Made by a program: the position numbers and the translations under genes. A stretch of 64,000 nucleotides of DNA, from NCBI GenBank assembly GCA_024875585.1, contig GCA_024875585.1_4107.1; one strand, given 5' to 3'. This document shows, one piece after another, positions 1-64,000 of this stretch. Position 1 is the first letter of the stretch; the number at the start of each line of letters is the position of its first letter. Under the pieces are notes generated by a model. The model was not told the origin of the DNA and ran no database searches. It worked only from the letters and a program-made list of their open reading frames with translations. Origin of the DNA: a phage.

Positions 1-26
1 AATTGAATCATATAATGTACAAGAAC

Positions 27-55
27 TTGATGTGAACAGTATTAAGTAGTATAAT
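27..55 (+). promoter_or_regulatory. sigma70-type promoter
   Basis: TTGATG(27-32)-17nt-TATAAT(50-55) upstream of 93..1334. Confidence 0.45.
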
Positions 56-92
56 AAATAATAATATATTATATGTTAAAGGAGGGCACACG

Positions 93-1334
93 ATGCCTAG
101 TGATTATAATAATGGTGATATGAAGCACAGAAATGGTGCAATTGTTCAACATTCAAAACGCAAGTCGGAGTACCGCCCTGCTGGAAACTATCATAGTGGT
201 AGAAAAATGAGTCGTAACCAAAGCACTGGTGCACAAGGTGTAGAAAATGCAAAGCCAGGTGAAGTAACAGATACTTCCAAAATGAATCAACATGAAAAAT
301 TAAAATACATGAATGCTTTGGGATTACTTAATGCTCATCAAAAAGAGCAACTAGCTGCAATGGATAAAGCACAAGAACGACCAGAAGCAGCAGAAGCCCC
401 CGCACAATCAAAAGCGACTAACCCTGTCAAAGAACTGTCTGATAAGTTAGGTAAGATCTTTGCAAATAAACCCCAACTTATTCAAGGTATTGTCAAAGAA
501 TTGCAATCTGTACCTAAAGAAGAATTAAAAGTCAAAGCACAAGCTGTTCTGGATGCAATGAAAGGAAACACCAGTACTGAACCAACCGAAGTATTCAGTA
601 CTATTATGCGTGCACTGGAAGGTAAACAACAAGGTGAAGAACGTGGTGATGAAGTAAGTCTTGAACGTGTTCTTAAAACATTTGATAGTATTGGGAAAGA
701 AGACCGTGTTAATGCACAACAGGTTAAAAATGTACTAGCAAAATTGGAAAACCGTCTAGAAGGTAAAGATGATAAGATTAAATTGGTATCCGATGCAGTT
801 GAAAATGCACTTAAATCTTATGTACAAGGTGAAAAGAGTCGTTTTGTAACTGCTATGGATGCTGCATTCAATACTATGAAAAAGTACGAAGCGGATCATG
901 GAGAGAAGGTAACACGAGATGGTTATTTGATGCGTGATGATGAAGAAGGTGCAGTGGAACAGAATGATGTTCATTCTGACGAAGATATTGATGACATGGA
1001 AGCAGAACTGTCACAGGACCGCCAAATGACTGAAAAATCTCACAATGAACTAAAGAAATTAATGCAGTGGGTTGCAGACGTAGGTGAAAAGGCGGGTGCT
1101 GACAAGAAGAGTATCAACCGAAACCTAAGTTGGATTAAAGATAAGGTTGGTAATAACGCTCGTAAACTACAAAAAGCATGGACTGATGTAGTGAATGGTG
1201 CAGTAGATATTGACGTTGAATCTGGTGAAGCATATGATTATGCATTGATTACACTTGATGATTCTTTTCGTGACTACGAAAAAGGAAACGTGACTCCTTG
1301 GGAAAAAGACATAATGAGCAAATACGGTAAATGA
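93..1334 (+). CDS. hypothetical protein (413 aa; basic N-terminus, K/E-rich helical body)
   Basis: long ORF; SD aaaggaggg just upstream of ATG; hairpin terminator follows. Confidence 0.85.
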   Translation: MPSDYNNGDMKHRNGAIVQHSKRKSEYRPAGNYHSGRKMSRNQSTGAQGVENAKPGEVTDTSKMNQHEKLKYMNALGLLNAHQKEQLAAMDKAQERPEAAEAPAQSKATNPVKELSDKLGKIFANKPQLIQGIVKELQSVPKEELKVKAQAVLDAMKGNTSTEPTEVFSTIMRALEGKQQGEERGDEVSLERVLKTFDSIGKEDRVNAQQVKNVLAKLENRLEGKDDKIKLVSDAVENALKSYVQGEKSRFVTAMDAAFNTMKKYEADHGEKVTRDGYLMRDDEEGAVEQNDVHSDEDIDDMEAELSQDRQMTEKSHNELKKLMQWVADVGEKAGADKKSINRNLSWIKDKVGNNARKLQKAWTDVVNGAVDIDVESGEAYDYALITLDDSFRDYEKGNVTPWEKDIMSKYGK

Positions 1335-1339
1335 TAACA

Positions 1340-1375
1340 AAAAGGTTGACTTCGGTCAGCCTTTTTTGTTATCAT
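1340..1375 (+). promoter_or_regulatory. bifunctional terminator hairpin / promoter (TTGACT across loop)
   Basis: aaaaggttgac-ttcg-gtcagcctttttt stem-loop with T-run; TTGACT(1346-1351)-18nt-TATCAT. Confidence 0.55.
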
Positions 1376-1400
1376 AGCTTTCCTAACTACAAAGGATGAC

Positions 1401-2045
1401 GTGATGACTAAGCAAGAAATATTCAAAACATTAATTGACATTTTACGTTCATCTAAAACTCGTTGTGCAATGGAGTTTGATATTCCTTACGCTGAACGAG
1501 TCATCTTTCCACAAGTAAAAGAGGCAGGGCTTACTTTACTTGGTATGGGGATGTACTCTGTAGTAGTTGAACATAAAAACTATCCAGGTCGTGCATTTAA
1601 AGTAACCACGTCACGATGGGATGGTTTTCGTGCTTATGCAAAGTACTGTATTGATAACACAGGAACTAAGTTTCTTCCTGTAATATACAGTGCAAATGAA
1701 CAAGGAAACTTTGGATGGTATGAAATGGATAAGTACTACCCTATCATTAAACAAAAAAATAATTATGATGACTTTGTTAGTACTAAAATTGGAGATTTGT
1801 ATTCGTATGCACATGCTGGTCAGCACGTAACTTCAGTGAATGAACTGCGTGGAAATTCAGAAGAGATTGCAATTGCAACTGTTGTAGCTAACATAATGAA
1901 AGAGTTTCATGGTCGTTTTGTACCAGACATTCATTCCAGTAATGTAATGATGGATAAAGATGGAAATTTATTCATCACTGACCCTATTTCGTGTGATGTA
2001 CGTCGAGAAATACCAATCACTGAAGAAGACCCAATTTTTTATTGA
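1401..2045 (+). CDS. atypical minimal protein-kinase-fold protein (RIO/Bud32/Kdo-kinase-like)
   Basis: G-loop-like LGMGMYSVV, AFKV lysine, catalytic-loop-like PDIHSSNVMM, LFITD in DFG position; ATG at 1404 after aaagga (GTG at 1401 also possible). Confidence 0.6.
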   Translation: MMTKQEIFKTLIDILRSSKTRCAMEFDIPYAERVIFPQVKEAGLTLLGMGMYSVVVEHKNYPGRAFKVTTSRWDGFRAYAKYCIDNTGTKFLPVIYSANEQGNFGWYEMDKYYPIIKQKNNYDDFVSTKIGDLYSYAHAGQHVTSVNELRGNSEEIAIATVVANIMKEFHGRFVPDIHSSNVMMDKDGNLFITDPISCDVRREIPITEEDPIFY

Positions 2046-2108
2046 CAGAACTTGTGTTCTGGTGTATATTAAGTGAATTATAAACAAATTGTGACACAGG
2101 ATTAAATC

Positions 2109-2390
2109 ATGCGTTCATTTGAAAACTTAATAGGTAAACTTCTTTTATCTGAAATTAGTGAAGACGTTAAGGAATTATGCAAATCAAAAAGTTACATTCA
2201 TTTGGATGAACTGTTTGTTAAGTACGGAGAGATTAGTTTTAAATCATTATTTGTTTTTACTATGAAAGTACATAGTTTAAAGTACTTCGATTTAAGTTAT
2301 AAAAATGGTCAACCAAATCTATATCATATGTATTATCTCAAGAATATAGAAGAAGCTCATATCTTATTTTCTGAATATCTGAAGGTATAA
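2109..2390 (+). CDS. hypothetical protein (93 aa)
   Basis: ORF in + strand gene train, abuts next gene. Confidence 0.6.
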   Translation: MRSFENLIGKLLLSEISEDVKELCKSKSYIHLDELFVKYGEISFKSLFVFTMKVHSLKYFDLSYKNGQPNLYHMYYLKNIEEAHILFSEYLKV

Positions 2391-2391
2391 A

Positions 2392-2730
2392 ATGGAACAA
2401 TATTTTGAATTAGTTAATAAAGTGTCATTCTATGTAGTGTCATTGGTTTGGGTTTATTTCATGTTTTGCTACATTATTGCATTCTTCCGATATACTACTT
2501 TATATGAACGTATCTATTATGATGCACCAATATCATTCTTGGTGTTCTGTGCATGTACCTGGGGAATATTAGAAGTACTGATATGTGGATATAGTACTGA
2601 TGAATTAAATCTGGTATCGGTATTGACTGGGTTATCACTTGGTGTTATGATATCTTTCTTTCCAGTATGGTTGTTCTTTGAACTGATCCATCGCATTGAT
2701 GTATGGCGTTCTAATATCCCTGAAAAATAA
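2392..2730 (+). CDS. family D small multi-pass membrane protein
   Basis: hydrophobic helices; basic tail ...WRSNIPEK; tandem with two paralogs. Confidence 0.75.
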   Translation: MEQYFELVNKVSFYVVSLVWVYFMFCYIIAFFRYTTLYERIYYDAPISFLVFCACTWGILEVLICGYSTDELNLVSVLTGLSLGVMISFFPVWLFFELIHRIDVWRSNIPEK

Positions 2731-2739
2731 GGATTGATA

Positions 2740-3081
2740 ATGATTTATTACACTAACGTGTTTGCCTATGCTGTTGCTTGCATTTACATTGTTTACTTCT
2801 TATTTGGTGGAGTGCTTTGCTTCTTTAAGTACAAAACACTGTTTAATAGGATGTATCCAAATCATCCTATTGTAGTTGTACTTTTGATTCTTTCTCTTTC
2901 CCAAATAATCGTTGAAACTACATTGGGTATCAGTAGTGTACATTATAGTTTTGGCACTATAGTAATTATTACTATGCTTATTGCATACATTTTAGTACTT
3001 GGATATGGTATATTTGGTAATGTTGGAATGAAAATGTATCATCGAATTAAAACCTTACGTGATAATCTACCGGAGCGTTAA
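2740..3081 (+). CDS. family D small multi-pass membrane protein
   Basis: ATG 2740 after aagga (track start 2734 is TTG); tail ...LRDNLPER. Confidence 0.75.
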   Translation: MIYYTNVFAYAVACIYIVYFLFGGVLCFFKYKTLFNRMYPNHPIVVVLLILSLSQIIVETTLGISSVHYSFGTIVIITMLIAYILVLGYGIFGNVGMKMYHRIKTLRDNLPER

Positions 3082-3082
3082 G

Positions 3083-3427
3083 ATGTATAATTTAAACCTA
3101 ATCTCATATATTATAACAACCCTGTTTACATTTTATGTCTATGTTGGTATAATCCTACTGTACTTTAAATTTTATAAAGTGTTTAACCGTTTCTATCCTT
3201 CAATGGAGAATGAGTTCTTCTTTGTGTTGTACGTCTGCTACACGCTAATGGCTACTTGTTTCACTGTAGTTGATGGTATCATTGGTATTAAAGCAGATGG
3301 ACCAAATGGTAGTACGCTGGTTGCATTTATTCTTACCGGATTCTTGGCAACTTATATTACCTTCATTTCAACATGGTCAGTGGTTGAATTTCTCTTACGA
3401 CTACGAAAGAATATGCCGAATCGATAG
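3083..3427 (+). CDS. family D small multi-pass membrane protein
   Basis: ATG 3083 after ggag; tail ...LRKNMPNR; track start 3059 overlaps previous gene. Confidence 0.75.
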   Translation: MYNLNLISYIITTLFTFYVYVGIILLYFKFYKVFNRFYPSMENEFFFVLYVCYTLMATCFTVVDGIIGIKADGPNGSTLVAFILTGFLATYITFISTWSVVEFLLRLRKNMPNR

Positions 3428-3436
3428 GAGACATAT

Positions 3437-3694
3437 ATGTTTGCATTGCGTAACAAAAACACTAAAGAATTATTATGTATTGATACAGTATGGGATTGTG
3501 CGGGTTCAACTACTGTTCTTGAAGAAGGTACTGGATATTGCGTGTTTGTTGTTCATGATAGGAATGAACTCGAATCATTGCTTGCTGAGTTTAATGCTGG
3601 TGGTAATCCTAACAGTACTAAATTCCCTGTGATTGTTAATCCAGCACCACCTGGTTCTTATGAAATTCTAACACTATGTGAGATGGATAAGTAA
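3437..3694 (+). CDS. hypothetical protein (85 aa), paralog of 5579..5848
   Basis: SD aggag; MFALRNKNTKE.. / ..VVHDRNELESLL resembles MYALYNKEKKQ.. / ..YVHDDVSVLQRLL. Confidence 0.7.
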   Translation: MFALRNKNTKELLCIDTVWDCAGSTTVLEEGTGYCVFVVHDRNELESLLAEFNAGGNPNSTKFPVIVNPAPPGSYEILTLCEMDK

Positions 3695-4074
3695 TGCGTC
3701 AAATGTACAAAGTGACCGAGCTAAACAAGCGTCTAGTTAAACAATCAATGTTCGAGGATAAAGAGTCTTATTATAACTTTAAACGTGCTGTAGAGGCTGC
3801 TATCCACATTCAGAAGCTTAAAGAACGTGGTTGTATTATTTTGGAAAATGGATCGGAAGTTGTATCGGATGACTTTAGTGTAGCGTTTGATGTTTCACCT
3901 GATGGGACGCTATCAATGCCCCGCTTAGGAACTGGAAACATGACTGTTTGGGTTGGCTTCACTATGGGTAATGTACCAGGCACAGTGTATGTAGATGATA
4001 TGGAGTTGAAAGAAAGCTTCAAAAACTTATCTTATCTTGAACCACAATACGCACATGAAATGAATTTATTTTGA
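3694..4074 (+). CDS. hypothetical protein (126 aa)
   Basis: TAATG overlap with upstream gene. Confidence 0.7.
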   Translation: MRQMYKVTELNKRLVKQSMFEDKESYYNFKRAVEAAIHIQKLKERGCIILENGSEVVSDDFSVAFDVSPDGTLSMPRLGTGNMTVWVGFTMGNVPGTVYVDDMELKESFKNLSYLEPQYAHEMNLF

Positions 4075-4075
4075 G

Positions 4076-4132
4076 TTGACAAACACATTCAGTACTGTAT
4101 AATGCTTATCAAGGGGATGAACTTCTCATCCC
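4076..4132 (+). promoter_or_regulatory. sigma70-type promoter + leader hairpin
   Basis: TTGACA(4076-81)-16nt-TATAAT(4098-4103) with cagtacTG; hairpin GGGGATGA-acttc-TCATCCC 4113-4132. Confidence 0.6.
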
Positions 4133-4150
4133 TACAATCGAGGAACGACC

Positions 4151-4705
4151 ATGATTACTTTTAAGAAAACTGCTAACCACATCCATGAAATCTACATTAA
4201 CGGTCACAAAGCTGGCCTTCTTCGTTTACTCAGCCATCATCCTGATGTTATTGTATCTGATAATGAACCCAAAGATTGGCGTGTCTTTTTCTTTGGGAAG
4301 TACAGTGATTTTCAAGTATCAAATCTGAAGAACATTCGTTCAGTATGCACGTTAACTGAAATTAAAGAAAAGTTAGTAAAAGCATTGAAAACTAATCCAG
4401 ATGCAGTTCTTCCACCAGATAACTTTGTAGAGAAAGGTTATGCCTTAGCTCATTTCAAAGATGGCACTATTCAATCTATCAGCACTGCATATGAATATCA
4501 ATGGACTGAGTACTTCACTTATGGCTCCCGTGAAACTTTGATGGCTTCACGTAGTGAATTGGAAGAAGTAATAACTATTATAAATGAACGTGAACGTCAT
4601 TTATATGATAAACCTGAAATGTGGAGTTCAAATTACATTGACCGTATTGACTATGTTATTATGACTCCAATCTTTGACACTGCTTACTATGATTCTTTGA
4701 AATAA
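4151..4705 (+). CDS. hypothetical protein (184 aa)
   Basis: SD gaggaa; clean ORF. Confidence 0.8.
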   Translation: MITFKKTANHIHEIYINGHKAGLLRLLSHHPDVIVSDNEPKDWRVFFFGKYSDFQVSNLKNIRSVCTLTEIKEKLVKALKTNPDAVLPPDNFVEKGYALAHFKDGTIQSISTAYEYQWTEYFTYGSRETLMASRSELEEVITIINERERHLYDKPEMWSSNYIDRIDYVIMTPIFDTAYYDSLK

Positions 4706-4716
4706 GGATAACTTAT

Positions 4717-4893
4717 ATGAAACTACGTACTCGTAATCGTTTGATGGATGCACTGTACCACGAACAATGTACAATGAATGATGTAAAGCGTCAGTTAATG
4801 TATACATATCAGTTACCAGCCCGTGCTGCGAAACAACGTTCCAAAGAATTACTGAAAGAAGCTATCGAGTACTGGGAATCTGATTCGTACTAA
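4717..4893 (+). CDS. hypothetical small protein (58 aa; below ORF-track cutoff)
   Basis: ATG 4717 after taaggat; MKLRTRNRLMDALYHEQ...EYWESDSY; fills an otherwise empty gap. Confidence 0.5.
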   Translation: MKLRTRNRLMDALYHEQCTMNDVKRQLMYTYQLPARAAKQRSKELLKEAIEYWESDSY

Positions 4894-4932
4894 TATTACG
4901 TGATATGTCACGTTAATTAAGTGAGACTATAA

Positions 4933-5193
4933 ATGAAAATTTTATTAGTTCTAATACTACTAATACTACTAATTGTTTTACCATTTACTTTAGTATCTCC
5001 TGAACTTGCATGGAATGTGTTTGTGTACTTAGTATGTACTATTGCGGTAAATGGTATCTTGTTCTTAGTTCTATTCATAAATGGAATAGGACACGGGGGT
5101 GGGTGGACCAGTACTGCTGATATTGTACATAAAACCACTATGTCTTTATTTGTAGTGTGGAATTTATTCTGGACTTGGTTTGTGTTCTTCTAA
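4933..5193 (+). CDS. small membrane protein (86 aa)
   Basis: very hydrophobic, 3 predicted TM runs; stop directly abuts next ATG. Confidence 0.65.
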   Translation: MKILLVLILLILLIVLPFTLVSPELAWNVFVYLVCTIAVNGILFLVLFINGIGHGGGWTSTADIVHKTTMSLFVVWNLFWTWFVFF

Positions 5194-5577
5194 ATGAAAA
5201 AAAATATGAATATAGATTTGAAAGGTGCAACCAGAACTGTTATCCTCATTGGTGAATACGCTATCAAGATTCCAACCTTCAAAAGCTGGAAGTTATTCTT
5301 AACGGGAATGATAGCTAACCTAAATGAACGTTCGTGGATGCAGTACTCCAATCGTAGTGACAGTAGTATCTGTCCTACGTTGTGGTCATCATGTACTGGA
5401 CTAATAACTGTACAGAAACGTTGTAAGCCAGTACAACATAGGGGTTTATTTTGGGTGGAGTTGTGTGCTTTAGCATTGAATTCTGAGTTAAGTATTGACT
5501 TCTTCTATTCAGATGCGAAGCCAGAAAACTTTGGGTATCTGGGTGGTAAGTTAGTTAAACTTGATTATGGAGATTAA
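5194..5577 (+). CDS. minimal kinase-fold protein ending right after the DFG-like motif
   Basis: GATRTVILIGEYAIKIP (G-loop + Lys), SDAKPENFGY (D-x-K-P-x-N catalytic loop), KLDYGD (DFG-like) then stop. Confidence 0.55.
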   Translation: MKKNMNIDLKGATRTVILIGEYAIKIPTFKSWKLFLTGMIANLNERSWMQYSNRSDSSICPTLWSSCTGLITVQKRCKPVQHRGLFWVELCALALNSELSIDFFYSDAKPENFGYLGGKLVKLDYGD

Positions 5578-5578
5578 T

Positions 5579-5848
5579 ATGTACGCATTGTATAATAAAG
5601 AAAAGAAACAATTTGCTAAGGTTGAAATTTCGATTGATACATTTGATATGTTGGAGTACTGTATTGTAACGGACCCATGTGCTAACTTGTATTACGTTCA
5701 TGATGACGTATCAGTACTGCAACGATTGCTTGAGAGTTCAAAAAGTCAATGTCAGGGAATCCATGATGGTTCATCCTATGAAACTCCTGAGTGTTCATAT
5801 GGCTGTCTGGATGGATATGAGATTGTTAAGTTAGGGATCGTTGAATAA
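5579..5848 (+). CDS. hypothetical protein (89 aa), paralog of 3437..3694
   Basis: ATG 5579 after ggag; track start 5561 overlaps upstream gene. Confidence 0.65.
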   Translation: MYALYNKEKKQFAKVEISIDTFDMLEYCIVTDPCANLYYVHDDVSVLQRLLESSKSQCQGIHDGSSYETPECSYGCLDGYEIVKLGIVE

Positions 5849-5850
5849 AG

Positions 5851-5887
5851 AAAAGGGTTGACTTTAGTCAGCCCTTTTTTCTATAAT
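5851..5887 (+). promoter_or_regulatory. bifunctional terminator hairpin / promoter
   Basis: aaaagggttgac-ttta-gtcagcccttttt; TTGACT(5858-63)-18nt-TATAAT(5882-87); near-identical copy at 10530. Confidence 0.6.
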
Positions 5888-5915
5888 CATTTCATCGGAA
5901 CGGAAGGATGTTGAA

Positions 5916-6398
5916 ATGAACTATTTAGATTTAATTAATACGTATGTCATCAGCCCATATCTTAACGATGAAAGTATCAAATGTGTAGTATCTGTTGATA
6001 ATCATCCAAATGGTGCATTAGAACTATTCGGTGCAGGACAGATTAACAATCGTTGTGGGTATACTTTTGAGTACTTACCAGAAAGAGATGTATTTGGTTG
6101 TTATGACCACAAAATCAAAAAAGGTGCTATATGGGGTAATCACAAAGATATTGCACAATCTTCACTTTTCGAAGATCATAATGGATATATGTGGCGTTCT
6201 CTTGGTGCAGTCCTACTTGATATCGCCCGTAGATATAAAAAGCGTATAACTCTTACTTATACACATACAGTTGAATATAAAAATGAAGTACAAGTAGAAG
6301 ATGAAGAATTTTTTAAAAGTATCCCGTACATTGAATTCAACTTCCAAAACGGGTATGCTATATATCCTGATGATTTTATTGGTGAAAAATATTTTTAA
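5916..6398 (+). CDS. hypothetical protein (160 aa)
   Basis: SD ggaagga; clean ORF. Confidence 0.8.
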   Translation: MNYLDLINTYVISPYLNDESIKCVVSVDNHPNGALELFGAGQINNRCGYTFEYLPERDVFGCYDHKIKKGAIWGNHKDIAQSSLFEDHNGYMWRSLGAVLLDIARRYKKRITLTYTHTVEYKNEVQVEDEEFFKSIPYIEFNFQNGYAIYPDDFIGEKYF

Positions 6399-6405
6399 AA
6401 AATAT

Positions 6406-6433
6406 TTGAAAAGAAAAGAATAAGTGCTATAAT
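6406..6433 (+). promoter_or_regulatory. sigma70-type promoter
   Basis: TTGAAA(6406-11)-16nt-TATAAT(6428-33), then ttacatcaagacaac leader as at other promoters. Confidence 0.5.
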
Positions 6434-6489
6434 TATTACATCAAGACAACAAACACTAACATGTAAACGCTACTAATTAGGAGACACAC

Positions 6490-6900
6490 ATGATTAACAA
6501 ACATTTCGCAGTTTCTAAAACAGTAACCATCGATAACGAATGGGAAATTACTATTCTTAATGATCCTGCTCGTGGGTTGCTTGCAGAGAATCTTGTACAG
6601 AAATACATCGACTGTAAGTCTGAATTGATTATTCACGACCGTACCAAATTTCTTCTCATCAATGGCAAGAAGTGTAAAGTATTAGTATTCACGGATAAAA
6701 TGAGCCGTGCAGACATTATCACCAAATTGGTAAGTTCTTCACGTCACCGCCCAGGAGTTAACAAATCTATCGAAGAAGTTAAAGATATGAAGCCTGGTGA
6801 TTTATTCATTATTGCGGGTTTTGATTCTAAAACAAGAGAAATGTACATTTCAGAAATGTACACTAATGCTGAAATGCGTAACAAATTCTTCTCTAACTAA
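6490..6900 (+). CDS. hypothetical protein (136 aa)
   Basis: SD taggag; clean ORF. Confidence 0.75.
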   Translation: MINKHFAVSKTVTIDNEWEITILNDPARGLLAENLVQKYIDCKSELIIHDRTKFLLINGKKCKVLVFTDKMSRADIITKLVSSSRHRPGVNKSIEEVKDMKPGDLFIIAGFDSKTREMYISEMYTNAEMRNKFFSN

Positions 6901-6931
6901 TCAACCTAATTATGTATTATACAAATCTATA

Positions 6932-8149
6932 ATGGATAAAAATATGATCTTCGAAACAGAAAAAACTTTACTTGAAACTTATACTTTAGAAAATCTTGTA
7001 CAACTTAATCTGGCCCGTCCTGATATTCAACGAAACTGGCAATGGAAAAGTAATAATCAAAATAATCTTATAATTTCTATTCTAAAGAATTCACCAATTG
7101 GACAATTTTTGGTATGGAATGAAACTTCTTCAAATACAATGTACATTACTGATGGACGCCATCGTTATACTGTAATTTCAAACTTCATTAATAATAAGTT
7201 CCCAGTAACAGTTAAAACCGAAAGTGGAACCAAAGATTATTATTATGGTTCTGACGATCCAATCGAAGAAGAAAACATTTCACTAAAACTTGGTGGTAAA
7301 AGTAAGACTTGGAATTTCTTATCAAAAGAAGAGCGTAATGCTTTTCGCAATAAAGAAGTATCAGTAACATTTGTTCATACAGATGATGCTGAGAAGATTT
7401 CTGAAATGTTTATGGCTATCAACACTGCTTCATCTAATTTGTGTAAAGTAGACTTGCTGGTATGCAAGCACCACAAAAATGCATACATGAAACGTATTGA
7501 TAAACTATTTTCAATTGAGATTGAAAAAGATGACCAAATGGCAGTTCTAGTTAGCGATTTCTATCGTGCAATCGGACACTGTAATGTCAACGGTAATTAC
7601 GAGAAACATTTAGCTAAACTTAAAGCTAACCCAAAAGTTCAGAAGCGTGAATTTTTTGAGATGTATTTTATGGTACGAGCCTTCACCAAATTGTGTCGTG
7701 ATGCTTTAAACGATACATTGAATTCATATCGTATGCCTAAGATGAATAAACAAATTGAAGATGCTATTATTAGTACTGAATCACTGAGTGAACAGCAAGC
7801 TAACGCCGATTTTGTTCAGTTCGTGAATGCAGTTCGTGAGATGAACCTTGTATCTCCAATAAAAGATTTACAAAAGTTTCAATTCATCCACGAAGATATG
7901 AAGAATACCTTTAACAAGCGTCTTTTTTGTATCTTAATGGGATTATATTATGCTTACGGTACACGTTTACCATTGCATTTTCGTGATGTTTGGTGTGCCA
8001 TTTATAATGAAATGTCAGAAAAAAGTACTGAACTACCAACAAACGGGACTGATAGTTCTTCTGCTATTGTAGCTGGTATCCAATTGATTGAACCGTACTT
8101 TAGTTCAGCCTTTAATAATATTTCATTGAGTGCTCGCGTGGGAAAGTGA
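6932..8149 (+). CDS. DUF262 (ParB/Srx-fold, GmrSD N-terminal-like) domain protein
   Basis: PDIQRNWQW, LIISILKNSPIGQFLVW, ITDGRHRYTVISNFI match the DUF262 FQR..W / PIG / DGQQR pattern; start at first ATG after stop of 6490..6900. Confidence 0.7.
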   Translation: MDKNMIFETEKTLLETYTLENLVQLNLARPDIQRNWQWKSNNQNNLIISILKNSPIGQFLVWNETSSNTMYITDGRHRYTVISNFINNKFPVTVKTESGTKDYYYGSDDPIEEENISLKLGGKSKTWNFLSKEERNAFRNKEVSVTFVHTDDAEKISEMFMAINTASSNLCKVDLLVCKHHKNAYMKRIDKLFSIEIEKDDQMAVLVSDFYRAIGHCNVNGNYEKHLAKLKANPKVQKREFFEMYFMVRAFTKLCRDALNDTLNSYRMPKMNKQIEDAIISTESLSEQQANADFVQFVNAVREMNLVSPIKDLQKFQFIHEDMKNTFNKRLFCILMGLYYAYGTRLPLHFRDVWCAIYNEMSEKSTELPTNGTDSSSAIVAGIQLIEPYFSSAFNNISLSARVGK

Positions 8150-8358
8150 AAAATCGTGGAATACTAAATATTTCACAAAAACAATATATTTTGAAAAAAT
8201 ATCCCGTTTGTTATCTTTGTAAACAATTTATATTAGATACAGATAAACCACACTTTGATCATGTACAGTCATTGAAAAATGGTGGTAGTAATGACCTAGA
8301 AAATATTAGACCAACGCACCCCATTTGTAATTTACGCAAAGGTGCTAAAAGTATGTAG
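8146..8358 (+). CDS. HNH endonuclease (70 aa)
   Basis: CYLCKQ...HFDHVQSLKNGGSNDLENIRPTHPICNLRKG; GTGA start/stop overlap with DUF262 gene. Confidence 0.75.
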   Translation: MKNRGILNISQKQYILKKYPVCYLCKQFILDTDKPHFDHVQSLKNGGSNDLENIRPTHPICNLRKGAKSM

Positions 8359-8407
8359 AATAAAGACTCCCATTGACTGGGAGTCTTGTTATATTAAAAG
8401 GATTTAT

Positions 8408-9244
8408 ATGAGTATTAAAAATAAATTAGATCAGTATTATACAAAACCAGAGTATGCTGTAGATTGTTATACTAAATCATTAGAATTAATTTCTGAACGT
8501 ATGGATATTAGTTCATCGTATTTTATGGAACCATGTGTCGGTACTGGTTCATTTTATCTACAATTTCCTGAAGAACGTCGTTTTGGTTGTGATATCGAAC
8601 CAGTACATCTTGATGAAAATGTTATACATTCTGATTTTTTGCTTGAGTTCGGGATTAATGCAAGAAGTAAAGGTGAGCCAATAATTGTTATAAGTAATCC
8701 ACCATTTGGTAAGATTTCTTCTTTGGCTATCAAATTCTTTAATAAATGTGCATCTATGCCTGAAGTGAAATATATTTGTTTTATTGTACCTAAGACATTC
8801 CGTAAAGTTGCAACACAGAATAAACTAAACGAGATGTTCCATCTTGTTCTTGATGAAGATTCACCACATGATGCTTTTATTCTGCATGGCGAACCGCATC
8901 ATGTACCATGTGTATTTCAGATATGGGAGCGTAGAGATGAAGTTCGTGAACAACACGAAATTAAAAATAAATCAAACTACTTCCAGTTTTGTACTAAGGA
9001 TGAAGCGGATATTTACATTAAGCGTGTAGGAACTAAAGCTGGTGAGTATGCTGCACCTGGTAAAGAACACAAAGATGCAAGTATGTACTACATTAAAACT
9101 GATTATGTTGATGAAATTATTAGAATTTTGCAAAGTGAAGACTACATTGACGAGATTAAACGTATACGCAAAACCACCGCTGGTGTATTCTGTGTATCTA
9201 AATCTGAACTTGTACTGAACATTGAAAAACGTTTGAATTTTTAA
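8408..9244 (+). CDS. N6-adenine DNA methyltransferase (gamma-type motif order)
   Basis: YYTKPE (motif X-like), EPCVGTGSF (motif I), VISNPPFG (motif IV NPPF); ATG 8408 after aaagga. Confidence 0.75.
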   Translation: MSIKNKLDQYYTKPEYAVDCYTKSLELISERMDISSSYFMEPCVGTGSFYLQFPEERRFGCDIEPVHLDENVIHSDFLLEFGINARSKGEPIIVISNPPFGKISSLAIKFFNKCASMPEVKYICFIVPKTFRKVATQNKLNEMFHLVLDEDSPHDAFILHGEPHHVPCVFQIWERRDEVREQHEIKNKSNYFQFCTKDEADIYIKRVGTKAGEYAAPGKEHKDASMYYIKTDYVDEIIRILQSEDYIDEIKRIRKTTAGVFCVSKSELVLNIEKRLNF

Positions 9245-9250
9245 AATACA

Positions 9251-9283
9251 GGGTTGACTTAGGTCAGCCCTTTTTGCTAAAAT
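9251..9283 (+). promoter_or_regulatory. bifunctional terminator hairpin / promoter
   Basis: gggttgac-ttag-gtcagccc+ttttt; TTGACT(9254-59)-18nt-TAAAAT. Confidence 0.55.
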
Positions 9284-9311
9284 TCTTTCATCGAAACGTG
9301 AGGATGAATAC

Positions 9312-9827
9312 ATGACACGCATTAACTTAGTACACGTTAAAGAACTTGCAGACCAACATCTGATGGCTGAATATCGTGAACTACCACGTGTATTTGGTGC
9401 TGTACAAAAACACGTTCAAGCATGTAAGCGTGTACGTGATTTCAAAATTAACAGTACTTATCTGTTAGGTTCAGGTCATGTGACATTCTTTTACGACAAG
9501 TTGCTGTACTTACAGAAGCGTCATATCGATATTGTCAACGAATGTTTGCGTCGTGGTATGAAGATTCAAAATACTGAAGTAAACGACATTAGCAGCTTCC
9601 CTGCTGAGTTTTGTAATGACTATGTACCATCGGAGTCAGAGATTGAAATGTCTCGTAAGCGTTTGATTGAGAAGCTTCAGATGAAGCCTACGTGGTATAA
9701 GTTTACTGATGTTGAATGTCCACAGTACGTTACAGATATGCTGAACGTAAGTAGTAAGTTCGAATATAGTACGGCTATGTTAGACGAAATTGAAGAACAA
9801 ATCAAAGATGAAATGAATAATTATTAA
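9312..9827 (+). CDS. denV: endonuclease V, pyrimidine-dimer DNA glycosylase/AP lyase
   Basis: [50 protein letters not shown] is near-colinear with T4 DenV as I recall it; about 35 extra acidic C-terminal residues. Confidence 0.92.
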
Positions 9828-9865
9828 AGGAAAGGATTGACTTCGGTCACATAAAGGAACATAAC

Positions 9866-10060
9866 ATGTTATTAGTATATTCAAAGCGTTTCTGGATTTC
9901 TTTTATTGTACTATCGCTAATCGGCTTCGGTGTGAGTATACTCTTTTCGTGGGATGAATTGGGCACATGGTATTATGAAGTCCCGTGGTACATGAAGATA
10001 GCTCCTTGTTACGCGGCATTGTTCGTATCATTCCTTATTGTTGTCTTCAGCGAGGATTAG
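9866..10060 (+). CDS. small membrane protein (64 aa)
   Basis: two hydrophobic runs; SD aaagga. Confidence 0.6.
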   Translation: MLLVYSKRFWISFIVLSLIGFGVSILFSWDELGTWYYEVPWYMKIAPCYAALFVSFLIVVFSED

Positions 10061-10112
10061 TTGATGTAGTATGTTCTACATCAAAAGTATTTGGATATTT
10101 GAGATATAAACA

Positions 10113-10141
10113 TTGACACATGTTCTATCTTTCTGTATTAT
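10113..10141 (+). promoter_or_regulatory. sigma70-type promoter
   Basis: TTGACA(10113-18)-17nt-TATTAT(10136-41) with upstream TG. Confidence 0.6.
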
Positions 10142-10167
10142 GTACATCACCAAATGAGGAATACAAC

Positions 10168-10527
10168 ATGGCATCTTTAAGTGAAATCGCGGAATACAAT
10201 CCACTAACAATCTCAACAATTCAACGTACAAAAACTTTTTATTTCCGTCCTGTTGATGGATGGAAACGTGGAATGAATAGTGACTATCGAGTACTGGAAG
10301 ATTCACTCATCGAGCGTATCAACTCTGAACTACAGAAGTATGAAGGTGTTAAAGTTGTACGTTCAACTTCTCGTTATTTTGAGTACTATATTGAGTCTTT
10401 AACAGTAAATGAAAACTCATCATCATCTGTGGATAACACTGATATTCTTCGTAATGCAGTTGGTCTGTTATGCAACATTGCAGAAGAAATGGGATTAACT
10501 ATCACAACAATGAGTGAAATAGAATAA
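10168..10527 (+). CDS. hypothetical protein (119 aa)
   Basis: ATG 10168 after tgaggaa; the track start 10120 lies inside the promoter. Confidence 0.75.
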   Translation: MASLSEIAEYNPLTISTIQRTKTFYFRPVDGWKRGMNSDYRVLEDSLIERINSELQKYEGVKVVRSTSRYFEYYIESLTVNENSSSSVDNTDILRNAVGLLCNIAEEMGLTITTMSEIE

Positions 10528-10529
10528 CA

Positions 10530-10567
10530 AAAAAGGGTTGACTTTAGTCAGCCCTTTTTGCTATAAT
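10530..10567 (+). promoter_or_regulatory. bifunctional terminator hairpin / promoter
   Basis: aaaagggttgac-ttta-gtcagccctttt; TTGACT(10538-43)-18nt-TATAAT(10562-67). Confidence 0.6.
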
Positions 10568-10595
10568 CATTTCATCAACTGATGAGGATAACGAA

Positions 10596-11369
10596 ATGAA
10601 CCGTACAGAGAAAGCACTCCAAATTGAAAAGAACTTCAACTCCATGATGGCAGCACTGGAATGTCTTCTTGATACACAAACTAACTCGATCAACTCGCTG
10701 ATCGTTTCTGGTAAAGGTGGTGTTGGTAAAACTTACAATGTTGACCAACGGTTACAGAAAGCTGATGACAACTTTGAAATCGACTACAAGAAAATCAGTG
10801 GTAAAGTAACTACTGTAGGTCTGTACGAAGCACTGTATCGTTCACGTCATGCTGCTTCAGTACTGTTACTTGACGACGTTGATATCTTCTCTGATGAAAC
10901 GAATATTGATTTGCTTAAAGCTGTATTGGATACTTCTGAGAAGCGTGTAGTGTCTTATGCTACATCTGCGAAGTACCTGGAACAGCAGGGTATCCCTAAA
11001 CAGTTTGAATTCCGTGGTAAAGTAATCTTTCTGACTAACAAAAATCTGTCACAGATTGCTAAAGGTAAAAGCAGTTTAGCACCACACATTGATGCACTGA
11101 TTACTCGTAGTATCTTTGTTGACCTGCAACTGTTCACCAACGAAGAAGTTATGATTCACATTGAGAATATCATGAACAAAACTAACATCCTTGAGAACAA
11201 TGGTGTTAACAAAAATGGTTGTAAAGCAATTTTGAACTGGATGTTGAGTAATGAAGATCGTCTGCGTTCACCTTCACTGCGTATGCCAGTACTGATCGCT
11301 GGACTGTATAATAAATTCCCATATGATTGGGAGTCAATGGCAGAGAATATGTTCCTTGAGAAAAATTGA
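10596..11369 (+). CDS. AAA+ family P-loop ATPase
   Basis: Walker A SGKGGVGKT, Walker B VLLLDDVD, sensor-1-like VIFLTN. Confidence 0.7.
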   Translation: MNRTEKALQIEKNFNSMMAALECLLDTQTNSINSLIVSGKGGVGKTYNVDQRLQKADDNFEIDYKKISGKVTTVGLYEALYRSRHAASVLLLDDVDIFSDETNIDLLKAVLDTSEKRVVSYATSAKYLEQQGIPKQFEFRGKVIFLTNKNLSQIAKGKSSLAPHIDALITRSIFVDLQLFTNEEVMIHIENIMNKTNILENNGVNKNGCKAILNWMLSNEDRLRSPSLRMPVLIAGLYNKFPYDWESMAENMFLEKN

Positions 11370-11425
11370 TCACGAGCATTAACCGAACTAACAATGTGTA
11401 GTATTTAATTTACTGGAGACACCCA

Positions 11426-11767
11426 ATGTGTGAGTTTTTTGAATCTAATATAATGCTTGGTATTACATTGATATACATGTATGTATTCTTGTTTTATCAT
11501 TCAATTGTAATTAGTCTTTGGTATTTTAAAAGGAAAATGGTTTTTAAATTATATTCATATGATAATGTATTCTTAGTTATATATAGTATCATACAAGGTG
11601 GGTTTGTTCTATTTGGTATTATGACGTATGTGATTTATAGATTACAAATTGATAACACACCATACATTACACAATATGTTGTGTTTTCAGGACTAATCGT
11701 ATGGTTATTGGTGTGTATAATTTATTTTATAATTAAAGCTCGTGATAAAATTAAAGGGGATTTCTAA
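11426..11767 (+). CDS. family D small multi-pass membrane protein
   Basis: MCEFFESNIMLGITLIYM..; tail ARDKIKGDF; first of 8 tandem paralogs. Confidence 0.8.
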   Translation: MCEFFESNIMLGITLIYMYVFLFYHSIVISLWYFKRKMVFKLYSYDNVFLVIYSIIQGGFVLFGIMTYVIYRLQIDNTPYITQYVVFSGLIVWLLVCIIYFIIKARDKIKGDF

Positions 11768-12105
11768 TGTTAGAATTTTTTAAATCAGATGTGATGCTTA
11801 GTATTACATTGATTTATATGTTTGGTTTTTTATTTTATCATCTACTAGTTGTAGTTCTATGGTATTTTAAAAAGAAAATAGTTTTCAAACTGTATCCACC
11901 TAGTAACATTTTATTGTTTCTTTACACACTTATTCAAGGTATGTTTGTTATTATTGGTGTTATCACACACTTAATCTATTGTTATAATCCACATTTAAAA
12001 TCAATAACACAATATATTGTTTTCTTTGGGTTGTTCATTTGGTTAATTATATACTTAATTGAACTCATTATTCATAGTAGAGAAAAAATTCGTGGAGACT
12101 TCTAA
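11767..12105 (+). CDS. family D small multi-pass membrane protein
   Basis: MLEFFKSDVMLSITLIYM..; tail SREKIRGDF; TAATG junction. Confidence 0.8.
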   Translation: MLEFFKSDVMLSITLIYMFGFLFYHLLVVVLWYFKKKIVFKLYPPSNILLFLYTLIQGMFVIIGVITHLIYCYNPHLKSITQYIVFFGLFIWLIIYLIELIIHSREKIRGDF

Positions 12106-12452
12106 TGTTTGAAGCTTATCTTGATTTTTTAAGAAATAGTCCAGTTGCACATTCACTTGCAGGAATTATACTAACAACTTATATCACATTTTGGGGAGTT
12201 ATGTTTCTAGGATGGTATTTTAAACGACAATTCTATAAACGTAATGGCGAACATTTTATGAATTCTGTCATTAATCAATCGTTGTTTGCATCAACATTTA
12301 TAGCATCTATTTTAGCCATACTCACAGGAAAGGTTCTGCCAGCGTATTCAGTAACTTACGGAACACTTTGGATGATATGTTTAACTTTTATATTGACCAT
12401 TAAAATTTGTTGTGTTATGATTGAACTTCGAAATAAGATACCGGAGGAATGA
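12105..12452 (+). CDS. family D small multi-pass membrane protein
   Basis: tail LRNKIPEE; TAATG junction. Confidence 0.8.
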   Translation: MFEAYLDFLRNSPVAHSLAGIILTTYITFWGVMFLGWYFKRQFYKRNGEHFMNSVINQSLFASTFIASILAILTGKVLPAYSVTYGTLWMICLTFILTIKICCVMIELRNKIPEE

Positions 12453-12787
12453 TGGAGTATTTTATTGATTTACTGCCGTGGTATATGAAAGTGAGTATTT
12501 TATACTATATTATTAGTACTGGATTCTACTTCCTGATGTGGTTTTTTAAACGACCAATTTCAGTGTACATTGCTAATAACATGCTGCAATTAAAATTACA
12601 CGCATGGTTTTTTATGGCGATGTTTATGCCTATTATTCACTACTCAATGATTAGTATAGGTTTACGTTCTAATGGTGAACCAATTGTATTAGTATTCTAT
12701 TGGGGTTCAACTATAGTATATTTCGGTTTGCTATTGTTCCCCATCATTCATAAATTACGTGCTAAAGTTCCTGATGCGAGGTATTAA
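12449..12787 (+). CDS. family D small multi-pass membrane protein
   Basis: tail LRAKVPDARY; ATGA overlap. Confidence 0.8.
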   Translation: MMEYFIDLLPWYMKVSILYYIISTGFYFLMWFFKRPISVYIANNMLQLKLHAWFFMAMFMPIIHYSMISIGLRSNGEPIVLVFYWGSTIVYFGLLLFPIIHKLRAKVPDARY

Positions 12788-13101
12788 TGGATATCGTAAC
12801 ATTGATCTACACGTTGTATTCATTCTATTTCATTATGTGTTGGGTTGGATTTTTATTTGTACTCAAGATGTTTGATTATGTTGAAAAACAGATAAAAGAT
12901 TTTTGTATTCCTTTTATCGGTTCAACCATTATTAGTGTTTCTTGTGTTTATTTTTTAGTGTTTGATCCACCAGATAACACTGCGATGATTGACTTCATGT
13001 TACTACCAACCACTGTAATTTTTTTATGTAGTCTGATGCCACCTATTAGTCGTGGATTAACTGAATTTAGACGCAAACAAAAGCGTAAAAGAGGGATGTA
13101 A
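12787..13101 (+). CDS. family D small multi-pass membrane protein
   Basis: tail EFRRKQKRKRGM; TAATG junction. Confidence 0.75.
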   Translation: MDIVTLIYTLYSFYFIMCWVGFLFVLKMFDYVEKQIKDFCIPFIGSTIISVSCVYFLVFDPPDNTAMIDFMLLPTTVIFLCSLMPPISRGLTEFRRKQKRKRGM

Positions 13102-13469
13102 TGGAAATTGCTCTTATTATCTTAACTGCTATGCTGTTTATTAGTACATTGGTTATAATTGGCAAATTCTTTTGTGTATCATTTTTAGAAACGGTATACG
13201 ATGAAATTGCTGATGATTATGAATTACACGCCGGATTTTTCATTACGTATTGGCTTAGTTTATTTTGTCTAGTCATTGTTTGGATTTTACATATCTTTAA
13301 ATGGGGTATGGTGGACGGTGATCCTATCATGGCAATTATTGTTCTAGTGTTTGGTATCCTAGGTGGTGCAGTACATAATATGATGGTTATTTGGCAAACT
13401 GTTCAATGTGTATTGGTTCCTTATTTCGAAAAAATGCACAGTACAATTAAAAAACGTAAACGAGGTTAG
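13101..13469 (+). CDS. family D small multi-pass membrane protein
   Basis: tail HSTIKKRKRG; TAATG junction. Confidence 0.75.
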   Translation: MEIALIILTAMLFISTLVIIGKFFCVSFLETVYDEIADDYELHAGFFITYWLSLFCLVIVWILHIFKWGMVDGDPIMAIIVLVFGILGGAVHNMMVIWQTVQCVLVPYFEKMHSTIKKRKRG

Positions 13470-13470
13470 T

Positions 13471-13833
13471 ATGAACGGGATTGAATTATCTTTCATTGGT
13501 CAAATACTAGTAATGGTGAATACTTTCTTTTTCTCACTTATTGCATTAATGTGCATTGGAAAGTATTTTCATAAACAACCATTCTCAAATTTATATGATG
13601 TAATAAAAAAGAAATATAGTCCTGCACATAGTGTACTTATTTGCAGTTTCAATTTTGGTTTTGTTGTATTAATAATTGGATTGTTAACATCAACGTCAAA
13701 TGTAATGATCTTCGGTCTTATGATCTGTTCATTGGTATTAGCAGTAATTGTATGTTGTTTAGTACTGCACCTTGTAGTACTATTATATATAAAGCTCGTT
13801 GAAATCCATCAACGTTTAGGTATGAGGAAATAA
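13471..13833 (+). CDS. family D small multi-pass membrane protein
   Basis: ATG 13471 right after previous stop (track start 13408 overlaps); tail HQRLGMRK. Confidence 0.75.
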   Translation: MNGIELSFIGQILVMVNTFFFSLIALMCIGKYFHKQPFSNLYDVIKKKYSPAHSVLICSFNFGFVVLIIGLLTSTSNVMIFGLMICSLVLAVIVCCLVLHLVVLLYIKLVEIHQRLGMRK

Positions 13834-13834
13834 T

Positions 13835-14206
13835 ATGAGTTACCGTGAGATATTTTCCATTATTTCAATTATTATGTTCAGTGCTGGGACATTGGTGTGG
13901 GTATTATATTTTTTCTGTGTATCACCAGTGTATAATATGTTATGTAATATTAAATCAAGTTCTGGATATATGACTTTTATGATCTTTATGGGATATTATT
14001 GTCTAAGCATTTTAGGTGTTGTTTTGGTTGTTATATTTGATGTAGGGCCAAATAAGGATGGTCTGAAAATGTATGAGTTAATAACTATGTTTGGGTGTAT
14101 GATACCAACTGCACTAATGTTTGTAGCTATTGGTGCTGGATGTATAAAGTTATACAATTATTTAAAATCCATTCATCATTCCATTCATAATAAACGTATG
14201 TCATAA
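13835..14206 (+). CDS. family D small multi-pass membrane protein
   Basis: tail HHSIHNKRMS; last of the array; hairpin ccagtact-gaat-agtactgg follows (14214-14233). Confidence 0.75.
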   Translation: MSYREIFSIISIIMFSAGTLVWVLYFFCVSPVYNMLCNIKSSSGYMTFMIFMGYYCLSILGVVLVVIFDVGPNKDGLKMYELITMFGCMIPTALMFVAIGAGCIKLYNYLKSIHHSIHNKRMS

Positions 14207-14247
14207 TAAAAATCCAGTACTGAATAGTACTGGACTAATAAGGAGTT

Positions 14248-14898
14248 ATGATGAAATCAAAATTAGGTTTGTTTTATGGAAACTACTTCATTAAACAGCG
14301 TAAATTCATAAAAAAATACTTCTCCACAGAGAAATCTAGTCCTATAATTTTTAAAAGACCAAAATATAATTTTTACTTAGCAGGTGCTAAACAGTCTAAG
14401 AAATTCATTACATTTTTAAATAAAAACAAAATTAAAGCTTCTTATGTTGAAACTAGAAAGAACTCATCGATAATTCCTGGTGATTTCATTGAATACGGAT
14501 GTTTCAATATTAAGTACAATGATAGCACATACTGTATGGATATTGATTGCAATACATCAAATCTTTTTAACATTGTAATAAATCCATCGAAACAATATAA
14601 TGTTTATGGTGATTCAATTATCAAATTAATAAAAAACAAAGATTGGTTTGATTTTGAAATAAATGTTTTAGATGAAAATTATGATGAAGTTCCAGTTAAC
14701 CCTGAAATATGTGATATATTAAACAGTTTAAAAGGTAGTAGCTACAATATACCATCTGATTTAATGTTTCAGTACTCTTTAATACATAAAGATATTGAAC
14801 ATTATATTGTGTGTGCTAAAATCTTGAATTATCTGTATGATGAATTTAAAATGAGTTCTAAAATAACAGCATATACTCTTTATAATATTTCTATATAA
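14248..14898 (+). CDS. hypothetical protein (216 aa), distant family B member
   Basis: SD aaggag; C-terminal SDLMFQYSLIHKD matches the family B xxxFQxSL(I/V)xxD core. Confidence 0.75.
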   Translation: MMKSKLGLFYGNYFIKQRKFIKKYFSTEKSSPIIFKRPKYNFYLAGAKQSKKFITFLNKNKIKASYVETRKNSSIIPGDFIEYGCFNIKYNDSTYCMDIDCNTSNLFNIVINPSKQYNVYGDSIIKLIKNKDWFDFEINVLDENYDEVPVNPEICDILNSLKGSSYNIPSDLMFQYSLIHKDIEHYIVCAKILNYLYDEFKMSSKITAYTLYNISI

Positions 14899-14908
14899 TT
14901 TAAAATAT

Positions 14909-14936
14909 TAAAGCCAGTACGAGAGCACTGGCTTTA
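14909..14936. terminator. bidirectional terminator between convergent genes
   Basis: taaagccagt-acgagagc-actggcttta, A/T runs on both sides. Confidence 0.6.
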
Positions 14937-14939
14937 ATA

Positions 14940-16085
14940 TTATTTTTTCCAAGGAAGTAACGAAGTTGGAATCTTGATAGGTATATTTGATGCAACAACA
15001 TCAGGAAAATTTGCATCTCCACAAACATACAAATTATCGATTTCGTCTATCAATAATGTATAGTTGTAACTTCTACAAAAACCACTTAAGACTCTTCCCT
15101 CTAATGCAGATAAATTCATTTCAGTGAATTGAGTGATATATGTTTCATTTGAACCAACACCACATTGACCATTAGCATTTATACCACAAGTAAGCAATTT
15201 ATTATTGTTTTGAATTACACATGATGGTCCAGCAAGGTTCGTACCTAGTTCACCTACAACATTAACTTCACCTTTTAATGATAAATTTGGGATCACTGTA
15301 CTCATTGGGACTCGAGATGTATTTCCGACACCTGCTTGCCCTGAGCCATTAGTGGATGCTACTTTAACAGTACCGTCATTAAGAAAAATATAAGATGTTT
15401 CGATTGTATTAACTGCTTGAGTAGCTGATGTTATTGACGTATCCTGTTTGAATTTAAGTACATTTGTCGTTGTTGAACCAGAGATAAATGTAGCACCTGC
15501 GTACCAATATGTTCCATCCTGGAGTACTAAACCAGTACTTCTAATTGAACACCCAGCACTTCGAACATTTTCTATATGACTATATGTAAAGGTTGATACG
15601 ATTGAAGATTCACCATTACCGAACACCCCACCAGTACCTGCACCACAGAAAAACCATTTACCGTTTTTCAAAAATACACGCATACAAGCAGAAATAACCA
15701 CACTATCAATATCACTTGCAGTTACACCAAAATCGGTAAAGAAATGAGTTATATCAATCCAATTACCACCAGTATTTGATGGGAGATGTGGAATTACAAC
15801 TCTAGTCCCTGTGTACCAGATTGTATCATCATCTTTAATAACAAGCGTACCTTGAACACCACCCCAATACCTGGTTACATTAGTATTAACAAGTGTCCAC
15901 TCATTAGATGATTCCGTTGAGCCATTACCACCTTGACCATATGATGATGAACCGCACCAGTATAAATTGCCATTTTTATTTAAATAAAATTTTGCATCAG
16001 CCGAACATTGTAATCTGTATTTGAATACAGTTTTTGGTGCTGGTGCAATATTTGCATACTTAATCATTCTTCCAAAAGGTAACAT
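14940..16085 (-). CDS. RCC1-like repeat (beta-propeller) protein, paralog 1
   Basis: N-terminus MLPFGRMIKYAN; repeats LYWCGSSSYGQGGNGS, WFFCGAGTGGVFGNGES, LLTCGINANGQCGVGSNE. Confidence 0.75.
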   Translation of the reverse strand: MLPFGRMIKYANIAPAPKTVFKYRLQCSADAKFYLNKNGNLYWCGSSSYGQGGNGSTESSNEWTLVNTNVTRYWGGVQGTLVIKDDDTIWYTGTRVVIPHLPSNTGGNWIDITHFFTDFGVTASDIDSVVISACMRVFLKNGKWFFCGAGTGGVFGNGESSIVSTFTYSHIENVRSAGCSIRSTGLVLQDGTYWYAGATFISGSTTTNVLKFKQDTSITSATQAVNTIETSYIFLNDGTVKVASTNGSGQAGVGNTSRVPMSTVIPNLSLKGEVNVVGELGTNLAGPSCVIQNNNKLLTCGINANGQCGVGSNETYITQFTEMNLSALEGRVLSGFCRSYNYTLLIDEIDNLYVCGDANFPDVVASNIPIKIPTSLLPWKK

Positions 16086-16151
16086 ATTTTCCTCCTTTAT
16101 TCATTATACTGTATTTAACCCAATTAAGAAAAGCCAGTATCAAGTACTGGT
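16086..16151 (-). promoter_or_regulatory. conserved upstream cassette (SD + TATAAT) plus terminator hairpin of the gene above
   Basis: minus-strand reading: ccagtacttgatactgg hairpin, ...cagTATAATgaataaaggaggaaaatATG; -10 at 16103-16108. Confidence 0.5.
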
Positions 16152-16157
16152 ATTTTA

Positions 16158-17507
16158 TTATTGTAATGGAATTTCAGTGAGTGTTTTATATGTACTTCCG
16201 TTATACACCCCTCTCCAATATACTTTACCATCAGTACTAACCACTAATAATCCATATGTTGTAAACCCAAGAGTACCACCAACATACATAGCATCTTTGA
16301 TTCTAATACCAATGTCTTCATATGTAAATGACGCGACTGCACCCGCTTGCCATGACGGACTAGCGTAGTAATCACTATAAACACCATGTGCTTTATATAT
16401 TGATGTTGTTCCTGGTTCAAAAATTACAGTTCCACAGTAGTTCATTCGTATTTTAGTACTGGATGAAGTTGGTACATTTATACCCACGTCATCTTTTATC
16501 CCTGTGGTTAGAACGTTAAAACCCCCCGCCACACGGTTGACATCATTCTCACCGATTGAATACATACCAACGTTGTAGCCCATATAATACACACTAGAAC
16601 TTCCATTCCAGAAAGAAAAACCACCACCATTACCACAGCGATATAGTTGTGAATTTGAGCAGTACATCATACCTTCGTTTGTTGCATCAAATTCATCTGC
16701 TGTTCCGATCACAGCCACTGTAGTCCATGTTTTAATCACTTGGTTTGCACTAGCGGGTTTTTGAATACCATATCGTATATTATATCCTTTACCGACTATT
16801 GTACCATCTTCTAATTTGGCATAAAGTACAGGTCTATTACCAACAAAATACATATTATTGTGTGACATGTCTATTGTACGTCTTAATGAAACTACTTTTT
16901 TTGTCAATTGATTATCTTTAGTAAAAGACGTAAAGTAGTAATCCGATGTTGAATTGTTTATTAAACCTTGTATTGACAACCCCATATACCAGATTTCTCC
17001 CTTACTATTCAAAGATGCCAAAATACAACTATATTTTGAAGTGTATGTTGGGTTTACTGAAGTTGCTGGTCCTTTGTCATATCCACCACAGAATACCATC
17101 TCCACAACTTCACCTACGTTAGCAAAATAAGAAGATACATTGATAAAACCATTTGTTATAAAAGGTGCTGTATTTATACTTGAATGTGTGAATATCCCAT
17201 TTGCATATACACCACAAAAATGATATGAACCATCATTATCTTGGACTATTATTCCATTTGATAGTAACCAAAAATTGTTTACATTTTTTCTTACTAATTC
17301 GATTCCTGCCCCATTAGTTGGCGTTATACCAAAAGAAACATATTTTGTTTGACCAATTCCATATAAATTTCCATTTGATGCTAATATTGCACCAAACCAA
17401 TTACCACCACCATTCTTGTTATGACCCATACCTATAGAATCAAATTTCTTAACAGTAGGAGCTTGTACTTTGTTCCCATAATTCACCATTCTTCCAAAAG
17501 GTAACAT
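16158..17507 (-). CDS. RCC1-like repeat protein, paralog 2 (most diverged)
   Basis: N-terminus MLPFGRMVNYGN; LYGIGQTKYVSFG, LYRCGNGGGFSFWNGSS. Confidence 0.65.
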   Translation of the reverse strand: MLPFGRMVNYGNKVQAPTVKKFDSIGMGHNKNGGGNWFGAILASNGNLYGIGQTKYVSFGITPTNGAGIELVRKNVNNFWLLSNGIIVQDNDGSYHFCGVYANGIFTHSSINTAPFITNGFINVSSYFANVGEVVEMVFCGGYDKGPATSVNPTYTSKYSCILASLNSKGEIWYMGLSIQGLINNSTSDYYFTSFTKDNQLTKKVVSLRRTIDMSHNNMYFVGNRPVLYAKLEDGTIVGKGYNIRYGIQKPASANQVIKTWTTVAVIGTADEFDATNEGMMYCSNSQLYRCGNGGGFSFWNGSSSVYYMGYNVGMYSIGENDVNRVAGGFNVLTTGIKDDVGINVPTSSSTKIRMNYCGTVIFEPGTTSIYKAHGVYSDYYASPSWQAGAVASFTYEDIGIRIKDAMYVGGTLGFTTYGLLVVSTDGKVYWRGVYNGSTYKTLTEIPLQ

Positions 17508-17573
17508 ATTTCCCTCCTTTATTCATTATACTATATTTAATACTAAAAGAAAAAGCCAGTATCAAGTACTGGC
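17508..17573 (-). promoter_or_regulatory. conserved upstream cassette + terminator hairpin
   Basis: ...aaatatagTATAATgaataaaggagggaaatATG (minus); hairpin gccagtatcaagtactggc 17555-17573. Confidence 0.5.
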
Positions 17574-17579
17574 ATTATG

Positions 17580-18689
17580 TCATTTTGGTAAATTAATTTT
17601 AGTAAAGACTGCAACATCCTCGATTGCACCAGGAATTGCGTAATACGATCCAGTACTATATACATCTCCGTCTTTGGTTAATATTGATGTTAAACCATCA
17701 CTAAAAAGAACATCCCTAATCTCACTAACTTCAACGGGTAATTGTAAATTAGTAGCACTATATATTGCACCAGTTTGAGAATTGTTTAATCCCAAACCAC
17801 GGTTCGCCCCAACACCCTTCTGATATGTACTAGTAATTACCATTTGTGTAGCAGTATTTAAGGCAGGTGAATTCGTCATAAACAACGGTGAACTATTAGG
17901 CAAAGTACTTGCAGGAACTGCACGAAATGTAGTTGTATCTGAACTAAGAAAGTTTGGCGTTTGACCACATACGAAATATGATGTACCATTATAGTAATTA
18001 AATGCATTACCACCAATGACTGCATCGATTACACCAGAGCTACGTAATCCCCACGTGTTAATTTGTGTTCGGTTCCCCGTGCCATGCTGACCCCTGTCAT
18101 TCCACCCAGAACTATATAACTTATTATCTAATGTAATATACATACTGTCATTTGCATTCGTCATTACTTTACGCACATTAGTAGCACATTGAGTTAATGT
18201 GTAAATTGATGATGAACCAATACCTAAAGCACCACGATATCCATTAGCTCCTGCACCATAGAGTACTGAACTAGTGCTAAGTACAAATATTAAACCATAC
18301 GAACATACAATATTAGCAATTTCACTCACTGGTATAGCACTGGTAAACCAATTAGTTCTTTCAACTAATACTGTGCTGTAAGAAGTAGTTGTAGACGATG
18401 TGAACCAATATGTTTCCCCTGATGTCCATATAGTATTATCATTTTTAATAATAACAAGTGCACGATCACCTACGAAAAAATTAGAAACATCTGCACTTAC
18501 TAATATCCATGAAGATACCGTGTTTTTATTACCATTTCCAGATTCACCACCTTGATTTCTACCTATGTAATATAAATCATGTGAATCAGTTAATAAGAAT
18601 TGACCCTGTGTAGATGCACCAACTTTAATTATATTTTTAGGACCAGGTACAATATTCCCATAATCAAACATTCTTACAAAAGGTAACAT
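17580..18689 (-). CDS. RCC1-like repeat protein, paralog 3
   Basis: start at MLPFVRMFDYGN (18689) as in paralogs; LYYIGRNQGGESGNGNK, LYGAGANGYRGALGIGSS, LYSSGWNDRGQHGTGNRT. Confidence 0.75.
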   Translation of the reverse strand: MLPFVRMFDYGNIVPGPKNIIKVGASTQGQFLLTDSHDLYYIGRNQGGESGNGNKNTVSSWILVSADVSNFFVGDRALVIIKNDNTIWTSGETYWFTSSTTTSYSTVLVERTNWFTSAIPVSEIANIVCSYGLIFVLSTSSVLYGAGANGYRGALGIGSSSIYTLTQCATNVRKVMTNANDSMYITLDNKLYSSGWNDRGQHGTGNRTQINTWGLRSSGVIDAVIGGNAFNYYNGTSYFVCGQTPNFLSSDTTTFRAVPASTLPNSSPLFMTNSPALNTATQMVITSTYQKGVGANRGLGLNNSQTGAIYSATNLQLPVEVSEIRDVLFSDGLTSILTKDGDVYSTGSYYAIPGAIEDVAVFTKINLPK

Positions 18690-18760
18690 AACTAAAATCT
18701 CCATATAATAATTATAATGTATTTACAAAAAAATACCAGTACGTATTTCAGTACTGGTAT
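18690..18760 (-). promoter_or_regulatory. upstream cassette + terminator hairpin
   Basis: minus reading gtaaatacatTATAATtattatatggagattttagttATG; hairpin ataccagtac-gtatttca-gtactggtat 18734-18760. Confidence 0.45.
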
Positions 18761-18763
18761 CAT

Positions 18764-19945
18764 TTATGGTAAAATGATAGATTGTAACGAACTCATACCC
18801 AATGCTGGAACACTAGCCTGTGGTGCTGGAGAATTCAATTTTGGTGATGAAACCGCATATGACATTCCTGAACCCAAATCTGGATCAAAAACTACAGCAC
18901 AATAATTCCCACTATATATAAGTCCATTCTTGTATCCTTGTGCACTTTGAATGCATTTCGTGAACGTACCAATATCTGTCGTGGCATTTATTAAGTTCCT
19001 CCCACGATAACCGCAGGTGTATATGAAATTATCATCGCCTATGTACATACTAGAATCCCCAGAAGAACTACATAGATACGACATATAAGCACGCATGTTT
19101 TTAGGAGCAACTGACAATGTACCTGCATAGAATTTATTATTCGAACCCGTAATATCACCATCACCCAATGCACCAAAACTTCCCCAGCCAGTACCGTAAT
19201 ATCTCTTATCACTCAAAAATATAATACAGTTGTTATTACACATCTTGATTTGATATATCAATGAAGGATCAACCCCAGGGAATGATTCAGTGAATGTTAG
19301 AACAGCCGGATCAGTACTAGCATTACATTGATGATATGTATTAGTACCAGCGGACAAGATTGTTCCATTAGCTAACAGAATTCTCGCAGTACCAGTACCA
19401 GCAGTACAAGCAACTGCACTTCCTGCACTTCCGGTGTATATTTGTCTGAAAGTAAAGAAACCAACAGTTTTACTTCCCTGCCCACTCCAACCAGTATTAT
19501 CAACTCCACACGCCCATACTGAACCATCTTGCATGATCATCATTACACCAAAGCGTTCTATTGAAATATAAACAATCTTCGTTGTATCAACTGCACTAAA
19601 TCTAGAAGTTATATCAGTCCATACCTTAACACTTACCGCCGTCGCACTGGAAGTAGGATCTTCACCAGCTATCATTATCCTCCCATTGTTAGTAAGATAC
19701 ATTGTCTGACTATAACCAGTACTACAAAACTTAACACTATCAGTCTCTGGAACTTTTAACCACTCGTTGTAACGTGTTACGTTAGTGTTATTACCTAACT
19801 GATAATAGTTATTCATCCCAGATACATATAACACACCATCCTTTATTAAACTATAAGTCGCACTATAGTCACTACAGGTATAACGTGTACCCACAGGTCG
19901 CTCAACGACGTTCCCGTACTTAACCATTCTCCCAAAAGGTAACAT
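18764..19945 (-). CDS. RCC1-like repeat protein, paralog 4
   Basis: MLPFGRMVKYGN; LYVSGMNNYYQLGNNTN, VWACGVDNTGWSGQGSK, YYGTGWGSFGALGDGD. Confidence 0.75.
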   Translation of the reverse strand: MLPFGRMVKYGNVVERPVGTRYTCSDYSATYSLIKDGVLYVSGMNNYYQLGNNTNVTRYNEWLKVPETDSVKFCSTGYSQTMYLTNNGRIMIAGEDPTSSATAVSVKVWTDITSRFSAVDTTKIVYISIERFGVMMIMQDGSVWACGVDNTGWSGQGSKTVGFFTFRQIYTGSAGSAVACTAGTGTARILLANGTILSAGTNTYHQCNASTDPAVLTFTESFPGVDPSLIYQIKMCNNNCIIFLSDKRYYGTGWGSFGALGDGDITGSNNKFYAGTLSVAPKNMRAYMSYLCSSSGDSSMYIGDDNFIYTCGYRGRNLINATTDIGTFTKCIQSAQGYKNGLIYSGNYCAVVFDPDLGSGMSYAVSSPKLNSPAPQASVPALGMSSLQSIILP

Positions 19946-20011
19946 ATTTTCCTCCTTTATTCATTATACTATATTTAATACAAAAAGAAATGCCAGTATC
20001 AAGTACTGGCA
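19946..20011 (-). promoter_or_regulatory. conserved upstream cassette + terminator hairpin
   Basis: ...aaatatagTATAATgaataaaggaggaaaatATG (minus); hairpin tgccagtatcaagtactggca 19991-20011. Confidence 0.5.
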
Positions 20012-20018
20012 TATTAAT

Positions 20019-21167
20019 TCATTGTATAAATGACATATCTACTTCTGTATAATTAAGAACGTTCTGTCCAGAAATACCACCCATTACTACTATTGCAAGG
20101 CCACAATAATATAATTTTCCAGTATCCGTAAGTATAAGTGATCCAGATGGACTGCGTACCAAATCACACGAACTATTAAAAGAAGTATAAGAAGGAGTAT
20201 AGGAGTACTGATTATTATTATTACCAACACCTAATTGCCCAAACCCATTCGATCCAGAAGCATATAGAACTTCATCTGCTTTGACAATATGTGATGCCAT
20301 GTTACCAACACAAGTATATAGAGTATAAACTCCTGAACTCAATAATGTCGGAGTTTTATATTGTATATCTGTAGATGTAGAAGTACCACCTGTACCAAAT
20401 TCGTTCCCATATTGTGCACCGAACTGTTTACCACAAGCGTACAAATTATTATCCGATTTGATAAAAAATGTACTCTGATAACTTACATTAAAATCTATAA
20501 CATCCGAAGAAATCATCGTCACCCCAGTAATAGAAGTTTGATTACCCGTGCCCAACTGGTAGTAATAGTTAAAACCACAACCCCATAAAGTATTATCTTC
20601 TCGCAAATAAATGTTACCAACTGCCTTTTTAACCGAAGTTATAGTATCTACTCTTTTGAATGTGTTAAAAGAATTAATGTTTGTACCATCACCAAATGAT
20701 GATATGTTCGATATATTGTTAACTCCACAACAATACAATGTACCATCTTTTGTTATCAAATTCACCTTCATATCATAAAAACTACTCATGTATTTTATAT
20801 CAGAAACATTAACACCACTTGATGTTATCCACGTAGTACAGTCCGTCCACAAAGTTTTTCTATCAGTTACACCAGTGAATGCCTTCGTGTTACCAGTGAT
20901 AAAAACTTTTCCAGTACCTTTCTCTTCATACAATTGACAATCACTACTGTTATCTTCCAATAGAACTCGTTTAACATTCTCCGCACAAAGAATAAATTTA
21001 CTCGATGCTACACCTGTACCAGTACCCCAATTCGTCGCAGAAGATGCATACAACTTATCAGTATAAGTATCATGAAGATACATAGAATCACTGGAATATA
21101 TTTTAAAACGCCCTTCTTTCTCAGGTATAATATTCCCGTACTTAACCATTCTCCCAAAAGGTAACAT
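20019..21167 (-). CDS. RCC1-like repeat protein, paralog 5
   Basis: MLPFGRMVKYGN; LWGCGFNYYYQLGTGNQT, LYACGKQFGAQYGNEFGTG, LYASGSNGFGQLGVGNNN. Confidence 0.8.
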   Translation of the reverse strand: MLPFGRMVKYGNIIPEKEGRFKIYSSDSMYLHDTYTDKLYASSATNWGTGTGVASSKFILCAENVKRVLLEDNSSDCQLYEEKGTGKVFITGNTKAFTGVTDRKTLWTDCTTWITSSGVNVSDIKYMSSFYDMKVNLITKDGTLYCCGVNNISNISSFGDGTNINSFNTFKRVDTITSVKKAVGNIYLREDNTLWGCGFNYYYQLGTGNQTSITGVTMISSDVIDFNVSYQSTFFIKSDNNLYACGKQFGAQYGNEFGTGGTSTSTDIQYKTPTLLSSGVYTLYTCVGNMASHIVKADEVLYASGSNGFGQLGVGNNNNQYSYTPSYTSFNSSCDLVRSPSGSLILTDTGKLYYCGLAIVVMGGISGQNVLNYTEVDMSFIQ

Positions 21168-21200
21168 ATCCCCTCCTTATTCATTATATCATATTTACCC
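21168..21200 (-). promoter_or_regulatory. conserved upstream cassette
   Basis: minus reading gggtaaatatgaTATAATgaataaggaggggatATG. Confidence 0.45.
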
Positions 21201-21209
21201 AAAAAACAC

Positions 21210-21238
21210 TTGACACCCTTTCAGTACTGTTGTACGAT
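21210..21238 (+). promoter_or_regulatory. sigma70-type promoter of the family C array (divergent from RCC1 island)
   Basis: TTGACA(21210-15)-17nt-TACGAT(21233-38); spacer contains cagtactg. Confidence 0.55.
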
Positions 21239-21263
21239 AGAAGGAATATTAGGAGAACTACAC

Positions 21264-21491
21264 ATGACAAATACCCTTAAGTACTACCTCAATACTCTGC
21301 CCGACCTAGAGTACGGGAAGTTTCTCGCAGATAGTTCGTGGCTGATTGAGCTAAAAACACATAACAGCCCTGGATGCACCCTTATGATGAACAATGCAAT
21401 TGATACCCTTATAGTGAGTATTTTACATAGCAATATCTACGAGGATAACAATAAACAATTAACAAAAATCTTAGTACTGCTATCTCTATGA
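21264..21491 (+). CDS. family C small protein (diverged member)
   Basis: ATG 21264 after aggag; LKYYLNTL.., MNNAIDTLI.., tail ILVLLSL. Confidence 0.65.
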   Translation: MTNTLKYYLNTLPDLEYGKFLADSSWLIELKTHNSPGCTLMMNNAIDTLIVSILHSNIYEDNNKQLTKILVLLSL

Positions 21492-21700
21492 ACACTATGA
21501 GCACTGAACAGTTCTACATCAATGCACTACCAACTAAAAGTCTTCAAGAAAGCTTACTGTATACACAAAAGAATTTTAAAAACTTCAAACGTTGCCCTAA
21601 ACTACTGAACTCGTACAGGAATAATATTATAAGAAATGTTTTACAAGGAGAAGAAAGTATGCAATACTATCACATCCTTATCCTTATATTGGAGTACTAA
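21488..21700 (+). CDS. family C small protein
   Basis: ATGA overlap; EQFYINAL.., tail ILILILEY. Confidence 0.65.
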   Translation: MNTMSTEQFYINALPTKSLQESLLYTQKNFKNFKRCPKLLNSYRNNIIRNVLQGEESMQYYHILILILEY

Positions 21701-21701
21701 T

Positions 21702-21911
21702 ATGAATACTGAACATAAAGAATTCTACACCAAATACCTCAGTAACGAAGAACAATTGTTTCTAAGAAGTGTATCACCTGTAAGTACCAATACTCAATTC
21801 GGTAGAGATTGCTTTAATAATTGTATACGTAGTACCCTAGAAGCTATCGAATACAATAACAAAAATATTATGTACTCAGGTTTAATAGGACTAATATTCT
21901 TCTATGAATAA
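21702..21911 (+). CDS. family C small protein
   Basis: MNTEHKEFYTKYL.., FNNCIRSTLEAI, tail LIGLIFFYE. Confidence 0.7.
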   Translation: MNTEHKEFYTKYLSNEEQLFLRSVSPVSTNTQFGRDCFNNCIRSTLEAIEYNNKNIMYSGLIGLIFFYE

Positions 21912-22098
21912 TCATAAAGATTTCTATGGTAGTAAACTACACAAACATGAACAGCTATCATTCTCTTTAGCACCACCTATGAGAAAGGATAATCTATATT
22001 ATAATTACGATTTCAGGATGGCGACACGTTATGCAATAGAACATCAGTTCCCTGAAACTAAGTACCGCTCTATCCTGAACCTCATCTTTAAGTTCTAA
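21904..22098 (+). CDS. family C small protein
   Basis: MNNHKDFYGSKL.., tail ILNLIFKF. Confidence 0.7.
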   Translation: MNNHKDFYGSKLHKHEQLSFSLAPPMRKDNLYYNYDFRMATRYAIEHQFPETKYRSILNLIFKF

Positions 22099-22145
22099 AA
22101 ACCGCACCAGGGTCCGAGTACTTTAACATAGTAAGGCTAATTACA

Positions 22146-22331
22146 ATGAATCACATAAGCTACTACTACCAACAACTATCCGACAGAGACAAGTACAGCC
22201 ACAATTCCCATGTATGGTACTACAAACGCGGCAGTATAAGAGACAAACAACATTACTTCTGTATTTCTATTAAAGAAGCACTAACAACTAAGTACACGTA
22301 CAGAGCAGTACTTAAACTAATCTCTATCTAA
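22146..22331 (+). CDS. family C small protein
   Basis: MNHISYYYQQL.., tail VLKLISI. Confidence 0.6.
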   Translation: MNHISYYYQQLSDRDKYSHNSHVWYYKRGSIRDKQHYFCISIKEALTTKYTYRAVLKLISI

Positions 22332-22339
22332 GGAATACT

Positions 22340-22519
22340 ATGCAAGAATTCTATATAGAACATATAACCATAAAAGACCGTTTCATGTACGACACCTTCG
22401 TGAAATACTACAAACTGGGAACAAAAAGTACTAAAAATATAAATCTCAATAGCTGCATTCATTCTGCACTAACAAAAGAAAATCCCTTCAGGGAAATCCT
22501 TGCACTTGCATCTGTATAA
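22340..22519 (+). CDS. family C small protein (59 aa; below ORF-track cutoff)
   Basis: MQEFYIEHI...NSCIHSALTKEN...ILALASV; SD aagga. Confidence 0.6.
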   Translation: MQEFYIEHITIKDRFMYDTFVKYYKLGTKSTKNINLNSCIHSALTKENPFREILALASV

Positions 22520-22529
22520 AGGAATTCAA

Positions 22530-23189
22530 ATGAAACTTAATCCACACAGTAAACAATACCTTAAGCACTTTAAATACCTCAACAGTATTCAAGCAGAATC
22601 AGTTACATCATCTTATACGTATCACCCGAATATACTAAAGAAACGAAATAAAAAGAAAAAATCCAGACCTGTTCTCGTATCTAAGAACCTCAAATCGTAC
22701 TTGAAGAAAAATAATATAGCTCTTGCTTTTATTAGTATCTATAATACTGATTTAAAAGTATTGAGTACTAATACCAGCACAAAAGCACTAAAGAATGCAT
22801 CTATCTATATACACATGGATAATATCCCGTGCACTATAATTCTATCTTTCGGGAATGTATACTTCTTCGGGAATTGTAATAGCACCCATGATATCAGTAC
22901 TGCACAATTCCAAATCGGAGATATGTACTGCATGGGTTCAGAAAAAATACACGATAACATGCACTTCTTCCAAAAGCAACGTACTAACGAAACTGATACA
23001 GTACTGCAATTCCTCAAAGAATTACAAAACAAAGAATTATCCGAGGAAGAAGAATTCATGTACAGTACTGTAATCGATAATCCAGGACTCTATAAAAACG
23101 CGTACAAACTAACAAAACATGTACAGGAACTTATCAGTACTGATAAGAAATTCCATCACCTCATTACGTATATTTCAAACTATGTATAA
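22530..23189 (+). CDS. hypothetical protein (219 aa) embedded in family C array; family B-like core
   Basis: ATG 22530 after aaagga; LSEEEEFMYSTVIDN resembles family B LSDESLFQYSTMYDN (Q replaced by M). Confidence 0.7.
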   Translation: MKLNPHSKQYLKHFKYLNSIQAESVTSSYTYHPNILKKRNKKKKSRPVLVSKNLKSYLKKNNIALAFISIYNTDLKVLSTNTSTKALKNASIYIHMDNIPCTIILSFGNVYFFGNCNSTHDISTAQFQIGDMYCMGSEKIHDNMHFFQKQRTNETDTVLQFLKELQNKELSEEEEFMYSTVIDNPGLYKNAYKLTKHVQELISTDKKFHHLITYISNYV

Positions 23190-23364
23190 AGAATTCTACA
23201 AAGATAAAATCCCAATGCATCTACAACACCATATACCAAACGTTGCATTGGGCATAAAAGATCACGCAAAGATAATGTTCCAACAATGTACTAAGTACAC
23301 GCTCATATACGATGATAATCCATATATGCTGTACTACGTAGTAATGCTAACATTCAGGTACTAA
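23182..23364 (+). CDS. family C small protein
   Basis: MYKEFYKDKI.., tail VVMLTFRY. Confidence 0.7.
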   Translation: MYKEFYKDKIPMHLQHHIPNVALGIKDHAKIMFQQCTKYTLIYDDNPYMLYYVVMLTFRY

Positions 23365-23365
23365 T

Positions 23366-23545
23366 ATGCACAAATATAAAGAATTCTACCTCTCGTACCT
23401 TAATTCCGATATAGTAACATCCAATACCTTCAGTACTAAAATTATCTATAATGAAGTAATGAAAGAATGTATTAAAGGTGCTATTAACCCTAAAGATACG
23501 TATGACTTGTACTATGCAGTACTAACCCTTGTTTTCACGAAATAA
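23366..23545 (+). CDS. family C small protein (59 aa; below ORF-track cutoff)
   Basis: MHKYKEFYLSYL...MKECIKGAINPK...VLTLVFTK; ggtactaatATG junction. Confidence 0.6.
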   Translation: MHKYKEFYLSYLNSDIVTSNTFSTKIIYNEVMKECIKGAINPKDTYDLYYAVLTLVFTK

Positions 23546-23553
23546 CACATAAT

Positions 23554-23742
23554 ATGAATAACCACAAAGAATACTACATACAATTTCTCCCCAGTATTTT
23601 TGAACACTACGCCAGATATAAAGTCCCCCTGGATAACGATTTGGCAGTACTGGGATTCAATCACTGCATAGAACGAAGTATAGAAAATAGTAATAGCTAT
23701 GAACAATTATATAACACTATCCTACTTATATTCAGGTACTAA
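23554..23742 (+). CDS. family C small protein
   Basis: MNNHKEYYIQFL.., FNHCIERSIENS, tail ILLIFRY. Confidence 0.75.
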   Translation: MNNHKEYYIQFLPSIFEHYARYKVPLDNDLAVLGFNHCIERSIENSNSYEQLYNTILLIFRY

Positions 23743-23743
23743 T

Positions 23744-23932
23744 ATGCACAAAGAATACTACGCAAAATATTTCCCAATGTATCTCAGAACTAATCTATTA
23801 GATAAACCTCGCGATATCAATGCACAAAACGATAAAGTGTACTTTATTATGTGCACTAAAGCATGTATACTAGATCATGACAGCTACCATCGAGTACTGT
23901 ATCATACACTGTACCTAGCTTTCGTATTCTAA
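23744..23932 (+). CDS. family C small protein
   Basis: MHKEYYAKYF.., tail LYLAFVF; ggtactaatATG junction. Confidence 0.75.
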   Translation: MHKEYYAKYFPMYLRTNLLDKPRDINAQNDKVYFIMCTKACILDHDSYHRVLYHTLYLAFVF

Positions 23933-23941
23933 GAGAACAAT

Positions 23942-24127
23942 ATGCATAAAGAATTCTACTTAAGCCATCTGGATCTAAACTCCCAAATGCTTATACCACT
24001 AATCCCAATAGATATCAAGGATAAGAAAAATACCGAACAATTCATTTACCATACACAGTGTGCGATCACCCCAAATTACATTCCATATGAATTGTACTAC
24101 ATTCTCGCCCTAATATATAGGTACTAA
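23942..24127 (+). CDS. family C small protein
   Basis: MHKEFYLSHL.., tail LALIYRY. Confidence 0.75.
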   Translation: MHKEFYLSHLDLNSQMLIPLIPIDIKDKKNTEQFIYHTQCAITPNYIPYELYYILALIYRY

Positions 24128-24128
24128 T

Positions 24129-24314
24129 ATGCATAGAGAATACTACACACAATTTGTTAAAGGGAACTACAAACATGCCGTACCCAGAACCCCTTTAAAT
24201 TCTCATGACCCAAGTACTATATTCCTGTTTAATGACGCAATACGTACAGTACTCAATACTAAAGATGAACAAGTGCAGTACGTATTCTTACTTTTACTTA
24301 TATACAGACACTAA
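24129..24314 (+). CDS. family C small protein
   Basis: MHREYYTQFV.., FNDAIRTVLNTK, tail LLLIYRH; 18-bp tandem duplication (atacagacactaactaat x2, 24302-24337) at its 3' junction. Confidence 0.75.
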   Translation: MHREYYTQFVKGNYKHAVPRTPLNSHDPSTIFLFNDAIRTVLNTKDEQVQYVFLLLLIYRH

Positions 24315-24337
24315 CTAATATACAGACACTAACTAAT

Positions 24338-24520
24338 ATGAATAAAGAACATAAAGACTTCTACATAAGAAAACTAACATTCGTCCCCGTAAGAATATAC
24401 AAAGAATGCGACCCAAGATTATACCTATGGCACTTCAATGAGTGCATAAAAGATTCTATATACCCTAAGAACTATAAAGAACAATTGTGCTCAGTACTAA
24501 CACTAGTACTATCATATTAA
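24338..24520 (+). CDS. family C small protein
   Basis: MNKEHKDFYIRKL.., FNECIKDSIYPK, tail LTLVLSY. Confidence 0.75.
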   Translation: MNKEHKDFYIRKLTFVPVRIYKECDPRLYLWHFNECIKDSIYPKNYKEQLCSVLTLVLSY

Positions 24521-24533
24521 TAGAGATAATACT

Positions 24534-24725
24534 ATGTATAAAGAGTACTATATAAGTAAACTCAAAGAGAATGAACAAGCATGGATTAAATCTATAATAG
24601 CACTTGCATTTAATAGATATGCATTTAACAGATGCACAGAGATTGCTATAGAACCTTGTCCTATTAAAGAGAAGGCACAGTACAATCAGTACTACTATAT
24701 GTTAATGCTTATATATAGAAAGTAA
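24534..24725 (+). CDS. family C small protein
   Basis: MYKEYYISKL.., FNRCTEIAIEPC, tail LMLIYRK. Confidence 0.75.
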   Translation: MYKEYYISKLKENEQAWIKSIIALAFNRYAFNRCTEIAIEPCPIKEKAQYNQYYYMLMLIYRK

Positions 24726-25381
24726 TTCAACATAGAGACAGGGGAAGCTCCGCAGGGTAAGCATTGGACAGGCTTTAACATATGTTATATATGTTAAAAT
24801 TCAGCCTGGACAAATGCGATCACTAGGATTCTCCCCAGGCTAAACCCCGTAATCATATATAAACATTTAAGTAATCATTTATAATCATTGTGGTGATCAG
24901 TAGTGATTAGTATTGAGTACTAGAGTGTAATAGAGTACAGGAATGTGCACGTTTAATCAAGAACGTAGCAGTACTGATATGCCACTAAGTAGGCAGAGGA
25001 AGTCTGCCGTACTTTGTAGTTTCCAAGCTCCTTTTCCATTTTGCAAATTACATCAAATGTAATCAAAAGTAATCACGTAATGATTAGTACTGAAATATTA
25101 GTTTCATCTTTTTTCAAATACCTTTTTACCCTTCGGGATAAATGTATTTTTATCCATTTACCTTTGGGGTAAAATCCCATTACCCCTTGAGGCTCCAGCA
25201 AAAAGTTGGAAAGTACTCCATCGTAAATATGGATCGTAAAAATTTTGGAGTACCTATGAAATAAAAGTTGGATCTTCGAAAGTTGAAATTTACGTTGGGA
25301 CATTGATGTTTTTTGGGATATAATGAGTTTTGTAGTGATGAAGTTTGTACGATTACAGTACTGAATAATGAAAGAAAGCTA

Positions 25382-25409
25382 TTGACATTATGATTCAGTA
25401 CTGTATAAT
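25382..25409 (+). promoter_or_regulatory. orphan sigma70-type promoter (no ORF downstream)
   Basis: TTGACA(25382-87)-16nt-TATAAT(25404-09) with cagtacTG extended -10. Confidence 0.55.
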
Positions 25410-25811
25410 GTTCTACATAGAGAGATGAGTTGCCGCAAACAATTCATTCACTCTACCTCCTGTCGTGAGACAGTACAGAAAAGATAGTTCCTCCTATGCG
25501 TGGTACATCTTTTTATAACCTCTTTTTTAGTAATATAAACAGTACTGGTATTAACAGAATGGTATCAGTACTGACTTTAATCTAATACATTATACCACCA
25601 GCACAAGCTGGTGGATTCCCTCTAACAGTATTCAGTACTACATGATAGTCTTCATCCTCCTAGGGTAACATAGTGAGGGCTATTGTGGGAGTACTGAATA
25701 CTCCTTTCAAAAGATAGAATAATGGTATAGTACCGACGGATTTTGGGCGTAGTTACCCTGGGTGGATTTTGGACGTAGATATGTCTAGCCCTCCAGAAGT
25801 CTGGAAGTAAA

Positions 25812-25923
25812 GATGGCTATCCATCTAGACGGCTAAACGGATAGATTTCTAGATGGCTGTATGGCTAGACGTTTGGATGGCTAAACGGCTAGATGGTTAC
25901 ACGTCTGGAAGTATAGACGGCTA
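25812..25923. repeat. 8-bp-periodic iteron-like array (about 14 units, consensus GAYGGCTA)
   Basis: gatggcta tccatcta gacggcta aacggata gatttcta gatggctg tatggcta gacgtttg gatggcta aacggcta gatggtta cacgtctg gaagtata gacggcta; flanked by gtctggaagta at 25797 and 25901. Confidence 0.7.
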
Positions 25924-26084
25924 AATCAAAATTTTTATTTTGTTTTTCCAATAGTTCCCCTACCGCGTGAGGATATTTTTCCCCGCAGTATCTGGAGTTA
26001 GATTTTTCTGAATCTGGAATCATTATCTAATAAACTGGGGGCAATGTCAACCGCCTGGATGAATATTTTTAAAAATAATCTAGT

Positions 26085-26174
26085 ACTGAATTTTGGGCGT
26101 AACTATGCACCCGGTGGGCTTGAGTCTTTCTCGACTTGATGAAACTATTATACAGTACTAGAAAAATAAAGCAA
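26085..26174 (-). ncRNA. candidate small-RNA unit (own promoter + CCCAC-core transcript)
   Basis: minus reading TTGCTT(26174-69)-16nt-TATAAT(26152-47), then agtttcatcaagtcgagaaagactcaagCCCACCGGGTGCatagttacgcccaaaattc; no ORF. Confidence 0.35.
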
Positions 26175-26261
26175 TACCCTAAACGCAAAAAAATTTAATT
26201 AATTTGCTTGCTATCCTGGGCCGTAATATGGTACTATTAGTTCAGTACTGAGAAAGTGCTT

Positions 26262-26290
26262 TAACCTGCTAGGGTGCGGGAGTGTATCCT
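26262..26290 (+). repeat. partial plus-orientation copy of the CCCAC-N-GGGTGCGGGAGTGTATC element
   Basis: ctgctAGGGTGCGGGAGTGTATCc; faces the reverse copy at 26313-26324. Confidence 0.5.
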
Positions 26291-26294
26291 TTTT

Positions 26295-26391
26295 AAATTA
26301 TATGAATTTTGGGCGGATCTCGGCACCCTGTGGGTCAGTGCCTTGTGTCCGGCTTATGTAGTAATTATACGCTTTTTCAGTACTGAGTCAA
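26295..26391 (-). ncRNA. candidate small-RNA unit (own promoter + CCCAC-core transcript)
   Basis: minus reading TTGACT(26391-86)-16nt-TATAAT(26369-64), then tactacataagccggacacaaggcactgaCCCACAGGGTGCcgagatccgcccaaaattc; GGCAC/GUGCC can close an 11-nt loop. Confidence 0.35.
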
Positions 26392-26628
26392 TAGCTAAAA
26401 ACAAAAATAATTGAAAATAATTTAACGCGTTTAAACGGCCCGTAAAGCCCTGGAGTGATTGGAATGGTACAAATGTATAGCTTAGGTGTATTAATGCGTT
26501 AGAATGCGATTGAGGCCGTTTTATGGGGTGTAGTGGTGATTTGATTGATTCAGTACTGAATAATAGTACTGAAAGATAGTTCCCCTATATAGAAAGAAAA
26601 CTATTTTAAAAGTACATGTAGAAAGTAC

Positions 26629-26687
26629 TTGCAAACTATCTCAATTGGCGTATAATGTTTTACATCGAGAGCGGGAACACTTCCCGC
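26629..26687 (+). promoter_or_regulatory. early-type promoter + GGGAA/TTCCC leader hairpin
   Basis: aaAGTACTTGCAA-16nt-TATAAT(26651-56); hairpin gcgggaa-cac-ttcccgc 26671-87. Confidence 0.65.
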
Positions 26688-26711
26688 TGCACATAAAGAG
26701 AGATTAAAACG

Positions 26712-27074
26712 ATGGCTACTCAAATCAATAAAATTATTGCTAACCTGGTTAACTTCCGCGACGAGATGAAAGGTCTTCCGGCTGAAACGGTAAAAATTCA
26801 CATTTCAGCTTATCGGGAACTTATTGCAATGTTACCGCTTAAGCGTGAACAATACGCCGCTACCGTGATGCTTGATGCGATGATCCATAAGATGATCGCC
26901 AGTGATTTAACGATGGTTTATCAGTACATGGGCGAAAATTTCGCGGTGTCTGGTAAGCCAGTACCAGGGATGGCAACTACTGAGGAATTGCACGGTTTAA
27001 ATTTAAAACAAGATGCATGGGATAATATGCCTCGTTTCCTGGTATGGGCTGACAGTGGCAAAATTTACAAATAA
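26712..27074 (+). CDS. hypothetical protein (120 aa)
   Basis: clean ORF after promoter/hairpin; purine-rich SD agagag. Confidence 0.8.
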   Translation: MATQINKIIANLVNFRDEMKGLPAETVKIHISAYRELIAMLPLKREQYAATVMLDAMIHKMIASDLTMVYQYMGENFAVSGKPVPGMATTEELHGLNLKQDAWDNMPRFLVWADSGKIYK

Positions 27075-27088
27075 GTTTAATAAAGTAC

Positions 27089-27174
27089 TTGCATACTAAG
27101 TTAAAACAAGTATAATACTTTCTATCAGGTGCAACGGGAAGTTTTTAAACTTCCCTATAGGGGAATAGTTCCCC
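27089..27174 (+). promoter_or_regulatory. early-type promoter + tandem leader hairpins
   Basis: TTGCAT-16nt-TATAAT(27111-16); hairpin A gggaagtttttaaacttccc 27136-55; hairpin B ggggaa-tag-ttcccc 27160-74. Confidence 0.65.
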
Positions 27175-27195
27175 ACTATATAAGAGGATTAAAAA

Positions 27196-27435
27196 ATGGC
27201 TAAATCAAAAATGTTCTTAGGTCACAAAAACAAAACTCATTGGAATGTAAGCCTTTGGATTAATAACGATGAGTCATTGTACCGGTTGGCCCAGGACTTT
27301 ATTGCCGCCAACACTAATCGCAATGATGCGGCCCGTCATATGATGTTATTTTTAGAACAGACTGGACAAGATAAAACACCGGACGGATTCAAATATAGCA
27401 CTACTGCGATCCGTGCGGCGATGGTTGGAATGTAA
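27196..27435 (+). CDS. hypothetical small protein, paralog of 29228..29467
   Basis: GHKNKTHWNVSLWINNDESLYR...TPDGFKYSTTAIRAAMVGM shared with paralog. Confidence 0.85.
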   Translation: MAKSKMFLGHKNKTHWNVSLWINNDESLYRLAQDFIAANTNRNDAARHMMLFLEQTGQDKTPDGFKYSTTAIRAAMVGM

Positions 27436-27447
27436 TAGAATTTATTT

Positions 27448-27483
27448 AAAGTACTATCGCAAAAAATGATAGTACTTTATAAT
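27448..27483 (+). promoter_or_regulatory. promoter embedded in 11-bp inverted repeat
   Basis: AAAGTACTATC(27448-58)...GATAGTACTTT(27468-78) overlapping TATAAT(27478-83); weak -35 ATCGCA. Confidence 0.5.
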
Positions 27484-27520
27484 AGTGTTTTATTCATACA
27501 CCAACGATAAGGGCAACAGC

Positions 27521-27787
27521 ATGAATATTAAGTATTTTGCGACGCGTGAACAAGCTCGGAAGGCGGCGAAAGTGGAAGGTGCAACGTTTAAAGATATGGG
27601 CATACAATCGGAACGTGGTAAACGTTGGGCCATTGTAAAGCGTAGTACAGCCAGATCATTACAGTACTGGCTATCAGCTTTAAAAAGTCCTGATAGTGTA
27701 TCGCGTCGAGTGGTAGAAATAAAGCTCGACCGTAAGGGGAATCGTGTTACCGTGTACCGTACTAAAAAGATTGCAGTGCTTGAATAA
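27521..27787 (+). CDS. hypothetical small protein, paralog of 39641..40036
   Basis: MNIKYFATREQARKAAKVEGATFKDMG...DRKGNRVTVYRTKK shared pattern; ATG 27521. Confidence 0.8.
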   Translation: MNIKYFATREQARKAAKVEGATFKDMGIQSERGKRWAIVKRSTARSLQYWLSALKSPDSVSRRVVEIKLDRKGNRVTVYRTKKIAVLE

Positions 27788-27794
27788 AAAGTAC

Positions 27795-27853
27795 TTGCAA
27801 ACTATGTTTAATGGCGTATAATGTTTTACATCGAGAGCGGGAACACTTCCCGC
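27795..27853 (+). promoter_or_regulatory. early-type promoter + leader hairpin
   Basis: TTGCAA(27795-800)-16nt-TATAAT(27817-22); gcgggaa-cac-ttcccgc 27837-53. Confidence 0.65.
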
Positions 27854-27873
27854 CTATAACCTGGAGTAATAAA

Positions 27874-28104
27874 ATGACTAATATGTATATGACTGAAGTT
27901 AAAACCGTAAAAGATACTACCACTAATAAAACTACTTACTTACAGCGGATCTGTGGTGTATGGCAACGTATCAGCAAATCAAAGTACTTTAAATTAACAT
28001 CATATGCCAATCGTTCGGATTCATTCAGTACTGAAATAAAAGGTAATAAAGTACACCAATACGGCACTTATTATTATTATAGCCTGGCCGCGATTGCAGT
28101 ATAA
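27874..28104 (+). CDS. hypothetical small protein (76 aa)
   Basis: ATG 27874 after ctggag; the track start 27811 lies in the promoter. Confidence 0.7.
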   Translation: MTNMYMTEVKTVKDTTTNKTTYLQRICGVWQRISKSKYFKLTSYANRSDSFSTEIKGNKVHQYGTYYYYSLAAIAV

Positions 28105-28134
28105 GTAGTTTACAAATCTTTACAATTGCCGGTA

Positions 28135-28225
28135 TTGACTTAAAATGTCAGTACTGGCATAATGTATCTATTGAAACGAACAATTTGGCCCACGGGGTGC
28201 GGGAGTGTATCTATAGAAAAAGTAG
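28135..28225 (+). ncRNA. candidate small-RNA unit, rightward member of a convergent pair
   Basis: TTGACT(28135-40)-17nt-CATAAT(28158-63), then gtatctattgaaacgaacaatttggCCCACGGGGTGCGGGAGTGTATCtatag; no ORF. Confidence 0.35.
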
Positions 28226-28308
28226 TTTAGTACAGTTACAATTGTGCACCCGGTGGGTTAGCTGTTGTCATGGGATATATTATACCAGTACTGGATAGTG
28301 CTGTCAAT
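28226..28308 (-). ncRNA. candidate small-RNA unit, leftward member of a convergent pair
   Basis: minus reading TTGACA(28308-03)-18nt-TATAAT(28284-79), then atatcccatgacaacagctaaCCCACCGGGTGCacaattg. Confidence 0.35.
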
Positions 28309-28352
28309 ACCTTTTTACTATTCAGTACTGAAAACTATTTGATAAAAAGTAC

Positions 28353-28380
28353 TTGCAAACTATGTTTAAAGGCGTATAAT
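28353..28380 (+). promoter_or_regulatory. early-type promoter driving structured leader
   Basis: TTGCAA(28353-58)-16nt-TATAAT(28375-80); upstream ttcagtactgaa palindrome. Confidence 0.6.
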
Positions 28381-28386
28381 GTTTTA

Positions 28387-28466
28387 CATCAGGACGGGGA
28401 ATGAAATAAGTAACTTCCCGTTAAGTAGCCCAGGAGTAAGGCATACGAAAAACTCCCCTGATAAAA
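28387..28466 (+). ncRNA. structured leader / candidate RNA motif (three-way junction), copy 1
   Basis: P1 atcagg/cctgat, P2 acgggga/ttcccgt, P3 ggagt/actcc, helices abutting; near-identical copy at 38447. Confidence 0.45.
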
Positions 28467-28470
28467 TAGT

Positions 28471-28498
28471 TTGACAATTGTTTTTAAAAGCGTATAAT
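28471..28498 (+). promoter_or_regulatory. second sigma70-type promoter after the structured leader
   Basis: TTGACA(28471-76)-16nt-TATAAT(28493-98). Confidence 0.55.
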
Positions 28499-28530
28499 AC
28501 TTACATCAACTACTGAATGAGGGTTACAAA

Positions 28531-29142
28531 ATGAAAACTATCACTACTACTACTTATGTTATGGATTTTTCTGAATTGAACGCAGAACAAAAAACGTCAG
28601 CTATCGAACTGGTTCGGGAACGTGAAAAAAACTTAAACGACGATTATTTTTCTGAAAGTGAAATTGAATACTATAAAGAAACAGTATTGCCGGAATATGG
28701 CATTAATGAAGCTGAAATACAATTCAGTGGTTTTTGGTCGCAGGGTGACGGTGCATCAATTAGTACTGACCACGTTGACGCAGTGAAGTTTTTACGTAAG
28801 GTAAGAGCATTAACTAAGTATCGCTCAATCCGTCACCTGCTGAATGAAGATGATTTGGCGATGAGTGTAAAGCGTTCTCACTCCCGCTACTCACATGAGA
28901 ACACTGTAAGCGGGTACATTGAATCGGCTTACACTGATTTAACCGCAAAACAAGAAACGTTAGTTAATGAGCTTGAGGAACTACTCACTGATACTATTCG
29001 TGAATTATCCCGCAAGTTGTACCGTGATTTAGAAAATGCATATGAGGATCAATTCACTACTGAAAACATCGTATCACTGATTGAGGGTAACGAATATCAA
29101 TTCAATGTTATTGATGGCGTAGTAGAATCAATTGCATATTAA
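28531..29142 (+). CDS. hypothetical acidic protein (203 aa)
   Basis: SD tgaggg; contains FSGFWSQGDGASISTD motif that I cannot place in a family. Confidence 0.85.
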   Translation: MKTITTTTYVMDFSELNAEQKTSAIELVREREKNLNDDYFSESEIEYYKETVLPEYGINEAEIQFSGFWSQGDGASISTDHVDAVKFLRKVRALTKYRSIRHLLNEDDLAMSVKRSHSRYSHENTVSGYIESAYTDLTAKQETLVNELEELLTDTIRELSRKLYRDLENAYEDQFTTENIVSLIEGNEYQFNVIDGVVESIAY

Positions 29143-29149
29143 AAAGTAC

Positions 29150-29209
29150 TTGCAAACTAAGTTTAAAAGCGTATAATACTTTATATCGAGGCGGGGAATG
29201 GTTCCCCGC
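29150..29209 (+). promoter_or_regulatory. early-type promoter + leader hairpin
   Basis: TTGCAA(29150-55)-16nt-TATAAT(29172-77); gcggggaa-tgg-ttccccgc 29191-209. Confidence 0.65.
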
Positions 29210-29227
29210 TCAAACGAGGATTTAAAA

Positions 29228-29467
29228 ATGGCTAGTACTAAAACTTACAACGGACACAAAAACAAAACTCATTGGAATGTAAGCCTTTGGATCAATAACG
29301 ATGAATCATTGTACCGGATTGCTCAAAATTGCATCGCTCAAAGTAAAACGAAAGATATTGCAGCGGAATTTATGTACCGCAGATTAAAAGCCAACGGTAT
29401 TACTACAACGCCGGACGGATTCAAGTATAGCACTACGGCGATCCGTGCTGCAATGGTTGGAATGTAA
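29228..29467 (+). CDS. hypothetical small protein, paralog of 27196..27435
   Basis: ATG 29228 after cgagga; NGHKNKTHWNVSLWINNDESLYR...AIRAAMVGM. Confidence 0.85.
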   Translation: MASTKTYNGHKNKTHWNVSLWINNDESLYRIAQNCIAQSKTKDIAAEFMYRRLKANGITTTPDGFKYSTTAIRAAMVGM

Positions 29468-29486
29468 TATTCAGTACTATAACAAT

Positions 29487-29506
29487 GGCGGGGAATAGTT
29501 CCCGCC
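29487..29506 (+). promoter_or_regulatory. GGGAA/TTCCC hairpin between genes
   Basis: ggcggggaa-tag-ttcccgcc followed by ttta. Confidence 0.45.
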
Positions 29507-29524
29507 TTTACTAAGGGTTATCTA

Positions 29525-29806
29525 ATGAGTAAAGTAATAAAGTACAATGTGTTAAGCAAATCATTGTCTATCAGTGAATGCACCGATGGTTTTTGGCTGT
29601 ACGATGAAACGCGTGGCATGAATTTAGCTATGCAGGAGAAAACTGCTGATGCGGCATATCTTAAAGCACTGGAATACTACCAGAAGCGTTTAACGGAAGT
29701 AGAAAACGATTATAATAACCTTAAAGCGAAAGTGGATAATTTCGTTGGTCAATTCGTTGACGATGACGAGGGGCACTACTGCGACCGTTGTGGATCTTAC
29801 AGTTAA
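29525..29806 (+). CDS. hypothetical protein (93 aa)
   Basis: SD taaggg; C-terminal HYCDRCGSYS. Confidence 0.75.
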   Translation: MSKVIKYNVLSKSLSISECTDGFWLYDETRGMNLAMQEKTADAAYLKALEYYQKRLTEVENDYNNLKAKVDNFVGQFVDDDEGHYCDRCGSYS

Positions 29807-29823
29807 GTACTAAGGATTATATA

Positions 29824-30027
29824 ATGAGTGATTTAATTGAACGTATCAAAGAGCTTGAAGAAAAAGAATTGCAGTTGATCGGTTTACAGAATAAAATCTA
29901 TCATGATTTGGGGAGTTTTATCAATGCGTGGGATAATGGCGATCCTGATGCGTTACCTGCTAACCGCCAGGCAATGATCAATGATGTGCGTGGTGTCTTT
30001 GAGTATGTTTTAAAGCAATTAAATTAA
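29824..30027 (+). CDS. hypothetical small protein (67 aa, coiled-coil-like)
   Basis: ATG 29824 after taagga. Confidence 0.7.
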   Translation: MSDLIERIKELEEKELQLIGLQNKIYHDLGSFINAWDNGDPDALPANRQAMINDVRGVFEYVLKQLN

Positions 30028-30036
30028 AAAAAGTAC

Positions 30037-30096
30037 TTGCAATTAGTTTTTAGTACTGTATAATGTTTTACATAGAGGGGAGAAATGGTTCTCCCT
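30037..30096 (+). promoter_or_regulatory. early-type promoter + leader hairpin
   Basis: AGTACTTGCAA-16nt-tAGTACTGTATAAT(30059-64); aggggagaa-atgg-ttctccct 30076-96. Confidence 0.65.
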
Positions 30097-30114
30097 GGTA
30101 ATGAGGAAAATACA

Positions 30115-30336
30115 ATGGCTAATATCACTACTCTTTCTCAACTGGAAGCACTGGTTAAATCTATGCGGGAACATGCCGACAAAATCGGCGTAAAAGATCC
30201 AGCCGTTTGCTTCTGCGACGAAATGAATGATGATACATTGGTAATAGCAGAAGTTCAGGACGTTTCTAACTATTCATCGCGTTACACTGGCGGCGTAGCA
30301 AATAAAGGTGACTTCTGTTTATACCTTACAAAATAA
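30115..30336 (+). CDS. hypothetical small protein (73 aa)
   Basis: ATG 30115 after tgaggaa. Confidence 0.75.
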   Translation: MANITTLSQLEALVKSMREHADKIGVKDPAVCFCDEMNDDTLVIAEVQDVSNYSSRYTGGVANKGDFCLYLTK

Positions 30337-30341
30337 CAACG

Positions 30342-30368
30342 AGGGGATCAATTGATCCCCTTTCTTTT
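30342..30368 (+). terminator. intrinsic terminator
   Basis: aggggatca-at-tgatcccct + tttcttttt. Confidence 0.7.
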
Positions 30369-30371
30369 TCA

Positions 30372-30469
30372 GTACTGAATAATTTAATAGACGGATCTAT
30401 GCACCCGGTGGGTTAGTGACTGTTTCGTCTTTATGTAGTAATTATGCCAGTACTGGATGCACTTGTCAA
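30372..30469 (-). ncRNA. candidate small-RNA unit (own leftward promoter + CCCAC-core transcript)
   Basis: minus reading TTGACA(30469-64)-17nt-CATAAT(30446-41), then tactacataaagacgaaacagtcactaaCCCACCGGGTGCatagatccgtcta...; runs into the palindromic terminator at 30342. Confidence 0.35.
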
Positions 30470-30502
30470 CAACTATTTTTCAAATACTTTTTATTAAAAT
30501 AC

Positions 30503-30556
30503 TTGCAATTAGTTTTTAAACGCGTATAATGTTTTGCATAGGGGGAGCGGTTCCCC
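30503..30556 (+). promoter_or_regulatory. early-type promoter + leader hairpin
   Basis: TTGCAA(30503-08)-16nt-TATAAT(30525-30); gggga-gcggt-tcccc 30541-56. Confidence 0.6.
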
Positions 30557-30577
30557 TGGTAACTAAGGAATAAGAAA

Positions 30578-30814
30578 ATGGTCGAACAAATCAAATCAAC
30601 GTCTTCGAATGTAACGGGAACGGTAGCACACTTTACTTGTGATGAATCGCGGGGCGTTCCCTATTGTGCTGTACATGTAAACACTGAGGGTAACTACTGG
30701 TTTACGGTTTACGGATCATATTCATTTGGACGGCCAGGGCATCAAAAAATTCTGGATAAAGTACAACCAACGGGTAAAAATATCACTGCCGAAATGTTTT
30801 ATAAAAACAAATAA
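30578..30814 (+). CDS. hypothetical small protein (78 aa)
   Basis: SD taagga. Confidence 0.8.
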   Translation: MVEQIKSTSSNVTGTVAHFTCDESRGVPYCAVHVNTEGNYWFTVYGSYSFGRPGHQKILDKVQPTGKNITAEMFYKNK

Positions 30815-30831
30815 AAGTACTTGATAATAGT

Positions 30832-30888
30832 TTGACTATGTATTACAGTACTGTATAATAGATACATAAGGGGCGAATAGTTTGCCCC
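30832..30888 (+). promoter_or_regulatory. sigma70-type promoter + leader hairpin
   Basis: TTGACT(30832-37)-16nt-TATAAT(30854-59); ggggcgaa-tag-tttgcccc 30870-88. Confidence 0.6.
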
Positions 30889-30908
30889 TAGTACAAAGGG
30901 GAAACATT

Positions 30909-31139
30909 ATGCCAGGCCGAATAGTTTTACTTAACGCTGGAAGTACTACACAACTCCTTAACGCCGTGTATTATGATATTGAAACGAGCGTCAATCTTAT
31001 CAGTACTGTAGTATTGTTGGACACTGGAAAGGTCGCAAATGATAAAGCGATTGCAGGTATACTAACGGATCTTAAACCAGGTTGCAGTACTCCAATAACT
31101 TTAAATGATAAAGTGTTTAATATTTTACTAACTGATTAA
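30909..31139 (+). CDS. hypothetical small protein (76 aa)
   Basis: ATG 30909 after aaagggga. Confidence 0.7.
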   Translation: MPGRIVLLNAGSTTQLLNAVYYDIETSVNLISTVVLLDTGKVANDKAIAGILTDLKPGCSTPITLNDKVFNILLTD

Positions 31140-31145
31140 GTACAT

Positions 31146-31168
31146 AGCCCACCTGGTGGGCTTTTTTG
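31146..31168 (+). terminator. intrinsic terminator
   Basis: agcccac-ctg-gtgggct + tttttt. Confidence 0.75.
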
Positions 31169-31211
31169 TTTTTGTAGTACTGCATACTTTGAAAATAGTT
31201 TTAAAAAAGTA

Positions 31212-31239
31212 GTTGACATTACCGCAAAAAGGCGTAGAA
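31212..31239 (+). promoter_or_regulatory. sigma70-type promoter
   Basis: TTGACA(31212-17)-16nt-TAGAAT(31234-39). Confidence 0.55.
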
Positions 31240-31245
31240 TGTATT

Positions 31246-31330
31246 ACATCAAGACGGGGAGCACTAAGTAGACCGCCAGTAAGTCGAACGAAAAACTGGA
31301 CACGTCGAGAAAACTTTGATACACTAACTA
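31246..31330 (+). ncRNA. structured leader, diverged third copy of the 28387/38447 motif
   Basis: keeps ctaagtagacc and acgaaaaa; P3 is ccagt/actgg instead of ggagt/actcc; P1 atcaag/ctttgat. Confidence 0.35.
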
Positions 31331-31363
31331 ACATAAACTAAACTTTAATTGAGGATTTATAAA

Positions 31364-31846
31364 ATGGCTAATGTAAAATCATTTCTGAAAGCACTGATTT
31401 CTAACGATACTGCTATTGCTGCTGAATTGCTGGCGGATCTGGATAGCGATACCATGAAAGCGGTACGCAACAATTTTAACATTGCGTACAGTGAAGCTAA
31501 AGAACTGCAAGCCAAAAAGATAGCAGAACTGGAAGAACAGAAAAAAGCCCGTGAAGAAGAATTACAAGCAACTATTGAAAGTATTCAGGCGGCGGTTGCA
31601 GGGTTGGATCTGGATGTAGTTGTAGAAATGGCACATAAAGCCCTGGCAGTTAAGTACGGTGAAGATAAGCCAGTATCTAAACCTAAAAAATGGATTCAGG
31701 AACGCGTAACGGTTGTTCTTGATAATGGCGAGGAACATTTAATTCCCGTGCGTGGTAACTGCATTGCGGTAGTTCTGGATGCTATCAAAGAAAGCGGATT
31801 GACTCGCGAGGAATGGATCGAAGCTCACCGCAAGATTGAAGCATAA
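31364..31846 (+). CDS. hypothetical protein (160 aa, helical/coiled-coil middle)
   Basis: ATG 31364 after tgagga. Confidence 0.8.
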   Translation: MANVKSFLKALISNDTAIAAELLADLDSDTMKAVRNNFNIAYSEAKELQAKKIAELEEQKKAREEELQATIESIQAAVAGLDLDVVVEMAHKALAVKYGEDKPVSKPKKWIQERVTVVLDNGEEHLIPVRGNCIAVVLDAIKESGLTREEWIEAHRKIEA

Positions 31847-31867
31847 CAATTAAAGTACTGAATCAAT

Positions 31868-31895
31868 AGCCCACTTTTTATAGTGGGCTTTTTTG
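31868..31895 (+). terminator. intrinsic terminator
   Basis: agcccact-ttttat-agtgggct + tttttt. Confidence 0.75.
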
Positions 31896-32049
31896 TGCTT
31901 ATCGTTTACCATGCCACCAGCACCGCCTAGAATCGATTCTAACGCATTAAACTGATTATCTGATGAATCGCCCTAGCTGGTGGCGTTAATGCCGTTAGAA
32001 CGCGATTGAGGATGTTTAAAGTATTTTTGCAAAAAGTAATAAAAAGTAC

Positions 32050-32077
32050 TTGCACGATTAAGAGATTAGAGTATAAT
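32050..32077 (+). promoter_or_regulatory. early-type promoter
   Basis: AGTACTTGCAC-16nt-TATAAT(32072-77). Confidence 0.6.
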
Positions 32078-32122
32078 TAATTACATCAAGACAAGACACC
32101 TTAACTAACTGAGGATATAAAG

Positions 32123-32275
32123 ATGAATACTTATGAACTGGATTGTTTTACTTTACAAGTAATGTCAGTATGCAGTAAAAAAGATTGGTCATCAAAGGAA
32201 TTTAAAGCAGTTATTGCGTGTGCAAAACACGGCAAGACTATCAATGAAACGGCATCAATCATTGATAAACTTTAA
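32123..32275 (+). CDS. hypothetical small protein (50 aa; below cutoff), paralog of 36122..36265
   Basis: ATG 32123 after tgagga; ...HGKTINETASIIDKL resembles ...DGKSVKDTVKIIRKM. Confidence 0.55.
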   Translation: MNTYELDCFTLQVMSVCSKKDWSSKEFKAVIACAKHGKTINETASIIDKL

Positions 32276-32283
32276 AAAATAGT

Positions 32284-32312
32284 TTGACAATAGTTTTAAG
32301 TACTGCGATAAT
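32284..32312 (+). promoter_or_regulatory. sigma70-type promoter
   Basis: TTGACA(32284-89)-17nt-GATAAT(32307-12). Confidence 0.55.
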
Positions 32313-32345
32313 ACATACATCAACTACTGAATAGGAATAAAAACA

Positions 32346-32573
32346 ATGGCTATCGTAATCACTCGCGTAACTGGTACTACTGGCACTGCTTCAACTGTTG
32401 CTGTAATTACTAATAAGAAAGGTGCAGAATTACATTTTGCAATGGATAAATGGGCCGTTAATGAGTTTGGTCAGTGGGCAAGTGTAGAATACATTGAAAC
32501 CTATCAAGTGCCATCGATTAGCTTAACTGATTTAGGTGTAGAACGTATCCTTTGTCTGGATGAATTAAATTAA
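32346..32573 (+). CDS. hypothetical small protein (75 aa)
   Basis: SD tagga; MAIVITR.. N-terminus like 32886 and 35841. Confidence 0.75.
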   Translation: MAIVITRVTGTTGTASTVAVITNKKGAELHFAMDKWAVNEFGQWASVEYIETYQVPSISLTDLGVERILCLDELN

Positions 32574-32581
32574 AAAAGTAC

Positions 32582-32642
32582 TTGCAAAGTAAATCGAATA
32601 AAGTATAATACATTACATCAAGGGGAGAAAATGGTTCTCCCC
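32582..32642 (+). promoter_or_regulatory. early-type promoter + leader hairpin
   Basis: TTGCAA(32582-87)-16nt-TATAAT(32604-09); ggggagaa-aatgg-ttctcccc 32622-42. Confidence 0.65.
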
Positions 32643-32660
32643 ACTAAGAGGAAACTAAAA

Positions 32661-32804
32661 ATGAAAACTTGTCAATGTGGTAAAAAATCTATTACTGGTT
32701 TGAAACGGGGCGTTTCACTTTGCCAGTACCATTATAATTTACAAGTATGGGGTAAAGAATGGGCCGACCAGGTTGAAGCATCAAAGAAAGCAAAAAGTAA
32801 GTAA
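32661..32804 (+). CDS. hypothetical Cys-rich small protein (47 aa; below cutoff)
   Basis: ATG 32661 after aagagga; MKTCQCGKK...SLCQYHYN. Confidence 0.55.
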   Translation: MKTCQCGKKSITGLKRGVSLCQYHYNLQVWGKEWADQVEASKKAKSK

Positions 32805-32805
32805 A

Positions 32806-32885
32806 ATTATTATCACAGTACTATTGACATAGATTGATAGTACTGGCATAATAGATTTTATCAAGACAACTAAGAGGAAATTAAA
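32806..32885 (+). repeat. about 80-bp promoter cassette, copy 1 of 4
   Basis: tatcaCAGTACTATTGACAtagattgATAGTACTGgCATAATagattttatcaagacaactaagaggaaattaaa; TTGACA 32824-29, CATAAT 32847-52; 9-bp inverted arms 32816-24 / 32837-45. Confidence 0.7.
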
Positions 32886-33098
32886 ATGGCTATCATTATT
32901 AAAAACAAAGTTAATAAGACTATCGTTAAACTGGCAGAAGTGAAAGAAGGTTATAAAGTATCTTGGGAGGGTTTTTATCGGACGTTTACTGATATTGACG
33001 ATGCAATCAATTACTACACTGATACGGTTAAAAACTTTGTTCGTGCTGATGTGGTTATGGCAGTGGCAACATATAAAGCATCAAAAGAAAGTAAGTAA
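32886..33098 (+). CDS. hypothetical small protein (70 aa), paralog of 35841..36020
   Basis: MAIIIKNK...FYRTFTDIDDAINYYTDTVKNF vs MAIIAKTE...YVREYETVDEAFESYIRQVNKA. Confidence 0.8.
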   Translation: MAIIIKNKVNKTIVKLAEVKEGYKVSWEGFYRTFTDIDDAINYYTDTVKNFVRADVVMAVATYKASKESK

Positions 33099-33100
33099 AA

Positions 33101-33180
33101 AATATTATCACAGTACTATTGACATAGATTGATAGTACTGGCATAATAGATTTTATCAAGACAACTAAGAGGAAATTAAA
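33101..33180 (+). repeat. promoter cassette, copy 2 of 4
   Basis: near-identical to 32806-32885; TTGACA 33119-24, CATAAT 33142-47. Confidence 0.7.
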
Positions 33181-33525
33181 ATGGCTAACATCAATACTAT
33201 AGCAGCACAAAATATCAACCTGTCTTCTGTTGAAGTTGTACACATTGCCGCCCGGCGTTGGTTCCAGGCGTCTTATGGTAATACGTATTTCTCTTTAACG
33301 GTAGATGTTGAAATCAATGGCGAATTTATTGAAGTAGTAAACGTGCCGTTCCAATATGGCTACGGGGATCATTTTGACACTGTAGCAATGGAAGAATTAA
33401 GCAAGGTTATTAATATGGAAGGTAAAGAGTTTTTACGCGGTTCTTATCTTTCCCGTTTTTGCCGTGATAATAATATTACTGTTTATAGTTCTGTTAGTGA
33501 TGTTAAACGCAAAAAAGATCTTTAA
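33181..33525 (+). CDS. hypothetical protein (114 aa), paralog of 39222..39545
   Basis: YGNTYFSL..V..FQYGYGDHF...DVKRKKDL vs NGNTYHSC..FTYGYGTQG...DVKRKKDM. Confidence 0.85.
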   Translation: MANINTIAAQNINLSSVEVVHIAARRWFQASYGNTYFSLTVDVEINGEFIEVVNVPFQYGYGDHFDTVAMEELSKVINMEGKEFLRGSYLSRFCRDNNITVYSSVSDVKRKKDL

Positions 33526-33605
33526 TTAGCTTTACTTTATGCAGATACTTTGATACAGTGTCTGCATAGGGGAAAGAAATTAAATCAACTTAAGAGGATA
33601 GTAAA

Positions 33606-33875
33606 ATGAAAAATATCAGTACTTTAATCGATGCAGGTACACATGTTCGTCGGTCTATGGTTGCAACCAGTTCTACAAAACAAGTAGCGAGCGGTTATCT
33701 TGTATTTGTGCACGATGGTAAACTCCTGGAACGTTCAATCAATTTTGATGTTAAAAACAATTGCCGTTTTATTATCTTTAAGCGTGAGCAATATAAAATT
33801 GATTTACCAGCGAAGCCCATTAGTGGGGCGTACAACGTTCAATCATTGTTTGAGCGTCAACCATACACCTATTAA
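33606..33875 (+). CDS. hypothetical protein (89 aa)
   Basis: SD taagagga. Confidence 0.75.
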   Translation: MKNISTLIDAGTHVRRSMVATSSTKQVASGYLVFVHDGKLLERSINFDVKNNCRFIIFKREQYKIDLPAKPISGAYNVQSLFERQPYTY

Positions 33876-33926
33876 TCAAAACAACGTTAGCGGTCGATTT
33901 AGGCCGCTTATACTGGGGATTATATA

Positions 33927-34199
33927 ATGAATACTAATCAAGTACTGAATGAGATTGAAAGCATCATTAAACCGATGAAGCGTACTGATGCTATGTTAAC
34001 ACCGGAAGAATGCCGCCTTTATGAGCGTTACAGCGTCGAACAAGTCCAGGCAATGGCTATGGCTACCCCAGCCGTTAAACAGCCTGAGAACGCGTTACAG
34101 GACGTTACAGGGGATTATATCATCAATCCAGTACTAGGGAAGATGGAAGCAATCACCGAAGAACAAAAAGACTACTTAAGCCAGTACTTAAAAGGTTAA
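33927..34199 (+). CDS. hypothetical protein (90 aa)
   Basis: SD tgggga. Confidence 0.7.
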   Translation: MNTNQVLNEIESIIKPMKRTDAMLTPEECRLYERYSVEQVQAMAMATPAVKQPENALQDVTGDYIINPVLGKMEAITEEQKDYLSQYLKG

Positions 34200-34204
34200 T
34201 TAAT

Positions 34205-34414
34205 ATGCTTACTGTACAGGATAAGATCGACATCTTAAAGGTTAATATGTATGTGATTGATGCAGATCCTGAAAAAGTATTTGCATACGATGATTCTAAT
34301 CGTAGTCCTTTTTATTGTAGTCATGTAGTTGGATATGTGCCGTTATCGTATGTTATCGAAAGAGTGGTTGATTCAGCATACAAACATTTTTTAGAAAATA
34401 GTACTTGCAATTAG
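34205..34414 (+). CDS. hypothetical protein (69 aa)
   Basis: in-train ORF; its 3' end overlaps the next promoter. Confidence 0.65.
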   Translation: MLTVQDKIDILKVNMYVIDADPEKVFAYDDSNRSPFYCSHVVGYVPLSYVIERVVDSAYKHFLENSTCN

Positions 34415-34464
34415 TTTTTAGTACTGTATAATGTTTTACATGAAGGGGGGAAATGATTCTCCCC
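34405..34464 (+). promoter_or_regulatory. early-type promoter + leader hairpin
   Basis: TTGCAA(34405-10)-16nt-TATAAT(34427-32); gggggaaa-tga-ttctcccc 34445-64. Confidence 0.6.
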
Positions 34465-34482
34465 AATAACAGGAGAAACAAA

Positions 34483-34635
34483 ATGAAACAATACAACGCT
34501 CGGTTTGATGTTACTATCGGCAACGGCAAAGGTCAATTCTCTTTCAGTACTCGTAAGAGTTATACAGAAAACTTCTTGCGTAATTGTGCACTGACCGCCG
34601 CACAAATTAAACATTATTTTCAGGCTAAAAAATGA
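34483..34635 (+). CDS. hypothetical small protein (50 aa)
   Basis: ATG 34483 after caggag. Confidence 0.6.
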   Translation: MKQYNARFDVTIGNGKGQFSFSTRKSYTENFLRNCALTAAQIKHYFQAKK

Positions 34636-34721
34636 AATCATTAGCTTATTATAGCTCGGCCCTGGTCGGTGCATTGATCGCGGCATTGTTAGTAGCTTAT
34701 CTATTCTTTATGGTGATTTAA
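34632..34721 (+). CDS. 29-aa hydrophobic single-TM peptide (below cutoff)
   Basis: ATGA overlap; MKSLAYYSSALVGALIAALLVAYLFFMVI. Confidence 0.45.
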   Translation: MKSLAYYSSALVGALIAALLVAYLFFMVI

Positions 34722-34859
34722 ATGAATCCTAACGGTATAATTTACAGTACTCCTAAAACGAAAGCAGATAAAGCGGAAGCACGTAAAGCGAAAGTAAAGG
34801 AGTACATCAAGCAAGGTATGACACGAAAGGCGGCGATTCTAAAAGCTAAAAATAAATGA
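34722..34859 (+). CDS. 45-aa basic peptide (below cutoff)
   Basis: ATG directly abuts previous stop; MNPNGIIYSTPKTKADKAEARKAKVKEYIKQGMTRKAAILKAKNK. Confidence 0.45.
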   Translation: MNPNGIIYSTPKTKADKAEARKAKVKEYIKQGMTRKAAILKAKNK

Positions 34860-34866
34860 AAAAAAG

Positions 34867-34898
34867 TGGTTGACTTCGGTCAGCCATTTTGCTATTAT
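34867..34898 (+). promoter_or_regulatory. bifunctional terminator hairpin / promoter
   Basis: tggttgac-ttcg-gtcagcca+tttt; TTGACT(34870-75)-17nt-TATTAT(34893-98). Confidence 0.6.
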
Positions 34899-34904
34899 AT
34901 ATTC

Positions 34905-34960
34905 ATTGAGAGATAGCTCACTAGCCCACAGGGTGCGGGAGTGTATCTATTATATAAGTA
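34905..34960 (+). ncRNA. candidate short transcript with CCCAC-N-GGGTGCGGGAGTGTATC core
   Basis: attcattgagagatagctcactagCCCACAGGGTGCGGGAGTGTATCtattatataag; core 34925-36; no ORF. Confidence 0.35.
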
Positions 34961-35002
34961 TTGAGTACTGAAAACTATTTTAAAAGTACATGTAGAAAGT
35001 AC

Positions 35003-35061
35003 TTGTAAACTATGTTTAAAGGCGTATAATGTTTTACATCGAGAGCGGGAAACGGTTTCCC
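35003..35061 (+). promoter_or_regulatory. early-type promoter + leader hairpin
   Basis: TTGTAA(35003-08)-16nt-TATAAT(35025-30); gggaaa-cgg-tttccc 35047-61. Confidence 0.6.
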
Positions 35062-35082
35062 CTAGTAATAAGGAATAAAATC

Positions 35083-35424
35083 ATGACTATTGCAATTGTA
35101 CAATCTAACTTTGAAAACGAAATCATCGCCCAAGCACTGCGTTTAAATGATGGTCGGGCCGAAATTAATTACGGTTTCAATTCAGGCGGTTGTGAAAAAT
35201 ATCAGTACTTTATAACTGCTGATGGCGGTGTCCTGGGTATTAATACAGTTATTGTAAACATTCAGAAAATTAATTTCAATGATCCAGACGATAGCCAGTT
35301 TTACATTGTAGGCGTAGACGTGAACTATGAGGATGACTCACTAACTGATGATTACACTGGCGAGAAGTTAGAAAGTGCATACGGTGAAGATGATTATCAG
35401 TCAGTACCGGAAGATTTTGAATAA
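35083..35424 (+). CDS. hypothetical acidic protein (113 aa)
   Basis: ATG 35083 after taagga. Confidence 0.8.
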   Translation: MTIAIVQSNFENEIIAQALRLNDGRAEINYGFNSGGCEKYQYFITADGGVLGINTVIVNIQKINFNDPDDSQFYIVGVDVNYEDDSLTDDYTGEKLESAYGEDDYQSVPEDFE

Positions 35425-35438
35425 TATTAAAAAATAGT

Positions 35439-35528
35439 TTGACAATAGATTATAGTACTGTATAATAGTTTACATCAAGGGCGACGGGAAGTTTTAAAAA
35501 CTTCCCTATAGGGAGAATAGTTCTCCCC
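35439..35528 (+). promoter_or_regulatory. sigma70-type promoter + tandem leader hairpins
   Basis: TTGACA(35439-44)-16nt-TATAAT(35461-66); hairpin A 35486-506, hairpin B gggagaa-tag-ttctcccc 35511-28. Confidence 0.65.
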
Positions 35529-35548
35529 ACTAACAGAGAGAAAACAAA

Positions 35549-35761
35549 ATGGCTAATATCTGCACTGTACTGAAAAATGCAAAACAAGTTTTATTTTCTG
35601 ATCACGATCATTTAAACAAGGATATTACTGGCGTTCGGAATATCAAAGATGTAAAACGTGTTATGGGTATCTATTGCAATATGAAACGTGTCGGCACGTT
35701 CGGTAATAAATTTCTATACCAGGCGGGGGATTACAATTTTACACTGACTATCATTAACTAA
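35549..35761 (+). CDS. hypothetical small protein (70 aa)
   Basis: SD agagag. Confidence 0.75.
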   Translation: MANICTVLKNAKQVLFSDHDHLNKDITGVRNIKDVKRVMGIYCNMKRVGTFGNKFLYQAGDYNFTLTIIN

Positions 35762-35840
35762 AAATATTATCACAGTACTATTGACATAGATTGATAGTAC
35801 TGGCATAATAGATTTTATTAAAACAACTGAGGAAATTAAA
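35762..35840 (+). repeat. promoter cassette, copy 3 of 4
   Basis: TTGACA 35781-86, CATAAT 35804-09; near-identical to 32806-32885. Confidence 0.7.
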
Positions 35841-36020
35841 ATGGCTATCATCGCAAAAACTGAAATCATCGGCCTGGATTCTATCATCATGACGTTTGAA
35901 GATCAAAAAGGTATGTATGTAGTTTCCTATGGTGATTATGTTCGGGAGTATGAAACGGTAGACGAAGCCTTTGAAAGTTACATTCGCCAGGTGAATAAAG
36001 CATACGACGATTACCGCTAA
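35841..36020 (+). CDS. hypothetical small protein (59 aa; below cutoff), paralog of 32886..33098
   Basis: MAIIAKTEIIGLDSII... Confidence 0.65.
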   Translation: MAIIAKTEIIGLDSIIMTFEDQKGMYVVSYGDYVREYETVDEAFESYIRQVNKAYDDYR

Positions 36021-36030
36021 AATATATTAC

Positions 36031-36075
36031 CAGTACTATCAAAGCTATTGACAACGTTTGATAGTACTGTATAAT
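36031..36075 (+). promoter_or_regulatory. promoter enclosed by 13-bp inverted repeat
   Basis: CAGTACTATCAAA(36031-43)...TTTGATAGTACTG(36057-69); TTGACA 36048-53, TATAAT 36070-75. Confidence 0.6.
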
Positions 36076-36121
36076 AAGTTTTATCAACTGTAGTTAACTT
36101 AACAAAAGAGAGAGAAACAAA

Positions 36122-36265
36122 ATGATCGCACTGGATTCATTCATCGATGCAGTTCTGGCAAAAACTGGCGAGGATCTGACCGCAGAACAATACGCAATGA
36201 TCGAGCAATGCCAGCAAGACGGTAAATCGGTGAAAGATACTGTTAAGATTATCCGCAAGATGTAA
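36122..36265 (+). CDS. hypothetical small protein (47 aa; below cutoff)
   Basis: SD agagagag; MIALDSFIDAVLAKTGEDL... Confidence 0.55.
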   Translation: MIALDSFIDAVLAKTGEDLTAEQYAMIEQCQQDGKSVKDTVKIIRKM

Positions 36266-36272
36266 GATTATA

Positions 36273-36300
36273 AGCCCATTAGTTAACGCTGGTGGGCTTT
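36273..36300 (+). terminator. terminator-like hairpin
   Basis: agcccat-tagttaacgctg-gtgggct + tt. Confidence 0.5.
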
Positions 36301-36371
36301 AATCATTTACCCTATACAATGCCAGTACTAAACCGTTTATCTCGTTAGAATGCATTACAGGACGTTTGACA

Positions 36372-36569
36372 ATGATTAGCATGAAATCAGTACAAAAACA
36401 AATAGAAACATTATCAAAAATTAAACGTAAACAGTACTCATTAGAATATAATATCAATGGTAACTATCATCTAATGAAAGAGAATAATTTTATCGTCATT
36501 GATGAATCATTGCAAATTATTAGTATAGTACTGAAAGCATTAATTAATGATAGAAAAAGGTTAAAATAA
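36372..36569 (+). CDS. hypothetical small protein (about 65 aa)
   Basis: first ATG of the ORF (track start 36366 is TTG); weak SD. Confidence 0.5.
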   Translation: MISMKSVQKQIETLSKIKRKQYSLEYNINGNYHLMKENNFIVIDESLQIISIVLKALINDRKRLK

Positions 36570-36826
36570 TGGCAGTAGGATTCGCGAAAGATGGAGCCGA
36601 GCAAGATGAGATTAACGCAGTTATTCAAGCCGCCGTTAACCACGCTAGAAAGCAAATTAACGCACAAATAGAATCACTGATACATTGCCTCGACTGCGGC
36701 GATAAAATCCCTGAGAATCGCCGACAGGCTGTTAAGGGATGTAAGTACTGCATAACCTGCCAGGAAGATCATGATAGTACTTTTAAAAGAGATCCGCGTA
36801 ATTGTTGGCATAGATCTATGAGATAA
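36569..36826 (+). CDS. TraR/DksA-family C4 zinc-finger protein
   Basis: CLDCGDKIPENRRQAVKGCKYCITCQ matches C-x2-C-G-x2-IP-x2-RR...C-x2-C. Confidence 0.75.
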   Translation: MAVGFAKDGAEQDEINAVIQAAVNHARKQINAQIESLIHCLDCGDKIPENRRQAVKGCKYCITCQEDHDSTFKRDPRNCWHRSMR

Positions 36827-36833
36827 AAAGTAA

Positions 36834-36861
36834 TTGACAGTACTGAAAGATAGTGTATAAT
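36834..36861 (+). promoter_or_regulatory. sigma70-type promoter
   Basis: TTGACA(36834-39)-16nt-TATAAT(36856-61). Confidence 0.6.
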
Positions 36862-36890
36862 GTTTTATATCTTAACTGAGGATAGAAATC

Positions 36891-37247
36891 ATGGGAATAC
36901 AACATATCACGCGGACCACTGACAATGGCGAGATCACTGGTTATCAAGTACAGGGCAAAGTAGCACAATTGCAGTACTGGTTTGTTAAACGTGGAATCAT
37001 TGCACCGGATCTTGATTATGACCGTGTAGCGTTTATTGATTCTCTTTATGTTGATCCTGATAGTCGGGGCAATGGTGAAGGTAACGAATTAATGAATGCC
37101 TTTATTGATGCTGCCGATGATTCAGATTGTATCATTTTAGAATGCGATACGGGAGAAGATAACGCCTTCAATCTTAAAGAATGGTACGAAGGTTTCGGAT
37201 TCGAAGTACTGATCGATAGTGAATATCCTATCATGATTTTATCATAG
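36891..37247 (+). CDS. GNAT-family N-acetyltransferase
   Basis: LYVDPDSRGNGEGNELMNAF (R-G-x-G-x-G motif A) and WYEGFGFE. Confidence 0.6.
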   Translation: MGIQHITRTTDNGEITGYQVQGKVAQLQYWFVKRGIIAPDLDYDRVAFIDSLYVDPDSRGNGEGNELMNAFIDAADDSDCIILECDTGEDNAFNLKEWYEGFGFEVLIDSEYPIMILS

Positions 37248-37261
37248 TACTAAAAAAGTAA

Positions 37262-37318
37262 TTGACAGTACTATCAGATAGTGTATAATGTTTTACATAG
37301 AGGGGAAACATCTTCCCC
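37262..37318 (+). promoter_or_regulatory. sigma70-type promoter + leader hairpin
   Basis: TTGACA(37262-67)-16nt-TATAAT(37284-89); ggggaa-acatc-ttcccc 37302-18. Confidence 0.65.
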
Positions 37319-37336
37319 TACTAAGAGGAAATGAAA

Positions 37337-37525
37337 ATGGAAAAATTATCAAGTATTTTAGTACAAGATGATTTTGGTAATCCTGGAAGTGCTATCATTG
37401 TTCGGGGTAATAAAGCAACGTTTGTTATTGCTGGTGGACCTGTACAGCGTAGCATTAAAAACAATGCTGTTACTATTAATAATGTACGCTATCGCTTAGA
37501 TAAAGAATTGATTCATAAACTTTAA
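37337..37525 (+). CDS. hypothetical small protein (62 aa)
   Basis: ATG 37337 has better SD spacing (aagagga) than 37331. Confidence 0.7.
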   Translation: MEKLSSILVQDDFGNPGSAIIVRGNKATFVIAGGPVQRSIKNNAVTINNVRYRLDKELIHKL

Positions 37526-37532
37526 AAAGTAC

Positions 37533-37622
37533 TTGCAATTAGTTTTTAGTACTGTATAATAGTTTACATGAAAGGCAACGGGAAGTTTAAAAACTTCCCT
37601 AAAGGGGGAAATGATTCTCCCC
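37533..37622 (+). promoter_or_regulatory. early-type promoter + tandem leader hairpins
   Basis: TTGCAA(37533-38)-16nt-TATAAT(37555-60); hairpin A 37580-99; hairpin B 37604-22. Confidence 0.65.
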
Positions 37623-37640
37623 ACTAAGAGGAAAGAAAAA

Positions 37641-37853
37641 ATGCAAGGTCAACTAATCGTTCGTAAATGGTCTGATACTAATGAAAAACCGTGGGATGTA
37701 CAATACATCGGACCGGATGGGGTATCACGTTATCAGCCAGGCGTAACGCATAGTACTGAGCAATATGCCGCCGCTCATCGTGAACGCCTGTTAGAATCTA
37801 TGCAACAGGGTTTAGGTGAAAAATTCATTCAAGATCATTGGCTGAAAGATTAA
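37641..37853 (+). CDS. hypothetical small protein (70 aa)
   Basis: ATG 37641 after aagagga. Confidence 0.75.
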   Translation: MQGQLIVRKWSDTNEKPWDVQYIGPDGVSRYQPGVTHSTEQYAAAHRERLLESMQQGLGEKFIQDHWLKD

Positions 37854-37860
37854 AAAGTAC

Positions 37861-37920
37861 TTGTGTAGTATAGAAAATAAAGTATAATGTTTAATACAGG
37901 AAGGGGAATAGTTCCCCTCC
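37861..37920 (+). promoter_or_regulatory. early-type promoter + leader hairpin
   Basis: TTGTGT(37861-66)-16nt-TATAAT(37883-88); ggaaggggaa-tag-ttcccctcc 37899-920. Confidence 0.6.
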
Positions 37921-37939
37921 TAACAAAAAGGAAAGTAAC

Positions 37940-38113
37940 ATGATTCATGTAGAATTGTCAGTACTGAGAGATTTGTTTTATCGGATGGGTACTACTGGCG
38001 AATATCCGAAGGGTGATACTGCAAAACTTTTTGTATCTCTCGACTTATGGCAACGCGAACAATTAGTAATGTCGTGGCGTAAAGGTAAAGCAGATCGCGA
38101 GGTGAAAGCATGA
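37940..38113 (+). CDS. hypothetical small protein (57 aa; below cutoff)
   Basis: ATG 37940 after aaagga; MIHVELSVLRDLFYRMG... Confidence 0.55.
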   Translation: MIHVELSVLRDLFYRMGTTGEYPKGDTAKLFVSLDLWQREQLVMSWRKGKADREVKA

Positions 38114-38259
38114 AAGAATTTTTATTCGAAGTAGTTTTTATTGGTGTAAGTAGTCACCAATTGATTCGCTCAAGTGGTTATAATGTTTGCCAGGCATGGA
38201 ATAACATTAAACAAATGTACCCGAACGCTATCACATATCGCAACCCAAAACAAGTTTAA
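38110..38259 (+). CDS. hypothetical small protein (49 aa; below cutoff)
   Basis: ATGA overlap with 37940..38113; MKEFLFEVVFIGVSSHQ... Confidence 0.5.
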   Translation: MKEFLFEVVFIGVSSHQLIRSSGYNVCQAWNNIKQMYPNAITYRNPKQV

Positions 38260-38270
38260 AAATAATTAAA

Positions 38271-38307
38271 AAAAGGATTGACTTCGGTCAGTCCTTTTTG
38301 CTATTAT
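38271..38307 (+). promoter_or_regulatory. bifunctional terminator hairpin / promoter
   Basis: aaaaggattgac-ttcg-gtcagtcctttt; TTGACT(38278-83)-18nt-TATTAT(38302-07). Confidence 0.6.
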
Positions 38308-38313
38308 ATATTC

Positions 38314-38370
38314 ATTGAGAGATAGCTCACTGACCCATAGGGTGCGGAAGTGTATCTATTATATGCTGGT
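38314..38370 (+). ncRNA. candidate short transcript with CCCAC-type core
   Basis: attcattgagagatagctcactgaCCCATAGGGTGCGGAAGTGTATCtattatatgc; core 38334-45. Confidence 0.35.
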
Positions 38371-38412
38371 GGGTGTATTATCTAGTACTGAAAACTATTT
38401 GATAAAAAGTAC

Positions 38413-38440
38413 TTGCATTGTACTTAGAATCAAGTATAAT
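38413..38440 (+). promoter_or_regulatory. early-type promoter driving structured leader
   Basis: TTGCAT(38413-18)-16nt-TATAAT(38435-40). Confidence 0.6.
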
Positions 38441-38446
38441 GTTTTA

Positions 38447-38526
38447 CATCAGGACGGGGAACGAAATAAGTAAATCCCTGTTAAGTAGCCCAGGAGTAAG
38501 GCATACGAAAAACTCCCCTGATAAAA
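38447..38526 (+). ncRNA. structured leader / candidate RNA motif (three-way junction), copy 2
   Basis: same P1/P3 as copy 1; P2 acgggga/tccctgt re-pairs with a shifted G-U. Confidence 0.45.
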
Positions 38527-38530
38527 TAGT

Positions 38531-38559
38531 TTGACAATAATTTTAAGTACTGATAAAAT
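38531..38559 (+). promoter_or_regulatory. second promoter after structured leader
   Basis: TTGACA(38531-36)-17nt-TAAAAT(38554-59). Confidence 0.45.
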
Positions 38560-38591
38560 AATCACATCAACTACTGATAAGGAAACATAAA

Positions 38592-38867
38592 ATGCGGGTT
38601 CTTCTGACAGCTAACGAAATCGAGCAAGTACTTACTACTAACCTGGAACAATGGAAACGTGAAGCAGATATCCAGGCGGTTCAATTGTTAAATGAGAAGT
38701 TAACGCCGGATGATTTAAGTAAGATTGTAGATCCTCAATTCTACGAAGATATTCACGACACCGCGTTAAGCGTCGAGGATGTACTAGATAAGCACTACAT
38801 TGATACTAATTTACAGGGTTACGGTCGTAAAAATTTTATTACTATTCACGACATTTACAATAATTAA
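38592..38867 (+). CDS. hypothetical protein (91 aa)
   Basis: SD taagga. Confidence 0.8.
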   Translation: MRVLLTANEIEQVLTTNLEQWKREADIQAVQLLNEKLTPDDLSKIVDPQFYEDIHDTALSVEDVLDKHYIDTNLQGYGRKNFITIHDIYNN

Positions 38868-38870
38868 GTA

Positions 38871-38931
38871 TTGACAAAGTATCTTAGTACTGTATAATAG
38901 TTTACATCAAGTGAGGGGAATGGTTCCCCTC
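38871..38931 (+). promoter_or_regulatory. sigma70-type promoter + leader hairpin (cassette copy 1 of 3)
   Basis: TTGACA(38871-76)-16nt-TATAAT(38893-98); gaggggaa-tgg-ttcccctc 38913-31. Confidence 0.65.
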
Positions 38932-38952
38932 CTAACAAAGAGAGAAATAAAA

Positions 38953-39135
38953 ATGGCTAAGTGCACTATCTGTAAGAAAGAAATCGTATTAGTTCCAAGT
39001 GCCCGTGAGCGTGCCGCTCGGTTCGGTGGCAAAGCGTCAGACTATACAAAAATGTTTACTACTCATGCAAATTGCCAGGTAGCAAAACGTTCACAAGAAA
39101 GCGTAGAATTAATGCGTAAACTTTCCAAAAAATAA
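38953..39135 (+). CDS. hypothetical basic Cys-containing small protein (60 aa)
   Basis: ATG 38953 after agagag; MAKCTICKKEIVL...HANCQVAKR. Confidence 0.7.
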   Translation: MAKCTICKKEIVLVPSARERAARFGGKASDYTKMFTTHANCQVAKRSQESVELMRKLSKK

Positions 39136-39138
39136 GTA

Positions 39139-39200
39139 TTGACAAAGTATCTTAGTACTGTATAATAGTTTACATCAAGTGAGGGGAAACGGTTCCCCTC
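39139..39200 (+). promoter_or_regulatory. sigma70-type promoter + leader hairpin (cassette copy 2 of 3)
   Basis: TTGACA(39139-44)-16nt-TATAAT(39161-66); gaggggaa-acgg-ttcccctc 39181-200. Confidence 0.65.
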
Positions 39201-39221
39201 CTAACAAAGAGAGAAATAAAA

Positions 39222-39545
39222 ATGACTATGATCCTTGCCCAGAAAGTAGAACTGAAAATTGTAACTTCCTTTGACATTAAAGTTAATCGCTGGACTGATC
39301 GGAACGGTAATACTTACCACTCTTGCTACGTGTCTGCATTGATTGGTGATCGTTGGGAAGACTTGGGACACGAAACCTTTACATACGGTTATGGTACGCA
39401 AGGCGAATACACTGGTTTGGAGATCATTAAAGAAACCGTTATAGGTTTCAACCCGAAAGAAAAAGTTATTCACCGCATCGAAAAAGAGATTAACAAAGAA
39501 ATAACAGTTCGCTACTACGATGTAAAACGTAAGAAAGACATGTAA
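39222..39545 (+). CDS. hypothetical protein (107 aa), paralog of 33181..33525
   Basis: see 33181; shared tail DVKRKKD(L/M). Confidence 0.85.
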   Translation: MTMILAQKVELKIVTSFDIKVNRWTDRNGNTYHSCYVSALIGDRWEDLGHETFTYGYGTQGEYTGLEIIKETVIGFNPKEKVIHRIEKEINKEITVRYYDVKRKKDM

Positions 39546-39557
39546 TAGAATCCATTT

Positions 39558-39596
39558 AAAGTACTATTTGACATTACACAGATAGTACTTTATAAT
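39558..39596 (+). promoter_or_regulatory. promoter embedded in 10-bp inverted repeat
   Basis: AAAGTACTAT(39558-67)...ATAGTACTTT(39582-91); TTGACA 39568-73 -17nt- TATAAT 39591-96. Confidence 0.6.
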
Positions 39597-39640
39597 AGAC
39601 TCTAACTTGTAGTACTAACTTAACTAATAGGATGTATACC

Positions 39641-40036
39641 ATGATTACTAAATTCTACGCTACCCGTGAAGCTGCCCGTATTGTTGCACGCGAGGAAGGA
39701 GCGGCATTTAAAGACATGGGCAAAGATGCACCGAAAGGCCAACGCTGGAGCGTACAGTTCAAAGAAATCTCTGATATTGTGAATTCACCTGAACCAGTAC
39801 TGACAGCAGCAGAACAGAAGAAAGCTGATGAACTGGCGGCAATTCTTAACGCTCAAGATGAATTCGTCGAGGGTGCTGATATCCAGGTTGTAGTAAATTC
39901 GAATGCATGGACTCACGCGGATCATCTGGCTAACCTGAAGCGTCCAAGCGTACTGATTCGCAACCAGAAAGAGATCCGTCATGACCGTAAGGGTAATCGT
40001 GTAACAGTATACAGTAAACGCCGCCAGGTTATCTAA
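39641..40036 (+). CDS. hypothetical protein (131 aa), paralog of 27521..27787
   Basis: MITKFYATREAARIVAREEGAAFKDMG...HDRKGNRVTVYSKRR. Confidence 0.8.
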   Translation: MITKFYATREAARIVAREEGAAFKDMGKDAPKGQRWSVQFKEISDIVNSPEPVLTAAEQKKADELAAILNAQDEFVEGADIQVVVNSNAWTHADHLANLKRPSVLIRNQKEIRHDRKGNRVTVYSKRRQVI

Positions 40037-40058
40037 TAACTTGCAGTTCTAACAACAC

Positions 40059-40083
40059 GGCGGGATCTGTTCCCGCCTTTTTT
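40059..40083 (+). terminator. intrinsic terminator
   Basis: ggcggga-tctgt-tcccgcc + tttttt. Confidence 0.7.
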
Positions 40084-40098
40084 ACAGGATAAACTAAA

Positions 40099-40353
40099 AT
40101 GATTAAGGTAAAACTATCTAAAGATAATATCTTGCGGGTACACTATAAAGCCCCTCAGAGAATCATCACAAAGGCCGTACAGCTTGCGAATGAGTTTATT
40201 AATGGTAATCTATTACCTAGGAAGTTAAGCAACGGAAAACTGCGTGTAATCGATGTAGACACTAACAACAGAATAGTAATAGAGAATACCGGAAAGATAA
40301 ACCTATATGAACACCAACAATATAATAAGAAAATAAAACTAATTAGTCGTTGA
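40099..40353 (+). CDS. hypothetical protein (84 aa)
   Basis: SD cagga. Confidence 0.7.
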   Translation: MIKVKLSKDNILRVHYKAPQRIITKAVQLANEFINGNLLPRKLSNGKLRVIDVDTNNRIVIENTGKINLYEHQQYNKKIKLISR

Positions 40354-40378
40354 CAGTACTCAAATGTTTTAGTACTAT
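40350..40378 (+). promoter_or_regulatory. sigma70-type promoter
   Basis: TTGACAGTACTcaaatgttttAGTACTAT; -10 TACTAT 40373-78; duplicated at 40627. Confidence 0.5.
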
Positions 40379-40407
40379 ATATCTATACCAACACGGAGAG
40401 AAACAAA

Positions 40408-40626
40408 ATGAAATTATCTAAAATCGAAAAGAAAACTATTGACGTAGCTATCCAACATGGTTACACATTTCGTAATGATTTACATTTTACCAATTTTCAA
40501 CAAGGGTATCGTACTATTAAAAAACTAATTGACAAAGGTTTATTAGTTAAAGTAGACAACGGCAACGGCGTTGAATATCAACCAACACAGGACGCATTTA
40601 ATTTTAAGAAATATAATATTATCTAA
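40408..40626 (+). CDS. possible winged-helix DNA-binding protein (72 aa)
   Basis: ...YRTIKKLIDKGLLVKVDNGNG... resembles a wHTH recognition helix plus wing; weak. Confidence 0.7.
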   Translation: MKLSKIEKKTIDVAIQHGYTFRNDLHFTNFQQGYRTIKKLIDKGLLVKVDNGNGVEYQPTQDAFNFKKYNII

Positions 40627-40655
40627 TTGACAGTACTCAAATATTTTAGTACTAT
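40627..40655 (+). promoter_or_regulatory. sigma70-type promoter (duplicate of 40350)
   Basis: TTGACA(40627-32)-17nt-TACTAT(40650-55). Confidence 0.5.
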
Positions 40656-40682
40656 ATCTATACCAACACAGGAAAAAACAAA

Positions 40683-41267
40683 ATGCGTAATTATACTAAA
40701 TTCATCCGTACACTGTCAGAAATGGAAACCAACAAAGAGATCTTGACAGCTTGTCGGTTAGCTGGTCTGGAGATCATCGGTGCGGGGTCTTCCCGTATTG
40801 TATTCGCTTTAAATGATCGGTTAGTGATTAAGGTCGCGAATTGTGATGCAGGTGTAGAACAAAATGAAACAGAATGTAAAGTATGGAATTTTTTAGATTA
40901 TGACCGCCCTCAGTTGAAACAGTTCTTTGCTAAAGTACATATGCATTTAAGCGATCCTGATAATATGTTTATTGTTATGGATCGGTTGAGTACTGCAAGT
41001 AAAGGCAGTGTAAAGCACGTTAATGCGTGCAACGAATTAAAGTACAATATTAAACGTAATGCCATTGAACGCCAACACCGCTTTGCTGATGCACTACAAC
41101 ACGTAGATGATACATTATCAACACTAACGATTAGAGATATCAGAAAACAGAATATCGGCCAGGATCGAAATGGACTGATTAAAGTACTTGATTATGGTTT
41201 AACCCGCAATATCTGGAATCAGTACTATAAAAAGCGTGATGTAGCAGCAAGTAAGGTAACACGATAA
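40683..41267 (+). CDS. atypical minimal protein-kinase-fold protein
   Basis: GAGSSRIVFALNDRLVIKVAN (G-loop + VIK Lys), IRDIRKQNIG (D-x-x-x-x-N), KVLDYGL (DFG-like). Confidence 0.65.
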   Translation: MRNYTKFIRTLSEMETNKEILTACRLAGLEIIGAGSSRIVFALNDRLVIKVANCDAGVEQNETECKVWNFLDYDRPQLKQFFAKVHMHLSDPDNMFIVMDRLSTASKGSVKHVNACNELKYNIKRNAIERQHRFADALQHVDDTLSTLTIRDIRKQNIGQDRNGLIKVLDYGLTRNIWNQYYKKRDVAASKVTR

Positions 41268-41280
41268 AAAAGATTAAAAA

Positions 41281-41314
41281 AGGGATTGACTCCGGTCAGT
41301 CCCTTTGCTATTAT
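41281..41314 (+). promoter_or_regulatory. bifunctional terminator hairpin / promoter
   Basis: agggattgac-tccg-gtcagtccct; TTGACT(41286-91)-17nt-TATTAT(41309-14). Confidence 0.6.
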
Positions 41315-41320
41315 ATATTC

Positions 41321-41375
41321 ATTGAGAGATAACTCACTGACCCATAGGGTGCGGGAGTGTATCTATTATATAAGT
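41321..41375 (+). ncRNA. candidate short transcript with CCCAC-type core
   Basis: attcattgagagataactcactgaCCCATAGGGTGCGGGAGTGTATCtattatataag; core 41341-52. Confidence 0.35.
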
Positions 41376-41407
41376 ATTGAGTACTGAAAACTATTTTTAA
41401 AAAGTAC

Positions 41408-41468
41408 TTGCAATGTACTTAGAATCAAGTATAATGTTTTATATCGAGAGGGGGAAATGGTTCTCCCC
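41408..41468 (+). promoter_or_regulatory. early-type promoter + leader hairpin
   Basis: TTGCAA(41408-13)-16nt-TATAAT(41430-35); gggggaaa-tgg-ttctcccc 41450-68. Confidence 0.6.
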
Positions 41469-41489
41469 AATACAATAAGGAATAAAATC

Positions 41490-41711
41490 ATGACTACAAT
41501 GACTTGCATTTACGCTTCCAATCTTCTGAATGATGCGGCCTTTAATGTTGATTCAGAATATCAATGTTATCGGGATGAAAATAAAAAAGTTTTTGTAGTT
41601 GATAATAATGGTTTCCATATTGAATTGCAATCCGGCTTCACTGGCGTTGATGGTAAATCAGTATGGGGCGTACAGGATGATAAAGGTACATATCATTTTA
41701 AACGTAATTAA
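41490..41711 (+). CDS. hypothetical small protein (73 aa)
   Basis: ATG 41490 after taagga. Confidence 0.75.
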   Translation: MTTMTCIYASNLLNDAAFNVDSEYQCYRDENKKVFVVDNNGFHIELQSGFTGVDGKSVWGVQDDKGTYHFKRN

Positions 41712-41714
41712 GTA

Positions 41715-41804
41715 TTGACAAAGTATCTTAGTACTGTATAATAGTTTACATCAAGGGCAACGGGAAGTTTTTAAAACTTCCCTATAGGGAGAATAGATCT
41801 CCCC
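41715..41804 (+). promoter_or_regulatory. sigma70-type promoter + tandem leader hairpins (cassette copy 3 of 3)
   Basis: TTGACA(41715-20)-16nt-TATAAT(41737-42); hairpin A 41762-82; hairpin B 41787-804. Confidence 0.65.
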
Positions 41805-41826
41805 GATACTAAAAGGAAACAAAAAT

Positions 41827-42099
41827 ATGTCTAGCTACTCCGCTACTATGATCATTAAAGATATGAACGGTAATCCTACTGCTGCTGGTGGATCATTTGG
41901 AAACATTAACTTAGATGGTCGGTTAACCATGCAATCAGCCATCAATGCAGCGAAAGAAGTTTTTAAGAATGAATGCACTGTAAGTAAGCTGGATTATATG
42001 GGATTCGCTATCGAGAAAACTAATCGTTTTGTGAACTACAAAAATCCACTGATGATTGATACCAACCTGAAAGCTAACGAAGTGGAATACTTATTATGA
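41827..42099 (+). CDS. hypothetical protein (90 aa)
   Basis: SD aaagga. Confidence 0.8.
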   Translation: MSSYSATMIIKDMNGNPTAAGGSFGNINLDGRLTMQSAINAAKEVFKNECTVSKLDYMGFAIEKTNRFVNYKNPLMIDTNLKANEVEYLL

Positions 42100-42287
42100 C
42101 AGTTGAAGAAGTTAAAAAAGTACTGGCAGTTCTACGCTATCATAATCATTGCAAGGTGAAGAATGATCCTGATTATCTTGATTCATCCCTTGAGGAAGAC
42201 ACATTAAACGCAATAAGCTATATGCAAACATTATTAAAACGTATGACCGAAAAGAATAGACCGGACTATATCGGAAATAAAATTTAA
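42096..42287 (+). CDS. hypothetical small protein (63 aa)
   Basis: ATGA overlap with upstream gene. Confidence 0.7.
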   Translation: MTVEEVKKVLAVLRYHNHCKVKNDPDYLDSSLEEDTLNAISYMQTLLKRMTEKNRPDYIGNKI

Positions 42288-42294
42288 AAAGTAC

Positions 42295-42355
42295 TTGCAT
42301 TGTAGTTAGATTAACGTATAATGTTTTATATCGAGAGGGGAAATGGTTTCCCCTC
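42295..42355 (+). promoter_or_regulatory. early-type promoter + leader hairpin
   Basis: TTGCAT(42295-300)-16nt-TATAAT(42317-22); gaggggaaa-tgg-tttcccctc 42335-55. Confidence 0.65.
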
Positions 42356-42373
42356 AAGTCCAGGAGATACACA

Positions 42374-42637
42374 ATGAACACTATCGAAATCACTATCAAT
42401 GCTCACGTATACGACAACGTAGTACTGCAAACTACTATGACCGCTAATGATACCAGAACTTTGCGGAATACTGTTATAAGTGCCGTATGTGCTGCAATTG
42501 GTGATGTATCCCTGGAAAATGCAGAACATATCAACAACGGTTTCACTATGTGCAAACGTGATAACGCAAAACATATCATCGTAGAAGGTTACGGCGGTGT
42601 AGAATATAATCTTTATATGAAAAAAGTACTTGCATAG
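42374..42637 (+). CDS. hypothetical protein (87 aa)
   Basis: SD caggag; 3' end overlaps next promoter. Confidence 0.8.
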   Translation: MNTIEITINAHVYDNVVLQTTMTANDTRTLRNTVISAVCAAIGDVSLENAEHINNGFTMCKRDNAKHIIVEGYGGVEYNLYMKKVLA

Positions 42638-42686
42638 TAACTAAAACAAAGTATAATGTTTTGCATAGGGGGAGATATCCTCCCCC
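42629..42686 (+). promoter_or_regulatory. early-type promoter + leader hairpin
   Basis: TTGCAT(42629-34)-17nt-TATAAT(42652-57); gggggag-atatc-ctccccc 42668-86. Confidence 0.6.
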
Positions 42687-42704
42687 ACTAAAAGGAGTAC
42701 TAAA

Positions 42705-42929
42705 ATGGCTAACTTTGATGAACTGATGCGGGAAGTAGCTACCCTGGCAGAAGAGAAGAAATCATTTGATTCTATCTATAACACCTCTTACCGTGATTCA
42801 GTACTGGCATGTAACCAGGATCAAAAAGATGAACTAATCGCCACCTATCATGAAGCGTGGAAGTATTACCGCCAATGGGAGAAAGAAGAAAGTGAGTCTA
42901 CCATTGACGGCCTCAATAATCTAATCTAA
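42705..42929 (+). CDS. hypothetical acidic small protein (74 aa)
   Basis: SD aaaggag. Confidence 0.8.
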   Translation: MANFDELMREVATLAEEKKSFDSIYNTSYRDSVLACNQDQKDELIATYHEAWKYYRQWEKEESESTIDGLNNLI

Positions 42930-42934
42930 AGTTT

Positions 42935-42976
42935 TATTTCAGTACTATTGACATAGATTGATAGTACTGATATGAT
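42935..42976 (+). repeat. promoter cassette, partial copy 4 of 4
   Basis: tttCAGTACTATTGACAtagattgATAGTACTGatatgat; TTGACA 42948-53 -17nt- TATGAT 42971-76. Confidence 0.55.
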
Positions 42977-43004
42977 AACTTTACTAACTACAAGGGGAAA
43001 CATC

Positions 43005-43262
43005 ATGGAACAATTCACACAATATCGGGTAAATCCTCAAGCTATGGCATACGTAGAAGACCATAAAACGTTACCAGTACAAACACCAATTAAAGGCCAT
43101 ATCTATCGTGCAATGTCATGGAATCCGGCCCAGGATGGCTATAAAACCGTAGCCGTGGGTATGTACTGCGGTAATGGTGAATGGTTTGATCCTAACAATC
43201 CGATTGCACTTGATAGTACTGAAAAAATGAAATGGGCCGACTACATCGAAGATATTTCATAA
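43005..43262 (+). CDS. hypothetical protein (85 aa)
   Basis: ATG 43005 after aagggga. Confidence 0.75.
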   Translation: MEQFTQYRVNPQAMAYVEDHKTLPVQTPIKGHIYRAMSWNPAQDGYKTVAVGMYCGNGEWFDPNNPIALDSTEKMKWADYIEDIS

Positions 43263-43269
43263 AAATTAT

Positions 43270-43330
43270 TTGACAGTACTAACCAGTAATGTATAATGTT
43301 TTACATAGAGCGGGGGAATAGTTCTCCCGC
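43270..43330 (+). promoter_or_regulatory. sigma70-type promoter + leader hairpin
   Basis: TTGACA(43270-75)-16nt-TATAAT(43292-97); gcgggggaa-tag-ttctcccgc 43310-30. Confidence 0.65.
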
Positions 43331-43352
43331 CAATAGTTTGGAGTAAAACATT

Positions 43353-43553
43353 ATGTCTATCGCTATCGCCCTGGTCGAAGTACTGAAAGAAGCTAAAGCC
43401 AACCTTATCGATGTACAGATTAAGGAATTGCAAAATGGCTTAATCGGCTGTACTTGTACCGCTGGTGGCCCGTCAGACTATCGGGAATTCGAATCACTTG
43501 AATCGATGGTCCGTTATCTTACAATCATCGTAGAAGATTGGAGAATCATCTAA
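43353..43553 (+). CDS. hypothetical small protein (66 aa)
   Basis: SD tggag. Confidence 0.75.
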   Translation: MSIAIALVEVLKEAKANLIDVQIKELQNGLIGCTCTAGGPSDYREFESLESMVRYLTIIVEDWRII

Positions 43554-43571
43554 CAAAAAAAAAGAATAAAA

Positions 43572-43605
43572 AGGGATTGACTCCGGTCAGTCCCTTTGCT
43601 ATTAT
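43572..43605 (+). promoter_or_regulatory. bifunctional terminator hairpin / promoter
   Basis: agggattgac-tccg-gtcagtccct; TTGACT(43577-82)-17nt-TATTAT(43600-05). Confidence 0.6.
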
Positions 43606-43611
43606 ATACGC

Positions 43612-43670
43612 ATAGACAAAAACTAGCCCACAGGGTGCATAGGTGTATCTAAAATATATAGTTAATAACG
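43612..43670 (+). ncRNA. candidate short transcript with CCCAC-type core (diverged 3' half)
   Basis: cgcatagacaaaaactagCCCACAGGGTGCATAGGTGTATCtaaaatat; core 43627-38. Confidence 0.3.
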
Positions 43671-43716
43671 GTGAGTAACCATCTGCTGGTGGAGTGAAAA
43701 CTATTAATAAAAAGTA

Positions 43717-43745
43717 TTGACAAAGTATATCAGTACTGCAATAAT
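43717..43745 (+). promoter_or_regulatory. sigma70-type promoter
   Basis: TTGACA(43717-22)-17nt-AATAAT(43740-45), cagtactg in spacer. Confidence 0.5.
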
Positions 43746-43799
43746 GTATCTCGTAGGGCGGCAATGGTGCGACGGCCCACAAAGTTAGGAGATACACAA

Positions 43800-44132
43800 A
43801 TGAGTACTTCAATCGCTATCGTTAAAGCTTTCATCCGTACCAACGTTTCATCTGTATTCATTGACGGATTGGATCGGGAAGTAGAATACTCAATCATTAT
43901 CGCACAAACGGCAAACGGTGCTCGGTACATCCTTAATGATAGTGAAGCAAATCACTACTACTTCACTAAAGCCACTGGCTTTAAACGCATCGATGCTGAT
44001 GTAGTATACGCTAAGATGAATAAGCTGGTAGATAAGATTAACACTAAAGGTACTATCGATTTACAGTACTGGACCGAAACCGATCCAGAATATGGATCTC
44101 ACCGCTACCTGAATCCAGGTATTAAAATGTAA
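43800..44132 (+). CDS. hypothetical protein (110 aa)
   Basis: ATG 43800 after taggag. Confidence 0.8.
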   Translation: MSTSIAIVKAFIRTNVSSVFIDGLDREVEYSIIIAQTANGARYILNDSEANHYYFTKATGFKRIDADVVYAKMNKLVDKINTKGTIDLQYWTETDPEYGSHRYLNPGIKM

Positions 44133-44139
44133 AAAGTAC

Positions 44140-44201
44140 TTGTGTAGCACTTAGATTTAAGTATAATGTTTTTCATAGAGAGGGGGAAATGGTTCTCCCT
44201 C
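44140..44201 (+). promoter_or_regulatory. early-type promoter + leader hairpin
   Basis: TTGTGT(44140-45)-16nt-TATAAT(44162-67); gagggggaaa-tgg-ttctccctc 44180-201. Confidence 0.6.
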
Positions 44202-44221
44202 ATAAATTAAGGAGTTTTATC

Positions 44222-44623
44222 ATGACCTTCTCAATCACTTCCTTCGCTGACGTTTTAGTACTGGCTCGGACTTTTGGCAAAGCTGGCCTTGAGCACGCTG
44301 TAAGTAATGGTTATATGCACCCGGAATATTGCCGCATTATCGGTAGCTGCAAACGTTGGGCCGTGTCCCGTAATATTGAGATTGAAAACTTCAATGATGG
44401 TAACAACGAATATACAGTTGATGCAGTATTCGAATCCGTTGATCTCGGCGGTATCTATAACACTAACCTGAATGATGTGCGTATCGTTCGCACGGGGTTC
44501 GGTGCTTATGATGTATCTATCCGTGAAGCGATGGACAAGGGATACATTAGCAAGGATCAGTTAGCTTACATTATGCAGCAGACTAAAGAGCGTAATGAAG
44601 CACGCACTATCTTAGGTCTGTAA
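44222..44623 (+). CDS. hypothetical protein (133 aa)
   Basis: ATG 44222 after aaggag. Confidence 0.85.
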   Translation: MTFSITSFADVLVLARTFGKAGLEHAVSNGYMHPEYCRIIGSCKRWAVSRNIEIENFNDGNNEYTVDAVFESVDLGGIYNTNLNDVRIVRTGFGAYDVSIREAMDKGYISKDQLAYIMQQTKERNEARTILGL

Positions 44624-44647
44624 GCATTACACATCACTAAACATCAT

Positions 44648-44667
44648 AGGCCGCTCTCTAGCGGCCT
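44648..44667 (+). terminator. GC-rich hairpin (terminator-like, no clear T-run)
   Basis: aggccgct-ctct-agcggcct. Confidence 0.4.
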
Positions 44668-44691
44668 TAACTATATCAGGAGTACATACAC

Positions 44692-44901
44692 ATGATCTAT
44701 ACAGTATACAGCGTTCTAGGCACTATTGCAGGTGTACACGATAACGTCGATGATACTATGAGTACAGTACTGCAACAGGTTCCACTAAAGCCTAAGACAG
44801 TTAAGAAGATGACCGCACGACTAACCAGGGCGACGGCTGGCGTGGAAGTATGGCAGGACTACGGGGATACACAGGTAATCGTAAGCGTAACGAGGGATTA
44901 A
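44692..44901 (+). CDS. hypothetical small protein (69 aa)
   Basis: SD caggag. Confidence 0.75.
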   Translation: MIYTVYSVLGTIAGVHDNVDDTMSTVLQQVPLKPKTVKKMTARLTRATAGVEVWQDYGDTQVIVSVTRD

Positions 44902-44926
44902 TACGTAAAATGATTTAGTACTGATT

Positions 44927-45010
44927 CAGAAAAAAGTCAAGGCGTTTTTAAAATTATGCGTTAAAAAAATGCATAGGTAATCCCTTGACTTTTTTGAAAT
45001 AAAAGGGATT
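44927..45010 (+). promoter_or_regulatory. overlapping alternative hairpins at the module boundary
   Basis: aaaaaagtcaagg(44930-42)/ccttgactttttt(44983-95) versus aatccctt(44979-86)/aagggatt(45003-10); the two share 44983-86. Confidence 0.35.
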
Positions 45011-45150
45011 GGACTATGGCAAAATGCGTAGGGGGGCTAAAGTGCGGGTAACTTAGCGGCTTCGATAAAGGGGTATTACGAATAAAATGTTATTGACTTT
45101 TTATATAAATCGTATAAAATATGATTGATAATAATTTTAAGGGAGTCCCT

Positions 45151-45348
45151 GTGCGTATTTTAACTCAAGCAGAACACCACGAAAGACTTATCAATAACAT
45201 GGCTATGATAATGTATAAGTCCCATGACCGTGGTATTGCCTATAAGCGTGAATTAGTACTGGAACTATTCATTGGAACTAACTTTCAGGAAAGGTATGTC
45301 AACGATTGGATTTGGTATTTAATTGAAGATATAACGAGTAAACTATGA
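45151..45348 (+). CDS. family A small protein (LGTNYQE-motif paralog) A1
   Basis: GTG 45151 after aagggag gives family-like N-terminus VRILTQAEHHERL; IGTNFQERYV...ITSKL. Confidence 0.7.
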   Translation: MRILTQAEHHERLINNMAMIMYKSHDRGIAYKRELVLELFIGTNFQERYVNDWIWYLIEDITSKL

Positions 45349-45539
45349 TCATTTTAAATAAAGAAGAATATCAAGAACTGTTACGTAAAAACTTTGTAAA
45401 GATTTATAATACAGACACACACGTAGAACGAATGGAGTTATACCTTTTGATTACATTGGGAACTAACTATCAGGAAAGATGGGTGATTCAATATATGGAT
45501 ACATTGAAAAATAAAATATTGTCCACGAGGAAACAATGA
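45345..45539 (+). CDS. family A small protein A2
   Basis: ATGA overlap; MIILNKEEYQELL; LGTNYQERWV. Confidence 0.85.
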   Translation: MIILNKEEYQELLRKNFVKIYNTDTHVERMELYLLITLGTNYQERWVIQYMDTLKNKILSTRKQ

Positions 45540-45745
45540 AAACTATAACACGAACCCAATCATACGGACTTATCTTGAAATACATGGACTTAATGGTGGA
45601 TATCAGCAAAGACCTGCCTAAAACTGCAATTGAAGTTGCAAGAGCAGAGATCCGCATGTTGGCTGTACTGAACACAAACCATCAGGAAGAGTATGTTGAC
45701 GATTGGATTCGATTTTTAATAGAAGATATTAAGAGTAAACTATGA
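45536..45745 (+). CDS. family A small protein A3
   Basis: ATGA overlap; LNTNHQEEYV...IKSKL. Confidence 0.85.
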   Translation: MKTITRTQSYGLILKYMDLMVDISKDLPKTAIEVARAEIRMLAVLNTNHQEEYVDDWIRFLIEDIKSKL

Positions 45746-45954
45746 TTATATTAACACCTGAAGAATATAAGAAACGTTTTAATTCTGTCCAGACTGAAAT
45801 ATTACTTATATACCTTTCAAATGCAGATCTTAACTTATCAAGGGTAATGGAGAAGGATTTACTTATGGGTGCATTTTTGGATACAGACTTTCAGGAGTAT
45901 TATGTAGGGGAATACTTTATTGCACTTCAGAACCACATTAAGAGTAAACTATGA
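45742..45954 (+). CDS. family A small protein A4
   Basis: ATGA overlap; MIILTPEEYKKRF; LDTDFQEYYV. Confidence 0.85.
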   Translation: MIILTPEEYKKRFNSVQTEILLIYLSNADLNLSRVMEKDLLMGAFLDTDFQEYYVGEYFIALQNHIKSKL

Positions 45955-46166
45955 TTATTCTAGAAAAATCATATCAATATACTGAACGCATCGCTGCCAG
46001 ACAACTTGAAATCCTCATAATATACGAAGAGACTTCTGATTTAAACTTAGCCGAGGTATTGGAAAATGAAATACTTTTGGGTGCATTCTTGGGAACAGAC
46101 TATCAGGAGTATTATGAGGAAAAGTATTTGTCATCTCTTGAGAAATACGTCAGGAGCAAACTATGA
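45951..46166 (+). CDS. family A small protein A5
   Basis: ATGA overlap; LGTDYQEYYE. Confidence 0.85.
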   Translation: MIILEKSYQYTERIAARQLEILIIYEETSDLNLAEVLENEILLGAFLGTDYQEYYEEKYLSSLEKYVRSKL

Positions 46167-46390
46167 AACATTTAAGTAATATAGAGAAGAATAAAATTAT
46201 CATTGCTGTAATAAACAAATATTTTACACTTCCACAAAAAGAATGTTTATCTATAAGGGAACACAGGATAAACACCACCGAGATTCGCATGTTGGCTGTA
46301 CTGGGGACTAACTTCCAAGAAGGCTATGTTCATGAGCACATCGTTGCACTCACTAATTACATAATGGACAAATGTAATGAACATCATTAA
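46163..46390 (+). CDS. family A small protein A6
   Basis: ATGA overlap; LGTNFQEGYVHEHIVALTNYIMDKC. Confidence 0.85.
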   Translation: MKHLSNIEKNKIIIAVINKYFTLPQKECLSIREHRINTTEIRMLAVLGTNFQEGYVHEHIVALTNYIMDKCNEHH

Positions 46391-46601
46391 TAACTTTGAA
46401 TACGAGGCCCGTGCTAAGAGTGCCAGAAAAAAAGAGAACACCATTTACTTCACTATGATGTACTTACAATGGACTGAAATTGAAGAAAAGGTTGCTGAAG
46501 TATGGATGTTGGAATTCATGGGGACGCAGTATCAGAATAGGTTTGCGGGTGAGTATATCAATGTTCTTATGAAACAAATAGAAAGGAAGGAAAAGAACTA
46601 A
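46377..46601 (+). CDS. family A small protein A7
   Basis: MGTQYQNRFA. Confidence 0.8.
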   Translation: MNIINNFEYEARAKSARKKENTIYFTMMYLQWTEIEEKVAEVWMLEFMGTQYQNRFAGEYINVLMKQIERKEKN

Positions 46602-46690
46602 TGGAGGGATGCTGTACTTTATTGGAACTTTTATATATTCATGAACACATAGTTGCCCTCACAAATCTAATAAAGGATAAATGTAAATGA
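46601..46690 (+). pseudogene. truncated family A remnant (C-terminal half only, 29 codons)
   Basis: MEGCCTLLELLYIHEHIVALTNLIKDKCK aligns with the 3' half of A6 (..VHEHIVALTNYIMDKC); GTNxQE region degraded. Confidence 0.55.
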
Positions 46691-46944
46691 AACACTTGAC
46701 TGATGATGAACATGAAACTATAATTCGTAAACTAACCCCCATCACAAGGATAGTCTACGGTGATCCCAGCCTCACATGGAACCAAATGCGAGCTAAAGTT
46801 AATGAGCTATGGTTGCTGTACTTTATGGGGACTCAATATCAAGATAAGTTTTGCACAGAATATATCGAACAATTAACGAATGTTATACAGGATAAACTAA
46901 ATGAACGAATTGTGGAAAAATATGAAAACTTTATCAAGCATTGA
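46687..46944 (+). CDS. family A small protein A8 (3'-extended)
   Basis: MGTQYQDKFC; usual ..aaactATGA junction reads aaactaaATGA here, so the ORF runs 18 extra codons. Confidence 0.8.
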   Translation: MKHLTDDEHETIIRKLTPITRIVYGDPSLTWNQMRAKVNELWLLYFMGTQYQDKFCTEYIEQLTNVIQDKLNERIVEKYENFIKH

Positions 46945-47173
46945 GTATCAGACTGCCCTCTTCTCTCTTCTAAACACCCTCCGCACGAACAATAAACTTT
47001 ATAATTCCCGTGAAGCTGATATTGTCAACGCTGATGTATATCTTAATAAATTTATAGGGACTAACTATCAAGAACTGTTTGTTTTACGATATATCTCTGC
47101 ACTAAGAAACGAAATATCAGATAAAACCCGCCAAGCCAGAAGAGAATGGAAGAGACAATGCAACAAAGACTAA
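46901..47173 (+). CDS. family A small protein A9
   Basis: IGTNYQELFV; start at junction ATG 46901 or at 46922 (MKTLSSIEY, more family-like). Confidence 0.75.
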   Translation: MNELWKNMKTLSSIEYQTALFSLLNTLRTNNKLYNSREADIVNADVYLNKFIGTNYQELFVLRYISALRNEISDKTRQARREWKRQCNKD

Positions 47174-47409
47174 ATCACAAAATGTATTGTAAACTATTAC
47201 AGAATCTAGGACAAAAACACTATGATACAGTATCTGAAATATTACCCTATGATATCATGCGTTTAATTCATAGTGAGGCAGAGATGCTTGTACTGATGAC
47301 CGGTACTGATAAAACAGCAATCACCAGATCGATAGAGCAATATATTGATGCACACTGTCAATGTATTAGAACTGAGATATGGAGGCGAGTAAATGAAAGT
47401 ACTGAATGA
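47146..47409 (+). CDS. family A small protein A10 (diverged)
   Basis: MTGTDKTAITRSIEQYI in the motif position. Confidence 0.65.
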   Translation: MEETMQQRLNHKMYCKLLQNLGQKHYDTVSEILPYDIMRLIHSEAEMLVLMTGTDKTAITRSIEQYIDAHCQCIRTEIWRRVNESTE

Positions 47410-47608
47410 GTATCAGTATCATTGGAGGTTACAAACTATAAGAGGGAAAGTTGTTAGTATTTCTTTAGATAAGTCTATTGCACAAGAGGACAAATGTGTT
47501 ATAATAGCTGAAATGAAGTTGGGTGTATTTGTAGGAACAAACTATCAAAACATCTACACTGACGTATTATTAAGTGCCTTACGCAACAAGGTGTTATCCA
47601 GAGAATGA
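47393..47608 (+). CDS. family A small protein A11
   Basis: VGTNYQNIYT. Confidence 0.85.
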   Translation: MKVLNEYQYHWRLQTIRGKVVSISLDKSIAQEDKCVIIAEMKLGVFVGTNYQNIYTDVLLSALRNKVLSRE

Positions 47609-47823
47609 GAAAATTAATAGGTTACGAATATGTTAAGCTTCTGAAAACCTGTAGTATTAGCAGGGTAAAGATTCAATCTGATAAGAGTATTCCTGTTGAA
47701 CTAAAGTACGCAATGATGGCTGAACTTTATGTAGGTGCACTATTGGGGACAAACTATCAACAAATGTATGTAGACCTATGGGTTGACGCACTACTGAAAG
47801 AGGTCCAAAGTAAATGCAAATGA
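47605..47823 (+). CDS. family A small protein A12
   Basis: ATGA overlap; LGTNYQQMYV. Confidence 0.85.
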   Translation: MRKLIGYEYVKLLKTCSISRVKIQSDKSIPVELKYAMMAELYVGALLGTNYQQMYVDLWVDALLKEVQSKCK

Positions 47824-48035
47824 TTCATTTATCTTACTATGAATATCAAAAACGTTTAAATGCATCAAGGGATATAAGGATTAAAATCTACAATAACAAA
47901 AGATTGAAATCTGAAGCCAAAAAAATCAAAATGATAGAAGCTGAATTATGCAACTTCCTTGGGACGAACTATCAGGATGATAAGGTAACAAACTATCTTA
48001 GAGAACTAATGATTAGTATCAAGAGTAAATGTTAG
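47814..48035 (+). CDS. family A small protein A13
   Basis: LGTNYQDDKV. Confidence 0.85.
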   Translation: MQMIHLSYYEYQKRLNASRDIRIKIYNNKRLKSEAKKIKMIEAELCNFLGTNYQDDKVTNYLRELMISIKSKC

Positions 48036-48045
48036 GCAGATGTAC

Positions 48046-48297
48046 ATGAAAATGATTAAATTATCTCAAGCAAAATATAAAGAACGCCTGGTGAAAATTG
48101 CACCTAGACTTAATGAAATCCATCACGGAGAAGTCATTAAACACGGAAATAAGATGATTATGAAACTTGAGTTAAAGGTGGGTGCATTCATAGGAACAAA
48201 CTATCAGGAGTATTATGTAGATGAATACATAATCGCACTTAAGAGATACATTGGAAGAAAACTATATCTACAAACTAAAGAATTGTATTGCAAATAA
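48046..48297 (+). CDS. family A small protein A14
   Basis: IGTNYQEYYV; three candidate ATGs (48040/48046/48052). Confidence 0.8.
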   Translation: MKMIKLSQAKYKERLVKIAPRLNEIHHGEVIKHGNKMIMKLELKVGAFIGTNYQEYYVDEYIIALKRYIGRKLYLQTKELYCK

Positions 48298-48314
48298 ATG
48301 CAAGGATAATGAAT

Positions 48315-48578
48315 ATGAAAATGATCAATTTAAGTAAAGATGAATATACCGAGCGTATGACAAAAATTACGCACAAACGTAATACAATCTATCACAACCC
48401 AGAAATTCAACACAGTAAGAAAATGATTATGATGCGTGAGTTAAAGATGGGTGTATTCTTAGGAACAAACTATCAAGATACAGAAGTAAATCGCTTAATC
48501 GCGGAGTTACTACTGGAAATCAGAGGTAAGCTGTACTTTCATCAAATGACCCAACCACTGAGGTGTACTAAGAAATGA
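48315..48578 (+). CDS. family A small protein A15
   Basis: LGTNYQDTEV; ATG 48315 has best spacing to aagga. Confidence 0.8.
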   Translation: MKMINLSKDEYTERMTKITHKRNTIYHNPEIQHSKKMIMMRELKMGVFLGTNYQDTEVNRLIAELLLEIRGKLYFHQMTQPLRCTKK

Positions 48579-48790
48579 TCAACATCACATTGCAAGAAAG
48601 ATTCATCCGAATCAACTATGCAATTACCAAATTAGATGCTACTATAGGATTCCAAAGTCTACCGTTCCAAACAAGAATGATATTAGAGTGCGAAGCTAAA
48701 TTGGGTGTACTGTTAGGAACGCAACACCAACAACGATATGTGGAAATCTGGATTGATCTTTTAACCCAAAATGTACATGAGAAAATGTAA
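48575..48790 (+). CDS. family A small protein A16
   Basis: ATGA overlap; LGTQHQQRYV. Confidence 0.85.
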   Translation: MINITLQERFIRINYAITKLDATIGFQSLPFQTRMILECEAKLGVLLGTQHQQRYVEIWIDLLTQNVHEKM

Positions 48791-49027
48791 ATGAAAAATG
48801 AAATGATATACTTAACGAATGAAGAGTTTCAAGAGAAGATGTTAAAAATCTATGATAATACTCTTGAGTACGTTCCAAATCAATCAATATATGAAGTGTC
48901 TGCGAATGTATTATTTCAGAAGCTACCATACGTTCTTGGAACGGATAAACAAGAATTTATGGTCAAAAATATGATTGAACATCTTATGATGAGTATTAAG
49001 GAAAAAGTGAATGCAAAAGAAAAATGA
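48791..49027 (+). CDS. family A small protein A17
   Basis: MKNEMIYLTNEEF; LGTDKQEFMV. Confidence 0.8.
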   Translation: MKNEMIYLTNEEFQEKMLKIYDNTLEYVPNQSIYEVSANVLFQKLPYVLGTDKQEFMVKNMIEHLMMSIKEKVNAKEK

Positions 49028-49274
49028 AATGATATACTTAACACCTGCTGAGTTAACAGAAAGACTAGTTAAATCCAGAAGATATACAAATCAACTTCCT
49101 CACAACCCAAATCAAACCCCAGCGGAAAGGAGTGCAGAAGTTTTATTCCAATCACTACCATACCTTCTTGGAACTAATAGACAAGAGTATCATATCGAAC
49201 GTATAATTAAATATCTTAAAATTACTATTAAGGAAAAAGTAAATGCTCAAGAATTTAAAAATCCTAACAGTTAA
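49011..49274 (+). CDS. family A small protein A18
   Basis: MQKKNEMIYLTPAEL; LGTNRQEYHI. Confidence 0.8.
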   Translation: MQKKNEMIYLTPAELTERLVKSRRYTNQLPHNPNQTPAERSAEVLFQSLPYLLGTNRQEYHIERIIKYLKITIKEKVNAQEFKNPNS

Positions 49275-49485
49275 TGAATATCATAAGATTGTAATGAAAA
49301 CTAATAGTGCAATTTCTAAAAAATCAAACCCAAAGTACATACTGGAACACACATTTGAAGAACGTCAATTAGCTTTAGTTGAAGCAAAACTTCTTGCACT
49401 ATTAGGAACAAACTATCAGGAAGAATACATCAGAAAACTAATATACCTTTTAACTAAACACATCAGGAAAAGAAAAAAAGCATGA
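49243..49485 (+). CDS. family A small protein A19
   Basis: LGTNYQEEYI. Confidence 0.85.
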   Translation: MLKNLKILTVNEYHKIVMKTNSAISKKSNPKYILEHTFEERQLALVEAKLLALLGTNYQEEYIRKLIYLLTKHIRKRKKA

Positions 49486-49712
49486 AGCACTTGACAGATG
49501 ATGAACATGGGCTTATAGTAATGGATGTAATCAACATCGAATACAAAAAGTTGATACGCTATCGTTGTTATGAAGATAAGCAACTAGTTCTAGCAGAACA
49601 GAAGTTGTTTCGACTCTTAAACACAAACTTCCAAGCACAATACGAAGAATCGTATATGTACCTTTTGGCGAGGAAAGCAAAAAGAGATTATGAAAATTTT
49701 AAGCAAAGGTGA
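49482..49712 (+). CDS. family A small protein A20
   Basis: ATGA overlap; LNTNFQAQYE. Confidence 0.8.
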   Translation: MKHLTDDEHGLIVMDVINIEYKKLIRYRCYEDKQLVLAEQKLFRLLNTNFQAQYEESYMYLLARKAKRDYENFKQR

Positions 49713-49911
49713 TTCAGTAATATTACTTATAGAGAGTTCAAATAAATTCTTAAACATAACACTGTCTGATATAGATGAAGATGATAAAGAAGTACTGAGA
49801 GCAGATTTAAGAGTACTGTTACATCTCGGAACAAACCTACAAGAAGAATATGTAGAGTACTACATTGATGAACTTAAAGAATCAGTACTGAGAAGATGCA
49901 AATGCGAATGA
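49690..49911 (+). CDS. family A small protein A21
   Basis: LGTNLQEEYV. Confidence 0.85.
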   Translation: MKILSKGDSVILLIESSNKFLNITLSDIDEDDKEVLRADLRVLLHLGTNLQEEYVEYYIDELKESVLRRCKCE

Positions 49912-50123
49912 TTACCGACGAAGAATACCTAACAATTATAAATGGATTGTTTTTGAAGTTGTTTGTTATTAACACATCAGATATACCAGATATGGATAAA
50001 ATTATTAAGAGAAATGAAATCTATGTTCTAGCTACCCTGGGAACTAACTATCAAGAATGCAATATTAATGATTATATTAATACACTTAAAGGAGCGATTG
50101 AACTAAAATGCCAAAACCACTAG
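49896..50123 (+). CDS. family A small protein A22
   Basis: LGTNYQECNI. Confidence 0.85.
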   Translation: MQMRMITDEEYLTIINGLFLKLFVINTSDIPDMDKIIKRNEIYVLATLGTNYQECNINDYINTLKGAIELKCQNH

Positions 50124-50323
50124 GAACAGCAGAATACATTGAACTCATGGGATTACACTTCTCATCCTTTCAGAAACTTATGCGAGAATCAAAGAATGAT
50201 TTAGAATATACCATCAGAGGTTCAGATTTAAGAATGCTTCTCACCCTAGACACAGATTCCCAAGAGAGATTTGTCAATGAGCATATTAGAGCACTTTTAA
50301 TGGAAATTAAAAGTAAACTATGA
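50108..50323 (+). CDS. family A small protein A23
   Basis: LDTDSQERFV...IKSKL. Confidence 0.8.
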   Translation: MPKPLGTAEYIELMGLHFSSFQKLMRESKNDLEYTIRGSDLRMLLTLDTDSQERFVNEHIRALLMEIKSKL

Positions 50324-50535
50324 AGGTAATATCAAACCAAGAGTACTTGGCACTATTCAGGAAGAATAATCACAAATATATGGCACTTGATTCAAGAACT
50401 GATATAGGGGAACTTGAAAAAAATCTTTTGCGTTCAGAGATGATAGTACTGACACTCTTAGGAACACAACATCAAGAGAGAACTGTTGATTCATATATTG
50501 AGATTCTTAAGAAGCTTATACAGGAAAAACTATGA
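50320..50535 (+). CDS. family A small protein A24
   Basis: ATGA overlap; LGTQHQERTV. Confidence 0.85.
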   Translation: MKVISNQEYLALFRKNNHKYMALDSRTDIGELEKNLLRSEMIVLTLLGTQHQERTVDSYIEILKKLIQEKL

Positions 50536-50762
50536 GAATCATAACACAAACAGACATATTTAAGTTAGCAAGGGAACATACATCTGAAATTGATGCTATA
50601 GTATCAAAAAGTTACAATGACCCTTATACACAAGATGTGCACTACAATGAATTATGGGTGTATATACTTTTAGGTACAAATTATCAAGAGCAAGCAGTAC
50701 AGAAGTATTTGGCAGCTTTAAGTACTGCTACTGCTAATAGTATAGGTATTAAAAAATGCTAG
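50532..50762 (+). CDS. family A small protein A25
   Basis: ATGA overlap; LGTNYQEQAV. Confidence 0.85.
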   Translation: MRIITQTDIFKLAREHTSEIDAIVSKSYNDPYTQDVHYNELWVYILLGTNYQEQAVQKYLAALSTATANSIGIKKC

Positions 50763-50992
50763 TACTGACAGAACTAGAAATGTATCATAGATTTAATAAG
50801 TACTATCATTTACTTAAGCCTATACAGAGGATTAAATGTCCATTTGAAGAGAAACAGGTATTAATTTATGAGCATAAGTTATTTGTATCATTAGGTACGA
50901 ATGAACAAGAGTATTATTTGAAGTTGTACTTAATTACTTTAATTGAATTGATTAATCACAAAACACAGAAAGCTAAGAAATCTAAAAAATGA
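50756..50992 (+). CDS. family A small protein A26
   Basis: LGTNEQEYYL. Confidence 0.8.
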   Translation: MLVLTELEMYHRFNKYYHLLKPIQRIKCPFEEKQVLIYEHKLFVSLGTNEQEYYLKLYLITLIELINHKTQKAKKSKK

Positions 50993-51327
50993 AAACTAAT
51001 ATTCAACTCAAGGTATACATATCTTATGAATCTATATACATCAAATGCAGTCTATGTAAAGATGTAATGGATTATAAAGGTAAGCCATTCACAATTACTT
51101 ACAGTCTAACAGGAGGCTTTTATATATCTTTTGTTGATTACGAAAATAAAATATACAAGCACATTGATATTAAAGATTTAAGTACCTTGTCAGATGAGGA
51201 ATACTTTCAAGAATCATTAGTATGGGATTTAGAGTTTCCTATGACATTAGTACACAAAATGATAGTACTAATGAAAGAAACTAAACCTGAGCCGAGTGGT
51301 TATGAAGAATTCATTATTGAGTATTAA
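50989..51327 (+). CDS. family B protein B1 (short form, core domain only)
   Basis: ATGA overlap; LSDEEYFQESLVWDLEF. Confidence 0.8.
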   Translation: MKTNIQLKVYISYESIYIKCSLCKDVMDYKGKPFTITYSLTGGFYISFVDYENKIYKHIDIKDLSTLSDEEYFQESLVWDLEFPMTLVHKMIVLMKETKPEPSGYEEFIIEY

Positions 51328-51339
51328 GAGTACTGATAT

Positions 51340-51555
51340 ATGAAAAGATTATCATACAAAGATTACAGTAAACTTATCAGTACTTTACAACCAGAAATTA
51401 GAAGAATTAATTATCTTCCTATACCCAACGAAGAACGTGTAGTACTGAAAAATGAGTTAATATTAAAACGCACAGTAGGTACTAACTATCAAGATAATAG
51501 TGTTTGCGATTTAATTAGAGGGTTAATGATCACAATAAAGGCCAAGTGCTATTGA
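51340..51555 (+). CDS. family A small protein A27
   Basis: VGTNYQDNSV. Confidence 0.85.
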   Translation: MKRLSYKDYSKLISTLQPEIRRINYLPIPNEERVVLKNELILKRTVGTNYQDNSVCDLIRGLMITIKAKCY

Positions 51556-51561
51556 CAGTAC

Positions 51562-51591
51562 TTGACGGAGCTTTTCATTACTGATATAGTA
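51562..51591 (+). promoter_or_regulatory. possible sigma70-type promoter
   Basis: TTGACG(51562-67)-18nt-TATAGT(51586-91). Confidence 0.4.
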
Positions 51592-51619
51592 CACTAACGT
51601 TAATCATAGGGTAGAAATT

Positions 51620-51865
51620 ATGTTAAAATTTTTAAATTTCCTTATCGTCTTGTGTATTGTTCTTGGGATTGCACCGTTTGTACTGGTGTATATGGATTCA
51701 GATGAAATGCAAAAGATGAATTGCACAAAGACGGGACAGAGTAGAGAAGAGACGATTCTTATGCCTGTTACTGTTATTGTTAATAATATGCCCATTACAA
51801 ACATGGTCCCTACCCTAACGACAACGTACCAGTACTCTTGTACAGACGGGGAGAGGTGGAGATGA
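51620..51865 (+). CDS. small membrane/secreted protein (81 aa)
   Basis: N-terminal hydrophobic MLKFLNFLIVLCIVLGIAPFVLV. Confidence 0.65.
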   Translation: MLKFLNFLIVLCIVLGIAPFVLVYMDSDEMQKMNCTKTGQSREETILMPVTVIVNNMPITNMVPTLTTTYQYSCTDGERWR

Positions 51866-52182
51866 AATTTAATATAGCAAAAACATCGAATGTATGTATA
51901 TTTGGTTATGCAGAAGAGTTAGGTGATATTGACATTCTTTTGTACAAAAAGGATGGTGTTATGCATTTCAAGTACCAGGATGAAGAGGCAGACAATTATC
52001 TTTTGCCTAATTTAGTACAAATGCAGGAAGAGGAATTATTCCAGTACAGCTTAGTATATGACATTGATATTTGCACGATGCCAGTACTAATTAATATTCA
52101 AAAAGTGATGCTCGATGTGTTTGATAGGCTAATACAAGGCACACAAGGAAGAACCATATATGTCAATGTACAAGACAATTAA
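51862..52182 (+). CDS. family B protein B2 (short form)
   Basis: ATG 51862 after ggtggag; MQEEELFQYSLVYDIDI. Confidence 0.8.
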   Translation: MKFNIAKTSNVCIFGYAEELGDIDILLYKKDGVMHFKYQDEEADNYLLPNLVQMQEEELFQYSLVYDIDICTMPVLINIQKVMLDVFDRLIQGTQGRTIYVNVQDN

Positions 52183-52375
52183 TCAAGAATGGAAGAATCA
52201 AAAGTACAGAGAATTCAATAGGAATTTTACAAAAGACGAATTGAATATAAAAACAACAGAATTTGATATGTTTATTTTTCTCGGAACACGTTCTCAGGAG
52301 CAATTTGTTCATTATTATATAAATTCGTTGCGAGCGGAGATAGTATGCAAAACAAAGGGTATTATAAAAAGGTAA
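52160..52375 (+). CDS. family A small protein A28 (diverged)
   Basis: LGTRSQEQFVHYYINSL. Confidence 0.75.
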   Translation: MSMYKTINQEWKNQKYREFNRNFTKDELNIKTTEFDMFIFLGTRSQEQFVHYYINSLRAEIVCKTKGIIKR

Positions 52376-52611
52376 ACCAACATTTGTACGCTACAAAGTA
52401 CAGGGATTTTTGTTTAAAGGGTGGTGATGAAGATTTTTCTTTGCGATTATCAGAATTTAATCTGTTATTTTATCTTGGTACATCGGAACAAGAAGAAATG
52501 GCACAGAAATTTCTCAATCACCTTGTACAAAAAATTAATATGCAAATTTTGATGCTTAAGTTACAGGATGAGATAAATGAATATGAACCCAACAATAGTA
52601 CAGGATCTTAA
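52345..52611 (+). CDS. family A small protein A29 (diverged)
   Basis: LGTSEQEEMAQKFLNHL. Confidence 0.75.
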   Translation: MQNKGYYKKVNQHLYATKYRDFCLKGGDEDFSLRLSEFNLLFYLGTSEQEEMAQKFLNHLVQKINMQILMLKLQDEINEYEPNNSTGS

Positions 52612-52972
52612 ACAAGTAATATTCCTTTTGAATACAAGAAGTGAATTGTATACAGAGTTTAAAGAGATTAATGCATTTTATCAGAATTTTGTAATTCAAG
52701 AGTTCAGTGATTTAATTACAGATGCATTATTTGAATTATCGGAAAAATACAAAGGAACAGAGTTCAGTGTTAAAAATGTATTACGTTCTTTATCAACGCG
52801 TATAATAAAATTAGATCATTTCAAATTTGAAAATAAAGATTTATTCAGTCACAATCCAAGTACAGCTTTATATTTTATTCCTGATTCAGACAAAAATCAT
52901 CCTATTCATTACGGATGGATTTTGTCGTACATAGTACAAGGAAAGGAGTATCCTATTAAATGGAACGATTAG
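52577..52972 (+). CDS. hypothetical protein (131 aa)
   Basis: SD cagga; in-train ORF. Confidence 0.7.
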   Translation: MNMNPTIVQDLKQVIFLLNTRSELYTEFKEINAFYQNFVIQEFSDLITDALFELSEKYKGTEFSVKNVLRSLSTRIIKLDHFKFENKDLFSHNPSTALYFIPDSDKNHPIHYGWILSYIVQGKEYPIKWND

Positions 52973-53121
52973 GGCGATTAGATTATTACACAATTAATAC
53001 AAATTATTTGTTGCGTAATATAAAATCCGATTACAAAATATGGATAAAGAACAGAGATAGCATGTGTTATGAATTTTATTTAGATTATGCTATCAAACGA
53101 TTTTTAAGAGAAGAACATTAG
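52960..53121 (+). CDS. hypothetical small protein (53 aa; below cutoff)
   Basis: MERLGRLDYYTINTNYLLRN...; bridges the gap between neighbours with short overlaps. Confidence 0.45.
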   Translation: MERLGRLDYYTINTNYLLRNIKSDYKIWIKNRDSMCYEFYLDYAIKRFLREEH

Positions 53122-53324
53122 TGCAAAATAGTAATACGATAACATTAAATGCATTACAGGATTCATTATTAGATAGTATTAAGATGTATTACAATATACA
53201 TTTGAGGGGTGGCATTGATGATTATAATTATTATTTGAGTTTAATTGTAATTGAGCACCTTTCAGTACAGGACAGGATTTTACATCCTACAAATCCTAGG
53301 TATCCATCGATAGGTAAATTATGA
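53121..53324 (+). CDS. hypothetical small protein (67 aa)
   Basis: GTG start overlapping the previous stop (taGTG). Confidence 0.55.
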   Translation: MQNSNTITLNALQDSLLDSIKMYYNIHLRGGIDDYNYYLSLIVIEHLSVQDRILHPTNPRYPSIGKL

Positions 53325-53878
53325 ATGAGATAGAGTTATTAGCACACAAGATAAGTACAATAATGCTTATCCTCAATAACAACCATCCTATATCGCAGAT
53401 AGATGGAATCCTGAGTCAGAGGACAGGTGGTAGTTTATATTTGTCCCTAAACGCAAATATCGCAAGGAAATACATTGACATTGGTGATGTTGATGCTGAA
53501 ATCGAATGTGATACAACTGGAATTGTTGATGTAGGTGCATTAATCAGTTCAAATCCTGTATCAGTATCCCCGTTGACCAAAGGTGTTAGTACAGGATTCG
53601 AAGGATATTTGTGGTATAATGCTAATGATAATTATTTTATATATCAGCATTCTAATACAAATTATGATGAAGATAAATTTGAGTTCATTGACCCTTATGA
53701 TGAAGCTGGAGTATTTCAACAATCATTAATCACAAAACCACATCAAATGATGTATCTAATGTTATTCAGTACAATGAATTTGAATCCATTAATTAATGGT
53801 TTAAAGTTTTATATTCAATTGAATTTGGTTCATGTAGTTTATGATTTATTAATGCAAGGATATAGTTATGAAGTATAA
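53321..53878 (+). CDS. family B protein B3
   Basis: ATGA overlap; YDEAGVFQQSLITKP. Confidence 0.8.
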   Translation: MNEIELLAHKISTIMLILNNNHPISQIDGILSQRTGGSLYLSLNANIARKYIDIGDVDAEIECDTTGIVDVGALISSNPVSVSPLTKGVSTGFEGYLWYNANDNYFIYQHSNTNYDEDKFEFIDPYDEAGVFQQSLITKPHQMMYLMLFSTMNLNPLINGLKFYIQLNLVHVVYDLLMQGYSYEV

Positions 53879-54170
53879 AATGATGTATACTCCAGATATG
53901 ATTTATGTTGAATTAGAAGACGATGACGACGGCTGGAATTTGATTTATTCAATTAGTTCAGGTTGGTACATGGCACATTTAAATGATAACAAAGTTACAG
54001 ATTATTTTGTAGATTTCAACACCTTATCCGATGAAGAATTGTTTCAACAACAATTAGTGATTGATACAGGTGGTTATGATGTGTTATTATTAAAAAAGAT
54101 ACAGAAAGCTGTTATTGATTTTAAGCCCAATATGTTGCAAAGGAAATATTATGACATCGAAGTACAATAA
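53868..54170 (+). CDS. family B protein B4 (short form)
   Basis: SD caagga; LSDEELFQQQLVIDTG. Confidence 0.8.
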   Translation: MKYKMMYTPDMIYVELEDDDDGWNLIYSISSGWYMAHLNDNKVTDYFVDFNTLSDEELFQQQLVIDTGGYDVLLLKKIQKAVIDFKPNMLQRKYYDIEVQ

Positions 54171-54504
54171 TGTATTTGATATTAAGAAATTAAAAGAATG
54201 GGTTTATAGTATTGAAATTGAAGCAATTCCTTATCATAGATACAAACAATATGATTTATGTAATATAGATATTCGTGAGTTGTACGCATATTATCAGAGT
54301 GCATTAGAGATGCATAAGATATTTTTGAGTTCAAATTACATGACACGTTGTAATGATGCTTTTAAAGAATTTAATAATTATAATTTAGTACAAAAATATG
54401 TCGTATCAAAGTACATGTACAATCAAGGAATTAAAGGTTGTATTGAATTCAATTCGGTCTTTGCTTTAGTTGAGATAATTTTATGCAGTACATGTCTGAT
54501 TTAG
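54151..54504 (+). CDS. hypothetical protein (117 aa)
   Basis: ATG 54151 after aaagga. Confidence 0.7.
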   Translation: MTSKYNNVFDIKKLKEWVYSIEIEAIPYHRYKQYDLCNIDIRELYAYYQSALEMHKIFLSSNYMTRCNDAFKEFNNYNLVQKYVVSKYMYNQGIKGCIEFNSVFALVEIILCSTCLI

Positions 54505-54980
54505 AGTTTAGTTTAGATGCTGCTTTTAAATTTGTACACAAGATAGAAACAATATATCGTACATTATGTGCAATACGATTAGTAACATCTGAACTTGATG
54601 TTGGTAAAAGGTATCAGGTATGGAATAACACATTTCTAGACAAAGAGCGTTGTTCAACTGGGTTTAATATTTTATCATTTAATCCAAGTAATTGTTACCC
54701 AGAGAAGCATGAGCGTTATCCGAATGATGACATGTGGTTTGAGTACAAAGAAGATGGTGATATGTCGTTCATTGAAGTTCCTGATGATTTTAATGCACAA
54801 GATTTAACAGAAGAATGGTGGTTCCAGCAGAATTTAGTCCACGATGATATTGATTTATTTTTTTATGTAGTATTTAAAATGCTTTATCACAACAAGATAG
54901 TACAAGATAGTGTATTTTTTTCATGTCTATATATTGATGATTTGTACAATGAAATTCAAATCAACATGCCTGTATCGTAA
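54483..54980 (+). CDS. family B protein B5
   Basis: LTEEWWFQQNLVHDDID. Confidence 0.8.
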   Translation: MQYMSDLEFSLDAAFKFVHKIETIYRTLCAIRLVTSELDVGKRYQVWNNTFLDKERCSTGFNILSFNPSNCYPEKHERYPNDDMWFEYKEDGDMSFIEVPDDFNAQDLTEEWWFQQNLVHDDIDLFFYVVFKMLYHNKIVQDSVFFSCLYIDDLYNEIQINMPVS

Positions 54981-55005
54981 GATATGGGCTTTTTTTGTTT
55001 TGGTA

Positions 55006-55034
55006 TTGACATAGAAGTACAAAACTGTTATCAT
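55006..55034 (+). promoter_or_regulatory. sigma70-type promoter
   Basis: TTGACA(55006-11)-17nt-TATCAT(55029-34); preceded by a T-run. Confidence 0.5.
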
Positions 55035-55060
55035 GGGTAATCATTTTAAAGGAGGAATTT

Positions 55061-55594
55061 ATGGCGAGTTTTATGGTTCCAAGTACATACGAAGATGCAT
55101 CAAGTGCAGTGCATAAGGTTCATCATATTTTTAATTTAATTATTAATGCATCAAAAAATAAAATGTATGCACCTCTAGTGAAATTTAATAAAAATGAGGA
55201 AATTTTTGTTAGTACAGAACAAACGATTTTTCCATATTTCAATAAAGATAGATTATGGTTCATGCATTCAGTTGCATTACAAAGATATAATATAACAAGA
55301 TCCAACGAAAATCATAATCCAGGATATTTGCATATATCGTTATACCATCCCGATATTGGAGAGGATGTATATTTTCAGTACAGCACAGTACACTGCCATG
55401 AAGATATCTTTGCTGCTATGCTTATTGCTAAACTGAACACCGTTGATTTGGAGTACCACAAATACAATAATAAATCATTTAAGATCATAATCCCTGCATT
55501 CATAGCTCTTTATGATTATGTGGTGCATAACAAAAAAGATGATACATATGCTTTCAATGAAGAGTATTTGGATTTTTTTAAGGAGAACATATGA
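55061..55594 (+). CDS. family B protein B6
   Basis: SD aaaggagg; GEDVYFQYSTVHCHED. Confidence 0.85.
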   Translation: MASFMVPSTYEDASSAVHKVHHIFNLIINASKNKMYAPLVKFNKNEEIFVSTEQTIFPYFNKDRLWFMHSVALQRYNITRSNENHNPGYLHISLYHPDIGEDVYFQYSTVHCHEDIFAAMLIAKLNTVDLEYHKYNNKSFKIIIPAFIALYDYVVHNKKDDTYAFNEEYLDFFKENI

Positions 55595-56136
55595 GCAGTA
55601 CAACAGTACAGAAAGCAATGACATTCAATGAAATTGGTGCATTTAAAGATAAGATTATTGATAGTATTGAATATTTGATTTGTTGTAACATCAATAAGAT
55701 AGATGTATATAACAAGGTAAATGGTTCATATCACACAATGTACATGACAAACAACAATGGAACTATTCCATTTATTTCGGATAGTACAATATGGTACGCA
55801 TGTGATACAACAAAATACACAGCAGGTTCGTATGTGTTAGGGACACATAAGGAATTAATTATTCCTGAGCATTGTATACAAGAAGAAGAATATTTTCAAA
55901 TGCAGTTAGTACACGCACCATTAGAGATGGTTGCTTTATATATGATACCTTATATCTCTAAATGTGTTCATGAGAATAAAGCTCCATGGAATCATGAATT
56001 TGGTTCGTTGAAGTTATTGTATAATGTTTTAGCACAATATTATGATTACAGACACGAGGGTACAATCAGCGATGTATGGGATTTTGAATCACTAAGGGTG
56101 AAAACATACACAGGTGAATTATATGTCCAGAATTAA
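55591..56136 (+). CDS. family B protein B7
   Basis: ATGA overlap; IQEEEYFQMQLVHAP. Confidence 0.85.
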   Translation: MSSTTVQKAMTFNEIGAFKDKIIDSIEYLICCNINKIDVYNKVNGSYHTMYMTNNNGTIPFISDSTIWYACDTTKYTAGSYVLGTHKELIIPEHCIQEEEYFQMQLVHAPLEMVALYMIPYISKCVHENKAPWNHEFGSLKLLYNVLAQYYDYRHEGTISDVWDFESLRVKTYTGELYVQN

Positions 56137-56737
56137 AATGTGTGATTTGATGCAGTACAGTAAAATTGCAATTCCAGTACTTAATAAAGTTCTTGATGCA
56201 TTCATTGCAAAATACCCTGAGAATTCAGAATTACGTATTCCGTTTCGTGTACCAGACATAGATGATACATTCTATGTAAATGTCAGTACACGTGGTATTA
56301 CATTGCAGCAGAAATACAGGGATACAGAATACTATGGAATAAAGTTGGATTCGGGGCAGGGTTCTAAATCATCCTATGATTTTTTTGTTCCTAATAATAT
56401 AGAGTCATGGGAAACAAACATTTCAAAGAAAGATGAAAATGATGTTCCTATTAGTGGTGAATTAAGCAATAAAGTTTTTTATTATTACGAAACTGATAAA
56501 TTCCCTGAAGAGTTATATTACAATTCAGAAATGAGTGAAGATGTAGATGCATTCATGTTTCAATTATCTTTAGTACAGGATATAATTAATGTTCAAGAGT
56601 TAAGAGCAGAAATCAATTTAGCTAAAGAGTTGTCGGACATGTTGCCACCGTTTAGTATGATTTTTTGTGAAGGAGGTTATTTTACAAAAGAAGTGTTTGA
56701 ACATTTCGTAGATGTTGTAAAAGGGTTGGATATATAG
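56123..56737 (+). CDS. family B protein B8
   Basis: ATG 56123 after aggtg; DVDAFMFQLSLVQDI. Confidence 0.8.
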   Translation: MSRIKMCDLMQYSKIAIPVLNKVLDAFIAKYPENSELRIPFRVPDIDDTFYVNVSTRGITLQQKYRDTEYYGIKLDSGQGSKSSYDFFVPNNIESWETNISKKDENDVPISGELSNKVFYYYETDKFPEELYYNSEMSEDVDAFMFQLSLVQDIINVQELRAEINLAKELSDMLPPFSMIFCEGGYFTKEVFEHFVDVVKGLDI

Positions 56738-56738
56738 T

Positions 56739-56969
56739 ATGCTTACTGATGATATTAAACAAAAATACCGTAAGTTTGATTGGTTCACCGACAGTTTCCA
56801 GCTTGAATTACTGTATTTGAATATAAGTGAGACATTATGTGCAGAAACACAAGATGAATTTGATGACAGAGTTCTTAACATAGTAATGCTTTCTTGCTTT
56901 AAACACTTTGGTTATTTTTCGAACAGGATTAAGGTACAAAATGCATCAACACAAGCATCATTCATATGA
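56739..56969 (+). CDS. hypothetical small protein (76 aa)
   Basis: in-train ORF. Confidence 0.6.
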   Translation: MLTDDIKQKYRKFDWFTDSFQLELLYLNISETLCAETQDEFDDRVLNIVMLSCFKHFGYFSNRIKVQNASTQASFI

Positions 56970-57456
56970 TTTTGCAATTAACATTATGAAGTTCATTCGA
57001 GCGTTGGAGGATGGGAAGCTTAGTCATAAGTACAGGAAAGAGGGTAACAATTGGTTCAGAAATGATTCCGAGTTCAGGAGTCATAACATCGTGTATAGCA
57101 ATCAGTACAGTGCTAATTACCTACAAGATGTAGTGATGTGTTTTGAATATGTATTGCAGTTCAGGGGTACAATCCAGAATGAATTAATGGATCACATGTA
57201 CATCCGATACCTTCCAATGCATAAAGATGAAAATGCATTATTAGGTTCAATATACCAACGAGTAAGGGAAATTGAGTGCAGGGATATATTAGATACAGAA
57301 GAATCGTATTTCCAGCAATCTCTTATTACTGCACCTGATTCATTACAGGCACATAATTTGTTTAATACATTACGTCAGAACATCAGTACAGACATATTTT
57401 TGTCATTATTGGATTATGATACATTTGTCAAAGATTTAGAGGAAATAGGTTTATGA
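56941..57456 (+). CDS. family B protein B9
   Basis: ATG 56941 after aagg; DTEESYFQQSLITAP. Confidence 0.8.
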   Translation: MHQHKHHSYDFAINIMKFIRALEDGKLSHKYRKEGNNWFRNDSEFRSHNIVYSNQYSANYLQDVVMCFEYVLQFRGTIQNELMDHMYIRYLPMHKDENALLGSIYQRVREIECRDILDTEESYFQQSLITAPDSLQAHNLFNTLRQNISTDIFLSLLDYDTFVKDLEEIGL

Positions 57457-57809
57457 GTATATTTTCGGTTTATATAGTAAACGTCCACAACGATGGTAGT
57501 TTAATTGAATTTGATCTAGTTGATAACGATGATAATGCATATGGTATTAAAGTGCAGGGAGATGAAGTGCAGTTCACTACAAGAACAAATTTTGAAAATC
57601 CAGTCCAAGTTCCTAATTTCATAGAAGATGAAGCTGCACGATTCCAATACGAAACGATATACGAGAATGTACATATGCATACTGTTATGCAACAAAGTTT
57701 AGTTCAATTAGTTCCTTTGTTTAAACAAAATATATATGTACATGAATTGTCGATTAATGACGTTCGCAGTTCCGTTTTGTTCGGTTCCAGGGATACCGAT
57801 GATATGTAA
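57453..57809 (+). CDS. family B protein B10 (short form)
   Basis: ATGA overlap; EDEAARFQYETIYEN. Confidence 0.75.
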   Translation: MSIFSVYIVNVHNDGSLIEFDLVDNDDNAYGIKVQGDEVQFTTRTNFENPVQVPNFIEDEAARFQYETIYENVHMHTVMQQSLVQLVPLFKQNIYVHELSINDVRSSVLFGSRDTDDM

Positions 57810-57818
57810 GGAAGTGTT

Positions 57819-58367
57819 ATGAGTTTATTAGATACATTAGAAAAAGACCGAAGTGCAATTAAACGATTAAAAAAGCAAATTCAAAAGATTGTATACAACG
57901 TTGATAAGTTTGAGGTTCCTGGGAGAGTAGGTGATATTTCCCATACTGAGATCAAATCCCTTAAGTCAGATTTGTTGGTTAAAAATAAAAATGAGTTGAT
58001 TTTAGTTTTGAGTTCAGATATGATGGGGGTAAGATATGGTTTTAATTCAGTATCAGTGCATCCTAAGAGTGAAGGGATATATCTATCACAGGGTTTCAAT
58101 AGCAACGAGCAGAAGTGTTTTTACGATGCTGTACATGAACCTTTGAAGTTTACGAGAAGTGAAGCTCAAGCGTTATTAGAGCTATCAGACGAGAGTTTGT
58201 TTCAGTACAGTACAATGTACGACAATGACAAGCTTCGTTGTATGTACGCAGTGAAGCATTATGCACATGAGTTCTCTGGATTTGAATACCTTTTAGTTAG
58301 AACCAATACAATGTATCTTGATATGTTAGAAGAATACATCGATAAAGTTGTTAATGAGTATCACTAA
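57819..58367 (+). CDS. family B protein B11
   Basis: SD aagga; LSDESLFQYSTMYDND. Confidence 0.85.
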   Translation: MSLLDTLEKDRSAIKRLKKQIQKIVYNVDKFEVPGRVGDISHTEIKSLKSDLLVKNKNELILVLSSDMMGVRYGFNSVSVHPKSEGIYLSQGFNSNEQKCFYDAVHEPLKFTRSEAQALLELSDESLFQYSTMYDNDKLRCMYAVKHYAHEFSGFEYLLVRTNTMYLDMLEEYIDKVVNEYH

Positions 58368-58528
58368 TGAAAGAGTTATTTGAAGATCAGTTCAATACCT
58401 ATGTGGATAATATTCTTTATTCCAATCGTGCCAGTCAACGAGGAAATCGTGCTTACAATATTGATTACCTATTAGTGGTACTGAGTTCACAGTACACACA
58501 CGCTGTACAGAGGATGTATTATGAATAG
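58367..58528 (+). CDS. hypothetical small protein (53 aa; below cutoff)
   Basis: TAATG junction; MKELFEDQFNTYVDNILYSN... Confidence 0.45.
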   Translation: MKELFEDQFNTYVDNILYSNRASQRGNRAYNIDYLLVVLSSQYTHAVQRMYYE

Positions 58529-58724
58529 TTATCACGATATTGCAAAGGAGAAGTTGGAGTGTAGTTTAGATTACGGTTTAAATAATTTTCTTACATGCAC
58601 AATGTACAGGGATGAAGATTATGAACAATCCGTAATTTCGTTGCATAGATATTTCGAAATAATTTACGCAAGATATCTTAGAAGGTTAAACGGGATAGGG
58701 GATTGGAATTATGATTACGTTTGA
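58521..58724 (+). CDS. hypothetical small protein (67 aa)
   Basis: SD gagga. Confidence 0.6.
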   Translation: MNSYHDIAKEKLECSLDYGLNNFLTCTMYRDEDYEQSVISLHRYFEIIYARYLRRLNGIGDWNYDYV

Positions 58725-58965
58725 AGAACCAGAAACAATGAGTCCATATACGATGAAAGGTTTTGAATTCATGATGGATTCGATTTTGAAGAATTCGTGT
58801 TTAGTACACAATCCTGGATGTGCTACAGTGAGGGAATATCAGGACAATGCATTGCATCGTGTAATGAATATGTACAGGAATACGAGCCGTAAGCTTTGTG
58901 CGATTAAAAGGATTAAAGAAATCAAGGCTTCTAAGATGAATAAAATCAATCCGTGTGATTTTTGA
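58711..58965 (+). CDS. hypothetical small protein (84 aa)
   Basis: in-train ORF. Confidence 0.6.
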   Translation: MITFEEPETMSPYTMKGFEFMMDSILKNSCLVHNPGCATVREYQDNALHRVMNMYRNTSRKLCAIKRIKEIKASKMNKINPCDF

Positions 58966-59001
58966 AATCTTCGTATTCATATATCATAAGGTTTAATAAA
59001 A

Positions 59002-59730
59002 ATGAAATATAAAGAATTTTGTATAAAAACATGGATGTACACTGGTGAATTGCTTACGTGCTGTAATTTGTACAAGCGTGATGTAAACTTCACAAAGGAC
59101 AAAGTTATCAAGTATGAAAATTCTCAATTTTATTTGATGGATTTTAGTACTGGGTTTCATGGTAAATCAACCGAGATGCTGGATTATACATTAATGGATG
59201 AGGCGGCACTATTTCAAGAATCATTAGTATTTGATAAGAAGTACATCTGTACATTAGAAGAGATGATTGAAATTCAGAATAAAATTAAATGTGTTCACAG
59301 GGAATGTATTGATAAATGGTGTAAAACGGGTGAAACTGATTTTAGTAATCATTTTAATCTAGGAGAAAGAGTGATGGAATTTGATTTTTTAATATCAGTG
59401 CATACATTCAAGAATACACATCAGTACTTTTGTAATTTAAACAAAGGTGATTTAATGCACAGTGCGAATGAGTATATTCATTTTATGGATGGTAAATTCA
59501 CATTCATTGATTACAGTTCATTACAATATCCACATCAAGATATGCCGGACTATACAATAATGAATGAGGCTGAACTATTTCAAGCTTCATTAGTATTTGA
59601 CAAGAAGTACATCTGTACATTTGAAGAAGTAATTACTATACAAAATGAAATGAAGGAGTATGCATCTTTGAATAAACCCAATGAAGGTATTAATCAAGAA
59701 TACAAATTCAATATAGAGATTCCAAAATGA
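59002..59730 (+). CDS. family B protein B12 (two fused core domains)
   Basis: MDEAALFQESLVFDKKYICTLEEM and MNEAELFQASLVFDKKYICTFEEV in one ORF; second unit begins near MEFDF (about 59375). Confidence 0.85.
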   Translation: MKYKEFCIKTWMYTGELLTCCNLYKRDVNFTKDKVIKYENSQFYLMDFSTGFHGKSTEMLDYTLMDEAALFQESLVFDKKYICTLEEMIEIQNKIKCVHRECIDKWCKTGETDFSNHFNLGERVMEFDFLISVHTFKNTHQYFCNLNKGDLMHSANEYIHFMDGKFTFIDYSSLQYPHQDMPDYTIMNEAELFQASLVFDKKYICTFEEVITIQNEMKEYASLNKPNEGINQEYKFNIEIPK

Positions 59731-60086
59731 CATATGATTACTCTATGTACTATTATAAGTTACCTAAAGGATGGGACTTGTGCTGTAATCTTATTAAGGG
59801 AGACTCGGAACATGAGTTGAATTTATATATGCACTACAAAGATTCTTGTTTTAAATTTATTCATGTATCACATGATGACTATGACTATGAATCTGAGAGT
59901 CTTATAGATTATACAGTACTGGACGATGGCGAACTATTTCAGGAAGCATTAGTGTTTGATAAGAATAAGTACTCCTGTACATTTGAAGAAATGGTTTCTT
60001 TGCAAACTGAAATGAAGAGATTTGAAAAAGAAAACGTATTTAATCCATCCCCATCAAGAACGAATAATTATTATTTCAATATATGA
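59727..60086 (+). CDS. family B protein B13 (short form)
   Basis: ATGA overlap; LDDGELFQEALVFDKNKYSCTFEEM. Confidence 0.85.
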   Translation: MTYDYSMYYYKLPKGWDLCCNLIKGDSEHELNLYMHYKDSCFKFIHVSHDDYDYESESLIDYTVLDDGELFQEALVFDKNKYSCTFEEMVSLQTEMKRFEKENVFNPSPSRTNNYYFNI

Positions 60087-60095
60087 GATTATAAA

Positions 60096-60578
60096 ATGAC
60101 ATTACAGAGTTCATTGGAAAAAGCAAAGAAGATCCATGAGTACATGAATATGGCAAAAGAAGGTTCAGTTTACGGTGTTTTCAAAGACACAAGTACTCAA
60201 TATTTTGTGCCGGATAACCTCCTTTATAATGACTACTCAGATACAGAAACGTGCGTACTGGATACCGACCCTAAAGATTATGAATGTTTCATTGATATGC
60301 ATTATGAGTACATGGTCTATATTAATGATGCAGATATTACCATCTACAGTACTGACTGCAATTCCGATGATATTATAATTCCTAGTGAAGTTCTGAATGG
60401 CCCGTGGGATAGTGAAGAGTATTACTTCCAACAAAGTACTGTATACAATGAAGAAGTACTTGATGTTATTATAATTATGTGGTACTTTAAAAATATTGGT
60501 TCTGATAACTTCTATTTCGATTACAGATACGTAAAGAAAGCTATAGATAACGATATTAATAAACCACACGGGGGTTGA
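60096..60578 (+). CDS. family B protein B14 (MSLQSALEKAKKIH subfamily)
   Basis: WDSEEYYFQQSTVYNEEVLDVIIIMWYFKN. Confidence 0.85.
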   Translation: MTLQSSLEKAKKIHEYMNMAKEGSVYGVFKDTSTQYFVPDNLLYNDYSDTETCVLDTDPKDYECFIDMHYEYMVYINDADITIYSTDCNSDDIIIPSEVLNGPWDSEEYYFQQSTVYNEEVLDVIIIMWYFKNIGSDNFYFDYRYVKKAIDNDINKPHGG

Positions 60579-60579
60579 A

Positions 60580-61050
60580 ATGAGTTTAGAAAGAGCATTA
60601 GAGATTGCGAAGTTAATTGATTTATGCAGCAAAGAAATTGTATCAAATTGTCTCAATGGATATCTATTCAAGGAAGGTAAATCATATTGTCGAATGAGAT
60701 ACGATGACAGTAGTGAGTATATTCACATGTATGAAGAAGACCTTGATGATTCCGAAATAACACTGAATGGGTGTGATGTTAATCTGGAAGATAATTACAT
60801 TTACTTCAGTCGTGGTGCTGATATTTTAATACAAGAAACATCAATTCAACATGTGAATCCAGATGTATATCTTCCATATTCAGTACTGGATAATGACTGG
60901 GGAAGTGAAGAGGTTTACTTTCAGCATAATACTATCTACGATGAAGATGTGCTTGACAAGCTTGTCATTCTGTGGTACTTTAAGAACACTGATACTCCCA
61001 ACTTCTATATGGATTTGGATCTACTACGAGTTATAAAAGAGGATATATGA
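60580..61050 (+). CDS. family B protein B15 (same subfamily)
   Basis: MSLERALEIAKLI; WGSEEVYFQHNTIYDEDVLD. Confidence 0.85.
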   Translation: MSLERALEIAKLIDLCSKEIVSNCLNGYLFKEGKSYCRMRYDDSSEYIHMYEEDLDDSEITLNGCDVNLEDNYIYFSRGADILIQETSIQHVNPDVYLPYSVLDNDWGSEEVYFQHNTIYDEDVLDKLVILWYFKNTDTPNFYMDLDLLRVIKEDI

Positions 61051-61490
61051 GTTTAGCAAGTGCACTTAAACTGGCACACAAAATACATCACTTCCACGAT
61101 AACATAAAAAGTGGGTTCTATGGTGATAAAGTAAGTGCATTGGGTAATGAGTATTATCTATCAGGTATAAAGACATACTCTGATGATATTTTACTTATGG
61201 GACATGATAAAGACAATACTATACAGTACTCTTCATGTAGTCAATATACTAGTTTTATGGTATATATTCCAGGTACTAAGATTACGTTTGACACATCAAA
61301 TTCACCTGTTGACTTCGGGGTACTTGATGGCCCGTGGGGTACTGAAGAGTATTACTTCCAACAGAGTCTTATTTTCAACCAAGAAATTCTTGATTCCTTG
61401 GTTGTTTTGTGGTACTTTAAGGAATTGAATTTTGAACCATTCTTTCTTGACTGGGGAGCATGTGAGTATTTAAGTACAGGGGATTTGTAA
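61047..61490 (+). CDS. family B protein B16 (same subfamily)
   Basis: ATGA overlap; MSLASALKLAHKIH; WGTEEYYFQQSLIFNQEILD. Confidence 0.85.
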   Translation: MSLASALKLAHKIHHFHDNIKSGFYGDKVSALGNEYYLSGIKTYSDDILLMGHDKDNTIQYSSCSQYTSFMVYIPGTKITFDTSNSPVDFGVLDGPWGTEEYYFQQSLIFNQEILDSLVVLWYFKELNFEPFFLDWGACEYLSTGDL

Positions 61491-61978
61491 TGTCGTTACA
61501 AAGTGCATTAAAAGAAGCAAAGAAAATCCATGAGTACATGATTATGGTACAAGAAGGTTCAGTCCCAGGTGTGTATAAAACATCTGATACTGAATTTTTT
61601 GTAAAAGACCGTGACGATTATGATGAGTCAGAGATATGTGCAGAAACGTTAGTACTGCACACTGATACTGGTGATAGTGATAACTGTGAATATCATATGT
61701 ACAATCAGTACATTAGTTATTGCCGTAATGAAGATATTACCATCTACAACACAGATATTGATGCTGATGACACTATCATTCCGTATTCAGTACTGGAAGG
61801 TCCGTGGGATAGTGAAGGGTATTACTTTCAGAATAGTACTATCTACAATGAAGAAGAACTGGATGTTATTGTGATTATGTGGTACTTTAAAAGTATTGAC
61901 TCCAGTAGTTTCTATTTTGATTATGAATATGTAGAGAATACAGTAGGAGAAGGTAATGTCATTACAAAGTGCTCTTGA
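61490..61978 (+). CDS. family B protein B17 (same subfamily)
   Basis: TAATG junction; MSLQSALKEAKKIH; WDSEGYYFQNSTIYNEEELD. Confidence 0.85.
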   Translation: MSLQSALKEAKKIHEYMIMVQEGSVPGVYKTSDTEFFVKDRDDYDESEICAETLVLHTDTGDSDNCEYHMYNQYISYCRNEDITIYNTDIDADDTIIPYSVLEGPWDSEGYYFQNSTIYNEEELDVIVIMWYFKSIDSSSFYFDYEYVENTVGEGNVITKCS

Positions 61979-62402
61979 AAAAGCAAAAGAAATACATGGA
62001 TACTTTGAAGATATAAAGGCAGGAAAGTTCAAAGAAGTATACAAAGCCGAGAACGGTAACTACTACAAAGATGAAATATATAATAATTCCGTTGGTGTAA
62101 GGGTTATTCTTGAGTTGAATTCCAATAGTCCTGTGTCGTTTTCTGAATACAATAGAGATGCAGAATTCATTAGTTATGTTGAAAATGGTAGCATTCGTTT
62201 TATTAATAGACAAAAACCATTAATTTTGAATTATGAAGTTCTGGATGGTCAGTGGGATAATGAAGAGTATTACTTCCAAAACAGTACTGTATACGACGAT
62301 GAAGTACTTGAAGCATTAGTTATTATGTGGTACTTCAAGAGTATTAACTGTCCTCGATTTTATTTGGATTTCGAAGAACTTGGTAAAGATCCAGAGGTAT
62401 AG
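61956..62402 (+). CDS. family B protein B18 (same subfamily)
   Basis: MSLQSALEKAKEIH; WDNEEYYFQNSTVYDDEVLE. Confidence 0.85.
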   Translation: MSLQSALEKAKEIHGYFEDIKAGKFKEVYKAENGNYYKDEIYNNSVGVRVILELNSNSPVSFSEYNRDAEFISYVENGSIRFINRQKPLILNYEVLDGQWDNEEYYFQNSTVYDDEVLEALVIMWYFKSINCPRFYLDFEELGKDPEV

Positions 62403-62403
62403 A

Positions 62404-62718
62404 ATGAAAAACTTATTCAGTGTTCAGTACGTTCCAGGTGAAATTAGTTTATTGTATCTCTTTGACCATGATAATTCATTATTACTAGTAGTAAAGAAAT
62501 GTCAAGCTAGTTCGTTTGTTGAATACATTCACGATAATGAATATATACCTGATTTTTTAGAGTGCGATTATTACGATGATCATGAATCATTTATTTTTCA
62601 GGAATCGCTAGTATGGGACAAATCGATTAACTTCTTTACGTTAATTGAATTACAAAAGCAAGTGAAGTATCATTGGGATTATTTAATTACACAGGATTAC
62701 ATTGAGATAGAAATATAA
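62404..62718 (+). CDS. family B protein B19 (short form)
   Basis: ATG 62404 after agagg; DDHESFIFQESLVWDKS. Confidence 0.8.
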   Translation: MKNLFSVQYVPGEISLLYLFDHDNSLLLVVKKCQASSFVEYIHDNEYIPDFLECDYYDDHESFIFQESLVWDKSINFFTLIELQKQVKYHWDYLITQDYIEIEI

Positions 62719-62960
62719 TGACTAAAAATGAATTTGATTCACTTTGTACTGTTTATAATTCATTAACAGAAATACCTAACTTTATTAGTTATATTTCAGC
62801 TTTAAATCACATTATGCATAGTTTTGAACAATCGTTTGAAGAGAAATATGCTGGAAGAAAAGTTCTATGTCATATGCCAATGTACTTAGGAGATGGTGAG
62901 CCTTACACTACAAGTACTACATGTGAAATAAAAAATATAATATATTATTGGGTACTATAG
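62718..62960 (+). CDS. hypothetical small protein (80 aa)
   Basis: TAATG junction. Confidence 0.6.
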   Translation: MTKNEFDSLCTVYNSLTEIPNFISYISALNHIMHSFEQSFEEKYAGRKVLCHMPMYLGDGEPYTTSTTCEIKNIIYYWVL

Positions 62961-63021
62961 AATTCACAGTATCCAATGGCGGTAGTTATATGTACTTTAG
63001 AGATGGAGTGGTTGAATTATT

Positions 63022-63471
63022 ATGAGTTACGAAAGTGCAATCAAGAAAGCAAATGATATTCTACGCGTCGTTCAATTCTTCAAAGAAAATCCTGAATACG
63101 TAGATGATAAAAACCAAGAGCACGATGAGAGATTGAGACGAAAAATTATCTCTTTATTTGACACTAATAAAGATAATTGGAGTCTAATTGAGTTAGCATA
63201 CGATTATATTTCATTGAACCGAAATGATGATGTAGTTAAGATAGAAAGGCATGAGTCAGAAGAATCTTTTAGAATTTCAGATATTTTATCCCTGAGTACT
63301 GAAGAAGGGTACTTCCAGGGTAGCACTCTTTATAATGAAGAAACACTTGACAATCTATGCACATTCAGTGTAATATATCAGAAATCTGTACTAGATATAT
63401 TTTATCTTGACACTGCTGAACTGCATACCCTAACCAATTTTGTTACTACCGAAGAGGCTACATTCGAGTGA
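63022..63471 (+). CDS. family B protein B20
   Basis: MSYESAIKKANDIL; LSTEEGYFQGSTLYNEETLD. Confidence 0.85.
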   Translation: MSYESAIKKANDILRVVQFFKENPEYVDDKNQEHDERLRRKIISLFDTNKDNWSLIELAYDYISLNRNDDVVKIERHESEESFRISDILSLSTEEGYFQGSTLYNEETLDNLCTFSVIYQKSVLDIFYLDTAELHTLTNFVTTEEATFE

Positions 63472-64000
63472 TGAAAGTTAACATTAATGACTTTGATGCA
63501 TTACAAGATTTATCAAAAAAGATTCGCACCATCGTACCAGTACTTAAAAAATGCAGTACTGGTTTAATCGATCCTAGTTCTGTTGTCAATGAGAAGTACA
63601 ATTTTCATCGTGTATTACAGGGGACAGGTGCATTTCAGAAGTGTGAGGTACGTGAGAAACATGTAATTGATACATCGTTGTTTTCTATTGGTGCACCTGT
63701 GTCAAACAATACTATTTTCCTGGATGCCGCTGGAAATATTCAACAATTAACATTTAAGAAAAGGAAAAAGAATAATAACATTGGTGTGTACGAGATGAAG
63801 TGGGGACAGCCAGAGTTGATGCGTGACATTCACATTCCTAAGTACAATTTCAATGCATTTGAAGAACAGTGTTTTCAACTTTCTTGTACTGACCCTGACT
63901 ATGCTATCATTCAATTCTATATGGAATTGCAGATTGCATTTAATAGTAATTTGTATATTAACTTATTGGCAATGAACATAGATGAAGTATTCAAAAACAT
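63471..64000 (+). CDS. family B protein B21 (3'-partial, runs off window)
   Basis: ATGA-type overlap with B20; open to the window end; AFEEQCFQLSCTDPDY. Confidence 0.7.
   Translation, partial: MKVNINDFDALQDLSKKIRTIVPVLKKCSTGLIDPSSVVNEKYNFHRVLQGTGAFQKCEVREKHVIDTSLFSIGAPVSNNTIFLDAAGNIQQLTFKKRKKNNNIGVYEMKWGQPELMRDIHIPKYNFNAFEEQCFQLSCTDPDYAIIQFYMELQIAFNSNLYINLLAMNIDEVFKN

What the first reader, a model, noticed from the sequence alone, without database searches (positions are those of the whole stretch)
28387..38526. Three-copy structured leader RNA with a tidy three-way junction and compensatory changes
Directly after the promoters at 28353-28380 and 38413-38440 lies an about 80-nt ORF-less segment (28387-28466 and 38447-38526).

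By eye it folds into a three-way junction:
- P1: AUCAGG (28388-93) / CCUGAU (28457-62)
- P2: ACGGGGA (28394-400) / UUCCCGU (28415-21)
- P3: GGAGU (28433-37) / ACUCC (28452-56)

The helices abut one another. A single-stranded joiner reads UAAGUAGCCCA.

In copy 2 the 3' strand of P2 is UCCCUGU. It still pairs with ACGGGGA over 7 bp, but the G-U pair sits at a different position.

A third, diverged copy follows the promoter at 31212-31239 (31246-31330):
- It keeps the joiner (cUAAGUAGaCC) and the P3 loop (ACGAAAAA).
- P3 is CCAGU/ACUGG, a double compensatory swap.
- P1 is AUCAAG/CUUUGAU.
- It lacks P2.

Each copy precedes a second promoter or a long leader and then a gene (28531, 38592, 31364).

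It matches no riboswitch or ribozyme class I can recognise. The hammerhead core CUGAUGA/GAAA is not in the junction.
Basis: partly seen in the sequence, partly recalled or inferred. Interest (0 to 1): 0.8.

Follow-up and report, generated by a model that had tools for sequence, protein, structure and literature searches.

The report
Phage early-leader RNA pseudoknot family
The three repeats are real copies of a small folded RNA that hundreds of phages of E. coli and its relatives, including phage T7, make from their first host-read promoters; I found no name or function for it in Rfam or the papers I could search.

Summary
In detail: all stated sequences, coordinates and promoters are there, and RNAfold reproduces the drawn fold for copies 1 and 2.

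The element is not a local three-copy oddity. A covariance model built only from T7-like phages hits exactly these three sites in the 64-kb window. The same core lies at +37..+92 of the phage T7 A1 transcript, ending 1 nt before the A2 -35. It also occurs in about 500 other Autographiviridae records, in several jumbo myoviruses and in some rV5-like phages. It is absent from bacterial genomes and from Rfam.

It also shows that the "single-stranded joiner" pairs with the P3 loop: one pair is seen as A-U, U-A, C-G and G-C with no exception in 47 distinct sequences. The core is therefore a hairpin plus an H-type pseudoknot with an A-rich third loop. P1 occurs only in the myovirus lineages.

Function is unproven. 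My best guess (about 0.3) is a co-transcriptionally folding RNA that acts on the host transcription elongation complex, working like HK022 put RNA. A released host-factor decoy is nearly as likely.

I rate it a new RNA family of high interest.

The parts
28353..28380 (+). Early sigma-70 promoter driving copy 1 (TTGCAA-16-TATAAT). The transcript probably starts at about 28386-28388.
   Evidence: Consensus scan. It is a member of the 23-copy promoter repeat family D1.
28386..28466 (+). Motif copy 1, whole element: P1 closing helix, P2 hairpin and pseudoknot.
   Evidence: Sequence read. Minimum-free-energy fold. Hit of the T7-derived model R1 at 28393-28459, 26.7 bits.
28388..28393 (+). Copy 1, P1 5' strand AUCAGG. 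It pairs with CCUGAU at 28457-28462.
   Evidence: It is invariant in all c1-type copies and absent in T7-like phages.
28394..28421 (+). Copy 1, P2 hairpin: ACGGGGA / UUCCCGU with a 14-nt loop that ends in UAAC.
   Evidence: P2 covaries across the family: 94% of cells are paired and all 4 modelled pairs show changes on both sides.
28425..28430 (+). It pairs with GGC (28440-42) and UAC (28444-46).
   Evidence: The pair 28429-28441 corresponds to alignment columns 48-62, which read AU 36, CG 5, UA 5, GC 1 with 0 unpaired.
28433..28456 (+). It encloses L2 UAA, the S1 3' strand GGC-A-UAC (28440-46) and the A-rich L3 GAAAAA (28447-52).
28471..28498 (+). Second, consensus sigma-70 promoter (TTGACA-16-TATAAT). 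It starts 13 nt after the last modelled P3 column and is followed by the gene at 28531.
   Evidence: The ORF 28531-29142 is listed.
38413..38440 (+). Early promoter driving copy 2 (TTGCAT...TATAAT).
   Evidence: Sequence read. Member of repeat family D1.
38446..38526 (+). Motif copy 2. P1 38448-53 / 38517-22. P2 38454-60 / 38475-81 (3' strand UCCCUGU). S1 38485-90 with 38500-02 and 38504-06. S2 38493-96 / 38513-16.
   Evidence: R1 hit at 38453-38519, 24.4 bits.
38531..38559 (+). Second promoter after copy 2 (TTGACA-17-TAAAAT), followed by the gene at 38592.
31213..31240 (+). Promoter driving copy 3 (TTGACA-16-TAGAAT). It sits directly after an intrinsic terminator at 31146-31162.
31246..31320 (+). 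Motif copy 3, the variant without P2. S1 is GUAGAC 31268-73 with GUC 31283-85 and AAC 31287-89. S2 is CCAG 31276-79 / CUGG 31296-99. L3 is GAAAAA 31290-95. The closing pairs are GACG 31253-56 / CGUC 31303-06 and AUCAAG 31248-53 / CUUUGAU 31314-20.
   Evidence: Sequence read. R1 hit at 31265-31300, 28.5 bits, E 9e-5. BLAST of this copy is what led to the T7-like phages.
31316..31344 (+). Weak promoter-like site after copy 3 (TTGATA-17-TAAACT, 9 of 12 matches). It overlaps the P1 3' strand. The gene at 31364-31846 follows, then a terminator at 31868-31889.

Best explanation
**What it is (well supported, about 0.9).** The three window elements are members of one conserved, non-coding RNA family of virulent phages.
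- The core is about 55 nt. It is a short hairpin (P2), then U-A-A, then an H-type pseudoknot.
- Stem S1 is GUAGNC paired with GN'C-x-UAC.
- Loop 2 is (A)UAA. Loop 3 is the A-rich GAAAAA, of the kind that in other such pseudoknots packs into the groove of the first stem.
- The RNA is transcribed by host sigma-70 RNA polymerase within the first about 25-90 nt of an early transcript.
- It is almost always followed within 1-41 nt by a further sigma-70 promoter.
- In myovirus and jumbo-phage versions, including this window, an extra helix P1 closes the domain and buries the 5' end.

**How it works (inferred, about 0.3; the confidence value given for this explanation refers to this mechanistic part).** The RNA folds as it leaves the polymerase and acts in cis on the host transcription elongation complex that made it. 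The target would be RNA polymerase itself or an associated factor. The effect would be to keep the first early transcription complexes moving through downstream promoters, pauses, Rho and terminators. That is the job that put RNA does for phage HK022.

**Shown versus inferred.** Shown: the family, the fold, its position, its host restriction and its independence from the downstream gene. Inferred: the target and the effect.
For: **Family and fold**
- Model R1, built from 17 T7-like sequences only, finds exactly the three window copies.
- The T7 copy lies at 534-589, between the annotated A1 start (498) and A2 start (626).
- BLAST finds 494 records with the T7 version, 45 with copy 1 and 50 with copy 3. 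They span Studiervirinae, Melnykvirinae, Asteriusvirus-like and other jumbo phages, Justusliebigvirus and Vequintavirinae.
- A diverged version occurs in Vibrio T7-like phages.
- Pair counts on 47 distinct sequences: P2 is 94% paired and P3 is 96% paired. The pseudoknot pair has four Watson-Crick types and no exception. All slid-register controls pair in under 38% of cells.
- The same result holds on a MAFFT-only alignment with one sequence per lineage.
- One phage (KE18) carries an extra hairpin inside loop 2, as real structured RNAs often do.

**Acts as RNA through something host-specific**
- Orientation is always that of transcription.
- It is absent from 185,579 bacterial and archaeal species genomes, apart from one phage-like contig.
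- It has no similarity or complementarity to E. coli genomes.
- Hosts are Enterobacterales, Aeromonas and Vibrio. I found it neither in Pseudomonas phage gh-1 nor in Salmonella phage SP6.
- Downstream genes differ and have no known function.

**Cis action on transcription**
- It lies at the head of early units: after T7 A1, and after terminators at 31146 and 38270 in the window and in phage A73.
- A sigma-70 promoter match of at least 10 of 12 starts 1-41 nt downstream in 42 of 51 distinct instances.
- In contig L030 it is followed by a boxA antitermination sequence.
- put RNA is likewise about 70 nt, has two helical domains, contains a triplex, sits just downstream of an early promoter and is linked to a -10-like element (PMC9378689).
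Against: - There is no experimental evidence of any kind here.
- Only 3 of at least 23 early promoters in the window carry the motif.
- Copy 3 sits in a single-gene unit that ends in a good terminator 570 nt downstream. That is an odd place for an antiterminator.
- The second promoter makes transcripts that lack the motif, so the downstream gene does not need it in cis.
- From memory, not checked here: host polymerase starting at T7 A1 terminates well at the T7 early terminator in classical in vitro work. That argues against strong put-like read-through.
- There is no sequence relationship to put. R1 scores at most 12.7 bits on the whole HK022 genome, and I inspected only one weak partial hit at 28167-28181, which is not put-like.
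- Most pseudoknot pairs are invariant, so S1 rests on one covarying pair flanked by conserved G-C pairs. One S1 pair (A-U) is broken in 11 of 47 sequences.
Confidence: 0.3

Rival explanations
1. **Self-contained early small RNA acting in trans.** The promoter plus motif is an RNA gene without its own terminator. The folded domain is released from, or persists on, the leader. In T7 the release would be by RNase III at R0.3. In the myoviruses it would be by cleavage in the A/U-rich spacer after P1. The domain then titrates or blocks a conserved host RNA-binding protein or an RNA-sensing defence factor during the first minutes of infection.
For: - The module always has its own strong promoter and is followed by a complete second promoter. 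In phage A73 that second promoter carries the ordinary 5' hairpin leader. The downstream mRNA therefore does not need the motif.
- The module is shuffled relative to genes and shared at about 90% nucleotide identity between otherwise unrelated phage groups.
- This genome carries three copies under strong promoters.
- P1 closes the domain and hides the 5' end in the myovirus versions.
- About 25 nearly invariant unpaired or loop nucleotides suggest a specific macromolecular partner.
- The motif is restricted to phages of related hosts.
Against: - There is no terminator or defined 3' end.
- There is no evidence that a stable short species exists.
- No candidate target is known.
- T7-like versions lack P1.
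- The preference for the first promoter of a unit is not explained by a trans function.
Confidence: 0.25
2. **Stability or processing element for early mRNA.** The motif is an elaborated version of the simple 5' hairpin that most early leaders of this phage carry. It would protect transcripts from 5'-end-dependent RNase E attack, or direct a processing cut.
For: - In the window P2 lies at the same place as, and resembles, the standard leader hairpin (GGGGAA-NNNN-UUCCCC) found after at least 12 other early promoters.
- P1 base-pairs nucleotides +3 to +8 of the transcript.
- In copy 3 the motif is the only leader structure of its gene.
Against: - A plain hairpin is enough for 5' protection. That does not explain about 25 invariant nucleotides and a pseudoknot conserved from T7 to jumbo phages.
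- In T7-like phages the motif starts about 37 nt from the 5' end, behind another hairpin.
- Transcripts from the second promoter lack it.
Confidence: 0.12
3. **Ligand-binding aptamer (riboswitch-like sensor or small-molecule sponge).** The pseudoknot would bind a host metabolite or signalling nucleotide. The phage would either sense host state or soak up the ligand.
For: - The topology and loop lengths match small pseudoknot aptamers such as preQ1-I. Stem 1 has 5-6 bp, loop 1 has 1-2 nt, loop 2 has 3-4 nt, loop 3 has 6 A-rich nt and stem 2 has 4-5 bp.
- The comparison with preQ1-I is from my own knowledge of that class.
- Sequence conservation in the loops is very high.
Against: - No expression platform exists. 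No terminator or Shine-Dalgarno sequence overlaps the motif, and what follows is a promoter.
- Downstream genes are unrelated to each other.
- No Rfam riboswitch model matches even at E up to 10.
Confidence: 0.1
4. **DNA-level element.** The conserved sequence would be an upstream (UP-like or factor-binding) element of the promoter that follows it. Alternatively it is only a recombination scar between repeated promoters, with no RNA function.
For: - In most T7-like phages the motif ends 1 nt before a TTGACA -35. That puts GAAAAAC where a proximal UP subsite would lie.
- The motif is flanked by repeated promoters that could mediate cassette exchange.
Against: - Compensatory changes in three separate helices, including all four Watson-Crick types at one pseudoknot pair, are not expected for a duplex DNA site.
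- Spacing to the next -35 varies from 1 to 41 nt, and some copies have no good promoter after them.
- Orientation relative to transcription never changes.
- The core has persisted across phage families.
Confidence: 0.05

Closest known systems
HK022 putL / putR RNA (cis-acting processive antiterminator)
   Same: - It is a phage RNA of about 60-70 nt made from host-polymerase early promoters, close to the start site.
- It has two helical domains, one involving a triplex.
- It needs no phage protein.
- It is linked to promoter-like -10 elements downstream or within it (PMC9378689).
- Its role does not depend on which gene lies downstream.
   Different: - There is no sequence or covariance-model similarity. 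R1 scores at most 12.7 bits on the HK022 genome, and the one weak hit I read is not put-like.
- put is two stem-loops rather than a hairpin plus an H-type pseudoknot.
- put is found in lambdoid temperate phages, whereas this motif is found only in virulent phages.
- Antitermination activity is untested here.
preQ1-I riboswitch aptamer and similar small H-type pseudoknot aptamers
   Same: It has the same H-type topology, with similar stem and loop lengths and an A-rich third loop (the comparison rests on my own knowledge of the class).
   Different: - No Rfam PreQ1 hit appears even at E up to 10.
- Loop 2 is (A)UAA and lacks the ligand-pairing C.
- The motif has an extra upstream hairpin.
- It has no Shine-Dalgarno or terminator platform.
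- It is not associated with queuosine genes.
Lambda nut / rrn leader signals (boxA, boxB) and the boxA of the T7 early leader
   Same: - These are leader RNA signals in early or rRNA transcripts read by host polymerase.
- One family member (L030) has a canonical boxA, CGCTCTTTAACAA, 27 nt downstream.
   Different: - The motif contains neither the boxA consensus nor a boxB-type pentaloop hairpin.
- In T7 the boxA lies about 250 nt further downstream (from memory).
- No N-like protein is shared by the phages that carry the motif.
Phage regulatory leader pseudoknots such as the T4 gene 32 mRNA pseudoknot
   Same: It is an H-type pseudoknot at the 5' end of a phage mRNA leader, and it too is absent from Rfam (noted for gene 32 in PMC10690425).
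   Different: - The gene 32 pseudoknot is tied to one gene and bound by that gene's product.
- This motif precedes unrelated genes and is separated from them by another promoter.
ToxI-type (type III antitoxin) pseudoknot RNAs and phage pseudo-ToxI decoys
   Same: It is a short pseudoknotted RNA with an A-rich segment. Phages can use such RNAs as decoys against a host protein (from my own knowledge of the system).
   Different: - ToxI RNAs are tandem 34-36-nt repeats next to a toxin gene and are processed by that toxin.
- Here there is a single unit per locus, no tandem array and no toxin gene.
EAR RNA of Bacillales (eps-associated processive antiterminator)
   Same: It is a cis-acting leader RNA containing a pseudoknot that modifies elongation complexes (from my own knowledge).
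   Different: - EAR is a larger, multi-stem RNA found inside a bacterial operon of Gram-positive bacteria.
- It is in Rfam, and no Rfam match was found here.

Membership tests
Any Rfam 15 family (riboswitches, ribozymes including hammerhead, pistol and twister, leaders, sRNAs) | A covariance-model score at or above the family's gathering threshold. | tested here: not met
   - No match in the whole window at gathering thresholds.
- At E up to 10 on 28340-28540, the only hit is Methylobacterium-1 at 15.3 bits against a threshold of 40, E 1.7.
- No match at E up to 10 on T7 400-1000.
The family defined here (T7 A1-leader pseudoknot motif) | A match to a model built from T7-like members only. | tested here: met
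   R1 hits at 31265-31300 (28.5 bits), 28393-28459 (26.7 bits) and 38453-38519 (24.4 bits). Nothing else in the window scores above 8.9 bits.
The family defined here (T7 A1-leader pseudoknot motif) | Pseudoknot pair N/N' complementary, with the flanking G-C and C-G pairs present. | tested here: met
   - Copies 1 and 2 read GCC/GGC. Copy 3 reads GAC/GUC.
- Family-wide the pair reads AU 36, CG 5, UA 5, GC 1, with 0 unpaired.
The family defined here (T7 A1-leader pseudoknot motif) | Location within about 100 nt downstream of a sigma-70 promoter, on the transcribed strand. | tested here: met
   In the window the -10 ends 24-41 nt before UAAG. In T7-like phages it ends 57-61 nt before. The T7 promoters are annotated in the record.
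HK022 put RNA | Sequence and structure similarity to putL or putR. | tested here: not met
   R1 run over the whole HK022 genome with filters off gives a best score of 12.7 bits, E 0.27. I read the sequence under only one weak partial hit (28167-28181, 9.2 bits), and it is not put-like.
HK022 put RNA | Two stem-loops of about 70 nt just downstream of an early host-polymerase promoter. | tested here: inconclusive
   Position and size are similar. The second domain here is a pseudoknot, not a simple stem-loop.
HK022 put RNA | Binds the beta-prime zinc-binding domain and suppresses pausing and termination without protein factors. | not testable with these tools
   This needs in vitro transcription and binding assays.
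preQ1-I riboswitch | H-type pseudoknot with an A-rich loop 3. | tested here: met
   The topology is supported by covariation.
preQ1-I riboswitch | A match to the PreQ1 model, a conserved ligand-pairing C in loop 2, and a Shine-Dalgarno or terminator expression platform. | tested here: not met
   There is no Rfam hit. Loop 2 is (A)UAA. The motif is followed by a promoter, not by a platform.
   The core is absent by reading and there is no Rfam hit. The junction itself is not conserved in the family.
Type III antitoxin (ToxI-like) RNA | A tandem array of about 36-nt pseudoknot repeats adjacent to a toxN-like gene. | tested here: not met
   There is one unit per locus. The neighbouring ORFs match only families of unknown function.
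Antisense or base-pairing sRNA against a host transcript | Extended complementarity to host RNA or DNA. | tested here: not met
   blastn (word size 11, E up to 1) of the 85-nt element against 5,426 complete E. coli genomes gives no match on either strand. Short seed pairings below BLAST sensitivity are not excluded.

The most novel reading that the evidence does not exclude
The motif is a third, independent class of protein-free RNA that reprogrammes the host transcription elongation complex, after put and EAR. Alternatively it is an RNA decoy for a host factor. Either way, unrelated virulent phages of Enterobacterales, Aeromonas and Vibrio use it in their very first transcripts, and it has sat unnoticed for decades in the A1 leader of phage T7, where it would be directly testable.
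Probability: 0.3. Interest if true: 0.9.

Novelty: categorically new. Interest (0 to 1): 0.78.

Why it matters
**Why T7 matters here.** T7 is one of the best-studied genomes in biology, and its A1 promoter is a standard tool of transcription biochemistry. A deeply conserved pseudoknot 37 nt into the A1 transcript, shared with 350-kb jumbo phages and rV5-like phages, would be a surprise to specialists.

**What it implies.** It points to a common and so far unrecognised requirement of the first seconds of infection by phages that depend on host RNA polymerase.

**Why it is testable.** The element is short and sits in a genetically tractable model phage. The covarying pseudoknot pair gives ready-made disruptive and compensatory mutants. 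The function can therefore be tested directly by measuring genome entry, early transcription, host-factor binding and fitness.

**Practical consequences.**
- It is a useful annotation marker for early regions and genome ends.
- Many database records currently call spurious "hypothetical proteins" over it.

**Caveat.** "New" here means new as an RNA family. It is not in Rfam 15 and not in the searchable literature I had. Older T7 papers that are not in the library could mention the sequence conservation.

Tried and rejected
- **Rfam.** Searched at gathering thresholds and in E-value mode on the window and on T7. Nothing was found.
- **tRNA/tmRNA scan.** None found.
- **Host mimicry or antisense.** BLAST against all complete E. 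coli genomes gave no match. A pattern scan of 185,579 species genomes gave one phage-like 2.7-kb contig and one chance hit whose N/N' is not complementary.
- **Relaxed patterns.** Two scans freed the otherwise invariant pseudoknot positions. The extra loci scored at most 17.7 bits with R1. L052, which I read, lies in a context that looks coding and has no promoter. No natural variants were found that test the invariant S1 pairs.
- **put membership.** Tested and rejected at the sequence level.
- **Downstream genes as a clue.** Pfam and PHROGs return only unknown-function families: phrog_5162, phrog_27871, phrog_14947 and DUF7249.
- **Coding potential.** Small ORFs overlap the copies (28270-28404, 38315-38473, 31213-31341, and 31128-31334 on the minus strand). 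They run across the promoters. The AUG-AAA-UAA mini-ORF in the P2 loop of copy 1 is ACG in copy 2. I rejected a coding reading.
- **Self-cleaving ribozyme.** Considered and rejected. No ribozyme model matches, and (from memory) A1 run-off transcripts have been handled for decades without reported cleavage.
- **Literature.** Nine full-text searches, including searches for the sequence itself, found only papers that print T7 template sequences. The supplements of the 10,000-phage-RNA survey are not held.
- **A second, broader covariance model.** Not built, because MAFFT misaligned the two most diverged members.

Full report
**1. What the window is**

A 4-kb stretch around the finding matches 178 phage records. 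The best matches are 350-kb E. coli jumbo phages of the 121Q / PBECO4 / G17 group (Asteriusvirus-like), at 88-95% identity.

Region 25-44 kb is an early region. It holds at least 23 copies of one strong sigma-70 promoter (AAAGTACTTGCAA...GTATAATGTTTTACATCGAGAG). Most are followed by a short GGGGAA-NNNN-UUCCCC 5' hairpin, a ribosome-binding site and a small gene.

**2. The observation**

Every sequence and coordinate in the finding is correct. The promoters are found by the consensus scan.

RNAfold returns exactly the drawn three-way junction for copy 1 (-18.7 kcal/mol, z -1.6) and copy 2 (-20.1 kcal/mol, z -2.7). Copy 3 folds no better than shuffled sequence.

Rfam has nothing at gathering thresholds. 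In E-value mode it returns only an E = 1.7 chance hit.

**3. The element reaches far beyond this genome**

- BLAST with the 85 nt of copy 1 finds 45 records. Besides Asteriusvirus-like phages, these include about 145-kb phages of other groups at about 90% identity: muut (Justusliebigvirus), A73 and W70 (Vequintavirinae), outra and EmilieFrey.
- In muut the element precedes a homologue of the window gene at 38592. In A73 it precedes a different gene. That gene's window homologue (at 32346) does not have the element directly upstream. In both, a second complete promoter follows the element.
- BLAST with copy 3 finds its 35-nt core in Yersinia T7-like phages at position about 553. It also finds it in other jumbo phages: Munch, 7t3, fENko-Kae01 and Hallingskeid.
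- A pattern scan of IMG/VR then returned 32 loci. Most are 37-45-kb T7/T3/K1F-like contigs with the motif a few hundred bases from the left end. T7 itself is among them.
- In T7 the motif occupies 534-589. That is +37..+92 of the A1 transcript, and it ends one base before the -35 of A2. Nothing is annotated there, and Rfam finds nothing.
- BLAST with the T7 version finds 494 records. Hosts are Escherichia, Klebsiella, Salmonella, Yersinia, Enterobacter, Citrobacter, Serratia, Aeromonas, Edwardsiella, Pantoea and Kosakonia. A Melnykvirinae member is included.
- A diverged copy with P3 = CAAC/GUUG is present in Vibrio T7-like phages VP4 and L149.
- I found none in Pseudomonas phage gh-1 or in SP6.
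- None occurs in 185,579 bacterial and archaeal species genomes, apart from one phage-like contig.
- None occurs in E. coli genomes.

**4. Formal test that the window copies belong to this family**

I built covariance model R1 from 17 T7-like sequences only. With filters off it hits the window at 31265-31300 (28.5 bits), 28393-28459 (26.7 bits) and 38453-38519 (24.4 bits). Nothing else scores above 8.9 bits.

**5. The fold**

I aligned 54 hits (47 distinct) to the model and counted pairs.

- **P2.** It is paired in 94% of cells, and all four modelled pairs show changes on both sides. Examples are CCGG/CCGG, CCAG/CUGG, CCAC/GUGG, CGGG/CCCG and GGGA/UUCC.
- **P3.** It is paired in 96% of cells, and four of five pairs show double changes.
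- **Joiner.** It is not single-stranded. G-U-A-G-N-C pairs with G-N'-C-x-U-A-C inside the P3 loop. The model does not describe this pairing, so the alignment is not biased towards it.
- **The N/N' pair.** It reads A-U 36, C-G 5, U-A 5 and G-C 1, with no unpaired case. Different types occur both within T7-like phages and within Asteriusvirus-like phages, so there were several independent double changes.
- **Controls.** Slid-register controls pair in only 19-38% of cells, against 95.6% for the proposed structure.
- **Independent check.** A MAFFT-only alignment with one sequence per lineage gives the same picture.

Limits of this evidence:
- The other S1 pairs are invariant. Part of that comes from the search patterns, although the two scans that freed them found no real variants.
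- One S1 pair (A-U) is broken in 11 of 47 sequences.

The core is therefore P2 hairpin - N - UAA - S1(5') - 1-2 nt - S2(5') - (A)UAA - S1(3') - GAAAAA - S2(3'). This is a standard H-type pseudoknot with an A-rich third loop. Phage KE18 carries an extra hairpin in loop 2.

The S1 duplex is weak when taken alone (-1.9 to -4.4 kcal/mol). It probably depends on the loop-3 contacts and on stacking.

**6. P1**

Other lineages have different closing helices:
- GACG/CGUC in copy 3.
- GCGGC/GUCGC in L041.
- CGGC/GCCG in Munch and L124.

T7-like phages have none. They carry a separate 5' hairpin instead. The three-way junction is therefore a lineage-specific dressing of the conserved hairpin-plus-pseudoknot core.

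**7. Context**

- Where an upstream promoter was recognised by my script, the -10 ends 57-61 nt before UAAG in T7-like phages, 35-41 nt before in jumbo and c1-type copies, and 24 nt before in the c3 type.
- In 42 of 51 distinct instances a promoter match of at least 10 of 12, nearly always with a perfect TTGACA, starts 1-41 nt after the last modelled P3 column. The distance is 1 nt in most T7-like phages and 13 nt in the window. Six more instances have 9-of-12 matches.
- Copies 2 and 3 follow terminators (38270, 31146), as does the A73 copy.
- Copies 1 and 2 are themselves preceded by yet another promoter-bearing repeat. This gives three tandem promoters, as with A1/A2/A3 of T7.
- In records that start at the physical end, the copies lie 3.4-7 kb from the left end, inside the terminal repeat.
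- Downstream genes are unrelated to each other and of unknown function.
- In contig L030 a canonical boxA follows the motif.

**8. Mechanism**

What is shown: a compact, strongly constrained RNA fold. Host polymerase makes it at the head of early units in unrelated virulent phages of related hosts. It does not depend on the downstream gene. It has no host counterpart.

What is inferred: it works through a conserved host component.

- **Leading reading (about 0.3).** I favour a cis action on the elongation complex that made it, analogous to HK022 put RNA. put has similar size and position and contains a triplex. The head-of-unit position and the invariable downstream promoters fit this reading.
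- **Against it.** The motif sits on only 3 of at least 23 early promoters. Copy 3 lies in a terminator-bounded single-gene unit. There is no similarity to put. From memory, A1 transcripts terminate efficiently at the T7 early terminator in vitro.
- **Close rival (0.25).** It is a self-contained early RNA that acts in trans as a decoy. This explains the dedicated promoter, the second promoter, the modular exchange between phages, the copy number and P1.
- **Less likely.** A stabiliser or processing signal (0.12), a ligand aptamer without an expression platform (0.10) and a DNA-level element (0.05). The covariation contradicts the DNA-level reading.

**9. Novelty**

No Rfam family matches. The T7 and phiA1122 records I read in full carry no annotation at this position. 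In BLAST hit tables some other records list spurious "hypothetical protein" calls over it. I found no description in nine full-text searches, including searches for the sequence itself.

I therefore rate it a new RNA family. Older T7 papers outside the library may have remarked on the sequence conservation.

**10. Verdict**

Interest is high because the element is directly testable in T7.

Noticed in passing
window 3596, 25595(-), 25607, 31914(-), 31976, 36288, 37430, 38365, 41884, 43461, 43685: Chi sites (GCTGGTGG) are more than 20-fold enriched: 11 are found against 0.49 expected. Nine are on the + strand, mostly in intergenic spacers of the early region, and one lies just upstream of the copy 2 promoter. 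Related jumbo phages even carry Chi inside the spacer of the promoter that follows the motif (L041, L087, L124). This may protect the entering genome end from RecBCD.
   Followed up: partly
window 34863-34890, 38270-38299, 41279-41306, 43570-43597 (variant at 28135-28163): G+C-rich terminator hairpins contain a TTGACT -35 in their stem and are followed by a TATTAT -10. They are combined terminator/promoter units. Each is followed by a conserved block of about 60 nt (CCCAYAGGGTGCGGGAGTGTATCTAT; also seen at 26271-26290). This block might be another leader RNA element.
   Followed up: partly
window 25375-44182 (23 promoter copies), for example 26622-26715 and 27788-27881: The standard early units start their transcripts with CAUCGAGAG followed by a GGGA.. 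hairpin. This is nearly the same initial transcribed sequence as T7 A1 (AUCGAGAGGGACACGG). The early promoter plus leader design is therefore shared between a jumbo myovirus and T7, beyond the pseudoknot motif.
   Followed up: no
L043 (T7) about 640-700, and the same place in L014, L015, L019, L025 and others: The A2-A3 interval of T7-like phages contains a second strongly conserved block (GGTGTCTTCTAGGTGACTTAAGCGCACCAC). Model R1 does not match it. It may be a further leader RNA element.
   Followed up: no
L030 4166-4178: In this metagenomic phage contig a canonical boxA (CGCTCTTTAACAA) follows the motif 27 nt downstream. There is no second promoter before the first gene.
   Followed up: partly
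L083 (Salmonella phage KE18) 359-434: This family member has a roughly 20-nt hairpin inserted in loop 2 of the pseudoknot, together with a duplicated GUCA.
   Followed up: partly
L148 / L150 (Vibrio phage VP4) 421-460; L149 401-440: These are diverged members: UAAGUAGCA-AU-CAAC-AA-GGCGUAC-GAAA-GUUG, abutting a TTGACT -35. They score only 7.5 bits with R1, so the model underestimates the spread of the family.
   Followed up: partly
L041 about 1300-1315; L087 and L124 at the equivalent place: In Munch-type jumbo phages the leader made from the second promoter repeats the S1 5' strand (CCCCGUAGACAGC). In long transcripts it could compete for the loop strand of the upstream pseudoknot.
   Followed up: no
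window 28402-28410: A mini-ORF, AUG-AAA-UAA, lies in the P2 loop of copy 1. Copy 2 has ACG at the same place, so it is probably meaningless.
   Followed up: yes
window 60384-62375 and 46057-49634: Two other repeat families: five copies of about 144 nt spaced about 450 nt apart, and eight copies of a 50-nt block ending in GGAACAAACTATCA. They look like paralogous small genes.
   Followed up: no
hit H166, record PQ520054.1 1708-1762: A 7.8-kb record labelled Enterococcus phage IME_EF3 carries the T7-type motif at 87% identity. It is probably a mislabelled or chimeric record.
   Followed up: no

What the first reader, a model, noticed from the sequence alone, without database searches (positions are those of the whole stretch)
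34866..43670. The same core is the first transcribed element after four terminator/promoter hairpins
At 34867, 38271, 41281 and 43572 a terminator hairpin contains TTGACT across its loop, followed 17-18 nt later by TATTAT.

Each is followed by a nearly identical ORF-less leader: attcattgagagata(g/a)ctcact(a/g)(g/a)CCCA(C/T)AGGGTGCGG(G/A)AGTGTATCtattatat. The 43.6 kb copy has a diverged 5' and 3' half.

The next protein gene has its own separate promoter 60-100 nt further on. The hairpin-embedded promoter therefore appears dedicated to this short RNA.

By eye the RNA can fold as:
- an outer stem GAUA/UAUC
- then GCUC/GAGU, after a one-nt bulge
- an apical CCC-A(C/U)A-GGG hairpin. The C/U difference falls in the loop and the stem is kept.

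The four sites are spaced 2.3 to 3.4 kb apart, which punctuates the early-gene block into modules.
Basis: partly seen in the sequence, partly recalled or inferred. Interest (0 to 1): 0.7.

Follow-up and report, generated by a model that had tools for sequence, protein, structure and literature searches.

The report
Repeated structured leader RNA, jumbo phage
The repeated "core" is real: it is one copy-family of a previously undescribed ~50-base structured RNA that is made at the very start of about ten early transcripts in the terminal repeat of giant (Rak2-like) enterobacterial phages, but it is not tied to the hairpin promoters and what it does is still inferred, not shown.

Summary
Four terminator-like hairpins carrying a TTGACT -35 box, 17-18 nt, then TATTAT, are each followed by a near-identical ORF-less leader and then a second promoter plus gene.

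The window is an Asteriusvirus-like jumbo coliphage, and the region is its ~20 kb direct terminal repeat (early genes).

The core occurs 10 times in the window, on both strands. Every copy lies 21-29 nt downstream of a sigma70-type -10 box; six of these promoters are ordinary ones. Hairpin promoters also occur without the core.

A covariance model finds 158 copies in ~15 Rak2-like phage genomes from at least six host genera, about 10 per terminal repeat. There are none in Rfam and none above chance in 596 Gb of bacterial genomes.

The conserved anatomy is:
- the transcription start;
- a small 5' hairpin with strong covariation;
- a YUAR linker;
- a near-invariant CCCAYNGGGUGC;
- two mutually exclusive helices that share GGGU: CCC/GGG, and GGGUGCR/UGYRYCY with a GARN loop.

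The hairpin promoters are PeSL-like cassettes, a known kind. The RNA motif appears new.

My favoured mechanism is a nascent-RNA element that acts on a conserved host component, most likely the elongating RNA polymerase (put-like). This is inference, at roughly 30% confidence.

The parts
34863..34890 (+). Terminator-like hairpin 1, with the -35 TTGACT (34870-34875) in its 5' arm and loop. The -10 TATTAT is at 34893-34898, preceded by TG.
34903..34952 (+). Leader RNA element, copy 1. 5' hairpin UGAG/CUCA; 12-mer CCCACAGGGTGC at 34925-34936; 3' hairpin GGGUGCG-GGAG-UGUAUCU.
   Evidence: (29.9 bits, E 3.6e-6)
35003..35030 (+). Second promoter (TTGTAA-16-TATAAT) of the cassette. It is followed by a 5'UTR GC hairpin, an SD sequence and gene 35083-35424.
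38270..38299 (+). Terminator-like hairpin 2. -35 at 38278-38283; -10 TATTAT at 38302-38307.
38312..38361 (+). Leader RNA element, copy 2. 12-mer CCCATAGGGTGC at 38334-38345.
   Evidence: (36.2 bits)
38413..38440 (+). Second promoter (TTGCAT-16-TATAAT). Here it drives a further ORF-less ~86-nt RNA candidate (38441-38526), ahead of a third promoter (38531-38559) and gene 38592-38867.
41279..41306 (+). Terminator-like hairpin 3. -35 at 41286-41291; -10 TATTAT at 41309-41314.
41319..41368 (+). Leader RNA element, copy 3. 12-mer at 41341-41352.
   Evidence: (31.6 bits)
41408..41435 (+). Second promoter (TTGCAA-16-TATAAT), ahead of gene 41490-41711.
43570..43597 (+). Terminator-like hairpin 4. -35 at 43577-43582; -10 TATTAT at 43600-43605.
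43616..43654 (+). Leader RNA element, copy 4. It lacks the 5' hairpin. 12-mer at 43627-43638; 3' hairpin GGGUGCA-UAGG-UGUAUCU.
   Evidence: (38.5 bits)
43717..43745 (+). Second promoter (TTGACA-17-AATAAT), ahead of gene 43800-44132.
30385..30434 (-). Best-scoring window copy, on the minus strand. Its promoter is TTGACA-17-CATAAT (30469-30441). It is followed by AGUACUG and the bidirectional terminator 30361-30342, which gives a stand-alone ~100-nt RNA unit.
   Evidence: 58.2 bits; z -3.08
28180..28268 (.). Convergent pair of elements: 28180-28216 (+, promoter 28135-28163) and 28230-28268 (-, promoter 28307-28279).
26091..26357 (.). Three copies near the left end of the terminal repeat. 26091-26140 (-) and 26307-26357 (-) are CM matches. 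A degenerate (+) copy has its 12-mer at 26266. Its 3' hairpin (26271-26290) is followed by a U-tract and is terminator-like.

Best explanation
**What it is (shown)**
- The four sites are paralogous copies of a ~150-220 bp regulatory cassette. In order, each cassette carries:
  - a PeSL-like stem-loop that is both an upstream terminator and the carrier of a sigma70 -35 box;
  - an extended -10 box;
  - a ~50-nt structured, non-coding leader;
  - a second promoter with its own 5'UTR hairpin and ribosome-binding site.
- The leader belongs to a multi-copy RNA motif family. The family is confined to the ~20 kb direct terminal repeat (the early-gene block) of Rak2-like jumbo phages, at about 10 copies per repeat.
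- The element always starts at the transcription start of a host-type promoter. Its layout is:
  - +1 A;
  - a 4-bp hairpin with an A/G-rich hexaloop, where the stem sequence is free but pairing is kept;
  - a YUAR linker;
  - a near-invariant R-CCC-AYN-GGGUGC;
  - a tail UGYRYCY, then AU.
- GGGU can pair either with the upstream RCCC (helix H2) or with the downstream tail (helix H3: 7 bp with a GARN loop). The two helices are mutually exclusive and close in energy.

**How it most likely works (inferred)**
- The element acts as RNA while, or just after, it is made. It works by binding a conserved host component rather than a fast-evolving phage protein.
- The most likely target is the transcribing E. 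coli-type RNA polymerase itself, in the manner of HK022 put RNA.
- Polymerases that start at element-bearing promoters would then elongate differently (anti-pausing or anti-termination) through the terminator-studded early block.
- The H2/H3 exchange would be the folding step that sets the active conformation.

**Confidence split**
- A real, selected, promoter-proximal structured RNA family: about 0.85.
- The specific put-like mechanism: about 0.3.
For: **Phage identity and location**
- The window is ~90% identical to Asteriusvirus genomes.
- Window 24988 to ~45050 aligns to positions 1-21455 of OQ718158, whose terminal repeat is annotated as 1-21525.
- A ~21 kb repeat was confirmed by restriction digests for fEgEco12 (PMC13070987).

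**Promoter linkage**
- All 10 window copies lie 21-29 nt downstream of a -10 box, on the same strand as it.
- Family-wide the figure is 127 of 129 distinct copies, against 9.7% of random positions in the same loci.

**Family size and range**
- The covariance model finds 9 window copies at E < 1e-3, all between 26.0 and 43.7 kb.
- It finds 158 copies in 31 loci from ~15 genomes infecting Escherichia, Klebsiella, Cronobacter, Salmonella, Serratia/Erwinia and Yersinia.
- There are 10 copies in each of two repeats whose ends have been mapped.
- Whole-contig pattern hits fall in one 15-25 kb block per ~350 kb genome, or in both terminal copies.

**Structure**
- 5' hairpin: all four pairs show changes on both sides. 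One pair reads CG 44, GC 42, AU 7, GU 1, with none unpaired.
- There are 166 double-change cells against 66.8 +/- 5.7 in shuffles, with 0 of 500 shuffles reaching that number. Slid controls pair at 33-62% against 88.5% observed.
- H3: the five inner pairs are 94-100% paired.
- The five tail columns show 128 transitions and 15 transversions. Other variable columns show 486 and 457.
- The third base of the H3 loop is a purine in 127 of 127 copies.
- H3 becomes unfavourable when the tail letters are shuffled: +3.3 against -3.95 kcal/mol.
- H2: 97% paired, and it is the RNAalifold consensus.
- The H2 loop is 3 or 4 nt with CCC and GGG kept. One copy reads CCU-UAUA-AGG, a change on both sides.

**Why a conserved host partner is likely**
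- The 12-mer is near-invariant, while the flanks of the same copies are only 73-79% identical between genera.

**Put-like context**
- putL is a two-stem RNA that begins at +3 of the PL transcript and acts alone on RNA polymerase (PMC9378689).
- Intrinsic terminators punctuate this early block.
- The block also encodes a DksA/TraR-type zinc-finger protein (PF01258), a family whose named members bind RNA polymerase.
Against: **No direct evidence**
- There are no experimental or transcript data for any of these phages.

**Differences from put**
- The element is ~50 nt rather than ~70 nt. I could not compare sequences, because I had neither a put sequence nor a put model.

**Context that fits an anti-terminator poorly**
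- 15 of 132 copies are followed within 18-51 nt by an intrinsic terminator, and 45 of 132 sit in tight convergent pairs. An anti-terminator gains nothing obvious in either setting.
- If element-modified polymerases ignored terminators, a terminator placed directly upstream of each of the four promoters would insulate little.
- Only about 10 of ~60 promoters in the repeat carry the element.

**Weak points in the structure evidence**
- GGGUGC is invariant. H2 and H3 are therefore supported only by one-sided changes and a few single events, not by true covariation.
- Alignment A3 was fitted to the model, which inflates pair counts for the 5' hairpin.
Confidence: 0.4

Rival explanations
1. The element is an abundant trans-acting small RNA or decoy. 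About 10-20 strong immediate-early promoters per genome flood the cell with an RNA that carries one invariant motif. That RNA titrates or redirects a conserved host RNA-binding factor or a defence protein. Where no terminator follows, the element simply rides on the mRNA 5' end or is cut off.
For: - The family is multi-copy with one invariant 12-mer, while the 5' hairpin sequence is free.
- Stand-alone units have their own terminator 18-51 nt downstream in 15 of 132 copies. One example is 30445->30340, with z -3.08.
- Many copies have no gene downstream.
- In the related jumbo phage PA5oct, two ORF-less RNAs in the terminal repeat are highly expressed (PMC7318152).
- An AU-rich stretch after the tail would suit endonucleolytic release (inference).
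Against: - In the four sites of the finding, and in about a third of all copies, no 3' end signal is present.
- No similarity to any Rfam family.
- The motif is not found in host genomes, so it mimics no host RNA or CRISPR repeat detectably.
- The strict position at +1 is expected for a small RNA. It is not needed for a decoy motif embedded in an mRNA.
Confidence: 0.25
2. The element is an RNA stability or processing module. It is a 5'-terminal structure that protects immediate-early transcripts, or marks them for timed cleavage by RNase E or by a phage nuclease. The H2/H3 exchange exposes or hides the AU-rich tail.
For: - The 5' hairpin starts 3-4 nt from the predicted 5' end.
- Every ordinary gene promoter in the block also carries a 5'UTR GC hairpin, so 5' structures are a general theme here.
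- The tail and the conserved AU that follows are single-stranded only when H2 forms.
Against: - A stabiliser needs structure, not a 12-nt invariant sequence.
- Some copies lack the 5' hairpin entirely, for example 43616-43654.
- It does not explain gene-less copies or convergent pairs.
Confidence: 0.15
3. The element works at the DNA level. Either the 12-mer is an operator or roadblock site at +15 to +27 of early promoters, or it is a -30 activator box (like the T4 MotA box) for a second-phase promoter whose -10 lies 11 bp downstream.
For: - RCCC-N3-GGGU is a DNA palindrome.
- The majority residues 11 bp downstream of the 12-mer spell TATAAT.
- The spacing resembles MotA-box promoters. This comparison is from my own knowledge and was not tested.
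Against: - TAnnnT at the right spacing is present in only 30 of 71 copies.
- The half-site spacing varies between 3 and 4 nt within single genomes.
- All copies have one orientation relative to the upstream promoter.
- Three features are RNA-type constraints that a protein-DNA site does not predict: the transition-only tail, the purine-only loop position and the covarying 5' hairpin.
Confidence: 0.07
4. The element is a discrete 50-70 nt RNA made only from the hairpin-embedded promoters. It folds into one long hairpin with an outer GAUA/UAUC stem, then GCUC/GAGU, then an apical CCC/GGG.
For: - That fold is the minimum-energy structure of three copies: -14.1, -12.3 and -16.4 kcal/mol.
- The AGAUA loop and UAUCU tail are complementary in a subset of copies in several genera.
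Against: - The z-scores are weak, and the fourth copy cannot form the fold.
- Across the family there is no excess long-range pairing.
- Most copies use other promoters.
- There is no terminator after the element at these four sites.
Confidence: 0.08
5. The element has no function of its own. The core is a passenger in a recombining, duplicating promoter cassette.
For: - Three of the four copies share 65-86% identity over 145 nt, which extends beyond the element (family D10).
- PeSL cassettes are known to spread by recombination (PMC2839356).
Against: - The 12-mer is near-invariant across genera whose flanks have diverged.
- It is linked to many unrelated promoters and contexts.
- The variation is structured.
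Confidence: 0.05

Closest known systems
PeSL (promoter-early stem-loop) cassettes of T4-type phages (Arbiol et al. 2010, PMC2839356)
   Same: - Both are composite intergenic cassettes in a block of small orphan early genes.
- Both combine a strong sigma70-like promoter with a stem-loop that can overlap the -35 box and act as terminator for upstream transcription.
- Both are repeated many times and similar over ~100 bp.
   Different: - PeSLs were defined in RB49/phi1, not in Rak2-like phages.
- PeSLs run straight into a Shine-Dalgarno sequence and start codon. Here four cassettes insert a conserved structured leader and a second promoter.
- Recombination and mini-circle formation were not tested here.
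HK022 put RNA (putL/putR; PMC9378689)
   Same: - Both are phage early-transcript elements made by the host sigma70 polymerase.
- putL likewise starts within a few nucleotides of the transcription start.
- Both have two stem-loops.
- Both would act on a host machine that is conserved among the hosts.
   Different: - put is ~70-74 nt with long, bulged stems and a triplex. This element is ~50 nt with 4-bp and 7-bp stems.
- put occurs twice per genome. This element occurs ~10 times, on both strands, often in convergent pairs or just before terminators.
- No activity data exist for this element.
Lambda nut sites (boxA + boxB hairpin)
   Same: - Both are promoter-proximal RNA signals in early transcripts.
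- Both have a short hairpin with a GNRA-like loop.
   Different: - No boxA-like sequence lies near any copy: 0 of 133.
- The conserved bases are in the stem's 5' arm and the preceding CCCAYN, not in the loop.
- No N-like protein was identified.
Antiterminator/terminator overlaps (RAT/BglG-type, ANTAR-type attenuators)
   Same: - Two mutually exclusive helices share one strand.
- The upstream, sequence-conserved small hairpin could be held in place by a factor.
   Different: - The downstream helix H3 is followed by a T-rich run in only 14 of 133 copies, so it is not a canonical terminator.
- The loops do not match the ANTAR hexaloop rule. That rule is from my own knowledge.
ORF-less RNAs in the terminal repeat of jumbo phage PA5oct (PMC7318152)
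   Same: - PA5oct is a related jumbo phage that relies on the host polymerase.
- Its long terminal repeat is full of early genes.
- That repeat holds highly expressed non-coding RNAs.
   Different: - The PA5oct RNAs are 236-451 nt and are reported to have no sequence similarity to anything outside its sister isolate.
- No motif or structure was described for them.
- Homology to this element was not tested.

Membership tests
PeSL cassette | Strong sigma70-like promoter in an intergenic space upstream of a small early or orphan gene | tested here: met
   TTGACT, 17-18 nt, TG-n-TATTAT at all four sites. The downstream genes are small and have no Pfam hit.
PeSL cassette | Stable stem-loop overlapping or adjacent to the promoter boxes | tested here: met
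   Stems of 12-13 pairs enclose the -35 box. The homologous hairpin is annotated as an ARNold terminator in phage G17 and as a stem_loop in GAP32.
PeSL cassette | Terminator activity, and recombination or mini-circle formation between cassettes | not testable with these tools
   This needs reporter assays and inverse PCR, as in PMC2839356.
HK022 put RNA | Lies in the early transcript just downstream of a sigma70 promoter | tested here: met
   127 of 129 copies begin at the predicted start of a sigma70-like promoter.
HK022 put RNA | ~70-nt two-stem fold with sequence similarity to putL/putR | tested here: inconclusive
   A two-hairpin layout is present, but the element is ~50 nt. No Rfam family matched at E <= 5. 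I did not verify that Rfam holds a put model and had no put sequence to align.
HK022 put RNA | Factor-independent anti-termination or anti-pausing in cis | not testable with these tools
   This needs in vitro transcription assays.
Lambda-type nut site | boxA consensus (CGCUCUUA / UGCUCUUUAACAA) 5' of a boxB hairpin | tested here: not met
   No GCTCTT[TA]A within any element or the 60 nt after it: 0 of 133.
Intrinsic terminator / attenuator | GC-rich hairpin directly followed by a U-tract | tested here: not met
   H3 is followed by at least 5 T in 8 nt in only 14 of 133 copies, and in none of the four sites. The exception in the window is 26271-26290.
Any Rfam 15 family, tRNA or tmRNA | Covariance-model or ARAGORN match | tested here: not met
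   No match at gathering score in the whole window. None at E <= 5 on the copies. No tRNA or tmRNA.
CRISPR-repeat mimic (RNA anti-CRISPR) or copy of a host RNA | Near-identity to a repeat or RNA gene present in host genomes | tested here: not met
   The degenerate 25-nt pattern gave 27 single, scattered hits in 596 Gb of bacterial and archaeal genomes. None was in Enterobacterales and none was arrayed. My own estimate of the chance expectation is about 70.
MotA-box-type middle promoter | Conserved box at about -30, plus a TAnnnT -10 box 11-13 bp downstream | tested here: not met
   TAnnnT is at the right spacing in 30 of 71 copies. RNA-type constraints are present instead.

The most novel reading that the evidence does not exclude
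The element would be the first protein-independent, polymerase-directed (put-like) RNA outside lambdoid phages. Alternatively it would be a multi-copy RNA sponge for a conserved host factor. Either way it would be a bistable ~50-nt nascent RNA, encoded ~10-20 times in the terminal repeats of Rak2-like jumbo phages, that reprogrammes host transcription or RNA metabolism in the first minutes of infection.
Probability: 0.25. Interest if true: 0.85.

Novelty: new variant of a known kind. Interest (0 to 1): 0.62.

Why it matters
Rak2-like jumbo phages are being isolated for therapy, yet their early programme is essentially unannotated. Nearly every gene in the ~20 kb terminal repeat is labelled 'hypothetical'.

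This element is conserved, structured and promoter-linked. It is near-invariant across at least six host genera and is present about ten times per repeat. That makes it one of the few concrete handles on how these phages use the host polymerase immediately after DNA entry.

If it modifies elongation or sequesters a host factor, it would extend RNA-only control of transcription beyond HK022. It would also provide a compact, portable regulatory part.

It also matters for annotation. Several records place tiny CDSs or only a 'terminator' feature over these sites.

Tried and rejected
- **Known RNA families.** Rfam at gathering score and at E <= 5, and ARAGORN, found nothing on the copies.
- **Hidden small ORF.**
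  - TTG and GUG frames through the core end at different places in different copies.
  - The tail varies at first and second codon positions.
  - There is no ribosome-binding site.
Rejected by the half-swap test and by z-scores.
- **MotA-like middle promoter or operator.** Rejected as the main reading.
- **nut-like boxA.** Absent.
- **Attenuator with H3 as terminator.** A U-tract follows H3 in only ~10% of copies.
- **Mimic of a host RNA or CRISPR repeat.**
  - A by-eye alignment to the type I-F repeat, recalled from memory, gave 17 of 28 matches in one copy.
  - It relies on non-conserved flanks.
  - The genome scan found no host counterpart.
- **5'/3' closing helix or pseudoknot.** I looked by eye for AUAG with CUAU, for the linker with the tail, and for CCC with the H3 loop. 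No consistent partner emerged.
- **Fur-box palindrome.** It is seen between convergent pairs in other genera but is not present in the window.
- **Literature.**
  - No paper in the library mentions the motif strings or describes promoters or RNAs of Asteriusvirus or RaK2.
  - The library lacks many subscription-journal papers, for example the GAP32 genome paper.
- **Downstream genes.** Pfam scans of the four genes directly downstream gave nothing that suggests a partner protein.

Full report
**1. Where we are**

- The window matches ~350-380 kb Escherichia jumbo phages of the genus Asteriusvirus (121Q, PBECO4, G17, vB_Ec-M-J, fEgEco12) at about 90% identity.
- Positions 1-21455 of vB_Ec-M-J align to window 24988-44983. 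That record annotates 1-21525 as its direct terminal repeat.
- A ~21 kb repeat was confirmed by restriction digests for fEgEco12 (PMC13070987).
- The finding (34.9-43.7 kb) therefore lies inside the terminal repeat.
- This repeat is a dense block of about 50 small plus-strand genes. Almost every gene has its own sigma70-type promoter, a 5'UTR GC hairpin and a Shine-Dalgarno sequence.

**2.

- Four stem-loops lie at 34863-34890, 38270-38299, 41279-41306 and 43570-43597.
  - Each carries TTGACT in its 5' arm and loop.
  - TATTAT follows 17-18 nt later, preceded by TG.
  - All four are flagged as terminator-like.
- Each is followed by the quoted leader. The 23-mer core gives 6 matches against 0 expected. 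The hairpin pattern gives 9 matches against 0.42 expected.
- A second promoter lies 45-68 nt after the core at every site.
- The fourth copy differs on both sides of the central 12-mer.

**3. The core is not tied to the hairpin promoters**

- The 12-mer CCCAYNGGGTGC occurs on the plus strand at 28189, 34925, 38334, 41341 and 43627, with a degenerate copy at 26266.
- It occurs four times on the minus strand, at 26107, 26323, 28246 and 30401.
- Read on its own strand, every copy lies 21-29 nt downstream of a sigma70-like -10 box. Six of these promoters are ordinary, not hairpin-embedded.
- Conversely, hairpin promoters at 1346, 5858, 9254 and 10538 run straight into a ribosome-binding site with no core.
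- The hairpin promoter and the core are therefore independent modules.
- The hairpin promoter fits the published description of PeSL cassettes in T4-type phages. These combine a strong sigma70 promoter with a stem-loop that may overlap the -35 box and that terminates upstream transcription (PMC2839356).
- Public records annotate the homologous hairpin only as a predicted terminator or stem-loop.

**4. The core belongs to a family conserved across genera**

- The 106-nt hairpin-plus-leader query finds relatives in phages of Klebsiella (K64-1, RaK2, Muenster, fENko-Kae01), Cronobacter (GAP32), Salmonella (7t3, PHA46), Serratia (BF), Erwinia and Yersinia, at 73-85% identity.
- I built a covariance model from 17 in-register copies.
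  - It finds 9 copies in the window, all between 26.0 and 43.7 kb.
  - It finds 158 copies in 31 loci from about 15 genomes.
  - It finds 10 copies in each of two terminal repeats with mapped ends.
- An exact degenerate pattern scanned over whole viral contigs hits almost only ~350-380 kb contigs, plus five shorter ones. In the large contigs the hits fall in one 15-25 kb block, or in both terminal copies.
- The same pattern gives only 27 scattered single hits in 596 Gb of bacterial and archaeal genomes. None is enterobacterial, and the number is below my estimate of chance.
- Rfam and ARAGORN find nothing.
- I found no description in the searchable literature.

**5. Promoter linkage across the family**

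- 127 of 129 distinct copies have TTGnnn, 16-18 nt, nAnnnT ending 20-29 nt upstream of the 12-mer on the same strand. Random positions in the same loci score 9.7%.
- Distances cluster at 26-28 nt for copies with the 5' hairpin, and at 21-22 nt for copies without it.
- The aligned column before the hairpin is A in 122 of 128 copies. The column before that is always a pyrimidine.
- This fits a transcription start at that A, about 7 nt after the -10 box. This start is an inference.

**6. Structure**

*(a) 5' hairpin*
- It has 4 bp and an A/G-rich hexaloop or heptaloop such as GAGAAA, GCGAAA, AGAACAA or AGAUAA.
- All four pairs show changes on both sides. One pair reads CG 44, GC 42, AU 7, GU 1, with no unpaired cell.
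- There are 166 double-change cells against 66.8 +/- 5.7 in shuffles (0 of 500). With slid partners, pairing is 33-62% against 88.5% observed.
- The alignment was fitted to the model, which helps these numbers. However, the different stems are obvious in the raw sequences.

*(b) H2: RCCC / GGGU with a 3- or 4-nt loop*
- It is paired in 97% of copies, but it is nearly invariant.
- It is the RNAalifold consensus.
- The loop length changes while CCC and GGG stay: AYN, UAUA, UCAA, AAUA, AUUA, UUUA.
- One copy reads CCU-UAUA-AGG, a change on both sides.

*(c) H3: GGGUGCR / UGYRYCY with a GARN loop*
- The five inner pairs are 94-100% paired.
- The five tail columns show 128 transitions and 15 transversions. 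Other variable columns show 486 and 457.
- The third loop base is a purine in 127 of 127 copies.
- The tail occurs in 22 sequence types among 71 copies.
- One copy reads GGAUGC. This breaks H2 but improves H3.

*H2 versus H3*
- The two helices share GGGU, so they cannot coexist.
- Their energies are close: means of -3.2 and -4.0 kcal/mol. H3 is the more stable in 52 of 71 copies.

- They are the minimum-energy fold of three copies only, with weak z-scores.
- Exchanging 5' and 3' halves between copies barely changes the long-range gain: -1.85 against -1.55 +/- 0.15 kcal/mol.
- They are copy-specific at best.

**7. Context of the copies**

| Context (of 132 distinct copies) | Copies |
|---|---|
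| Intrinsic terminator starting 18-51 nt downstream (stand-alone 75-110 nt units) | 15 |
| Convergent pair with a second copy within 140 nt | 45 |
| Another promoter-like site follows | 45 |
| None of these | 28 |

- An example of a stand-alone unit is window 30445->30340, with z -3.08.
- The convergent pairs recur in several genera. In the window they are 26266(+)/26323(-) and 28189(+)/28246(-).
- The four sites of the finding belong to the third class, apart from 43616, where my regular expression missed the AATAAT promoter.
- At those four sites there is no sequence signal for a discrete 3' end.
- AGTACT lies 20-29 nt after the 12-mer in 27 of 73 copies.

**8. Rivals weighed**

- *A DNA-level reading* (operator, or MotA-box-like promoter) is disfavoured for four reasons:
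  - the variable half-site spacing within genomes;
  - the single orientation relative to the promoter;
  - the poor -10 box (TAnnnT in 30 of 71 copies);
  - the RNA-type constraints.
- *A pure passenger in a recombining cassette* is disfavoured. The 12-mer is near-invariant while the flanks and promoters differ.
- *nut-like, attenuator and host-RNA-mimic readings* fail specific tests.

**9. Mechanism (inference)**

- Three points suggest the RNA is read by something that is itself conserved among these hosts:
  - the 12-mer is near-invariant across phages of several enterobacterial genera;
  - the element sits strictly at the 5' end of host-polymerase transcripts;
  - the block is studded with terminators and also encodes a DksA/TraR-type zinc-finger protein.
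putL is a two-stem RNA that starts at +3 of the PL transcript and acts alone on the polymerase (PMC9378689).
- The main difficulties are:
  - copies that sit just before terminators or in convergent pairs;
  - the smaller size of the element;
  - the absence of any functional data.
- A trans-acting sponge RNA and a stability or processing module remain live alternatives.
- I put about 0.85 on 'a real, selected, structured, promoter-proximal RNA family'. I put about 0.3 on the put-like mechanism.

**10. Verdict**

- The hairpin promoters are a known kind (PeSL-like).
- The leader is a new RNA motif family of unknown function. It merits transcript mapping and in vitro transcription tests.

Noticed in passing
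window 24988 to ~45050: This stretch corresponds to the whole ~21 kb direct terminal repeat of related phages. Position 1 of OQ718158 maps to window 24988. The window therefore spans the junction between the right end of the unique region and the repeat.
   Followed up: partly
window 25595-43692 (11 sites, e.g. 25595-, 25607+, 38365+, 43685+): The E. coli Chi sequence GCTGGTGG occurs 11 times, against 0.49 expected. Ten of the sites lie inside the terminal-repeat part, and eight of the eleven are on the plus strand. Two sit just after leader copies. This may protect the linear DNA ends from RecBCD.
   Followed up: no
whole window, densest at 25-46 kb: AGTACT occurs 225 times, 119 of them in the repeat. 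The palindrome CAGTACTG occurs 46 times against 0.75 expected. It sits in promoter spacers just 5' of the -10 box, and 20-29 nt after the 12-mer in 27 of 73 element copies. It is a candidate operator for an unknown regulator.
   Followed up: partly
window 28381-28466 and 38441-38526: This is a second ORF-less RNA candidate driven by its own promoter. The two copies are 88% identical, and each lies between two promoters. The predicted fold is multi-stem, at -18.7 and -20.1 kcal/mol, with z -1.3 and -2.3. The same ~90 nt is found at 88-92% identity in unrelated ~145 kb coliphages (A73, EmilieFrey, A5-4).
   Followed up: partly
window 25420-26100: An ORF-poor stretch near the repeat's left end carries iteron-like short repeats: GGCTAAACGG, TAGATGGCT, GTCTGGAAGT and ATTTTGGGCG. 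The last of these is the reverse complement of the tail of minus-strand element copies. The stretch is flanked by convergent promoters. It could be an origin, a packaging region or an end-processing region.
   Followed up: no
window 25375-44182 (23 copies): A standard gene-promoter cassette is repeated before most small genes. It reads AAAAGTACTTGCAA, 16 nt, TATAAT, GTTTTACATCGAGAG, then a GC hairpin (e.g. GGGGAAATGGTTCTCCCC) and an SD sequence.
   Followed up: no
L008 ~11350-11375, L010 ~500-530, L011 ~810-840 and ~7085-7110, L012 ~190-215: In K64-1, RaK2, 7t3 and Erwinia phage 47, a Fur-box-like palindrome (AATGAGAATGATAATCATTCTCATT) lies between convergent element pairs. No such site is present in the window.
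   Followed up: partly
window 36569-36826 and 36891-37247: The early block encodes a DksA/TraR-type C4 zinc-finger protein (PF01258, E 1e-11) and a GNAT acetyltransferase. ORF 40683-41267 has a weak protein-kinase match below the Pfam cut-off.
   Followed up: no
window 14940-21167 (minus strand) and 46-50 kb: Just outside the repeat lie five paralogous genes of ~370-450 aa on the minus strand, with conserved starts. A separate repeated gene family lies at 46-50 kb (families D8, D13 and D19).
   Followed up: no
L008 20030-20092 (K64-1 gp448) and 121Q gene 287: Some public records place very short 'hypothetical protein' CDSs directly over the hairpin promoter and leader element. These are probably over-calls.
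   Followed up: no
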